Source: Neolecta irregularis DAH-3 (taxonomy: Eukaryota). Taken from it: a stretch of DNA of 37,896 nucleotides. The position numbers and the translations under genes were made by a program. Under the pieces are notes generated by a model that was not told where the DNA came from, did no database searches, and worked only from the letters and a program-made list of their open reading frames with translations. Shown here piece by piece: positions 1 to 37,896 of this stretch (position 1 is its first letter; the number at the start of each line of letters is the position of its first letter). The stretch covers positions 1 to 37,896 of the forward strand of contig LXFE01000935.1 of NCBI GenBank assembly GCA_001929475.1, in the 5' to 3' direction.

Positions 1-550
1 ATAATTATGTAAACCGATCAACGCAATTCGACAACGTTGCACATCATTTCGAACCAGGTTGAAGTGAGTTAACTGGTTGTGTTGCATTTTTTTATTAGAT
101 GAGATTAGATATTTGTATCATATAATTATGTAAAACCGATCAACGCAATTCGACAACGTTGCACATCATTTCGAACCAGGTTGAAGTGAGTTAACTTGTT
201 GTGTTGCATTTGTTTATTGATTACATATTGTACCAGATAATTATACCGATCAACGCAATTCGACGCCCAACTTTGCACATCATTTCGAACCAGGTTGAAG
301 TGAGTTAACTGGTTGTGTTGCATTTGTTTATTGGATGAGATTAGATATTTGTATCCTAGATAATTATGTAAACCGATCAACGCAATTCGACGCCCAACTT
401 TGTGCATCATTTCGAACCAGGTTGAAGTGAGTTAACTGGTTGTGTTGCATTTTTTTATTGGATGAGATTAGATATTTGTATCATATAATTATGTAAACCG
501 ATCAACGCAATTCGACAACGTTGCACATCATTTCGAACCAGGTTGAAGTG
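1..550. repeat. Tandem array of ~115-125 bp units (~4.5 copies, truncated by the window start and the N gap), derived from the MSF1 last exon plus 3' flank
   Basis: Units start ATAATTAT at ~1, 122, 237, 360 and 485 and share CGATCAACGCAATTCGAC...ATCATTTCGAACCAGGTTGAAGTGAGTTAAC. Near-identical sequence lies at 33019-33257. Confidence 0.95.
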
Positions 551-560
551 NNNNNNNNNN
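551..560. other. Assembly gap (10 N)
   Basis: Run of 10 N between the repeat array and a 5'-truncated gene. Confidence 1.
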
Positions 561-1501
561 ACATTATTATGTATGCATGGTTCTATTCACCCGAGAAACT
601 TCCTCCGTCTTACAATTCATGGATTAAAAAAATGAGTTGTATTGACCAAAGAATCATAGTCATGTTAAAGAAGCTTCATGATAAGGAGATACAATTTGGT
701 CAACCGTCATGCCACCGGTCGCTTGAAGACCTCTCTCGTGATTTGGGTCTTGATCCAAAGATGGGGAGCATTGAAGAAAATGACGCCTTGCCGTGTCAAG
801 TTCTCCACTCTAATATTTCCGGTTCTTGCGAAGTACATATTGCTTATCGGTGGCTAAAAGGATTCGAGTCCTCCATTGCGGTATCCTTGATCCTACCCTT
901 TTCTTTATCTGACACGTAGATTTATGTTCCGCTTTCCCTTATGTTTGCCCTACGGGATCCAACCACGAAAAACTTTAAGCGAGCATTGACGTCCGCCATA
1001 CGATCTTCCGCCTTTCTTGCCACTTTTATCTCAAATGTGTGGTAACGGATCCTCTTCTGTCTTTATATCAATAAAATCTTAGGTTGGGTATTTGTGCAAC
1101 ACGCTCAATAATCGGTCCCAAACTATTTCCTAATGTCAACCGAAATAGGTATGATGAAACGATTGGTAATCCACTACTAGGAAATCAGTCCACTACTGAT
1201 TATTAATAGGTCCACTGATTGGGTCCTTTTTATGTGGATGGAGCATATTAATAGAAAACCCCAAAAGAAGAGGTGAACTCGCTTTATTCGGTACTTGTTT
1301 ACATTCTACTGCCATTAACGTGAAGTCGTACCGAAAGCCTTAACGGTAGTATTGCCTAAATCATTGCAGCAACATCGTATCATCGAAACGGTCCTATTTG
1401 GATTAAGCACCGGTGTGATCATTCGATCGTTAATAGACGGTAAAGGTCGAAAAGTAAGGGGCGTTTTCGGTAAAACGTTACACTGGATAATGAATGCCTA
1501 A
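561..1501 (+). CDS. TMEM135-like integral membrane protein, 5'-partial (introns 881-919, 1042-1082, 1166-1209, 1291-1325)
   Basis: Spliced translation IMYAWFYSPEKLPPSYNSWIKKMS...LPCQVLH...RSSAFLATF...GSFLCGWSILIENPKRRGELALFVVPKAL matches recalled fungal TMEM135-family motifs. TAA at 1499-1501. Confidence 0.75.
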
Positions 1502-1568
1502 AAGACAAAAAGGTAGATTTCAACTATGCGTAAGATACTACATTCAATCTTGTTTCTTCCTATTGCAT

Positions 1569-4500
1569 TTAAGAGACGTATCGTCCATGTTCAACAATAA
1601 ATTTGACCCCCATCATCCATTTTCGACTCTCTTCAATGTGATTGGCCAAAGCTTCAACGACCATTCCATGAGCGGTGTCGTAATCTTTCTTCGCGATGGC
1701 TGTAATTGTATTAGCCTAATGACAGGTTCAAGATATACATTGTGCAATTTGTCGAAGTTCCTCCAATAGACTTGGCGAAATACCTTCCTCGTTATTGAGG
1801 TGATCGAATAAGATGTTCAATTTCTTTTCGGCCTCCACATTTGGCCTTCGGAATTGCGGCTATAGTGTCAATCTGATGAGAAATAAGTTAAGCCTACTGG
1901 AAGGACAGGCTTGATACGGTTCAGCTCTCCGTTGAATACATCAAAGATGATTTTATCGGCAATTAAAATATGGGATCGATCCCCTGGCGCTTAAAGTGAG
2001 TCACATTCAGTTTTAAGACATACGATATTTGCTTTGTAAAATGGGTGGAGTAGACACAGGACGTTGTTGCTGAGTAGTTGGGATACTCACAGGTTTCACT
2101 CCGCCAGCAATTTGAGCAGGCGGGTGCTGTGGGCTATATGGTTGGCTAGATCCTAGGCCAACTTGATGGTGAGGCATATAAGGAGAATTCGTTTGTTGCA
2201 TGGGACCAGATCCGCTGGCTTGTTGCGGAATGTATGGAGAAGGCGCTCCCTGAGGAGGGGGATGCATCATAGGACGTTGAGCTGGGATTTGGGAGGGATT
2301 GTTCATTTGAGAACTGGGCTGCTGTGGAATATATGGACCTGACGATTTCCTCGTCTCCTGACGCGTTGGTTGGTTCGGACCCAGTGGAGGAGGTTGCATA
2401 TTTCTGATAGCCGTTTCAGAGTGAGTGTTCATTTGTTGCGTAGGTGGTTGACCCATGACGTTTTGAGCCTGTAGCTGAACATTGGACATCGGGGGTGATG
2501 ACATGATTTTTTGGGGAGGTCGAGCATTGGTAGGGGGAGGTGCCAATGGTTGAGGTGGAGGTAATTGATTGAACACTCCTGGTTGGTGTCCATAGGCCTG
2601 TGGATTCACCTGTGTGTCTCTTTGATATGGATTTCTTCGACTTGCTGCAGGCATATTTGGTACATCGTTCCATCCCTCCAGCTTAGTCATTAGGGAAGCC
2701 GGTTTCGGCAAAGGATTTGTATTGGCAGTTCCTGAGATAATGGGTTGCTGCGGGGTGTGTACAGACATTTGTTGATGAGGTTGATAATTCATGAATTGCT
2801 GGCCCGTCGGAGGTGGAAGTGCTTGCTGAGATACTGTCATCTGGTTGGGAAATTGAGAAGTATACGGATTTGCGGAGTACTGACTCTGAGATGGAGCCGA
2901 GGGGCCGTATGAGTTGGCTGGATTCGTTGGCGCGTAAGGAGTAAATTGCGGAGCGTATGAACCACGAACACCAGCTGTTGGTTGATATCCCGAAAGTTGT
3001 TCAACGCCCCCTTGACCAGCCGGTCTAGAGTCGGACGCAGAAACTTGTTTCGGTATGAGGTTTTCCCCAATTCGAGTTTTCATTGCGATGGCGGCGGAGA
3101 AAGAGTCTGGAAGAAGACTGATATATTTTTGAGCAGTCGCAAAGTCTCCCTGAGATGCAAGGATATCTGCGTATTCTGCATATTTCTCATGCAAGATATG
3201 AAGATGCTTTCCCGTAGATACCGATTGCATTTTAACAGATTCACTCGAGTTTGTGAAAACGGTTACCCTTTCAATAAGACTCTGGAGGTGTCGCGCGTGT
3301 ATAGTGGTAAGCGAATCTCTATTAGCTGACGCTTCGGACCGAGCATGAGACAGATCCGCTTCCTCATTTTCGTGGACTTCCTGGATCCAAACATTGACAA
3401 CCTTGTCGAGACGAGAGCCGGCGAGGTAGCAAAGAGACGCATAGGATCTTGCACTACGATCCTCATTTGATTGTTCTACGAGCCGATCACCAAGGAAAGC
3501 ACAAAGGTCCGCGAATTCGCCATCCTTCGAGAATGTACAGATGATCGCGAGAATTTCTTTCCAGCTCCCAAGTTCGGCATTTCGAACAACATCCCATAAG
3601 TCATTATCAACAACGGCTGCGATGATTCGTGCGTAAGCTGGTCGAGTTTCTTCTTGTTTGAGATAAGCCAACTGTACCTTTCTTCGGCAACGTTCATTCC
3701 CGCAGAAAGCCAACATGAAAGCATCAGAAAGACGTTCTTCTTTCAGACAAATATCAATGGCGGACTCAAATTCTCCAGTGAGGATCGCCTGTGTGGCAAT
3801 TTTATCTATTTCGGAAATAGAACCCGGAAACACTTTGAAAGTCTCGTTTTTAAAGATTGACGAGGCACTGGTCGATGACTCGAGAAAGTCTTTACTATCT
3901 GCACTACTGAACAGACCGTCTGATTTGTCCTCCGATTTATTTCCTTCTGGTGCAGAATGTTTTTCCACTTCAAGTACTCCGAATTTTGCGGCGATAGCTC
4001 TTTCTAGAATCTCCTTTTTGAAGCCCAGAAATTCTGCGAGAGAAGATTTCAAGCTGCCTTTCGTGAATATTTTCAGCACGAGCCAAGTTTGCTTATCGTT
4101 TTCATCTTTTGCAGCATCAATTCGGTTCTGACAATAATCTTCCAGACTTCCTTGTTCAAGACTTTCCTCAAATGCACGAGCTCGACTGGAAACGTCTGGA
4201 TCGGAAACAAATTTTGTGATCTTGACAAGAAACTTGCGGGATCCATCTGGCTGAATTGTATTGCCAAAACATACCAGATTTCCACCAAACCCTTGAGAAA
4301 CACCGGTGGGTCTTCGAAGCCATTTTGGAGGTTGTTTGAGTGAGAACTCGTCAGCATGCGGATCGGAAAATTCTTTCTGCGCGAAGAAATCCTTTCCATC
4401 AGTTCCCTGACTGGTTTGACCTGCTTGGGTCTTGGGTCGAGTATTCTGAAGACTGTGTATGGTGATTGACCCATCGAATGAAGCATTGGCAAGAAGATCT

Positions 4501-5683
4501 GGATTATCTGGGCAAAAAGAGGTCTCTAAGACCCAGTTTGCTGCGCGAGGAAACTACAAGTTAGAAAGTGGTCATTAACAATAGATACTTCTCCAAGAAT
4601 ATCTCCATTGTTGGGATTCCAGCAGATTGTTCTGCTATCTTTTCCACCAGACAACAGCAAATCGCTGTCTTGCTTGCACCAAGACAATGAAAGTATACCA
4701 CCCTGATGACCGCTCAGAATCTAACATGTAAGTAGAATGTGTGTTACCATCATACTCTTTCGGGTGCATTCGCATTCCTTAGATCCCACATCATAATGAC
4801 TGGGTTTTGATCATCTTCAGATGCTGTGACGAGCTTTGTAGACTGATATTAGCGTATTTCTGCCAGAAGAATACATACATTCGTTGGATTCCAGGCAACA
4901 GCGCTGACACCTTGTCTGGCGCTGGATGCAGATGAACTACTCTGAGCATACAATGTCATTCGTTCGCGATTGAGTTTGACATCCCAAATAACAGTATGAC
5001 CACTACTCCCTCCCGTTGCGAGGATGTGAGGAACATTGGGATTCCACGCAACGGAATCGATATCGTCGAGTCTGCGAGAGCTTAGTGCGTAGGGTTTATC
5101 CGGATTGCCGAGGTCCCAAACCCAGATCTAATGTAAGCTAGATAGCATCCTGGATCATACCTCTCCTTTTCCACCTCCAGAAGCCAGTGCGTTTGGAAGA
5201 CTGGGATTGAATTGAACCGATTTAACATATGACGTATGTTTTTGATATCTAGCAACAAGGCATGATTCGGGACTAAAATAATAGGATTATGAGTCCAAAG
5301 AAAAAGACATACTCTAGTCCATTTAAGACAGCCTTTGGGCTCCACAAATCGACGGTTCCAGTTTCCATTGCACCCGCAATCAATCCTCGAGGATAATCAG
5401 CCGTTACATGCCCCCATGAAAGTTGATAAAATCAAAGGAATCAGATTCAAAGCAAAGGAAATATCTCTTACCGTGCGCTGCTGTTGATTGTAGCCTTTGG
5501 CTTTAATTGATATCCTTCTTGGCTATGATCGTCCAAATTTAACTCCCATAGGTCAAGCTCAGTCGTATTTGAGAAATCTGCATCAAAAGTGCCGGCGACA
5601 GTCCCAGTTGCAATAAGAGGTAGATCATGGCCTGGCGACCAGGCGAAAGTGGAGGTGCGATTAATGACCTTAAGACGAACCAT
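1569..5683 (-). CDS. SEC31: COPII outer-coat protein Sec31 (9 introns)
   Basis: N-terminus [17 protein letters not shown]...[10 protein letters not shown]40 repeats; [20 protein letters not shown]; helical domain; Pro/Gln-rich linker with GWNDVP; C-terminal KYPPGDRSHI...[15 protein letters not shown]. Confidence 0.97.
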
Positions 5684-6233
5684 TGTTGAACTCTATCAGT
5701 TGGCTCGGATGGTTAGTTATGGTTCAATTTAAAAGAAAGGAAAGATTATACACCAAGTTCAGCGTTCTATGTTGTCAATTTCGTGTAGGGCAATATGTGT
5801 TTATATAGAACTGCGATGTAATAGTCTGGGTGTTGTAAAGAGGCAGGAGAAGATGCCAGATAGCCAACTCCAACACAACTGGAGATGGAGACCGAATACA
5901 TTAGGTATTTTACAGTACTTTATTTGAAATATAGAAACATCTTCTTCAAATGCCTTAGAGGAATCTGGGATTTAGAGCCTACATCTATGTTTCTCATGAT
6001 GAAAAAACGCGTGGAATATTCAACTGGCATATCTCGCAAAAGAAAGTCACAAGCGGCCTATAGCATTTGGATGATACCTAAAATATCTCTGGCCGGCATT
6101 TTGCAAGAACTTGCATTCTAGTCTAAAGGAAACATACAATCTCCATACACCATGTATAGGAACAAAGAATGACTCTCCAGATTGTAACACTGTAGGTGTT
6201 GAAGCTCAAGTACAATAAGATCAGGTTATATTT

Positions 6234-6305
6234 CCTTAATCTAAGCTTGTAGACGTGTAAGCTTCACATACCTTAATCTAAGCTTGTAGACGCGTAAGCC
6301 TACAC
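6234..6305. repeat. 37-bp tandem duplication (2 copies)
   Basis: CCTTAATCTAAGCTTGTAGACG(T/C)GTAAGC at 6234 and 6271. Confidence 0.9.
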
Positions 6306-6869
6306 TAAGATATGTGCATGTAGCCTTTATATACATTTCTATCTAATGTCTTGTTTCTTTCTTCACCACTTGCTGTATTGGTACGGGTATATCCAGGAAA
6401 TAGCCGGGATATACCCTTACATACACCCAAGATGTGGTTGTAGAGTTTTATAGTGACTAGCATAACATAGCCATGATAAAATATAGGATAAAATAAACGA
6501 TTCTTAGATTCTTGGCTTCGACGGGTTAGAACGTATCCGCTCCAGCATTTCGTATAGACAACCAATATAGCCACATGACTTATAGTGGTCAGGTAAAGAT
6601 CATAGAAAAGGAACAAAAATTTTGTTCCCTTAAATGTCCTCCGCAAAATCATTTGTATCATTTCCGTGCCACAAGTTCTTTTGGGTTCTGCTAAGTCTAT
6701 ACGTTCTGAATGAATTATTTTTATCGCTGAATGGAATAAAGGTGTATTGCAATCCTTTCAAACTATGTGATATATCAAAATAAGTTCTTTGTACTACAAG
6801 TTCTGATCAAAAGATGCACTGCCTTGGACTAGAGCCCCCAATACTACTCCATATTTTCTTCAACTGAAC

Positions 6870-9180
6870 ATGACCATTGACCATACAGGCACCGAACACC
6901 AATACTTGAACGTTCATCCTTCATCACTTCAATCGAGTGGAAAAATGGGGTTTCCAGTTCAATCTAAAGTAAGAAGCTGCTATGAACTACTATTTTTGGT
7001 ACCTTGTTTGTTGAGCTTTTACATAAACTAATCTCACTTAGAACAACGAAATCGACCTGGAGAACGCGCCAGTCTTTTGGGCAGAATTTTCGAAGCTGCC
7101 ATGTGATTCGCTGAGTTTGGAAGCAATTGTATCCAAGTTAACAGTCCATCACTTGGAAGATCTGCAGGTTACGTCGTAGACATTACGAGCGTGTTCTAAT
7201 CAACCTTCAGTGCAGATCAATACAAAGTTACTCTTCAGAGAATGCTTGAAAAATCTGGCTGATAAGAATGGAGCTTACAGAGAAAAAGCTCTTGACGTAA
7301 GCGCTGTTCTCAGTATTCTTTATTGATGCGATGAGTAGACCTTGATCAGTTTTTTGAAATCATTATTGAGTAAACATTTCCTCAATCCTAGCACCGATAT
7401 TATCATGTTTCTAAGCGGGCTGGAGCACGTTGATGAGATCTTTACTGTATTTCAGGTATTTGATTGTCAGCTAACCGAAAGAACTTTGTGTCGTGTATAG
7501 AAGAAATATTGTCTGACAAAGAATCTCCTTGTATGTGAACGCCAACGAGAGCCTATATCTAACTGAAACAAGTGAGGCAAAAAGCGGTAACTTTGTCCCA
7601 CGTCTTTTGTAATGGAGCATACCAATCCAGTTTATTATCATATTTCTTCCATCGCGACTTCATCAGTCCCATCCTGCAGGTAAGCTTTGGCAGTATTATA
7701 TAATTCTCACACCTAGCTTATCTCTGAAGAAGACTCAACTCTCGAAGTTCGAATGCAAAGTCTTCTCTTGCTCGTCATCTTGGCTAGTTATAACCGATTC
7801 GAATCGGTCAACCAATACCAAATCGCCCTTTCCCAGATCGAAGATAGAAAATTGTTGAATGCATTCAGTTTCATTATCGGAGAAGCATGTCGAAGATGCC
7901 GAGTCAAGTATCTCAAAGTACAAGATGATACGATCGAGAAAACAGGTCTGAATAAAATGCTGTCGTTTCTCACGCTTCGTTCGAATTCATCATCCACACA
8001 AACCCTCACTCCCGAGAACTTGGATGAACTTTTCACACGTCTGTATTTTTTTTCAATCTGCCCCATTACTAATGGAAGACCAAGCACAGAGATCATTGTG
8101 TTACAATGTGCATTCGAGCTACTCAGTGACAACGAAGCCTTCGCGCGAAACTTACTCATGGGCAACATAACTGCAACAGATGAACCAGCGATTGCTTCCT
8201 ATCTGTCGTTGACTTCGTATCTACTCAGTCACCAGCGCCTGAATTCTCGAATTTATCTTTACAGCAGACTCTCCATGATTTGTATTCGGTTAATCCTTGA
8301 GAACACTTCGTGTGTTCCGCTACTTTGTAGTAAAGACACCACCATCACAGCCCATCTGTGTAGACAGCGACCGTCGTCATTATCATCCTCGCCAGCCCCA
8401 CGGTTGGCTCTCTCCATAATCATTGATATAATGATTTTGGGCATCGATTGCAATATACGAAAGCGCTTGGACGTTGAGATATATCAGTGAGGCCATTTGC
8501 ACTTTCAAATATTGATTGCAGTCTCTTTATCTTGAACATTTACAGGATAATCTGTCACTTGAAAGCAACAAAGTTTCGTATTAGTATGGGCGTATCTAAG
8601 AGTTATCTTTTTTAACAATAAGCTTTCCATTGGAATGAACTATGGCGATCACTACTCACTCTCGTCAAATTTCTCGCAATAAATTCTGAAGAATTGAAAA
8701 TACTACAAAATGTTTCTTATATGGTGGACGAATTGATAAAACTGCTGCTGTTATGTCTGGCTTCTGGGGATACATTTCTCGCAGAGTCTGCTCAACATGA
8801 CGATTTGTTTTACAAGATCCTCCAGATGAAAGACTACATTGTTATATTTCTCATAGAATGTATACGCTTTTTCATCGTCGAGCGATTTCTGACAAGTAGA
8901 TGACATTATCAAACGGGTTCCTTCGGCGACGGCGTTGACTACAGTTATTACGCACTATGAAAAGATAATCGTTGAGTCTCGAGCTGAATCAAAATCTCGT
9001 CATCTTTCATATGAACAAGTGGCGCAAGTCATCAAGAAAGGTTATAATTCACTGGAATTGTCACATCACCTTGCAAGCGGGATGTGGGAGAAATATCGGC
9101 CCTTGGATGACCAGTCATTTTTAAAGAAAGTTGTACGCCAAATCATTTCCGAATCATTGGATTTAATGAATATCGATTAA
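6870..9180 (+). CDS. ARMH3/C10orf76 (UPF0668, DUF1741)-like armadillo-type protein (~9 introns)
   Basis: Spliced frame: SKVRSCYELLF/...FWAEFSKLP...LLLVILASYNRFESVNQY...LCRQRP...FHWNELWRSL...GDTFL...HDDLFYKI...LSYEQVAQVIKKGYNSLEL. Start could be 6870 or 6945. Confidence 0.85.
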
Positions 9181-9499
9181 ACCACTTTAGCAACAAGAGT
9201 CTAGCTGGCGGAGAGCTTCACATGGGTTATATTTCTGTAATCCAAGAAATTCTGGTGTCGGCAATGCTTAATCAAAGGAAAGCCTTTTTATAACTCAAAC
9301 ATCCCATCTTTTAGAACTCATATACAGGATTGTCTTCAATTTCTAAAAAGTTTAAGGCAGCATAACATTTACGTCTTAATATCCTCTTGTGTCTCTACTG
9401 CCGCTTGCGATGGTACTAGGGGCCGTAGGTAGGACTTGCCTGAGCCCCTAACAGGCAGAAGCTTTCTATATTGTAAGTAAAATCATTCAACAGCTGACT

Positions 9500-9970
9500 T
9501 TACCATATATTTCGAGTTGCAAGAAAGACAGTTATGCACTTGTTCGCCAAAGCTCCATTGAAATTGTTCGCCATAGCTCCATTGAAAGGAAAAATTTGAA
9601 TACCACACAGAAAATACTTTTGAGACTGGTGGGCGAAGTCAATCAGGTCACCATAAATGTCCAGGGCAAATGAATATGTCGAGTCCTTATTTGTACCAAT
9701 TTTGAGTCCATATGTGTCCCATATTGCTGCATGACCATCGAAATGGGCACCGCCGAAACTTATGCGCAAGTTATTGCTGTAGTCAAGGAAGAAATTTGAA
9801 CATATCTTGTGCTTGTCTCCCGCTACTGTATAAAGGGTTCCAATCGATACGGATAGACATTGCGTTGCACTGGATTCATCGCCTACTTTCTGGGTTGGGT
9901 ACAGATGAAAGTAGTCATATTTGGTGGATATAGTGAATGGGAAGCCAAAAAGAAGAACAAGAATCTTCAT
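9500..9970 (-). CDS. Small putatively secreted protein (156 aa, 4 Cys), function unknown
   Basis: Intronless ORF with hydrophobic N-terminus MKILVLLFGFPFTIST and beta-rich composition, ending in an F-L-C...C-x-x-V-x-L pattern. Confidence 0.65.
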   Translation of the reverse strand: MKILVLLFGFPFTISTKYDYFHLYPTQKVGDESSATQCLSVSIGTLYTVAGDKHKICSNFFLDYSNNLRISFGGAHFDGHAAIWDTYGLKIGTNKDSTYSFALDIYGDLIDFAHQSQKYFLCGIQIFPFNGAMANNFNGALANKCITVFLATRNIW

Positions 9971-11327
9971 GGTGAATGTGAATTTGAGATGTTTGAGGGG
10001 GGATGATATACTTCAAGAGCCGGGTGCCAAGAGCTACTGGCTTAGTTGAATATATAATTGCTGCCTAGTCATTGCAAAGCGAAAAAGCGTGGTAGAAGAG
10101 CATAGATAACATCTTTACTATTGTCTCAGGATAAGGGTTGAGGGTGCATCGTTTCTTGTTTTGTCTAAATGATCCTTGTTTGAAAAGGCTACTTCTACAA
10201 GTTCAATTGATTAGCGTGCTAGTTTGTAGGAAGATCGTATTGGAGTGTCATACGAAAAAGTTATATGTAGTATCACAGCGGTTATCTGGTGGGTTTTCTA
10301 TTATTATACGGTTCCTTGGTTTTCTACAATGACATGGTTCATTCTTGTAGATCGATAAGTAGCCCTGTATCTACCCTTTTGTAGAACTGGTGGATAATGC
10401 TCTGTTCATCCATCTAAGAATCAAAGAGTAGTTTTGCTCGGCTTCCTACTTTCCTCTACGAAATAAAATGTTGTGCTCAGTGTCGACGGGGGGTTCGGTT
10501 TCGGGGTCGGGGCGGAGAGTGGCGGAGCGGTCGGTCCAGATTCACTGGACGGCTTGATGGACTGGAGTAAGGATGTAGTCATGTTGTGTTGTGGCCAAGG
10601 GATATTTGTAACCAAGATTTACCAAAATTGCAAGGAAGGAGTCAACACGATTGCAATAAGTGACGAAAAGGCGTAATTTCGAGGCAGAGAAAGACGGGTT
10701 TCGAGAGAGCATTTAAATATTTTTTTTTGGAATATCGCTCCTATTACATATAAAAGAACATTTAGCCCTTGTTCACGTGAAGAAGTCAAAGTAGAAATAT
10801 TTTCAGAGTTTATTGATTTTCTGGTGACTGAGCCCATTGTAGTAGTTGGAGTTTGGGAAAATAATTGGGCATTGGGTCATCAGCCATTTCCCGCAAGGAA
10901 ATAGTTGCGTGATAGTTCTCCTCAGGATGTGTGGTTCAATCTTAAGCGAGTAGAGACAGGGTCCTGCTTGGTTTGTCCCCTCAATCCTATTTTGAATGTT
11001 AATTTGGAGAGCTTTCATAAGGATAGATTTAGCAACTGCAGTGGCAGAAACAGGCAAGTTAAATCCGAATGTTACAAATAGGCCAATTTCATGAAATTCG
11101 GGCTAAAAAGTGACTACAAAATGTGTCCTTACAAATTTGAATTTCCTACAGTGGATATGCAATTTTCCTATTGCGTGAAGATAGTTCTACTTGATACAAT
11201 GCACCCATTTCAGAATGGAGAATGGGAAGATTAAAGATAGGTTTAAGTTTCGCTATTATCTATACCAGTATTGAGAACTCCCGTGCCAAGTCAAAATCCA
11301 TAACCGAAATGATGTGTATGTAAAGAC

Positions 11328-11960
11328 TTAGGTGTCGATGGAAAAACTTTCCCCGCAACCACATTGTGCTTTCACATGCGGGTTATTGAACACAAATCTC
11401 GCCGACAAGCGGTCTTCTACAAAGTCCATTTCGCTTCCGATAATAGAGAACAACGCCTTTGAGTCGATGAGAACTCTTACGCCTGTTGAGATTAGCCATT
11501 GGAGATTTGATGGAGTTTATGCCATCTTGGACGAGTTCTTCGTCAAACTTCCCGGGATTATCGACGTACTCAAGATGGTATGCCATGCCGGCACAACCCT
11601 TGCTCTTCACGCCGACCCGTATCAATTTTGGTGAGGGTGAATTGTAGAGATCCTTCAGTCTTGCCACAGCAGCAGAAGTCTACGCATAAGCTGACTGTAA
11701 ATGCGCCAGATGAAACAAACCAGGGTCATGGCGGCCTTTCTGGGCGTGAGAGACGGCCTCTTGGGTCTTTGTGGAGCAGCGGTAGAGGATTCATGCGAGA
11801 TGGGCGTGGATATGGAGGATTCCGGAGCGGGCGGTGTTCTTGGAGGAGCGGGACAGACAGGCAAGGTGGAACGCGGCGATTCTGAAAGGGAAGCTGAAAG
11901 AGACGCAAGCGCGCGAAAGGGAGGACGGTGCCTGGAGGAGGCAAGCAGACAGGCGAGCAT
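11328..11960 (-). CDS. ISA1: Mitochondrial Fe-S cluster assembly protein Isa1 (HesB/IscA family), 2 introns
   Basis: RVGVKSKGCAGMAYHLEY, DSKALFSIIGSEMDF and NNPHVKAQCGCGESF motifs; Arg/Ser-rich presequence. Intron 11483-11522 is GC-AG. Confidence 0.95.
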
Positions 11961-12075
11961 GTGAGTGGGAGGGTTTGTCCCCTCCACCTCCATCTGTCTT
12001 CCATTCTCATCCATCCACTCTCAATACTGTTACATCCATCCTGCATCGTACCACGGCATCCCACTAACATCCACA

Positions 12076-12402
12076 ATGTCCCTCACCGTCTTGGCTCAGC
12101 TCCCCCTAGCAAAATCGCCACTCATGCGCTTCCCGCAACCAGTATCGTTGCCGCACGATTACCGGCCTGTTCCTGCGGCCCGCGGTTATGTTCCCGCCCT
12201 TGACTTTACTGCCGTCACCACCCTACGCACACGCGCAAGTGTCCTGGTCCAACGCGTGCGCTCGCGGGAGACTCAGGCGAGCGAGGCATTGGTGCAGTGG
12301 AGAGCTGCAGCGCGTGAGCGAGACCTTGCAGAAGCCCGGAGAATCGCACCGGGTTATCTTGACTCGACCCAGCGGCTGTTGACTCCCTCGCGCTCAAATT
12401 GA
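12076..12402 (+). CDS. Hypothetical protein (108 aa), probably a conserved fungal family
   Basis: ATG in a CACAATG context after a pyrimidine-rich leader. The C-terminal helix ending RRIAPGYLDS...LLTP resembles a motif I recall from uncharacterised fungal proteins. Confidence 0.65.
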   Translation: MSLTVLAQLPLAKSPLMRFPQPVSLPHDYRPVPAARGYVPALDFTAVTTLRTRASVLVQRVRSRETQASEALVQWRAAARERDLAEARRIAPGYLDSTQRLLTPSRSN

Positions 12403-12463
12403 GAGTAAATGCCAATGTTTCAGTATTGTACATGAATGTAATCCCGTCCCCCGCAGCCGCAGC

Positions 12464-14528
12464 CTATTCGCTGTCGCCTCCCTCCGCTTGCTCATCTTCG
12501 CCGCTTTCTACCTCGCAGATCTCCGCTTCCTCATCGTCCAAAACCTCGAGATCATCCTCGTCTCGATCCTCGTCGCTCTCCTCAGATTCGCCCTCTTCCA
12601 GCATATCTCCCTCAGACTCACCTTCCAAATACTCAACCTCTGGGTCGTCGTCGTCGTCGTCGTTGCGTCCAGGAACCTCTTTCCGCAGTTCCATGTGTGC
12701 ATCAATAATATCCAGGCGTCCCTGAAGCTCTAGCAGTCTTGGTAGCGTAGCCGCCCGAGCAGACAGAGTGGACTGCAGCGTCGCCAGTGTCTTGACTAAG
12801 TGGGGAAGCTAATCATCAATAACATATTACGAGCCAAAAGTATACCGTGATAAGATGTGATCCATGGGCAACAATGACCCACCGTACCCAGATCCCCAGA
12901 CTTCCTGCTCTTGCGGGTTTCCTCGCCATGCGTTCAGCGAGCAGCTCTAATAGCTCTACAGCCAAAGCAGGGTTCATTTTCTGAACTGTTGCGACGACAA
13001 CCCTTGTGTCTTGATGATTAAGACATGTTTCCAGCAGTGCTTGATCTCGGGTTTTCAGAGACTGTGTAAGCACCACCGTTAATGACGATGCGGGAATGCT
13101 TTTCTGAACTCCAACTTCGGTGTTTGTTGACGGATTGGCGAGCTCAAGGGCTTGCAGTTTCTCTCCAAGGGTAGGCTCGGCCTGTTATTAGTAGAGAAAA
13201 GTATTTTAATCCTACCTCGTCATCGGATTTTTCTTCGTTGTGGATTCCATTTGTCATGCTAGGCTCTGGCTCATCAATATCCATGTCAGCCATGTTATTC
13301 CCTGCAACAGTAGTTGAGTGTGCTTCCTGGTATCCTTTGTTCTTTATGTCAGATACACTTCTCGTTTACTCTTACTGAAACACCATTCATCTTGGCTTCA
13401 TAAGTCGAGACTCTCTTCCTCACAAGCTCAATAGGCTTCTCTACAAGAGCTTTTGTCTCTGTATCTCTCCATCGTACAGCCTCTAAAACCGTCCGCGGCC
13501 CTTCAAACCAGGCAATATAGATATCATCCTTGCGAAACACAAGGTCAACAGGCAAGACTTTTTGTCCGTCTGGTCTCGATATAGTAATCCTACTAGTTGA
13601 TCCACGTGTAATGCTTTTCCTTCGTTTTGAAGAATCTGTCACATTGAATGGGGTAGTGAACAACTCGATCGTTCCATCAGCGGTCAACGAAGCCAAAATC
13701 GTATCATTGCCGGATAGTTTCTCAACATCGCTCTCAGACACCAACGCCCCGATATTCTGACACCCAAAGTCGATTTTGTAAATATTCACAAATCGATCAC
13801 CTTCCGCGGCCGTGAGAAAATGTGAAGAGCTGCCCGAGTAGATGACTGAATGAATCGGAGACGTATGACCTGTTACCGTGAATGATGGTTTCTCCAAATT
13901 TGCTTTGTAGCCATGAATTGTGTGCGATGCGTGGATTAGGTATGGCGATTTGTAAGCCAATTTATATCGGGTATTATTCGACTCTCCAGAAAATTTTCTT
14001 CATAGTTGAGTTGTACGAAATCCAAAAGAGTTACCTTTTCTGCTTCCCCTGTCCCAAGTCCCATTCAACAATCCTCCCATCTAGTCCACAAGACCAACCA
14101 ATCGTTGACTTTTCCACAAAGAGAAAATCAGTAACTTGGGAGGTATGAGCACTGGCAAGCGTCTTGACGACATCCGCAATAGTAGGTGAATATAACAAGA
14201 TATCGCCACTCGCCAAACCAATCGCCAATAATGCTTTTTCGCTGCTGACAGCAGGCGTCGTGATTTTCCTTTTCTTTTTATTATGTGAATCTGCCACCGC
14301 AATTTCAGTCCCCCATGATAAACAAGAACACTCGGCTCCTCGATCAAGTGCATATTCACTCTGTACAGCCCCCGTTTCGATCGATATAATCTGCAAACGA
14401 TATGCATCTAGAGACAAAACGGCGGAAGCAAACAGTGGTAGAAACGGATGGAACGCAGTCTTAGCAGTAATCGTGTCGGAGACATGTTTGGACCTCGTTG
14501 CCTGAGGAAATGATTTGTGTTTGACCAT
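12464..14528 (-). CDS. UTP5: U3 snoRNP/SSU processome t-UTP subunit Utp5 (WDR43), 4 introns
   Basis: N-terminal WD40 repeats, Utp12-type domain (LTQSLKTRDQALLETCL...WVRWVIVAHG...LPRLLELQGRLDII) and an acidic C-terminal tail. Confidence 0.9.
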
Positions 14529-15797
14529 TGTCAAGGTGATGTAAAGGGAACGGAGGGAACGGCGGGTCTGTGGTGGTGGTGTCCAAATTTTTTTTCCTTT
14601 CGTATCACTCACTACTAAGCCCTGCCAGTGAAACCCATGGTTTGAGTTAGTTGTGAGAAGCGATGAGTGGAAAACTGCACTATGGGTAATAAATACGCAG
14701 TAGTCAGTAATATTCAACAGCAGGACCAGCGATAGCGAAAACAGATTTTGTAACAACAATCAAGTTCACATAGCATTTCAACATGGCATATATTGATGAT
14801 AAAACGCGTTATTATAATTCTGGTTATATAAGAAACAAAATAATAATAATAAAAAGATATCCTCCGCATGGTTTTTCCCAACTACAATAGCCCAGGGGCA
14901 CTGCAGAACGACATGAAATATGCGGGCAGCGTTGCAACAGAGCTGCACCTTTCCTTTTCAGAAAAAGGAGCTCCATGCCAAACGCTTCGATCTACGGACA
15001 GCCGATAAGAGTTTAAACCACAACCACATTAATCGAGCCTGCGAGAAGCCCAGTAGGCCACTCAAGCAGACGTCGAAGAGTGATGGCTCTATTCGATCGA
15101 AGTATTCCCAGGCATCGTAGATGAAAATAGCGAGCTATCCATCTTCGCTGCGAGGGAGAAGTCCAGCGGGTTTATGAGGTTTGAAAGTTGCAGGTATTTA
15201 TATGCATGGCAAAGCCCTTAATTAGCTTATTTTGACACTAATCTCTACCCAACGGCCAGTCGAATAACCTGTTGCTACTCAGGCATCTGCACAATTGCTA
15301 TTCCCTGCAACTGTGTGTGATATGAAAGATATGAGATGCCGTGCAAATAATGTATTATACTGCTATATCATATATATCGCCACTTTCCAGAGTCAATCGC
15401 TCGATATATCAGCAAAAGAGCCAACGATCAACCCATCCCTGGAGAAGAAGCAACTCGTTCTCTGCGTCTAGACTGATCGACCGGTGTATTTATAAATCAT
15501 TTCGCAAATCTCCAAAATATTCCCCCAAAACGGAGAAATAGAATGAAAATCATAGCAGTTTGACGAGCCGGGCAACTCAAAGACACGCAGGACTGAACCC
15601 TAGAGCACACGCACATGACATCTTTAGATGTGCTGGATCTAAAGATGGCGTGTACTTCGCTGTGTGAGATAGTGGAGGAAAAGTTTTAAAGCCGAGAGTG
15701 CCGTCATATTGCACATTTGAAACTCCGCGTAGCACGCCACGCCAACAATCAACGCCGGAAAATATATATTCATTTCAGTTTTCTAGAATCAGAAATT

Positions 15798-16553
15798 ATG
15801 ATTTTATTTCCTTCAATAGGCAGGACAGCTCGGTCAATGGTCGCCAACGCAAATCCCTTTCGTCCAAGGGATCTTCACATCGATTCTGGAAACTCCCAAA
15901 CAGATGCATTTTTGACCCAAGTCCTGCACAAGAAAAACCATCTGACCCGCTCTGACAGATCTGGCAAGAAAACTATAATCTTCAATAGCGAGGCGAAACC
16001 AGTTACCACTCCTCCAGCCATGACCAAGAACGTCATGAATCGAACAAACAGAGGTCTCTTTGCCGGACGACACATTCGTTATGGAAACAACGTTCCTCAT
16101 TCCAAGAAGAAGACCAGAAGAAGTTGGATTCCTAATATCACCCATCGAAGGCTACATAGTGGAAGCATGGAATCGACTATCAAAGTCAAATTGACACATC
16201 GAGCGTTAAGAACCATTCGAAAAGTCGGGGGAGTGGACAACTATGTCATGGCCACAAAAAAACGAAGAATAAATCAACTTGGGCCTCGCGGTTGGGAATT
16301 ACGGGAAATGGTGGTTACTCATCGCATGATTCAGAGTTTAATGAAGGCCGGAAAGAAAATAGATACTTCTCTTAAGCGTCCACGGATTCCTGCAAAAGAA
16401 CGAACACCATCTAGTTTTCGGCGCTTACTGGAACCACGAGCGCAAGAACCACCCCCGCCGCTACCCAAAAGCGTGAAAAAGAAGAAAACAAGATCAAAAA
16501 TGTTAGCTAGGGCCGCGAAATCAGAGAGAAGAAAAGTGAGGAAGGTGGCTTGA
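15798..16553 (+). CDS. MRPL24: Mitochondrial ribosomal protein bL28m
   Basis: L28 motif NRGLFAGRHIRYGNNVPHSKKKTRRSWIPNI...ALRTIRKVGGVDNYV. First ATG at 15798. Confidence 0.9.
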   Translation: MILFPSIGRTARSMVANANPFRPRDLHIDSGNSQTDAFLTQVLHKKNHLTRSDRSGKKTIIFNSEAKPVTTPPAMTKNVMNRTNRGLFAGRHIRYGNNVPHSKKKTRRSWIPNITHRRLHSGSMESTIKVKLTHRALRTIRKVGGVDNYVMATKKRRINQLGPRGWELREMVVTHRMIQSLMKAGKKIDTSLKRPRIPAKERTPSSFRRLLEPRAQEPPPPLPKSVKKKKTRSKMLARAAKSERRKVRKVA

Positions 16554-16594
16554 TTGTATATGACAAATGAACGCACCGATTTTGTTAAAATCTA

Positions 16595-16627
16595 CCAAAT
16601 CAACGCCCAAATCAACGCCCAAATCAA
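16595..16627. repeat. 12-bp minisatellite (CCAAATCAACGC, ~2.7 copies) between the convergent MRPL24 and RGP1 ends
   Basis: CCAAATCAACGC CCAAATCAACGC CCAAATCAA read directly. Confidence 0.85.
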
Positions 16628-16678
16628 ATTCTATTTTAATGAGAAGGGAGCATTCCGACCCTATAACCACTCGGTCGC

Positions 16679-19250
16679 TTATATTGTATGTATTAGAGAC
16701 CGAACTTCACCTTCCGTTCCAGCGTCTTGTGATGGTGGAAATATTTGAATAGGAATCTTGCAATCAAAGGAGCTGCTATCCAATGAAACCACGGGCACAA
16801 ATATTCTTCCTCGGTTATCATGTAGCGACTGTGTCAAAAAAGCTCGTTCCGAAATATCGCTCCCATGAATTGATCCAGAGTTTTCATCGTCCTCCCCCGG
16901 TTTAATTTCATTAGCAGTAACAAATTCAAGGCAAAGATGCCAAGAATGTGAAACTGACACATTAGATTTTCTTCGACATTGACAAGGACTACCTCCAGAT
17001 GTACTCATAGTAGGCGAAGCATTCAGTGGGATTCCGAAAGAAAATGTCTCCCGTTCAGTATTGGTGGTTCCAGCAATATGCTCCACATGAACTTTCCTTG
17101 TAGCACGGTAAACAGAAGCCTCGGACCGGACAGCCAATTCCTGACTCACGGATTCTGAACTCTCCAACGTGATTTTGACCTGCTTCATCAACTACCGCTA
17201 CAAAGAGCAATGAACCCTCATATTTTTCAATAAACTTTTCGAGAAATCAATAATTCCGACAATGGTTTGGCCTAATGTATACGCAGGCCGATTAATCATT
17301 AAAATAGCAATTCTTTTCCCCATCTTGCCAATATCAAAACTCCCACCTCCAGAGTATCCACCACGGATAGCATGTTCAATAGCATCCGAACAGAGCAACG
17401 TTTTATTCGCTTTTCCCATTGTCTGGGCATTCGAAAAGCTCAAATTTCGACGCGTTCTTCTGGGACTGGAGGGCTGATTTGACAATAACTCTCCAACGTA
17501 TTGTAAAAAGTCCTCTTGATCGGCATCAGATACTCGTTCCACTCTCTTTGATGTCTGAGGAACAATTTTGATCAATCCATCTGGTCTTTTCCAGATAGTC
17601 TGATCAGTTGTATCGATGTCAATTATTTTTGAGTCATCACGCTGTCGGACAACTGGCTTGCGGAGATTATATGTAAATATTCGTCCCTGTGCTATATATA
17701 AGTCTTGCTTGATCAGTGGATGAATGCACCATCTACTCTTGAGTATATTTTTATCGGAATTTTGACAAGAGTTGGGGTTTGAGAGTCACTTCTCACACGC
17801 TGAGATGCGATGTTAAGATTATAAGTGATCTTCAATGCTTTTCCGCGATGAGAGGAAGGAATCTCCATGGGTAGAACGGTATTGAATGTAAAAGTTCTTG
17901 ATTCTCCGGGAGCTAATCGTAAATCGACGAATAGAATTGTTGGAGGTGTGGAAAGAACGGGAACTTCCTTCGTGTCTGCCAGGTAAGCATACATCCGAAT
18001 TGGATACTATACGAGCTCGATCTTGCATTTCATCCAGAGTACTCAATTTCGAACCGCCAAACCATCCGCTGAATCCATTGAGAAGTCCAGCAGCTGGTCG
18101 TTCACGAAACATTTCGACACCAATGACACCACCACCCGTCTGGTTTCCAATGACAGCTTGCTTCTTTATTTCGTCAAAAGGTCTTGTCTGAACTAATGCT
18201 TCGTCGACAACAAAAGATCCTTCAAGTCGGACATATCCCATCATCAACATCTCTGGCCCTCGGGGTCGGGACGATAACGAAAGGAAGCCAATGCTTTGTC
18301 TTCTCGACAAGGAGCCATTGGAAAGCGAAGGAAATCGTTGATAGAAAGATTTTCGTGATGTAAAATTCGTTGTGTAAGTAGATATTAAGGTCTCATTTGT
18401 CGTATTTGTCAAAGCATAAAATTCTACGCTCGATCTGGGAGTTTCTTGATCTGGTGGATCTGGTTTAGTCGTATGAAGAATCCTATTTTCTGAAGGCTTA
18501 TCATTTTCGATTGGTCGAGTTGTGTTTATAGGGCTCTGACTTGTATTTGACACGGTAGCGGATTGGGGGAGCGGGAAGGGGGATTCGGTATGCGGACCAT
18601 TAGGAGATGGCGTACGATGAGCAGGAAATCGAAAACTATTCAATCCAGAATTCGAATGCGCATGACGCGGTGTAGGAGGTTGCGTAAGAGGAGCGATGCC
18701 ATCTAGAAATGTAAATATAGCTCAATAAGATCGACTTACTTGTATGATAACTAGGAGATCGACCAAGATGAAAAGGTCTTGCGGATGACGGGCCATTCAC
18801 AATCCCAGAACTCCAGTTACGTGAATGGGTTTGTGTTAACGAAGCCGTACGTTCATGACCATTAATAGGAGCACTGCGAAGAGGTGCTTCTCCAGGAGGT
18901 TGAGTTATTGATACTATTGAAAGAGATCTCTGACTTCCACTTCTTTGAGATTTCAGCGGGCGGGATTCACGTCGAAACTGCACTCCCTTATCCGAAGCAG
19001 TAGAATCTGACTGTTTGTGAAAAAGCAGAGGCTTGACTTCTTTCGCTGAGATGCTCGGCTGTGTACTCCGACGGACCGTTTTCTTTGGAGAAAAAGGAAC
19101 ATCAAAGATCGGTGTACTTTCTGCAGTCTGTACCGGACATTGAGCAGTATTCTTAAATGTGACTTCGCAGGAAAACCTTTCACCCGCAAAAAATGCAGAC
19201 TTTTGAAAGTTTACTTGGACACATATCGGCGACGGCGTGGTGTTAGACAT
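16679..19250 (-). CDS. RGP1: Rgp1-domain protein (subunit of the Ric1-Rgp1 GEF for Ypt6/Rab6), 5 introns
   Basis: FFAGERFSCEVTFKN; LMMGYVRLEGSFVVD; PVLSTPPTILFVDLRLAPGESRTF...PSSHRGKALKITY; terminal SFDCKIPIQIFP. Confidence 0.88.
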
Positions 19251-19467
19251 GACCTTACTCAGACGAACTACAGCAGATCGAATAGCACATTATGACGGGC
19301 GGACAAAGTTTATGGGCGAAGAAAGGAATAATGAACAAAAGTCGAAGAGGATGGTAACGGTCGTGAAGGGATAAAAGCTAGAGTCCGATCTAAGGTGGAG
19401 AGCTTTCCACTAACCGCTTATTCAATAGCAACGGCAATCGCTAAATCCGATGTTTCACATCCATAGA

Positions 19468-20799
19468 ATGGCTGTGGGATTCAATAAACCATGGTCGTCA
19501 ATTCTCCCGTCTTTGTCAGTGTTCTTGGTTTGGTTTTGTATCATATCATCCACAACTTCATCGTCATCTCGAGATGAAACCGTAAAGTCATTCTATTCCT
19601 CTAGCGACCATACCAACAACTGGGCCGTCCTCGTATCAACGTCTCGGTTCTGGTTCAATTACAGAGTTTATTCCTCTTGTCTCTGTTAAAGCTTACCAAG
19701 AAGCATATGTCGAACGTGCTTGGGATGTATAGAACCGTCAGACGTCTGGGAATCCCGGATTCTCAGATCATTTTGATGTTGGCAGACGACGTAGCTTGTA
19801 ACTCAAGGAATACTTTTCCCGGGACTGCTTTCAATAACGCAGATCGAGCATTAGATTTATACGGAGATAGTATTGAAGTCGATTACCGCGGTTACGAAGT
19901 CACAGTGGAAAATTTCATTCGTCTTCTGACGGGTATTTACAATCAAGAGTATGGCTGAGAGATAAAGGTCGTGTAGAGCCGGATACACCAAGATCGAAGC
20001 GTCTACTCACCGATGATAGATCCAACATATTCGTTTACATGACAGGACATGGCGGAGACGAGTTTCTGAAATTCCAAGATGCCGAAGAGATTAGTGCATT
20101 CGACCTAGCAGATGCATTCGAGCAAATGTGGGAGAAGAAGCGGTACCTTTTTATTTTGTTGATGCCACTGAATAAGTTAGATATCATGAAATACTATTCA
20201 TGATCGATACATGCCAGGCAAATACCATGTACTCCAAATTCTACTCTCCAAACATTCTGGCATCGGGCTCCTCGGAAATAAAGGAATCGTCATATTCAGT
20301 ACAATTATCCCCTTTTGAATCTAATTGTTAGCACCACGCAGACAGTGATATCGGAGTTGCGGTGATAGATCGATATACTTATTACACTCTCGACTTCCTT
20401 GAACGCAACGTGGATGTAAATTCCCAGTTAACAATGAAAGATCTCTTTGATTCCTATGACAAAGAATTGATTCACTCCACGCCTGGTTTTCGCACCGACT
20501 TATTCAAAAGGCCAATAGAAGATGTCAAGATTACTGATTTCTTTGGAAGTGTTCAGAATGTAGAAGTTAGCAAAGAAGAGACGATGTTTGATTTTCACGG
20601 TACTGATGTTCTATCACCGAGAGAAACCATAAAGGTTGAAAGACCGCCCGTTGAGGATGACCATATGTCCAGAAAGGTAGCTATATCTCATCCATTCTCA
20701 GTACAAATCCAAGGAAATGCATGGAAGAACTTCAAAGGCGTAATCGCTGTTGGAATGTTATCATTAGGTGTTTTGTTGGTTTCCAAAGTTTCAAGCTAG
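19468..20799 (+). CDS. GPI8: GPI transamidase catalytic subunit (PIG-K, peptidase C13), 4 introns
   Basis: [27 protein letters not shown] (catalytic His) and MIDTCQA (catalytic Cys); N-terminal signal and C-terminal TM helix. Alternative start at 19450. Confidence 0.97.
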
Positions 20800-20984
20800 C
20801 TCAATAGATTGTAAGCATGTCGTCTTTCTCCTTCTATCTCATACTGATCAAGATCACATACTATACTTGAACCCATCAAACTAATATATAGACAGAAAAA
20901 GTAAGATGCTTATCCAATGCACAATAATATACAATTTCACCGCTATAACTTAATATAACATAACGCCGAAAGACAAAACAACTA

Positions 20985-23900
20985 TTAAAGATTAAAGGAA
21001 TTAAGATCACCATTCGACATCTTCGACATCTTCGCCTCCATTGTCTTTAAAAGACTTTCACTGTATCTTTCAAGCAATTCCATTACTTGTGGGTCATTGT
21101 CCACATCAGGTACACCAATGATATTCTTTAACAACTTCACCGTTTGATCGAGTTCACTTTGTAATCCACGAAGCTCCACCCGTTCTGCAGCAGTGAATGG
21201 CTTGTCTCGTGCCAAAGTTTCTCGATAATCATTCAAAATATTCCGCATCTGAGTAATTGAGGTTTCTTCTTTGACGATGTGAACCCCATTAACATTTTTC
21301 TGCAAGGTCTTTGGAGACATCACAGGATTTTCGTCCATGTTTGCAATATTTGGACTTTGTACAAGGGTTCCCTTACGGAGTCGTCCAGTTGACCTAGGAG
21401 TGCCAGTACTTTCATCACTAGACCGAAGTGGACTAGTGACAGCTATGGGAGACAAGGTGCCTTGAAAGGGTAGGATTCCATGGAAAGGGGGGATCTGTCC
21501 AGGGGCTTCATCTGTAGGTGAAGGAGTTTGTAATTTATTTCTTGGAAACAGTCTTGGAGTTGATATCGATTTTCTAATTTTGCGAGAGAGAGGAGTTGCT
21601 GAAGGACTCTCGGCAAGCGTACGTCCGCGTCGAATAGAGACTGAATGACCGTTTGATTTGTCCGGGATAGGATCATTATCTTCAAAGTTCCAGAACAAAA
21701 CACATCCATCGTAGCCTGTTGTAATCAAAATCTTTGAAGTCTGCTGCTTTCCGTCTTCATTTTTCACTGTCCTCCGCAACCATGTGACACCCGAAACTCC
21801 CTCCGCATGACCCCATTCTTTCTTTAGTTGACATCCAGATTTGACATCGAATATTCGCAGTGACTTGTCTGAGCCAACGCCGGCTACCAGGTATCTTGAC
21901 TGCTCGTCCTTTTGAGAAGCTGATATACTGGTCATCTGCGCCCCATCATCCCCTTTGAAAGCTAGATCGCTTTGACCCTCGAACACATTGACTATATGAA
22001 CTTGACCGTTGGAAAGGGAAGCAAGTATCTTTCGCGGGTCATCAGGAATGAAGGTAGCATCAATGGCTGCACGTTGGAGTTGTATGTTGCGATATGCCTG
22101 GAACGTTGTATGACCTGTTGGTCGACCATCAGTATCAGGTGAACCATTTGCGATGTAGACTGCAACACTGCGATCAGAAGAAATAGTGACCAATTGCGAA
22201 GAATCTGGGCTGAGCAATACGCGGTGAACCGAAGCTGAATGTGTGCTAAGAGTTTGGACTTGCTGCCAGGTATAACCTCGAGTTCTACCCCAAACATTCA
22301 CTGTGCGAAGTCGACTTGAAGTGACGAGAAGGTCTACTATACTAGCTTGCTAGTTTGCACTTTGACGAACCATGTTTAATACGACCACCAGTAGCGATAT
22401 CGCGAACTTCAGAATCATGTCCGATAGTTGTCCATACTGGGACTTCGCTATTACCTCCACGGAAATACCTTTAAATTAGAGGAACAAGAAGTAATATTCA
22501 ATACCTCAATGTGCCGCTCTTATATCCAGCAAGCAATGCCATACTTTGATCTTTAATATCAACGACCGATAGTTCTTCCTCAAATGTCACGTCATGAGCA
22601 GATATATATTGTCCGGACGTGCAACACTCACCCATGGAGTTCCACAGGCATACAGTCCCATCATTTGACCACGTATAAATCAGAGGATCCGCTTCGTCTC
22701 TTTCAAGTACCCGGACGCCCTTGACAGCTGATTTATGGCCGGAAATTTCCAGGTCCTTTCGCTCAACCTGGGTAAGTTGTTCGTTCATGAAGTTATAGAA
22801 TAAGATCTTTCGATCGGTATTAATAGTCGTAATCACGCCATCTGCAAGACAACGAAGAGCAGCGATATCAGAATCATTTGGTGAAACATGAGTCTGTACT
22901 TTTTTGATGGTGAGGGAAGCGTGTATACGAATGTCTTTGGCATCAAGAGTCCTAGTAATTAGTGACAACAAAAATAGATTCCCACCGAATTTGTCCTTCC
23001 ATCCCAGCAATCCAAACCAGATCTTTCAGAGGATCGTAATCGACGCTGAATATGCCGAAATTTACTTCTGCAAGTTTCTTCAGCTCCCGTTTATCGTTCC
23101 CTAGCACACATATATCGCCTATTGACGAGCATATAACCATCATGTGAGGCGAGATAGCTGTAACGCAAGTGAAATAAGAGTCAACTAGTGGTCCTAGGAT
23201 GACACTCCGGTTTTCGAAGGGCATTGGACAGTGATGAATCCCCGGTTTCTGTTCATATTAGACTAATGGATCTCCATTTTTGGATATACATTTGATTCGG
23301 GAACCTGCCAAACTTTAATACTCCTCAGACCCACCGTTACCAAGGATTTCCCCATCCAAGCCATGGCTCGAGTGGCAATTGTATGTTTGTTAGTCGCGAG
23401 CTTCTTTGAACCCTTTCCTGATGAGACACTCCATCTGAATCTCAGTGTACAATGAATAAAGGATGCATACAAGAAGATATATCCATCATCAACTTGTCCC
23501 AGACTTGCAAGCATAGTATTACACGGTGAAAAAGCGAGCAAAATAACGCCCTGAGTATGTCCGGGTAAACATACAGGTATCTGTTCATTCTGTGCCAGGT
23601 TGAGTTTGTAGATAACGATTCTTGGCATGGTTCCTCCTTCTCCGATAGCTAAAAGATTTCCATTTTCACTAATGGCCAATGAACTGACATTCCTGACCCG
23701 ATCTTTCTGTAAGCCTTTCCCTGATGTCTCATCAACGTCTGCAGTAGATGAGGAGCTCTCGAAAAAAGAACTTTGGTTGGCTAAGAACGCAGGAGAAATC
23801 AGTGAAGGCATATCTTTCATCCCGTACAACGATCGAGGGCGAACAATGGGGGATGTATTTAGAGATGTGGGTATTGTTGACGAGTTTGACGAATTCGCAA

Positions 23901-24234
23901 GCTGACTCGAGGAGGGACAGTAGAATCGTTGCTGAATACGCCGCACATTTTGGTCTCCTTCGAAATCTGAGCAATTGTCCAGCACGATTGCAGTGCAACC
24001 TGCTGCGTATACTACTCTCGAAGTATTATGATGGGTTGCAAATTGAAGGTTTATGGAAGTAGAGACACCTCGCACGACGGATAAGGACAGCGATACGGAC
24101 TCATTCATAGACTGTTTGTACAGCGACCTGAATACCATGCTTTGCTTTTTCCGGGAGACCGGAGTAGTTAAATGAGAAGGCGACTGTGATTGAAACCTGC
24201 GAGGTGTTGTTTTGAATGTCTGAGTGCGAGCCAT
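20985..24234 (-). CDS. Large WD40-repeat protein, WDR62/MAPKBP1-like (~5 introns)
   Basis: YAAGCTAIV; LAISENGNLLAIGEGGTMPRIVIY; HTQGVILLAFSPCNTMLASLGQVDDGYIFLW; WGHAEGVSGV...GYDGCVLFWN; Ser/Pro-rich tail ending LLERYSESLL. Confidence 0.75.
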
Positions 24235-24382
24235 ATCACAATAGGCAAAGCTAAAAAGATTAGTTTCTTGGTGGTCGGGTTTGACCCGTGGACTGATTTG
24301 TCCCTCGATGGCGTTGGATTATATGCGCGTGTTTGACGCGTGGTCAATTGAAATTAGGGTTACTCCAGCCAGATACTGACAA

Positions 24383-25544
24383 TTATTTCCACCGAGCAAT
24401 TTTCGCCTCCTTGTATATCTCCTCCAAAACCTTCTTGCACCGTTCTATTTGCTCAAAATGCTCTTCTATAGTCCTGCCCTTGAGAGGAAGGTACTTGAGA
24501 GATTGCCGTTCGACCGCTTTCACATCTTGGGCTAGGCTCGTTATGGTATCTATGCTCGCCTTGGAATGAGTCATATGGTATATGCTGGGAAATGTCAGTA
24601 GATATTAGATGCCAGACCTTACTTGTCTAGAACTTCTTGCAGCTCGGCCTTTAGAGCCTGTGTGCGCTGTGCAGCAGTCATGCTAGCCAATTGTGTTTTC
24701 GGCTAGTAGTATTGGCTAGATACTGAAAGCAGATTGCATACCTGAGGTGATTCTCGTTCGAATGGGAGGCGGTATGAATGCCGCAGAATCGTGCTAGGAC
24801 CCAAATAACCGTTACTTCTGGTTGACTGTCTACGATTGTGCATTTGTAAAGGACTCTGTGTATACTCAGGCTCTCTTCCAGACCTTATTGAGGGAACGGT
24901 GTTGCTTCTTGGTAAAGACGGTACATGCGCCGGAAATTTTGACTGAGCTCTTGCCAACTGACCTTGGAAGCGAATATTCTCCTCCATTGATTCCGTAGCA
25001 ACATTCTCCCATCTTTCAACTCGCAGATTGAGCTCGGACAGCACATTTTTGTACTCTGCACGTTCTTTCTGGATGTTTTCGACTTGTTCTCTTAGACGCT
25101 CCTCGTAAGATTCAAACATGGTTTGCCATTGTTTATCTTTCAGTTTATGTTGCTTCTCATAATAACCCAACCGCTCAAGGAGCATATTTACGGCCACCAA
25201 ATCTGTTCTAGATAGCTAGTATACATTAGCTGTGTGCAACAAGACGTTGTATGGTTCAACACCTTGTTCAGCGAGTGGGAAACTAGATTCTTGATTTGCG
25301 TCCCATCAGGAAGATTCTCCGAGGTATCTAGATATGTTAATTCGACTTCAAAATGGAATGTACGTCTTAACAATCCGTTCTCACTTACAACTTCGATTAA
25401 TCTCTTTCGTTCGTTCATAAGGTCATTTTCCAGGCTAGTTATTTGATCTTTCAATGAGACAATTTGATCATTCAGGCGGCCGATTTGATCTCTCATATAC
25501 CTTCCTTCTTGAATAGACAGGGAAAGGCTGTTCAAATCGTTCAT
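24383..25544 (-). CDS. Hypothetical coiled-coil protein (~4 introns; start uncertain)
   Basis: Heptad-rich E/K/Q/L ORFs (25188-25589, 24703-25200, 24383-24574) can be joined in frame by 36-47 nt GT-AG introns. Confidence 0.65.
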
Positions 25545-25683
25545 TATCTGCAATTTGTTGTGAAGGCTGGGGTGTTTGGATGAAACCAAACGGAGGTTCG
25601 AAGAAACAACATTACACCATTTCCCAACCGTTAATAACTAATACTGTGGATCCATTGTTTTTTAAGCATTTAAAGTACTAGAA

Positions 25684-28600
25684 ATGCCTACAGACATCCG
25701 TAATTATTTTGGGAACAAATCATCACCGCCAAAGAGTATACTATCGGGCACGAAAAATGCCAATACTCCAAAAGTCTCAAAGGAGGATTCAAAAACAAAG
25801 AAAGCAAAAAAGAGAATCATTGGTATTCTTTTGTCCGCATGCAGTATCTCATAAGGGTATAGTGTCCGATGATGATGACGAAGCAGATGATGTTCCTAAA
25901 GTGTACGCTACCAATCTTCGAAATATAGCTTAATAGACAGAGAGAGAGGGTTCAGCGATAAATCCCCTTCCAGGTATCTTGTAATTACATTGGTTTGCCT
26001 AAGAAAGCGAGGAAACAAGCAAAAAAAGAATCAGAATTCGAACCTACAGATGTACCCTCTTATTTCGCCTCATCCAATAAAGTCAATCGGACCGCTCCCT
26101 TGAAAAAGGCAATACCCAAGCTTCCAAAGAAGCCCAAAATTGTGGATGAAGACCATTTTATTGTTCCTGATGATTTCGATGACGATATGTCCATTGACAA
26201 CGATATTGCAACGAAAGATGAACAGGTTGCTACAACTAAATCAAATTCCAGAAAACGCAAAGCCACTGAATCGCCAGTTATTGACTTGGACAATGAGGAA
26301 AAAGCTGTTCAACCAAAAAGCGTTGCGAAGAAAACCTCCCCGAAGAAGTCCACCTCTCGTGTGAAGAAACCTCGAGTTTCTAACGAACAACATGATGATG
26401 ATCCTGATTCTGCGAAAATTAAGGCTATTCTCGATGATATCCCGACAGTTCAAGCTCCCCCACCTCCGGATTCAAAAGAATAGGTGTCACTGTGGAAATC
26501 AAGCTGATGGTCAAGGGTTTCAATTATCGCGATTTTGCCTCAAGGGGTGGACCTGCTGCTCAAGGTTCAAAGGAAATTCCTGTCGGTGCTGAAAATTGTC
26601 TTTCTGTATGAAGTCTTCCTCTATTTCGCTTACGTTAGGGGCTAAGTTTCGTCTTGACCGGTGTGCTGGAAACTATCGCACGGGATGATGCTTCTGATCT
26701 GATTAAACGTCATGGAGGGTACAAAGAACGTCGCTGAAATTCATGTTAACAAATCCAGAAAAGTGATGTCTGCACCATCGAGTAAAACAGATTTTGTCGT
26801 TCTTGGTTCCGAAGCAGGTCCGAAGAAACTCGAGACAATAGCCAAACATTGCCTTCGCACAATTGACGAAGATGGTCTTTTCCAACTTATTGGACGCCTA
26901 CCTGCGAATGGTGGCTCTGGAAAACAAGCCCAATTAGCGGCTGCAAAACGAGAAGCAGAAGACAAGAAAGCGAAAGAAATGGCGGAGGAGATGAAACCAA
27001 AAACGGATGCTGCAAAGATATTGGCTAAAAGTCAGCTGTGGACAGACAAATATGCACCGAGTAGTTTGAAAGATATCTGTGGGAACAAAGGCTTGGTTGA
27101 GAAGCTACAAAGATGGCTTCGGGATTGGTAAGTTTTATCGTCAACAAGGGCTTATAACCGCAGGCCAAAATATATCAATGCGAATTTCAAAAAGCCTGGT
27201 CCCGATGGGTCTGGTCTATATCGTGCTGTTTTGGTTAGCGGTCCACCGGGAATTGGAAAGACTACTGCTTGCCATCTTGTTGCCAAACTTGAAGGCTATG
27301 ATATTTTGGAATTCAATGCCAGTGATACTCGAAGCAAGAGGCTTATGGATGTCAGTTGAGATTTTCGTATTTGTACTGATCGTGCAGGAACAACTGCGGG
27401 GAGTTACTGATAACACTTCGTTGAATGGATACTTTGCTGCTGATGCACGGTGTTTTATCTCACCCAGCTACTAATTCTACAGGGTAAAAAAGTTGATCCG
27501 ACCAAACTAAAACTCGTAATCATTATGGATGAAGTAGATGGTATGTCTGGAGGAGACCGCGGTGGTGTCGGGCAGTTGAATGTTGTGATTAAACATACTA
27601 AGGTACGAGTTTCATTGGCAGAGCTTATTTGTAGATTCCCGTCATTTGCATTTGCAATGACAGAAAGCATCAGAAGTTGAAGCCTTTAGATAGGACTACC
27701 TTGGATATACCATTTAAACGACCGACTGCACAAGACATGAGATCCCGGCTAATGTCGATCGCCTACAGGGAACAGCTCAAGCTTGAACCTCAAGCAATTG
27801 ATCAACTCGTCGCTGGTACACATAACGATATCCGCCAAATCATCAATCTTTTATCAACTTATCGATTGAGCAATTCATCAATGACTATGGATCAAGGGAA
27901 AGTAACGTAGGTCTCAATCTTCTCATAAACTACTAATAAAAGATCACGAAATGCTCAAAAACACATCATTTTAAAGCCTTGGGACATTGTTGGCAAATTT
28001 CTTAGTGGTGGTATTTTTCATTCAACCAACAAAATCACATTGAATGAGAAAATCGAACTTTATTTTAATGACCATGAGTTTTCCTATCTTATGGTCCAGG
28101 AGAACTATCTCAAAACAAATCCAGATCTGGCTCGGAGAGTCACTGGTCCTCCCAAAGAAGTCAATATGAAGAAGCTTGAGCTCGCTGAAAAAGCTGCTGA
28201 ATCTATTTCGGACGCAGATCTAGTGGATGCAATGATCCATGGGTGACGCCGACAAATACAGGATACGAACTGATCCTTAGGCCTCAGCAGCATTGGTCGC
28301 TTATGCCTGTTCATGGAGTATTTTCTTGCGTTCGGCCTTGTTCATTTGTCCATGGGGCGGGTGTTGGTGGACAATATTCCTTTACAAGCTGGCTAGGAAA
28401 TAATTCGAAGCAAGGCAAGACAATGAGACTTTTGCGCGAGATTCAATCTCATATGCGGCTAAAGACATCTGGTGACAAAAACGAAATTCGGCAATCATAC
28501 CTTCCACTCTTGTTTAATCGACTTTCCTGCCCATTGATTGACGAGGGTGTAGAAGCTGTGCCAGATATTATCGAGACTATGGATGAATATTTCTTGACAA

Positions 28601-29018
28601 AAGAAGATTGGGACTCGATTATGGAATTGGGCATTGGCCTACAAAGCGGGGAACAAGTTTTGAAGCGAATAAGCACTGCCACGAAGTCTGCTTTTACAAG
28701 AAAGTCCGTCCCAGAAATACCAACTGCTGATGAAATAGATATAATCAAGCTAACCATCCAATTCCCTTCATGAAAGCTAGCACAGTCATGCCAACCAAAG
28801 CTGGGGCCATCCGTGATGTTCCCGACCTGGAAGATGCAGTCGAAGCCAGCGATGTCGACGCTATATTAGTAGATGAGAACCTTGATGACAACGACGATGA
28901 TGATATCTCAAAAGACAAAATGGTCAAATCTAAAGCCTTGAAGCCGAGAAAGACTGCTTCTGCCAAGGCTACCACTAAAAAGTCAAAGGCCAAGGCGAAG
29001 GCAAATAGTGTCAAGTAA
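25684..29018 (+). CDS. RFC1: Replication factor C large subunit (13 introns)
   Basis: [10 protein letters not shown] start; BRCT domain ([17 protein letters not shown]); LWTDKYAP; Walker [31 protein letters not shown]1 C-terminal domain with WLGNNSK. Confidence 0.97.
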
Positions 29019-29195
29019 TGGGAGATAATTTTGTGTACTATAAACGATCTTGCATTCTTAAGGAATTTGCCCCGAATCTATACCGCAGAATATCATGGTT
29101 TTTTTTGGTTCAAGTATCGTCTGTTTAGATTCGATTGTCACATTTGTTTCGGTTAAGCTTAAAACCTGCTTTGTACCAAAAGGAAATTTGTTCAA

Positions 29196-30673
29196 CTATA
29201 ACTTCCATCCATGAGTCTTTGCCAACGCAATCTGCTGTCTGACAGCCAACTCCGTGAGTATTTCTTCACTACCTGCACCAACAACCATCACTCTCAAGTC
29301 ACGACTGATCTGCTCTACTCGAGCACCCTTGCCCCCTCTAGAGAATCCCTGTCCTCCGAAAACCTGTTGAGCTTCACGACAAGCGAATTCCAAGTTTCGA
29401 CCAGCTTGAACCTTGACTAGTGCGATTTGTCCAGCAAGGATTTTGTCGATAGTCTCTTTTGTGTTCATTTTAATGCTATAACCCAACTGTTCGATCCAAG
29501 CATGGGTTGATTCTATATGACGGGCTATGTTTCCGAATTTTTCTCGAATAACAGGCTGTTCAAGCAATGGTTTTCCAAAGGTATTACGTTCAGAGGCTGT
29601 ATAATTAACGAGGCCGAAAGCAAGACAAAGAACCATAATTAATAGCATCTTCAAGACAGACCCTCGCCATTCGATTTGCGGTAACAGCCATGAGTAGCCG
29701 TTCATGGTTGAAATCTACATTAGAAAATATAAAAGAGGAGGACATACTACTCATAATAATAGTAAAACCATCATTCTCTTTTCCCAGGAGATATCGAGCA
29801 GGAACTTTGACATCGTCAAAGTTGATGTAAGTGCTTCCACTGGCAGCTACTCCAGAATTATACATCTTTCTCATCCGGACCCCAGGGAGGTTTAATGGAA
29901 TAACCAAGGCGGAGATTCCTCGTCTTCCAGGGCCGCCCGTTCGAACAGCAGTTGTAGCATAATCAGAGAATATGGCATTTGTAATCCATTTTTTGGCTCC
30001 ATTAACAATGTAGTGGTCACCTTTTCGAATGGCAGTAGTTAAGAGGCCTGCAACGTCTGATCCGGCATCTGGCTCTGTTACCGCGAGACATATCTTTTTA
30101 TCTCCTTTGAGAATTGGGTATATAAGCTCATCTTTTATTGATTGAGAACCATAATTTATGACTGGTGGAAGTCCTGGATAATTAGGCAATCATAGAAACG
30201 GCTTTAAAAACCGATAGATCCGCCCATTCCAAACGCCCACATCACTCCCAAGTATCCAATTCGAGACATTTCATCAGCGCAAATGATGTCATGGAATGGA
30301 TCCCAATCTATTCCAATGAGCTGTTATTTTGTTGATAACATCAGCACCTTTTGGCTCGACATTTCCAGGAAGTTTGATGCTGCCGAGATACTGGTGAGGC
30401 ATTGGCCAGATTGAACAAGGAACTACGCCCCTTGCCGCATGACGCTTATAGACCTGATGATAAATAAACACAAGATGCAAAAAACAGTAGTACATCGTCC
30501 GGCAGTTTTCCCGCCATCTCCCATTCTTCGACGTGGGGTCGGAGTTCCTCATCGACATATTTACGCAAAACATTTCGAAGGCGGATATGAGACTCGCTAT
30601 AGTAGGGGCTTTGGCCGGAGTACCAGGCTGGATCTGCCCATGGAGTGGATTCGCCAAAGATCTGACTAGCCAT
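29196..30673 (-). CDS. Acyl-CoA dehydrogenase family protein (5 introns)
   Basis: PWADPAWY..SPYY; ICLAVTEPDAGSDVAG; YIVNGAKKWITN; FNHERL; RNTFGKPLLEQPVIR; AQQVFGGQG; VGAGSEEIL. Confidence 0.95.
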
Positions 30674-30797
30674 TTGTTGAAGTTAGTGCGGGGGAAAGAG
30701 GAGCTAACCATGTCCGAGTCACGCGGGACCTCCTTCTGATTGGACAATTTGGTCTTGGTTCGCGCTAAAACGAAAACCATTTGACTGGGAATGGGAG

Positions 30798-30935
30798 TGT
30801 AAGAACTAATTTTCTTACCAGACACGTGGTAGATGTTATCGGATTGGCAGGTATATAAACTAGTAGGCTTACGCGTACCTAACTGTAGGGACTCAATAGT
30901 ACCCTATTGTAAGAACTAATGTTCTTACCAGACAC
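30798..30935. repeat. Two 28-bp direct repeats 110 bp apart, each with a dyad core
   Basis: TGTAAGAACTAAT(T/G)TTCTTACCAGACAC at 30798 and 30908. Confidence 0.85.
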
Positions 30936-32222
30936 ATGAGTTGTCAATTACTTAGGTTAGGTATGCCTGTAAATATGACGTACAATCACTTCGGTTAGAA
31001 TATACCGGGTCTTATTCGTACTTTGGCGATCACTTACAGAGTGATTAATTCAGAATAATCAAAGACACGGCGACTTAGCGGGAGGATCTTATCTACACCA
31101 GCTGGAATAAAAGCTAGTGTGATCCTGAGCTATGAAGACGTGCCTACTGGTCTCTGATGATCAATATGACGTATTGCATTCTGAAATGTAACATCGGCAA
31201 GACCATCTGACTTTCTACGTTGTCCTGTCTGGCGACCGATCCGTGAATTTCGTCTTATGACTCAGCTGTTGCTGAGATAAATGTCAAACCTATCCAACAG
31301 TGTCCCAGAGCGGTTTCAATTCTAGCTCAAAGCAATAATTCAAACATCAATGGTCTCTATCTTCCCTACTGACGCCGCCCATAATATATCAACTCTCTAT
31401 TCCGCAGAGAAAGCAGGAGATTATGTGATTCAACAATTGGTCAAATCATTTATGCCGGGGACTACAAGGGATATCTCAAGGGTCACTTTTAGAGAGTCGG
31501 AGAAGGACCACATTCACCCCTATACTTCTCCGTCAAAAGTGATGGGAATCACGATAAAGGATGGGTCAAGGGAAGAAATGATGTCTTCAACTTTGGCGAA
31601 TTGATATGGGGAGGAACTCAAAAGATCGCTGCAATCAATTTGACAAGGAGGGGATGTGAATAACAATTTTCACTGGTTCAATTCAAAAAGGTCACAGAGA
31701 AAATGATTAAATATACCATGCTGGATAACACCATCCTTGCGTTGTGAATGGTGAAGATACTTTTGGAAGAGATGTATACTTATACGCAAATCGTACAGCA
31801 TTATCCGAATGGCCATCAATTTATTCTTTGAAATGAATGGCCGGTGTGAACATTGATAATCGTACCGATAACAGTGAACCCGGTATCGGAAACAATGAAC
31901 GGCATTACCGTTGCAGTCAGCAGCGTAGCAGCACTGAAGCCCTTGGACGAGTTTCATTATCCACTGAATACTCTATCTTTACCAGATCCCTGTGTAGAGA
32001 TGAAATTTCTATCGAGATAACATTTCGAGGGTTTGCACAGCTTACAGAGGATGAAGAGATTCTTTAAAGTAGTATTCAGAGAGAAATGCAATATGGATTA
32101 CAAATCGTTGTTATTCCTGGTTCACACGGCGGTGACGGTGGTGAACAATTTTTTTCGATCGTCTTCCACCTTTTACCGTTTGTATTTTCTTCCACCTTTA
32201 CAACATTCTTCTAGAAGCCAGT

Positions 32223-32964
32223 ATGCTCAGGACTGTTTCTAGGATACGCTTTGCTGCATGTCGATCAACCCCAACATACTTCCGACCTCTTCTCGTCTTA
32301 CGGCCAAACCCCTACTCGACAGAAGCACCCAAACCTGCAGAACCTTTAAAATCGACAGAGGAACTACAGGAGAAGAGGAAAGAAAAGCCCAAGGTAGAAT
32401 CTTCTGGAAAGGCGGAGATTACCGAGGCTGAGTCAAAGGCCAAAGAGATTGCCGAGTTGAAGGTGACTACTATTTAAAAACATAATTCACTGGTCAGGAT
32501 AAATACCTTCGCTCAAAGGCCGATTATCAAAATCTCCAGTACAGAACCGTACGTGAAGTAGCAGCAGCAAAAGACTATGCCATTCAAAAATTTGCCAAAG
32601 ACTTGATTGAGACAGTAGACAATTTTGAACGAGCCTTGAAGACAATCGCACCTGAACACCAGACTGACAGCGCACGAAATAAAGAAGTCGTCGATTTATT
32701 CAATGGCGTAAAAATGACTGAAGAAATAATGATGAAAACTCTTGCGAAACATGGATTGACGAGATATGATGGAATTGGCGAAATATTCGATCCGAATGTT
32801 CATGAGGGTATTTTCTCAAGTCCTGCACCGGATAAAATACCTGGAACCGTGTTTCATTGTGAACAAATGGGATTCATGTTGAATGGACGGGTGATGAGGC
32901 CTGCCAAGGTATGTTGTCACTAGAGCACAATATTGACTGCAAGGTTGGTATCGTAAAGGCCTAA
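32223..32964 (+). CDS. MGE1: Mitochondrial GrpE nucleotide exchange factor (2 introns)
   Basis: Presequence MLRTVSRIR; DKYLRSKADYQNL; YAIQKFAKDLIETVDNFERAL; FDPNVHE; GFMLNGRVMRPAKVGIVKA*. Confidence 0.97.
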
Positions 32965-33181
32965 ATGCACCCTCTTCTTTTTTATTTTGGCATGTTAAAA
33001 CGGTCTCCTCTCAGAATATTGCATTTGGATGATGATTAGATATTTGTATCCTAGATAATTATGTAAACCGATCAACGCAATTCGACAACGTTGCACATCA
33101 TTTCGAACCAGGTTGAAGTGAGTTAACTGGTTGTGTTGCATTTGTTTATTGATTACATATTGTATCAGATAATTATACCGA

Positions 33182-34564
<1,383 letters not shown>

Positions 34565-34609
34565 CAAAGTTTTTGCGCCAGATACGACAACCCTCCGATT
34601 GTCACTCTG
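34565..34609. promoter_or_regulatory. 45-bp divergent spacer between the MSF1 and MRPL16 start codons (putative bidirectional promoter region)
   Basis: ATG on - at 34564 and ATG on + at 34610. Both begin plausible mitochondrial presequences. Confidence 0.55.
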
Positions 34610-35284
34610 ATGCGACATTTCAGTTTGATATTTTCTCGGCCGCGCTTTGAGAGAATATCTCACTGTCGGAGTTCACATCAATATGGTTCTACGATTACAG
34701 ATCATTCTTACTTTAGCTCCCAAAACAGTGGTTCACAGACGAGCTCAAAAGGGTCGGATACCCGTACCAAGCGGCGGCAGCACCAAAGGAATGACCTTGG
34801 AACACGGAGATTTTGGGTTGAGGTTAATCGATGAAGGCCGCAGGATATCTGCGAAGCAATTCCAAGTATATCAAATTGAAACGAGAACCGACTGTAGGTC
34901 GCCGAGGCTACGATTAAACGGGTTATCAAAGTCAATAGAGAAGCGAAATGTTATTTGCGGGTAGCCACGCATCTCGCTGTATGCACAAAGGGAAACGAGG
35001 TACGCGTATCATTTGCTATATGGTGACACAATAGAGTCGAATGGGTAAAGGGAAAGGGGGATTTGACCACTGGGCAGCTCGGTTTGGCAGCTCGGTATGT
35101 ATCTAACAATAGAGTGTCACACGGTAAAATCACCTTTGAAATTGGTATGTATTCGTGCGTTTGCATTTAACGTGTAGGCGGTGGAGATATTCGTGAGGAA
35201 ATTGCAAGAGACGCTTTACGTCAAGCAGGGGCAAAATTGCCTGGAAGACATCAATTTGTCAAGCGACAAGTACCTAAATTATAA
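34610..35284 (+). CDS. MRPL16: Mitochondrial ribosomal protein uL16m (5 introns of 31-35 nt)
   Basis: Spliced: HQYAPKTVVHRRAQKGRIPVPSGGSTKG...[25 protein letters not shown]...EEIARDALRQAGAKLPG. Confidence 0.95.
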
Positions 35285-35296
35285 TAACTGTAATGC

Positions 35297-35576
35297 ACAC
35301 TTTAAGTCAAACGGGTGTAACTAATATTCTGACACTTTACGAAAACGGGTGTAACTAATATTCTGAAACTTTACGTCAAACGGGTGTAACTAATATTCTG
35401 ACACTTTACGTCAACGGGTGTAACTAAATTCTGACACTTTACGTCAACGGGTGTAACTAATATTCTAACGTTTTACGTCAAACAGGTGCAAATTTAGTAC
35501 TGTTATTCAGTTAAATACATTTTACGTCAAGCAGGTGCAAATTGCCAATGTCAAGCGAAAGTAGCTAACTATAATA
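35297..35576. repeat. 33-35 bp minisatellite (5 close copies plus 2 divergent ones) related to the MRPL16 last exon
   Basis: ACACTTTACGTCAAACGGGTGTAACTAATATTCTG units at 35297, 35332, 35366, 35401 and 35434. Distal copies (35468, 35517) resemble the exon sequence GCTTTACGTCAAGCAGGGGCAAAATTGCC. Confidence 0.9.
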
Positions 35577-35710
35577 TACTATTCAGTTTATATAGAATGA
35601 CAGACACAGACAGACACTTACTCACTTATTACAACAGACACTTTACTAATTACACACTATCGCGTTCAAACTGGGATACTTGGGAAAGTATACTTGGGAG
35701 CGGTTCGGTG

Positions 35711-35830
35711 ACGGTAGCACGAGGGAGGACGGAGGGTTTATAACGGAGCACGAGGGAGGACGGAGGGTTTATAACGGAGCACGAGGGGGCGGAGGGTTTA
35801 TAACGGAGCACGAGGGGGCGGAGGGTTAAC
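35711..35830. repeat. G-rich 30-31 bp minisatellite (~4 copies)
   Basis: ACGGAGCACGAGGG(AGGA/GGG)CGGAGGGTTTATA repeated. Confidence 0.92.
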
Positions 35831-35845
35831 GAGAACTGAGTTGTC

Positions 35846-35922
35846 ACGTTAGGCGTGATATTCGTGAGGAAATAGGACGCTTGTCAAGCATGCAAATTGC
35901 CGAGACAAAATATACAGTAATT
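35846..35922 (+). pseudogene. Deletion-eroded copy of the MRPL16 last exon, including its splice acceptor
   Basis: ACGTTAGGCGTGATATTCGTGAGGAAATAGGACGCTTGTCAAGCATGCAAATTGCCGAGACA aligns by eye with ~35170-35250, almost entirely through small deletions. Confidence 0.8.
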
Positions 35923-36059
35923 CGGCTTAGACACTCGACAACATTACATGCATCGCAACGGGATACATAGAGGATCAGGTGCGTGGGACGAGGTTAAAAG
36001 CACGTTTGCAAAAAGTCCGCACACAACCTTTAACCGCCAAAAGCCGCAAAGCCGCCGAT

Positions 36060-37896
36060 ATGGTCCCACCCAGGCCGGAGAATGTAATAAAGGTAGGTCT
36101 ATTGCAGGTGGAGCTAATATGTAGCGCGCCGAAGGTTTATTTGATTCATGCTGTACTGATATTAGAATTGAGCGCGGTGGGTCAACAGGGCGCTGCTCTG
36201 GAAGCGCTACACTCTGCGCTGAAAAAGCCGCGAGGAGCAGCGTTATCAGTTGTTGAGCCTATCGCTTTACGATTTATTGAACTGTGTACTGATTTGCGCA
36301 AGGGCAAGGTTGCGAAAGAGGGGTTGTATGACTATCGCAAGGTAGCTCAAAACACGAATATCCAGTCTCTGGAGGCAAGATTGATTCTAGGCAAGCTAAT
36401 TTCAGCTTGTAGTCAAGACGTTTTTAGGCCAGGCGGAGAAGAAGGTGATGCAGGCTCAAGCCAAGGCGGACAAACTTTCTGTGGACAAGATTGAAGATTT
36501 AGAAGCGACGGAGACGCCGGAGAGCATCATGCTAAGTCTTGTATCGAACGAGCAGTCGAAAGACCGCACGGACCGGGAGCTGGTTACACCGTGGCTCAAG
36601 TTTCTGTGGGAGGCGTATCGCACGGTGCTGGAGACGCTCAAGAACAATTCACGGCTGGAGCAGATATACCAGGAGACGGCGCACCAGGCGTTCAACTTTT
36701 GCCTGCGGTATTCGCGCAAGGCCGAGTTTCGGCGCCTGTGCGATCTTTTGCGCAACCATCTTGGGAATGTGTCGAAATACACGGGCCAGGCGCACTCGAT
36801 CAATCTGAGCGATGCGGACACGCTGCAGCGGCACCTGGACACGCGCTTCACGCAGCTGAACGCAGCGGCGGATCTTGAGCTGTGGCAGGAAGCGTACCGG
36901 TCTGTGGAGGACGTGCACGCGCTGCTTACGATGTCGAAGCGGCCGCCCAAGCCGAGCATGATGGCGAACTACTACGAGAAGCTGGTGAGCATCTTTTTGG
37001 TGAGCGAGAACTACCTGTTCCATGCGGCGGCGTGGAGCCGGTACCTCAGCCTGATGCGAAACAAGATCAGCGAGCAGCACGAGTTCCAAAAGATGGCGTC
37101 TGTGGTGCTGCTGTCTGCGCTGGCGATCCCGGCAGCGAGCACGGCGCGGAGCAGGGGGCTTGCGGCCGAGAACGACGACGCCAAGCACAAGAGCAACCGG
37201 CTGTCGGTGCTGCTGGCGATGGGCAAGACGCCGGTGCGGGCGGGGCTGCTGCAGGACGCGCTGAGCAAGGGGCTGCTGAAGGCGGCGAGTGCGGAGCTGC
37301 AGCAGCTGTATGCCCTGGTCGAGACCGAGTTCCACCCGCTGAGCATCTGCGCGAAAGCGGCGCCGCTGGTGGAGAAGCTTGCGCTGGACGCGGATCTGCA
37401 GCCGTACATCCGGCCGCTGCACCAGGTGATCCTCACGCGGCTGCTGCAGCAGCTCGCGCAGGTGTACGCCAACGTGCAGCTGGGCTATGTTGCGCAGCTG
37501 GCGGCGCCGTTTGGCCTGACGGGGATGCAGATTGAGCAGTTTATGATGGCGGCGTGCAAGAAGGGCGAGCTGGCGGTGCGCATCGACCACGCGCGGGGGG
37601 CTGTCGAGTTTGGGGTTGATGTCTATGGGGGGCGAGCGGGGAGCCGGATATCGCGGGCGGGCAAAGCGCTCCGAGTGTTTGTGGAGTCTCTCCCGCGCTC
37701 GCACCCGCCGCCCGACCTCGAACACGACCACTCCCTCGACCACTCCCTCGAACACTCCCTCGAACACTCCCTCGAACACTCGCTCTCCCTCGAACACGAA
37801 CAAGCACTCGCGCGCAAAGAAACAATCCGCCGCCGCCGCGAGGCCGTCGAGAGCCTGCGCAGCCGCGAGGAGCGCGATCTCGCGCAGAAGCGGCTG
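36060..37896 (+). CDS. TIF32: Translation initiation factor eIF3 subunit a, 3'-partial (introns 36093-36124, 36135-36165, 36375-36405)
   Basis: RPENVIKRAEEL; DLEATETPESIML; DRTDRELVTPWLKFLWEAYRTVL; PCI domain (ETEFHPLSIC; LLQQLAQVY). The frame stays open to the window end, so it is absent from the ORF track. Confidence 0.97.
37717..37800 (+). repeat. Coding 12-bp minisatellite (CTCGAACACTCC) encoding LEHS repeats in eIF3a
   Basis: In-frame translation DLEHDHSLDHSLEHSLEHSLEHSLSLEHE. Confidence 0.9.

Follow-up and report, generated by a model that had tools for sequence, protein, structure and literature searches.

Introns of 31–42 nt with weak splice signals in a contig of Neolecta irregularis

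The whole 37,896-nt contig of the early-branching ascomycete Neolecta irregularis DAH-3, which is the window analysed here, is divided by introns that are uniformly very short and poorly marked. A first-pass annotation had placed about 75 introns by hand, most of 31–41 nt and none above ~48 nt, and proposed that the spliceosome may lean on a narrow distance window more than on consensus strength. We placed 65 introns in the window (Table 1), and 12 more short candidates, which were excluded from this set, bring the total to 77, close to the earlier figure.

Placement of the introns

Public protein models or homology fix 27 of the introns (tier A), and the other 38 (tier B) are predicted introns, each needed to hold the reading frame open; because tier B was predicted with a length prior, its lengths are not independent evidence. 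Public Neolecta proteins mapped back on the window gave 13 GT-AG introns in RFC1 and 8 in SEC31, and the spliced models are identical to the public proteins. Across these two genes and the acyl-CoA dehydrogenase gene, most homologues align without gaps over ±6 residues at 18 of 26 junctions (RFC1 8/13, SEC31 6/8, acyl-CoA dehydrogenase 4/5), and the junctions without this support fall in variable regions. Weak donors are found at homology-confirmed junctions, for example GTACAA (39/39 homologues), GTGACG (37/39), GTCCGT (29/39), GTTTTT (36/36) and GTTCTT (35/35), and an AAG acceptor is confirmed in the same way (39/39 gapless). With a flat length prior of 20–600 nt and a flat intron penalty, the introns of our gene finder cluster at 30–39 nt, and at a penalty of -8 this range holds 11 of the 22 predicted introns. 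RNA-seq support has been reported for 99.4% of Neolecta genes in the genome paper. Public models, homologue junctions and the clustering under a flat prior show that the introns are real where they had been placed, above chance.

Both the first-pass annotation and the gene finder worked with short-intron expectations, and a flat length prior made the gene finder propose long introns, so that hand placement or mis-annotation might have produced the short introns while the true ones are longer with stronger sites. However, the public protein contains small exons that the proposed long introns leave out, homologues are gapless right up to the junctions of the short introns, Pfam profile coordinates run on from one frame to the adjacent one with no space for a long intron, and the published totals for the genome work out at a 41-nt mean. 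We regard such an artefact as very improbable.

In the eIF3a gene model, the spliced N-terminus reads as what we take to be the conserved eIF3a start, and the 10-nt exon lying between introns of 32 and 31 nt makes exon-wise definition impossible. The third eIF3a intron, a GC-AG intron absent from the first-pass annotation, is placed by the human eIF3a alignment, which continues to 36377 in the upstream frame, and by the Pfam match of the next frame, which begins at 36406. A 64-nt intron predicted by the finder in this gene was ruled out by the human eIF3a alignment and was replaced by the 31-nt GC-AG intron.

Table 1. Introns placed in the window, and one micro-exon. SEC31 and RFC1 introns are from exact mapping of public proteins P0121 and P0001, respectively, and acyl-CoA dehydrogenase introns are from our own gene model; fractions give homologues gapless at the junction.
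Feature	Positions	Strand	Length (nt)	Donor..acceptor	Basis or remark
Unknown-family gene	881-919	+	39	GTATCC..TAG	Model; contains in-frame stop
SEC31 intron 8	1700-1738	-	39	GTATAT..CAG	26/26
SEC31 intron 7	1860-1897	-	38	GTAGGC..TAG	25/25
SEC31 intron 6	1990-2023	-	34	GTATGT..AAG	1/38, variable region
SEC31 intron 5	4554-4588	-	35	GTATCT..TAG	38/38
SEC31 intron 4	4721-4755	-	35	GTATGA..TAG	37/37
SEC31 intron 3	4843-4878	-	36	GTATGT..CAG	37/38
SEC31 intron 2	5128-5160	-	33	GTATGA..TAG	37/37
SEC31 intron 1	5273-5312	-	40	GTATGT..TAG	1/32, variable N-terminus
ARMH3-like gene	7006-7041	+	36	GTTTGT..TAG	Model, frame requires it
ARMH3-like gene	7297-7338	+	42	GTAAGC..TAG	Predicted
ARMH3-like gene	7447-7481	+	35	GTATTT..AAG	Predicted
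ARMH3-like gene	7531-7572	+	42	GTATGT..AAG	Predicted
ARMH3-like gene	7693-7729	+	37	GTATTA..AAG	Predicted
ARMH3-like gene	8039-8078	+	40	GTCTGT..AAG	Predicted
ARMH3 C-terminal domain	8860-8899	+	40	GTATAC..TAG	Pfam ARMH3_C match divided between both flanking frames
Unnamed gene, weak model	11680-11720	-	41	GTTTGT..TAG	Predicted
Utp12/WDR3-like gene	12809-12845	-	37	GTATAC..TAG	Predicted
Utp12/WDR3-like gene	13182-13215	-	34	GTAGGA..CAG	Predicted
Utp12/WDR3-like gene	13342-13375	-	34	GTAAGA..AAG	Predicted
Utp12/WDR3-like gene	13998-14034	-	37	GTAACT..AAG	Predicted
Rgp1	17180-17215 (or 17183-17215)	-	36 (or 33)	GTTCAT..	Pfam Rgp1 167-343 then 337-414, flanking frames
Rgp1	17692-17729	-	38	GTGCAT..TAG	Pfam Rgp1 profile 83-166 then 167-343
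Rgp1	17976-18012	-	37	GTATAG..CAG	Pfam Rgp1 profile 2-84 then 83-166
Rgp1	18703-18739	-	37	GTAAGT..TAG	Predicted
GPI8 (peptidase C13)	19933-19967	+	35	GTATTT..AAG	Predicted; branch-like GCTGAG; Pfam profile 16-92 then 106-151, spacing matches 35-nt intron
GPI8	20143-20180	+	38	GTACCT..TAG	Predicted
GPI8	20299-20331	+	33	GTACAA..TAG	Predicted
WD40 (MABP1/WDR62-like) gene	22334-22370	-	37	GTTCGT..TAG	Predicted
WD40 (MABP1/WDR62-like) gene	22469-22504	-	36	GTATTG..AAG	Predicted
WD40 (MABP1/WDR62-like) gene	22952-22985	-	34	GTGGGA..TAG	Predicted
WD40 (MABP1/WDR62-like) gene	23249-23289	-	41	GTATAT..CAG	Predicted
Coiled-coil gene	24585-24622	-	38	GTAAGG..CAG	Predicted
Coiled-coil gene	24703-24741	-	39	GTATGC..TAG	Predicted
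Coiled-coil gene	25208-25245	-	38	GTCTTG..TAG	Predicted
RFC1 intron 1	25823-25862	+	40	GTATTC..TAG	10/32, variable N-terminus
RFC1 intron 2	25903-25940	+	38	GTACGC..CAG	1/32; own gene model 25901-25936
RFC1 intron 3	25974-26011	+	38	GTATCT..GAG	10/30; only GAG acceptor; in-frame alternative ends at AAG, 26007
RFC1 intron 4	26448-26515	+	68	GTTCAA..AAG	0/38, unconserved region; only intron >48 nt
RFC1 intron 5	26606-26638	+	33	GTATGA..TAG	38/39
RFC1 intron 6	26719-26758	+	40	GTACAA..CAG	39/39
RFC1 intron 7	27128-27163	+	36	GTAAGT..CAG	39/39
RFC1 intron 8	27351-27387	+	37	GTCAGT..CAG	33/39
RFC1 intron 9	27452-27492	+	41	GTTTTA..AAG	0/39; in-frame alternative 27445-27482, GC donor and CAG acceptor
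RFC1 intron 10	27603-27634	+	32	GTACGA..TAG	37/39
RFC1 intron 11	27907-27942	+	36	GTAGGT..AAG	39/39, AAG acceptor homology-confirmed
RFC1 intron 12	28243-28280	+	38	GTGACG..TAG	37/39
RFC1 intron 13	28704-28738	+	35	GTCCGT..TAG	29/39
Acyl-CoA dehydrogenase	29597-29633	-	37	GTTCTT..CAG	35/35
Acyl-CoA dehydrogenase	29715-29747	-	33	GTATGT..TAG	34/36
Acyl-CoA dehydrogenase	30174-30211	-	38	GTTTTT..CAG	36/36
Acyl-CoA dehydrogenase	30308-30347	-	40	GTGCTG..TAG	13/35
Acyl-CoA dehydrogenase	30454-30493	-	40	GTACTA..CAG	27/34
Uncertain gene upstream of GrpE, weak model	32031-32069	+	39	GTTTGC..AAG	Predicted
GrpE	32463-32497	+	35	GTGACT..CAG	Pfam GrpE match begins 3 residues into next frame
GrpE	32909-32943	+	35	GTATGT..AAG	Predicted
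Mitochondrial PheRS	33374-33405	-	32	GTACGA..AAG	Predicted
Mitochondrial PheRS	33684-33717	-	34	GTACTC..CAG	Pfam tRNA-synt_2d match divided between two frames
Mitochondrial ribosomal L16	34866-34897	+	32	GTATAT..TAG	Predicted
Mitochondrial ribosomal L16	35000-35034	+	35	GTACGC..TAG	Predicted
Mitochondrial ribosomal L16	35082-35112	+	31	GTTTGG..TAG	Predicted
Mitochondrial ribosomal L16	35145-35177	+	33	GTATGT..TAG	Predicted
eIF3a intron 1	36093-36124	+	32	GTAGGT..TAG	Gene model
eIF3a micro-exon	36125-36134	+	10		Between introns 1 and 2
eIF3a intron 2	36135-36165	+	31	GTTTAT..TAG	Model; human eIF3a alignment begins just past acceptor
eIF3a intron 3	36375-36405	+	31	GCAAGA..CAG	GC-AG

Lengths and splice signals

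The tier A introns have a median length of 37 nt, with 26 of 27 in the range 31–41 nt, and the two tiers together (n = 65) have a mean of 36.9 nt and a median of 37 nt, with 62 introns in the same range, in agreement with the first-pass annotation. Its ceiling of ~48 nt holds for 64 of the 65, all of which lie within 31–42 nt, and is exceeded by the annotated RFC1 intron of 68 nt, for which inspection of the sequence found no shorter in-frame solution. Leaving out this outlier, the length is 36.5 ± 2.9 nt, a narrow peak close to the minimum as in Paramecium-type genomes, whose ultra-short introns are subject to translational surveillance. Lengths divisible by three occur in 7 of the 29 introns with known phase compared with 9.7 expected, but these numbers are small and tier B is biased by construction.

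Short introns could also result from passive shrinkage, in which deletion bias and streamlining carry introns to a steric floor and length is a by-product without a role for the spliceosome. Specificity would then come from motifs together with other cues, such as AT-richer introns, the co-transcriptional order of sites and the decay of mis-spliced RNA. Such shrinkage is consistent with the GC content of the introns, which is 0.37 versus about 0.43 for the window, with the in-frame stops carried by 19 of the 29 introns of known phase and by 6 of the 7 whose length is divisible by three (again small numbers), and with the fact that introns of relatives are short too. However, the length histogram is a plateau spanning 31–42 nt, with no pile-up at the minimum, which argues against passive shrinkage.

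The termini are GT-AG in 64 of the 65 introns and GC-AG in one. In matrices that rest on at most 65 introns, the 5′ splice site holds about 1.4–1.6 bits beyond GT and the 3′ splice site about 0.7–0.8 bits beyond AG; only 11 of the 65 donors fit GTRNGT, and G is present at +5 in 34. Most of the motifs quoted in the first-pass annotation were recovered: the donors GTTTAT, GTCCGT, GTGACG and GTACAA and the degenerate branch-like GCTTAT, GCTCAT and GCTGAG are all found, and GTTCTA is absent from the 65 donors. It had counted more than a dozen AAG acceptors, and we count 15 (4 of the 27 in tier A); the single GAG acceptor is that of the public model of RFC1 intron 3, which may instead end in frame at an AAG.

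In major (U2-type) introns the branch adenosine lies in a YNYURAY-like motif ahead of the acceptor; here branch points were predicted from sequence alone. A YTNAY motif is present in 26 of the 27 tier A introns and CTRAY in only 12; an earlier count on 26 tier A introns gave YTNAY in 25, compared with 9.5 expected in random segments, and the YTNAY motif obtained by expectation-maximisation has 5.7 bits compared with 4.8 for the same search in random segments. The predicted branch A lies at a median of 27 nt from the donor (interquartile range 26–29 nt) and 7–8 nt from the intron end, and the acceptor is the first AG past the predicted motif in 23 of 26 tier A introns, a count that is partly circular, as the 3′-most motif was taken. 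U12-type (minor) introns have an RTATCCTT donor and a TCCTTAAC-like branch 10–15 nt from the acceptor. No minor-type intron was recognised by these features among the 65, and a U12-like 5′ end is present in only one of them (881–919), whose branch region holds a CTGAC-type motif.

Information carried by length and motifs

In a leave-one-gene-out decoy test on GT..AG pairs in the sense pre-mRNAs of RFC1, SEC31 and acyl-CoA dehydrogenase, length alone left medians of 32, 43 and 40 better-scoring decoys, respectively, the three motifs together left 204, 148 and 182, and motifs combined with length left 4, 0 and 2. We estimate that length contributes about 5.7–5.9 bits, as against 5.0 bits at the 5′ splice site, 4.6 at the 3′ splice site and no more than 5.7 at the branch. 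Hence a narrow distance window is more discriminating than consensus strength, which is a statement on information and not on the action of the spliceosome. Scored on both strands of the entire window, motifs and length together showed no excess over a reversed-sequence control (88 versus 112 scores of at least 20, and 21 versus 24 of at least 22), and thus other cues are needed; the two do not suffice unless strand and transcript are known. Moreover, the 68-nt RFC1 intron has a branch-like motif ~59 nt from the donor, indicating that the length window is not absolute. The earlier proposal that distance outweighs consensus therefore holds for information, whereas as a mechanism it is weakened by the 68-nt intron and the missing window-wide excess, and the idea is already an established one for fungi at large (Iwata and Gotoh 2011). 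Passive shrinkage would suit the window-wide result, but the hundreds of better-scoring decoys per gene that motifs alone leave behind speak against it, and a cue tied to spacing is the simplest addition; we consider shrinkage without use of length unlikely.

We think it probable that these are ordinary major-type (U2-dependent) introns, shrunk near the smallest workable size and recognised by intron definition. The donor would be GT (once GC) with little other consensus, roughly GTA-Y-G-T, followed by a degenerate YTNAY branch motif ~27 nt away, and the acceptor would be the first AG about 7–8 nt past the branch A, with the pyrimidine tract absent. With two near-fixed spacings, geometry would contribute no less discriminating information than the sequence motifs do, which is probably why the motifs could degenerate. 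That recognition is by intron definition, where the branches lie, and any causal tie between narrow length and weak consensus are inferences from these patterns.

A stronger reading is that a modified spliceosome acts as a molecular ruler, with components that read the consensus, such as the U1 snRNA 5′ end, U6, SF1 or U2AF, changed or lost. In the ~19,000 Neolecta introns, sites would then be paired mainly by a fixed ~27-nt span from GT to branch, and the identity of the bases at donor positions +3 to +6 and just ahead of the branch A would largely have ceased to be read. This direction is suggested by how little information the donor holds, by the degeneracy of the position preceding the branch A, by the narrow donor-to-branch spacing and by the way length prevailed in the decoy test. 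However, the window holds nothing bearing on snRNAs or splicing factors, and no Rfam match was found in it; a strict ruler is at odds with the 68-nt intron; and S. pombe, as described in PMC4787815, combines degenerate sites with a standard spliceosome. We therefore consider fixed-span pairing quite unlikely. If true, no natural example of geometry-driven intron definition in an intron-rich fungus would be more extreme, and matching changes in U1, U6, SF1 or U2AF would be expected, as would exons purged of intron-like pairs.

Relation to other short-intron systems

The introns of Neolecta represent a known type of gene architecture in an extreme form, which public annotation already implies. 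The supplementary table of PMC8476143 implies a mean of 41.45 nt for 19,467 annotated Neolecta introns, which is the lowest of ten intron-rich fungal genomes taken from that table for comparison, and gives for P. carinii 17,782 introns with a total of 862,266 nt and a mean of 48.5 nt. Like Neolecta, the related Pneumocystis (Taphrinomycotina) is rich in introns that are very short, and its intron density is similar to or above that of Neolecta, whereas the Neolecta mean is shorter both genome-wide and in the window, a comparison of length and not of motifs. S. pombe, which shares its subphylum, short introns and degenerate sites with Neolecta, pairs sites by intron definition, and its consensus of GTANGT and CTRAY is clearer than that of Neolecta (11/65 GTRNGT, 12/27 CTRAY). 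Its splice sites are described in PMC4787815 as very degenerate and similar to those of mammals. Fission yeast introns are far fewer and longer than those of Neolecta, as in S. cryophilus with 5,642 introns of mean 74.7 nt (PMC8476143 supplementary table).

In ciliates, introns reportedly have likewise very narrow lengths near the lower limit, and many give in-frame stops upon retention. Paramecium introns are ~25 nt, and nucleomorphs and microsporidia also have tiny introns. All three groups are unrelated to Neolecta, and microsporidia are intron-poor. For Encephalitozoon cuniculi, the supplementary table of PMC8476143 lists 36 introns, 29.8 nt long on average. In fungi, length contributes considerably to intron recognition, with a share of the intron information of up to about 30% in some species (Iwata and Gotoh 2011; fitild 2018), and the main texts of these two papers do not name Neolecta. 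The lowest species mean among 61 species was 56 bp (Iwata and Gotoh 2011), and the introns of Neolecta are plainly shorter, with less variation in length. Novelty is thus limited by the published means for Neolecta and Pneumocystis and by the known role of length in fungi; our literature search found no paper on Neolecta splicing.

Thousands of ~37-nt introns and exons down to 10 nt would make Neolecta a natural system in which to learn how a standard spliceosome finds introns with the consensus nearly gone. Tools for gene finding and read alignment that set a minimum intron length of ~40 nt, accept only GT donors or model strong sites will annotate this genome wrongly, and our own gene finder skipped small exons under the flat length prior and missed the GC-AG intron.

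Evidence for the short introns

Four lines of sequence evidence confirm the short introns as real, namely length clustering under a flat prior, exact mapping of public proteins, alignment of homologues and continuity of Pfam profiles. The first version of our gene finder used a flat intron penalty and a length prior that was flat from 20 to 600 nt, and with a penalty of −8, 11 of its 22 introns fell at 30–39 nt. With a penalty of −6 the same class held 13 of 54 introns and 30 of 54 were at least 200 nt long; later analysis proved these long calls to be exon skipping, and the long introns of the flat-prior finder skipped small exons that are known in the public RFC1 protein. Single-exon queries led to two public proteins of Neolecta irregularis DAH-3, an ascomycete of the early-branching Taphrinomycotina, RFC1 (940 aa) and SEC31 (1169 aa), and both could be mapped exactly on the DNA, RFC1 with 13 canonical introns of 40, 38, 38, 68, 33, 40, 36, 37, 41, 32, 36, 38 and 35 nt, and SEC31 with 8 canonical introns of 40, 33, 36, 35, 35, 34, 38 and 39 nt. 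Homologues from other fungi aligned without gaps over ±6 residues at 8 of the 13 RFC1 junctions and 6 of the 8 SEC31 junctions, and homologues did so at 4 of the 5 junctions in our own model of the acyl-CoA dehydrogenase gene, for which a representative search returned homologues from elsewhere and Neolecta's own protein was not among the matches. The remaining junctions of these three genes fall within variable regions. Moreover, the Rgp1 Pfam profile runs 2–84, 83–166, 167–343 and 337–414 across successive frames at predicted introns, and the GPI8 profile runs 16–92 and then 106–151, a spacing that suits a 35-nt intron. The Neolecta genome paper gives RNA-seq support for 99.4% of genes.

The intron set comprises 27 introns fixed by public proteins or homology (tier A: the 21 annotated introns, the five homology-checked introns of acyl-CoA dehydrogenase and one eIF3a intron) and 38 introns predicted by the finder with a length prior (tier B). 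A tier B intron was kept only where the open frame required it and neither adjoining exon was shorter than 20 nt; the exception is a pair of eIF3a introns around a very small exon, which were added by hand. Twelve short candidates that were unneeded for the frame or lay beside very small exons were excluded, and the 'about 75' introns of the first-pass annotation agree with 65 placed and up to 77 possible with these candidates. Trained without RFC1, the finder with the length prior recovered 10 of the 13 RFC1 introns, and its 8 introns in SEC31 were the annotated 8; when it was capped at 90 nt and run without the length prior, only 3 to 8 of the 13 RFC1 introns were recovered. An over-fitted intron model joined an entire strand into one gene, 'introns' of 244 and 203 nt were gene merges and were excluded, and a badly designed open-frame-joining statistic was set aside, in which GT–AG matches were fewer than those of control dinucleotide pairs at all lengths.

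Tier A introns have a median length of 37 nt, with 26 of 27 at 31–41 nt, and the two tiers together have a mean of 36.9 nt and a median of 37 nt. The earlier description of most introns as 31–41 nt long and none as above ∼48 nt stands for 62 and 64 of the 65 introns, respectively, but not for the annotated 68-nt intron 4 of RFC1, without which the lengths are 36.5 ± 2.9 nt. This intron lies within an unconserved stretch, and sequence inspection gave no shorter in-frame solution for it.

Coordinates of individual features in the window
Feature	Position	Strand
RFC1 intron 4, annotated	26448-26515	+
RFC1 intron, annotated, GT..AAG	27452-27492	+
In-frame alternative to the GT..AAG intron	27445-27482	+
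In-frame alternative to an annotated RFC1 intron pair	25901-25936 and 25974-26007	+
Predicted intron with U12-like donor	881-919	+
eIF3a micro-exon	36125-36134	+
eIF3a GC-AG intron	36375-36405	+
Direct repeat	400-550	+
10-N scaffold gap	551-560	
Skewed region	11300-12800	both
Regions of open frames	5400-6900, 9200-11300, 14640-15600, 30700-31800	

Splice signals

Beyond GT, the donor carries 1.4 bits of information for tier A alone and 1.6 bits for both tiers together. Among the 65 introns, A is found at +3 in 45 and G at +5 in 34, and the full GTRNGT donor is present in 11 (6 of the 27 in tier A); weak donors backed by homology are GTACAA, GTCAGT, GTACGA, GTGACG, GTCCGT, GTTTTT and GTTCTT. 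At the acceptor there are 0.7–0.8 bits beyond AG, position −3 is T in 32, C in 17, A in 15 and G in one of the 65 introns, and there is no pyrimidine tract, as the 12 nt before AG are 54–56% pyrimidine. The branch motif CTRAY occurs in only 12 of the 27 tier A introns, and an unbiased motif search returned YTNAY, fully degenerate at its third position, which holds 5.7 bits compared with 4.8 bits in random segments. The distance from the donor to the putative branch A has a median of 27 nt (interquartile range 26–29), and this A precedes the intron end by 7–8 nt; the acceptor is the first AG past the branch motif in 23 of 26 tier A introns, a count that is partly circular since the 3′-most motif was chosen. 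These measurements bear out the first-pass annotation, in which donors were variable, branch motifs degenerate and AAG acceptors common.

A class missing from that description is GC–AG, of which one intron was found. In eIF3a the finder had placed a 64-nt GT–AG intron, and the human eIF3a alignment continues through its first 36 nt; this prediction is wrong, and the true one is a 31-nt GC–AG intron, which was revealed only by that alignment and has a donor context that is strong for the GC type. The same gene contains a micro-exon of 10 nt flanked by introns of 32 and 31 nt, and with it spliced in, the N-terminus is what we take to be the conserved eIF3a start. A 40-nt predicted intron located 5′ of this start was rejected.

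One predicted 39-nt intron starts with GTATCCTT, which matches the U12-type donor consensus. This likeness is probably due to chance, because the branch region of the intron does not look U12-like and it is one intron among 65. In addition, three annotated RFC1 introns have in-frame alternatives that could, judged from the sequence, represent alternative splicing or annotation choices: one has a GC donor and a CAG acceptor, the latter being the first AG past the branch motif, and the other two replace an annotated pair that includes the GAG acceptor.

Length compared with consensus as information

The decoy test covered the sense pre-mRNAs of RFC1, SEC31 and acyl-CoA dehydrogenase, in which all GT..AG pairs of 20–600 nt were scored by models whose training left out the tested gene, and it recorded the median number of decoys that scored at least as high as the true intron. 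With the three motifs, this median was 204 for RFC1, 148 for SEC31 and 182 for acyl-CoA dehydrogenase; with length alone it was 32, 43 and 40, and with motifs and length together it was 4, 0 and 2. The length distribution is worth ∼5.7–5.9 bits relative to a uniform one over 20–600 nt, which is no less than any single motif provides. Intron geometry is here at least as informative as the motifs, and the earlier proposal that length outweighs consensus is partly supported, as a statement about information and not about a ruler mechanism of the spliceosome: it holds in the decoy test, but the spacing is broken by the 68-nt intron, and scanning the whole window on both strands with motifs plus length gave no excess over the reversed sequence.

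To test whether exons have been purged of intron-like GT..AG pairs of 25–60 nt, these were also counted in real exons and in their synonymous-codon shuffles. The 39 exons of our models held 10 against 19.1, 2 against 8.4 and 0 against 3.0 in the shuffles, figures that are confounded because the finder itself removes intron-like pairs. In the unbiased subset, 22 exons belonging to the three checked genes, the difference was not significant at 3 against 6.7 (37 of 300 shuffles were as low), nor at 1 against 3.1 (64 of 300) and 0 against 1.1 (111 of 300). The direction was alike in both exon sets and as purging would predict, intron-like pairs being rarer in real exons by about half.

Other fungi and the content of the window

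Lim et al. (2021; PMC8476143) list, in a supplementary table, 19,467 introns for Neolecta with a total of 806,929 nt and a mean of 41.45 nt, compared, in the rows used here, with means of 48.5 nt in Pneumocystis carinii, 61 nt in Mixia and Wallemia, 64 nt in Protomyces, 75 nt in S. cryophilus, 79 nt in Taphrina, 80 nt in Mitosporidium and 83 nt in Saitoella; the short-intron example in their text is Cryptococcus, at 63 bp. Iwata and Gotoh (2011) described a considerable contribution of length to the recognition of fungal introns, and the lowest species mean quoted there is 56 bp. The fitild paper states that length supplies up to 30% of the information, and the splice sites of S. pombe are described as highly degenerate (PMC4787815). 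The introns of Neolecta are an extreme case of a kind already known, the short fungal introns that are intron-defined and whose length helps in recognising them. The main text of the Neolecta genome paper never uses the word 'intron', and our literature search found no paper treating splicing or intron size in Neolecta and nothing useful on the short introns of Pneumocystis; the phenomenon is already contained in public data and apparently undiscussed in print.

The 37,896-nt window has a GC content of ∼43%, and a Pfam scan of its open frames gave densely packed eukaryotic genes on both strands: SEC31, an ARMH3-like gene, a Utp12/WDR3-like gene, mitochondrial ribosomal L28, Rgp1, GPI8, a WD40 protein, a coiled-coil protein, RFC1, acyl-CoA dehydrogenase, GrpE, mitochondrial PheRS, mitochondrial L16 and eIF3a. 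No Rfam family matched the window at gathering scores and no tRNA genes were found in it. The four regions of open frames in the table received no confident gene model from the finder and may contain further introns. The skewed region has a GC of 0.50, strong skew and abundant overlapping open frames, with no Pfam match and no stable gene model. Near the start of the window, a direct repeat of ∼28 nt occurs in two copies ∼120 nt apart, the second of which adjoins the scaffold gap.

Follow-up and report, generated by a model that had tools for sequence, protein, structure and literature searches.

The window analysed here, a stretch of 37,896 nucleotides from Neolecta irregularis DAH-3 (GenBank assembly GCA_001929475.1, contig LXFE01000935.1), carries on its forward strand the N. 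irregularis gene for the large subunit of replication factor C, RFC1. Exon 26763–27128 is 100% identical to an N. irregularis protein labelled replication factor C subunit 1 (P0003), and the product matches the Pfam BRCT, AAA, and RFC1 families. RFC1 is an essential gene, and the locus is single-copy, as judged by the one copy of this DNA found in the genome. Among the 13 introns defined by the joints of a spliced contig (run X2, below), 11 are GT-AG, one is GC-AG, and one is non-canonical at both ends. The introns of RFC1 and of a neighboring gene are very short (32–40 nt), and their donors are degenerate (e.g. GTGACG, GTCCGT, and GTTTTT). On the minus strand, positions 24703–25637 contain coiled-coil-like frames that are divergent from RFC1, start within ∼50 bases of it, and have Pfam matches below the cut-off only. 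On the other side, a convergent acyl-CoA dehydrogenase gene follows; the X2 contig connects the last RFC1 exon to this gene with no break (28739–29596), which suggests overlapping 3′ ends, although a contig does not prove a single transcript. A repeated element lies upstream of the acyl-CoA dehydrogenase gene (30800–31050), where the depth of run X1 reaches up to 3137, with many loose ends and an internal direct repeat. The features of the RFC1 locus are collected in Table 1.

Table 1. Features of the RFC1 locus, in positions of the window
Feature	Position	Strand	Remarks
RFC1 coding span	25684–29018	+	14 exons; 952 residues after splicing; stop TAA; from identity, joints, and open frame
RFC1 exon 4	26012–26479	+	ends ...AAAAGA, phase 2; holds a conserved, proline-rich linker missing from the deposited model
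68-nt GT-AG intron of the deposited model (P0003)	26448–26515	+	unsupported by the X2 contig and by homologues
RFC1 intron 4	26480–26514	+	35 nt, AT...AA; equivalent placement 26479–26513 (AA...CA); contains TAG; from the X2 joint
5′ splice site ATAGGT	26480–26485	+	U2-type, A for G at +1; A+3, G+5, T+6; best of 7 donors; probable placement
TAG	26481–26483	+	spliced out of the observed mRNA; would be a premature stop only on intron retention or use of GT 26484
Overlapping canonical GT-AG intron	26484–26515	+	32 nt; donor GTGTCA lacks G+5, score −1.69; differs from the contig form; would leave the stop
Branch site CTGAT	26504–26508	+	branch A at 26507, 7 nt before the intron end; 6–9 nt in neighboring introns with a match
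3′ splice site CAA	26512–26514	+	one base before the AG at 26514–26515
RFC1 exon 5	26515–26605	+	leads into the BRCT domain
RFC1 GC-AG intron	27445–27482	+	donor GCACGG; mis-drawn in the deposited model; joint in the X2 contig

Intron 4 came to attention because of a stop codon. The original prediction, made from the letters of the window, held that RFC1 needs either a 38-nt GA-AG intron or decoding of an in-frame UAG. The letters that it quoted are all present (TAG at 26481–26483, GT at 26484, GA at 26478, GT at 26448, CTGAT at 26504–26508, AG at 26514–26515, and the codons for GFNYRDF). Our frame check agrees that the canonical 32-nt GT-AG intron keeps the frame but leaves the in-frame TAG and thus cannot give RFC1, and that the 38-nt GA-AG intron (26478–26515) and the 68-nt GT intron both preserve the frame. 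TAG is a normal stop here, as had been stated; it ends a GPI8-like gene at 20797–20799.

Two sequencing runs, X1 and X2, contain the stretch, neither of them recorded as RNA, and we compared both with the window over positions 25600–31200 at the level of contigs. The DNA run X1 gives one unspliced contig (depth 445.6) that covers 25600–31022 and has two differences from the window (30680 and 30708), none of them at the site. The TAG and the GA are therefore real in this DNA, with the reservation that X1 is possibly the source of the assembly and thus not an independent confirmation. Run X2 gives a 4760-nt contig (depth 95) that skips all 13 RFC1 introns as well as those of the convergent acyl-CoA dehydrogenase gene. 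Because this contig is spliced, we read X2 as RNA-derived (cDNA-like), the label of the run (“DNA?”) being a guess. At intron 4 the contig joins 26478 to 26514 and skips 35 nt (not 32, 38, or 68), with one letter that fits on either side. The length agrees with this: the 171 letters between the flanking pieces of the X2 record correspond to the two exons of 92 and 79 nt, which gives a 35-nt skip. So does the depth, as the bin depth of 77.2 equals 95 × (187 − 35)/187, whereas the depths expected for skips of 32, 38, and 68 nt are 78.7, 75.7, and 60.5, respectively. The other 12 RFC1 junctions of the contig are exact and have GT/GC-AG ends, and for the five introns of the neighboring gene the piece lengths fit GT-AG solutions.

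The 35 nt are thus absent from the spliced transcript, the frame is restored, and the UAG is not in the mRNA. The X2 joints give an open frame of 952 residues that differs from the deposited protein at the linker and at the GC-AG intron, where the deposited protein reads ARF and the spliced contig gives GKKV. In 4760 nt, X2 departs from the window by a single base, a T>A at 27701 that exchanges Leu for Met; A>G changes are absent. This difference, together with those of X1 at 30680 and 30708, shows that at least two haplotypes are present in the material, and the RNA source may differ from the window inside intron 4. The 35-nt form comes from one contig of one run in one study, and contigs drop minor forms and give no levels.

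The original prediction was right that something non-canonical happens at this site, but wrong in its choice between a GA-AG intron and UAG decoding, as a 35-nt skip fits neither 38 nor 32 nt; its list of solutions was incomplete. The 38-nt GA-AG intron is not what X2 has spliced out, the codon that readthrough would decode is missing from the spliced contig, and editing of UAG to UGG has no matching A>G, either at 26482 or at any other position of the contig. An AAG-to-TAG base error is contradicted by the X1 contig, which matches the window bases at the site, and use of the GT donor at 26448, which would have spoken against the whole proposal, is not seen either, the X2 joint skipping 35 and not 68 nt. 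As main forms, the GA-AG intron, readthrough, UAG editing, base error, and the 68- and 56-nt GT introns are rejected on the X1 and X2 contigs and on homologue scores. We also discarded a single-base frameshift error, with the intron then being coding sequence (X1 bases and X2 skip), back-to-back recursive splicing of 36 + 32 nt (a total of 68 nt, which the X2 contig does not have), and a stwintron or other recursive intron, as a net skip of 35 nt is too short for two introns where the neighbors have 32–40 nt each.

Comparison with homologues bears on the long models. The distance from the IP motif to the aromatic residue is 13–19 residues in 98 of the 105 homologue segments with a BRCT start motif (from 119 proteins); it is 13 residues in the 35-nt model, inside this range, and 2 residues in the deposited 68-nt model, which deletes a conserved piece as originally predicted. 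Profile scores are 48.0 bits for the 68-nt and 51.1 bits for the 56-nt model, compared with 72.5–73.4 bits for the 26-, 32-, 35-, and 38-nt models (73.0 for 32 nt, 72.9 for 38 nt, and 72.5 for 35 nt). As the short models score almost equally, homology rejects the long introns and is not able to choose among the short ones. Metagenome RFC1 loci read through the site without an intron in 68 of 80 cases, the other 12 not covering it; these are the best 80 of 514 loci, a set biased to intron-poor loci and holding no close Neolecta relative.

The letter that fits on either side of the X2 joint leaves two equivalent placements (Table 1). We prefer AT...AA over AA...CA because it would keep U+2, A+3, G+5, U+6, and the A at −2. 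The donor ATAGGT then equals GTAGGT with a G1A change. Scored over positions +3 to +6 with a small matrix built from 17 neighboring introns, the AT at 26480 reaches 1.46, compared with −0.7 for the AA at 26479, −0.93 for the GA, −1.69 for the GT at 26484, and −2.09 for the GT at 26448. When exon positions −3 to −1 are included, the same 17-intron matrix gives 1.64 for the AA placement versus 0.6 for AT. G+5 is present in 9 of the 17 neighboring introns and absent at GT 26484. The CAA at the 3′ end fits at positions −3 and −2, whereas joining the AT donor to the AG at 26514–26515 would make a 36-nt intron and hence a frame shift. Intron 4 has a U2-type donor from +2 to +6 and a CTRAY branch site at the usual distance, and neither the donor (ATAGGTG) nor the branch (CTGAT) is an RTATCCT donor or a U12 branch site. 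Judged by these motifs its signals are U2-type, although ends other than GT/GC...AG keep it out of the canonical U2-type class. A strict internal pattern is fitted by intron 4, by none of 17 canonical neighbors, and by 318 GT-AG sites genome-wide. The intron appears to combine strong inner signals with weak ends, as would be expected of a tolerated exception. Of 200 shuffled sequences, 195 fold better than the region (z = +1.84), which has no stable fold and no hairpin around the ends, and the junction microhomology is 1 nt; this poor fold and short microhomology disfavor an Ire1-type cut or template switching.

The spliceosome of N. irregularis looks ordinary in the parts that we could locate. 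U1 snRNA has the usual 5′ end (in a match below the family cut-off), U6 contains the ACAGAGA box, and U5 has the usual loop. The Prp8 α-finger matches that of human except for one Trp-to-Tyr exchange and keeps the residues equivalent to yeast Gln-1594 and Arg-1604, but it lies on a small contig for which contamination is possible. A changed spliceosome is thus unsupported for these components, which appear standard in sequence. Two more partial matches to the Prp8 U6-binding domain (L086 and L087; G000:C4303 and C2568), one with a stop, may be fragments, pseudogenes, or contaminant DNA. The U6 gene itself (L003 269–417, minus strand, G000:C1963) has an apparent spliceosomal intron just after the ACAGAGA region (GTAAGT...CTGAC...TTTAG); a U6 intron exists in Schizosaccharomyces pombe. 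U6atac and U12 were not found in genome searches run without a positive control. Minor introns and minor snRNAs are described as absent or nearly so in Ascomycota (PMC10639083, PMC11347168), and minor introns as absent from Dikarya (PMC10639083).

We therefore consider it highly probable that RFC1 intron 4 is a 35-nt AT-AA intron (26480–26514) removed by the major, U2-type spliceosome. U1 and U6 would recognize ATAGGT through positions +2 to +6, aided by the strong branch site, and the major spliceosome would branch at A26507 from the A+1 donor. As A+1 pairs poorly with a terminal G, the second step may then skip the AG and dock at the CAA one base upstream, so that an A-A terminal pair would replace G-G; by chance, this choice preserves the reading frame. 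The overlapping GT-AG intron, which lacks G+5, would yield a nonsense mRNA; it may assist U1 recruitment and may see some low-level use, which, like a released 5′ exon, would not show in contigs. In the canonical arrangement the first and last G of the intron pair with each other, as do the A at −2 and the branch A, and an AU...AC combination can be tolerated (10.1101/212811). An A-A pair weakly supports splicing in mammalian tests (PMC8283771, citing Scadden and Smith 1995), in yeast the G-G pair is described as replaceable exclusively by A-C (PMC8283771), and G1A inhibits or blocks splicing in the S. pombe intron(s) covered by PMC4299874. Given the yeast A-C-only rule and the G1A effect in S. 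pombe, efficient A-A splicing is unexpected.

Several other readings were weighed against a spliceosomal AT-AA intron. The RNA could derive from another haplotype with a canonical intron, having G at both ends of the 35 nt or three bases fewer before the GT at 26484, the window allele being a variant or defective one. Differences between haplotypes do exist (27701 in X2; 30680 and 30708 in X1), and the runs carry different sample and organism codes. Only one difference occurs in the whole X2 contig, however, window and deep X1 agree at the site, and the window allele would still need a non-canonical route while carrying the signals for exactly the junction observed; we regard this reading as unlikely. 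Still less probable in our view is that the same 35 nt leave by another chemistry: as AA...CA (26479–26513), as TA...AG (26481–26515) with a silent A>G at 26480, or through an Ire1- or tRNA-type cut. The AA...CA form gives an identical mRNA and the better exon-side score, but does without U+2, G+5, and an A at −2; the TA...AG form requires an extra edit; and a non-spliceosomal cut has no hairpin at the ends to act on, where a spliceosomal branch signal and a length typical of the neighboring introns (32–40 nt) are present.

Three further readings seem to us very improbable indeed. A-to-I editing of both terminal adenosines would turn AT...AA into the equivalent of GT...AG and give the same junction. 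Fungal A-to-I editing prefers U at −1, which both terminal adenosines lack, and the X2 contig contains no A>G, with 921 A and 121 TA sites available in the coding sequence, although partial editing is hidden in contigs. Editing of a single end has been reported for AT-AG and GT-AA sites in human (PMC4176328), and our search of the accessible literature on A-to-I editing in Neolecta turned up work on Agaricomycetes only. That one of the originally proposed solutions (the 38-nt GA-AG intron, the 68-nt intron, or the 32-nt intron with readthrough of the UAG or its editing to UGG) is the working form gains from the 32- and 38-nt forms matching homologues as well as the 35-nt form, and from minor forms being invisible in contigs, but the retained contig shows 35 nt, A26482 is unchanged, and the 68-nt form scores ∼24 bits lower. 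An artefact of reverse transcription or contig assembly, conceivable with a single contig and contig-level data, is hard to reconcile with 1-nt microhomology, 12 other exact junctions, an in-frame product that matches homologues, and a single-copy locus.

We searched the genome for more introns with A at +1. With the strict pattern, AT...YAA has 96 matches and TT...YAA 49, where 1.21 is the ratio expected from 120,629 bases. The excess has a p value of 0.045 after collapsing repeats by hand (0.0035 before), and this slight surplus of AT over TT is confounded by repeats and by true GT introns that start four bases on. Two dispersed repeat families on small contigs (e.g. L170, L178, and L180; L096, L109, and L114) dominate the matches, accounting by eye for ∼29 of 72 AT...YAC and ∼11 of 96 AT...YAA cases. 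Leaving out 13 repeat copies, we examined 82 of the 95 other AT...YAA matches; 27 were flanked on each side by at least 20 open codons, and on inspection AT-AA ends were required by none. From the 72 AT...YAC matches, 50 were examined (22 repeat copies left out), 15 of them in detail, and none needed odd ends. A second AT-AA or AT-AC intron was thus not seen among 132 candidates, in a search of low power whose strict pattern fits 0 of 17 ordinary introns. Candidates that end in AA followed by G can be separated by RNA only, since they always overlap an in-frame GT-AG intron.

Intron 4 resembles several known systems. Parker and Siliciano (1993), Chanfreau (1994), and Scadden and Smith (1995) reportedly performed G1A suppressor experiments in yeast and mammalian systems (as cited in PMC8283771, PMC1557818, and 10.1101/212811); as proposed here, the first and last intron bases co-vary and A+1 redirects the choice of the 3′ site, but those pairs are engineered and A-A is described as weak among them, whereas in RFC1 A-A is the retained form in an essential gene. 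U2-type AT-AC II introns occur in SCN4A, SCN5A, and TAF2 and have been proposed in xylanase genes of filamentous fungi (PMC1557818). They share with intron 4 a U2-type donor whose A+1 is compensated by a non-G last base; in intron 4 this last base is A rather than C and is picked beside an available AG. The nearest ACs are at 26490 and 26552, so that intron 4 is not an AT-AC II member. U12-type AT-AA introns are found in RASGRP4, MSH3, and others, AT-AA being listed only among U12-type introns in PMC1557818, and AT-AA is the commonest non-canonical pair of minor-intron ends in animals and plants (PMC10639083). Their terminal dinucleotides are identical to those of intron 4, which in contrast has neither an ATATCC donor nor a U12 branch.

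In Aspergillus telomerase RNA, the major spliceosome uses an AUA(A/C)GU donor, the second step is blocked, and the 5′ exon is released (PMC4299874). This too is a natural A+1 donor handled by the major spliceosome of an ascomycete, but in RFC1 the exons are joined and the protein depends on their joining. GA-AG introns, known from FGFR genes, Eurytemora, and Oikopleura (PMC7072748), likewise combine a non-canonical donor with a canonical GT close by (in the FGFR case); intron 4 is not GA-AG, and its nearby GT lies 4 nt downstream. In fungi, 0.019% of introns are given as AT-AC and 0.257% as other pairs (PMC7072748), and in 13 of the 130 rows of File S2 of that paper, counted by eye, annotated AT-AA introns number one in Agaricus and one in Armillaria, the level of other odd pairs. 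AT-AA is not mentioned in the text of PMC4176328, and within the literature searched, which mostly leaves out subscription journals, we found no report of a fungal U2-type AT-AA intron or of Neolecta splice sites. As far as its motifs tell, intron 4 operates in the manner of U2-type AT-AC II introns or of G1A suppressor pairs and belongs to none of the AT-AC II, U12-type AT-AA, or GA-AG classes.

Taken together, the non-canonical intron 4 of RFC1 is real and of a rare kind, other than the one originally proposed. More tentatively, and with doubts that we think outweigh our confidence, it could be a naturally occurring, constitutive AT-AA intron that an unmodified major spliceosome removes from the transcript of an essential gene, in a lineage that lacks the minor spliceosome; its A-A pair would then override both an adjacent AG and an overlapping GT-AG intron. 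It possibly arose from a 35-nt GT-AG intron through two G-to-A changes or from a nonsense change to TAG that created a new donor; in the latter case, a TAG at the old exon end possibly made the new donor and moved both splice sites as a rescue. If this rescue took place, it left a competing, stop-bearing isoform that could set the level of RFC1.

Intron 4 appears to be a single case rather than the sign of a changed splicing system, which limits its weight. The deposited RFC1 model is corrected in two places, and introns of this kind are invisible to annotation that admits GT-AG only. Most tests of how the first and last intron bases pair have used engineered mutants, in which A-A performs weakly and the second step usually stalls on A+1; a 35-nt AT-AA intron from nature, in an essential gene, would be a ready substrate for testing the pairing rule in S. 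pombe, a relative. If our reading is true, more such introns could hide in fungal annotations, as each ATANGT...AA/G site is overlapped by a GT-AG intron that is in frame and shorter by 3 nt.

Follow-up and report, generated by a model that had tools for sequence, protein, structure and literature searches.

In filamentous ascomycetes, RIP changes duplicated DNA by C-to-T transitions. Short segments repeated head to tail form minisatellites or VNTRs, a class whose units range from about 10 to 100 bp, occur in several similar copies and differ in copy number among individuals. Among the closest described events are microhomology-mediated tandem duplications (MTDs), in which a short single-copy segment is doubled head to tail and sometimes carried beyond two copies, and which the portion of PMC13167724 drawn on here describes as frequent, neutral for the most part and under-represented in coding regions. 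Mutations left by break repair in Saccharomyces cerevisiae show -1 changes in excess over +1 changes and 12-fold more deletions than duplications, the deletions being mostly -1 events in runs or longer events near 56 bp that have some 6 bp of microhomology, all of this for a selected Ura- spectrum and as given in part of PMC12891019. For mutation-accumulation lines, the part of PMC6330053 considered here gives substitution-to-indel ratios of 17:1 to 33:1 in S. cerevisiae and of 4:1 or 1:1, insertion-biased, in S. pombe. In the literature searched, which held mostly papers outside subscription, we found nothing on gene-end arrays in Neolecta and nothing on a deletion-dominated erosion of stop-spanning duplicates; the passages of PMC5309816 considered here contain no repeat analysis. 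The arrays that we describe here, each starting inside the last coding bases of a gene and running past its stop codon, belong on their testable features to the tandem-duplication/minisatellite class and are an ordinary, rare kind of duplication; the unusual part is that deletions in the copies are about as frequent as substitutions.

The window, the whole stretch of DNA analysed, is a 37,896-nucleotide contig of Neolecta irregularis DAH-3 (LXFE01000935.1) and corresponds to the entire scaffold G000:C1193 of a 14.18 Mb assembly in 4542 contigs. Toward its right end, a gene finder self-trained on 746,520 bases with GT-AG introns recovers MGE1 (+), MSF1 (-), MRPL16 (+) and the start of eIF3a (+); it was verified on MSF1, MRPL16, MGE1 and VTA1 only, predicts too many short genes and breaks down in GC islands. 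MRPL16, encoding mitochondrial ribosomal L16, is modelled on the forward strand at 34683-35284 with five exons (34683-34865, 34898-34999, 35035-35081, 35113-35144 and 35178-35284), the last of which contains the stop codon TAA at 35282-35284; Pfam Ribosomal_L16 (PF00252) matches exons 1 and 5 with E-values of 3e-5 and 3e-4, both below the curated cut-off. An 11-base direct repeat at 35074-35099 doubles the donor of intron 3, so that this intron has two candidate 5' splice sites, separated by 13 bases. MSF1, the mitochondrial Phe-tRNA ligase gene (33182-34618, reverse strand), is supported by the gene model and by 100% identity to the Neolecta irregularis protein P0001 across 91% of the query ORF, and is oriented divergently from MRPL16 and convergently with MGE1, whose stop lies at 32964. 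MGE1, MSF1 and MRPL16 (32223-35284) are thus three neighbouring genes, each for a mitochondrial protein. They are followed on the forward strand by eIF3a (36060-37896; Pfam PF22591, E-value of 2e-116), which enters a GC island: at its four-fold sites G prevails up to about 37690 (60/86, 60/73 and 41/58) and C afterwards (27/38), making the right end of the window a G-left/C-right island. Inside it (36450-37896), eIF3a carries, close to where G gives way to C, an in-frame repeat of 12 bp (37725-37785), and upstream of it a 31-base intron (36373-36403) that is skipped in the public run X2 and was overlooked by the gene model.

The sequence downstream of MRPL16 is a head-to-tail array, all on the forward strand, with the gene's own end as its first unit. 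This unit 0 (35211-35296) comprises the 74 last coding bases including the stop and 12 bases of the 3' flank. It is followed by five homogenised minisatellite units of 33-35 bp (35297-35467), the most shortened form of unit 0, by a 49-bp intermediate, unit C (35468-35516), and by copy B (35517-35596), an approximately 80-bp deleted copy of the exon end and flank with a tail at 35636-35705. Beyond an unrelated G-rich minisatellite (35711-35827; TRF, 31 bp, 3.9 copies), which has no homology to the eIF3a leader, lies copy A (35846-35907), which includes the end of the intron together with the exon. An earlier note on this DNA, made from the letters alone, had proposed just such a graded series of eroded last-exon copies, with a deleted copy at 35517-35576, an intermediate at 35468-35495, five short units at 35297-35467 and a further copy at 35846-35922 that keeps the intron acceptor, and this description stands.

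Aligned locally to 35150-35296 and compared with 1000 dinucleotide shuffles, copies A (35846-35907) and B (35521-35580) both score 71, well above the shuffle maxima of 43 and 44, respectively. Unit C (35468-35495) scores 40 against the exon (shuffle maximum 35) and 46 against copy B (null maximum 32), while the five short units, of 35, 34, 35, 33 and 34 bp, score 25, 19, 27, 29 and 27, values reached by 4, 132, 3, 0 and 2 of the shuffles. Only copies A and B stand alone, since 500 shuffles give a maximum of 52 when 1 kb is searched, and a score of 45 is attained by 68 other pieces of the window; unit C and the five short units are tied into the array by their position and by their likeness to C or B and to one another. 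The score of the third short unit against unit C is reached by 1/2000 shuffles and that against copy B by 2/2000, the exact word CTTTACGTCAA is present in three of the five, and TRF reports a period of 34 with 5.6 copies and 88% matches.

Copy A has been reduced from 81 bp to 62 through 6-10 deletions and 1-5 substitutions. The sequence upstream of it has an anchored score of 10 against the intron end, a value reached by 5/300 random 20-mers, and of 2 against exon 4, which supports the duplication at the DNA level claimed in the earlier note and led us to reject a processed, cDNA-derived retrocopy; no poly(A) tract was found at the unit ends in the unit sequences examined. Copy A derives from a larger duplication, because it keeps the intron end and because its tail (35929-35995) weakly matches that of copy B, with an alignment score of 40 that is reached by 16/2000 shuffles. 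Judging from this likeness, the tail behind copy B is probably the original 3' flank, duplicated along with the exon end. A further extension of copy A into intron 4 and exon 4 was rejected (1210/2000 shuffles as good). Copies A, B and C all lack the same A and all differ from the gene by the same G/T change, and their other deletions are not shared, which shows that the erosion was stepwise.

In the public run X1, contigs with a depth near 400-480x agree base for base with copies A, B and C: there are 0 differences over 35431-35745, including record 5 over copy B, and 0 other letters over 35798-36991, where the one gap, at 36048, lies outside the copies. The five short units are covered in part, also with 0 differences. 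The exact match excludes a noisy consensus, which the earlier note had feared, as the source of the MRPL16 copies; X1 is the sole DNA run covering this locus and may be the assembly's own data, hence not an independent sample. The base at 36048 is absent from both public runs and is likely an assembly error. Run X2, labelled 'DNA?' although it skips introns, covers neither MSF1 nor MRPL16, which speaks neither for nor against the copies, and a 62-base piece of it on the minisatellite (depth 6.8; 4 other letters, 5 gaps) was left out.

The opposite outer end of the divergent pair carries a repeat of its own terminal exon as well, as the earlier note had also claimed. The MSF1-end repeat is real and collapsed in the scaffold: over the array as assembled (33019-33181, reverse strand), X1 depth is 2072 against about 410 (about five times), and a joint leads back from 33151 to 33034. 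Its unit, of about 110-127 bp, consists of the last 76 coding bases and a spacer that is 3' flank; a reading of the unit as intron 3 plus last exon was rejected, as the spacer matches the intron no better than shuffles do (747 and 1533 of 2000). Within the units, gene-like variants are combined with deleted ones in a mosaic. A further 4.5 units, with a TRF period of 127 that exceeds the usual unit range of minisatellites, lie on the reverse strand before an N gap at the start of the scaffold (1-550). The scaffolder placed the overflow of the collapsed array there (1-550 versus 33019-33257), 32 kb from its true place; a similar duplication of start and end is seen in L020 (1-179 versus 3891-4069).

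A third stop-spanning array is found on other contigs, at a VTA1-like gene (Pfam Vta1_C). Its 80-bp unit combines 62 coding bases with 18 further bases, is present in 7 assembled copies over three contigs, and is reported by TRF on one of them with a period of 76 and 2.6 copies. The flanks seen have a GC content of 0.42-0.48 and hold no GC island. A predicted ORF without homology support (L154 789-1256, contig G000:C490) runs convergently on VTA1, with the two stops 7 bases apart; if it is real, the repeat unit would cover both gene ends.

At all three loci the copies are direct and adjacent, and at VTA1 and MSF1 the distal units run into unique flank, as expected of DNA-level duplication. The head-to-tail units and the periods at MRPL16 and VTA1 are those of minisatellites, and the doubling of a short single-copy segment, extended beyond two copies, is that of the MTDs in the portion of PMC13167724 cited above. 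VTA1 further shares with these a microhomology arm at the junction, of 3 bases (ATG), whereas the junctions at MRPL16 and MSF1, which are eroded, have 0-2 bases and no evident arm. The gene-end arrays differ from MTDs in that the unit straddles a stop codon and in that small deletions are as many as substitutions. Short tandem duplication also occurs at L014 159-258, where a 35-bp duplicate starts in a tRNA-Lys-like fragment that matches a tRNA of L029.

Counted as distinct changes against the three gene ends, the copies show 18 deletions, 18 substitutions (3 of which are alignment-end noise) and 0 insertions with strict gaps, and 23 deletions, 9 substitutions and 1 insertion with loose gaps, in agreement with the erosion mainly by micro-deletions that the earlier note had described. 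The deletions are of 1-11 bp, mostly 1-5 bp, and the 18 strict ones divide into 7 blunt, 5 with microhomology of 1-3 bp and 6 of the slippage type. Simulated substitution-only copies yield 0.03-0.65 called deletions on average. One comparison is with a dispersed kynureninase pseudogene, which keeps its introns and, like its gene, lies on L155/L156 (G000:C966 and C2741). A non-processed copy, it resembles the gene-end copies in its DNA-level origin and its excess of deletions over insertions (7:0); however, with 85 substitutions it has a substitution-to-deletion ratio of 12:1, against about 1:1 here (p=3e-7), so that deletions per substitution in the gene-end copies are about 12 times higher, and it was found by protein family and is hence free of gap-detection bias. 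The 23 dispersed pairs collected show 54 gaps per 341 mismatches (p=1e-6 versus the gene-end copies), and 17 other non-coding arrays show 23:85, or 0.27 indels per substitution (p=0.002), two contrasts that are inflated by the under-detection of gap-rich pairs in BLAST and TRF. These other arrays are themselves indel-richer than the pseudogene, about three times (p=0.009); being significantly below the gene-end copies, they indicate that the tandem context explains only part of the deletion excess.

The spectrum rests on three loci, two of which had been selected in the earlier note. The third, VTA1, was not picked for its deletions and shows deletions and substitutions at 4:4 (p=0.005 versus the pseudogene), all these deletions being read from assembled copies and lying in runs or repeats. 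The deletion-dominated erosion of the gene-end copies is a genuine anomaly in a small sample. RIP has in common with it that linked duplicates diverge faster than, or differently from, other DNA, but the excess here lies in deletions, and RIP was rejected with C-to-T changes in 1/9 firm substitutions. Transcription-associated deletions that depend on Top1 and ribonucleotides are of 2-5 bp and remove one unit of a short tandem repeat. Among the deletions of at least 2 bp in the strict alignment, only 1/11, a 3-bp loss at VTA1, takes out an entire repeat unit, which does not match this signature. A mutator phenotype from loss of mismatch repair or RNase H2 was rejected as well, because the genes are present (6 MutS_V loci, 3 of MutL type, one of them below cut-off, and 1 RNase HII, alongside 2 Ku, all as presence only) and because dispersed copies are dominated by substitutions.

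In our judgement, the probable explanation overall is neutral tandem duplication followed by erosion through slippage-prone repair turnover. In this scenario, a rare and probably neutral duplication of 80-130 bp at the DNA level would start in the last exon and end just past the stop, and the duplicate would survive because the protein made from the first unit is still complete. Birth may have been mediated by microhomology, as suggested by the arm at VTA1. Once in tandem, the units would expand and exchange, to judge from the mosaic variants and the collapsed depth. Copies have lost pieces of 1-11 bp stepwise, which took the MRPL16 unit from 86 to 80, 49 and 35 bp, with the 35-bp form amplified after shrinking. 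By analogy with break repair in yeast, the excess of deletions could arise during recombinational repair synthesis among the repeats, the new strand slipping forward; neither a dedicated 3'-end system nor a function would be required. An origin by tandem duplication and survivorship seems very probable to us, and repair slippage as the cause of the deletion spectrum is put forward tentatively, at a little short of an even chance. The deletion polarity agrees with that of the S. cerevisiae repair spectrum as far as given in PMC12891019, and the fit is partial: the larger deletions there average 56 bp with about 6 bp of microhomology, as against mostly 1-5 bp here with 7/18 blunt, 5 with microhomology and 6 of the slippage type, and the indel content of the other arrays in this genome exceeds that of the pseudogene only about threefold.

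An alternative attributes the arrays to error-prone repair linked to transcription termination, in which breaks or R-loops arising where transcripts end, most of all between convergent genes, would cause the gene end to be re-copied and leave small-deletion scars. The earlier note had raised this possibility and proposed aligning every terminal exon to its downstream DNA. Our final screen covered 140 pieces totalling 802,355 bases, or some 6% of the genome, including 40 contig-end pieces, which added no new stop-spanning case; the sample favours kinase-bearing and longer contigs, gene ends were taken from our own gene models, and the rates may be underestimates because arrays break contigs. 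Stop-spanning copies occur at 3/414 predicted 3' ends (MSF1, MRPL16 and VTA1; 1/394 outside the window) and at 0/419 5' ends, a difference that favours 3' ends but is not significant (Fisher p=0.12). Left out of these counts were a near-identical pair across an N gap (L076, score 280) and two low-complexity, C-rich 5' matches (L132, L117). The geometry is also in favour of this reading, since each of the three units takes in the final 62-76 coding bases and extends 12-51 bases beyond the stop, as are the convergent neighbours of two of the genes (MSF1 faces MGE1, and VTA1 the predicted ORF described above) and the richness in deletions of gene-end copies relative to other arrays. However, MRPL16 is not convergent, non-coding tandem arrays are no more frequent near stops than near starts (11 versus 17, p=0.45), and 3' scores in an 80-nt/300-nt test are overall not above those of permuted pairs (p=0.62), a 150-nt/1-kb test giving a slight shift at 3' and 5' ends alike. 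The same geometry is, moreover, predicted without a special mechanism, because a duplication running past the stop leaves the protein intact; its mirror image would put a decoy ATG between promoter and gene, so that survivorship may account for the asymmetry between 3' and 5' ends. We therefore consider a link to termination unlikely. Stop-spanning duplication recurs but is rare, with no evidence of targeting to termini: of the recurrent cycle of duplication, erosion and amplification at gene 3' ends that had been suggested, the recurrence is borne out by VTA1, but neither a general process nor a 3' excess is.

A point that counts against duplication and survivorship is that MSF1 and MRPL16 are adjacent, making up two of the three cases; independence does not predict this, and the window was selected for the pair. 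A local break hotspot would account for it, with the pair flanking a GC/skew island and repeated break repair there producing both arrays and their deletions. In line with this, the MRPL16 array lies 0.6-1.0 kb from the edge of the island at the end of the window, and non-coding arrays number 126 per 100 kb in islands, 23 within 1.5 kb of them and 8.4 far away. Yet low-skew arrays show no excess in the flanks (3.3 versus 5.6 per 100 kb), the MSF1 array lies some 3 kb more distant from the island, the flanks seen at VTA1 hold none, and that islands are break sites is an assumption, all of which makes a hotspot quite unlikely. To a similar degree improbable is a homology- or termination-triggered process in Neolecta that would erode closely linked duplicates by repeated deletions of 1-5 bp in place of point mutations, as a deletion-based counterpart of RIP. 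If it existed, it would be visible at gene ends because one copy, frozen by selection, gives the ancestral state, and by trimming duplicated units it would give rise to new minisatellites and help the genome to stay compact.

We regard it as very unlikely that the copies are kept for regulation, be it as binding sites for proteins in 3' UTRs, as spacing between convergent genes or as an upstream ORF in the eIF3a leader. Copy A does sit in that leader, as a spliced eIF3a contig of run X2 (record 11), which skips the eIF3a introns, starts at 35790 and contains it; its deletions created an ATG at 35890 and with it a 26-codon upstream ORF (35890-35970). The units at both mitochondrial-protein genes also contain a TGTA-led word, which we take to resemble PUF sites. 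However, this word is present in only 2/5 full MSF1 copies, unit number varies freely, deletions break the frame, and an Rfam search of 32900-36200 gave 0 matches at E<=1. A second upstream ATG is found in the eIF3a leader at 35948.

An assembly or sequencing artefact is barely credible: the assembly is indeed fragmented, arrays are collapsed or split over contigs and the VTA1 deletions all lie in runs, but the X1 contigs largely refute it for MRPL16, deletions of 2-11 bp outside runs are untypical of base-calling errors, and the uncertainty is confined to copy number and order.

The arrays are of value as a natural experiment: with a working gene end as the first unit, the direction of each change in a copy can be read, and at MRPL16 the stages by which an 86-bp exon duplicate became a 35-bp minisatellite are still present. 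Extrapolated to the approximately 5,500 genes that we assume for Neolecta irregularis, the screen would correspond to 14-40 such loci in the genome (95% range 0-117). If the spectrum holds across them, they would show directly the mutation spectrum with which tandem repeats turn over in a wild fungus, or would instead reveal a repeat-directed deletion process.

Elsewhere in the window, we observed a 31-bp direct repeat (30798-30938), 94% identical and 110 bp apart, upstream of a gene ending at 30673, and members of dispersed non-coding repeat families at 6190-6425 and 11041-11146, which also occur in L059, L065, L066, L015 and L085.
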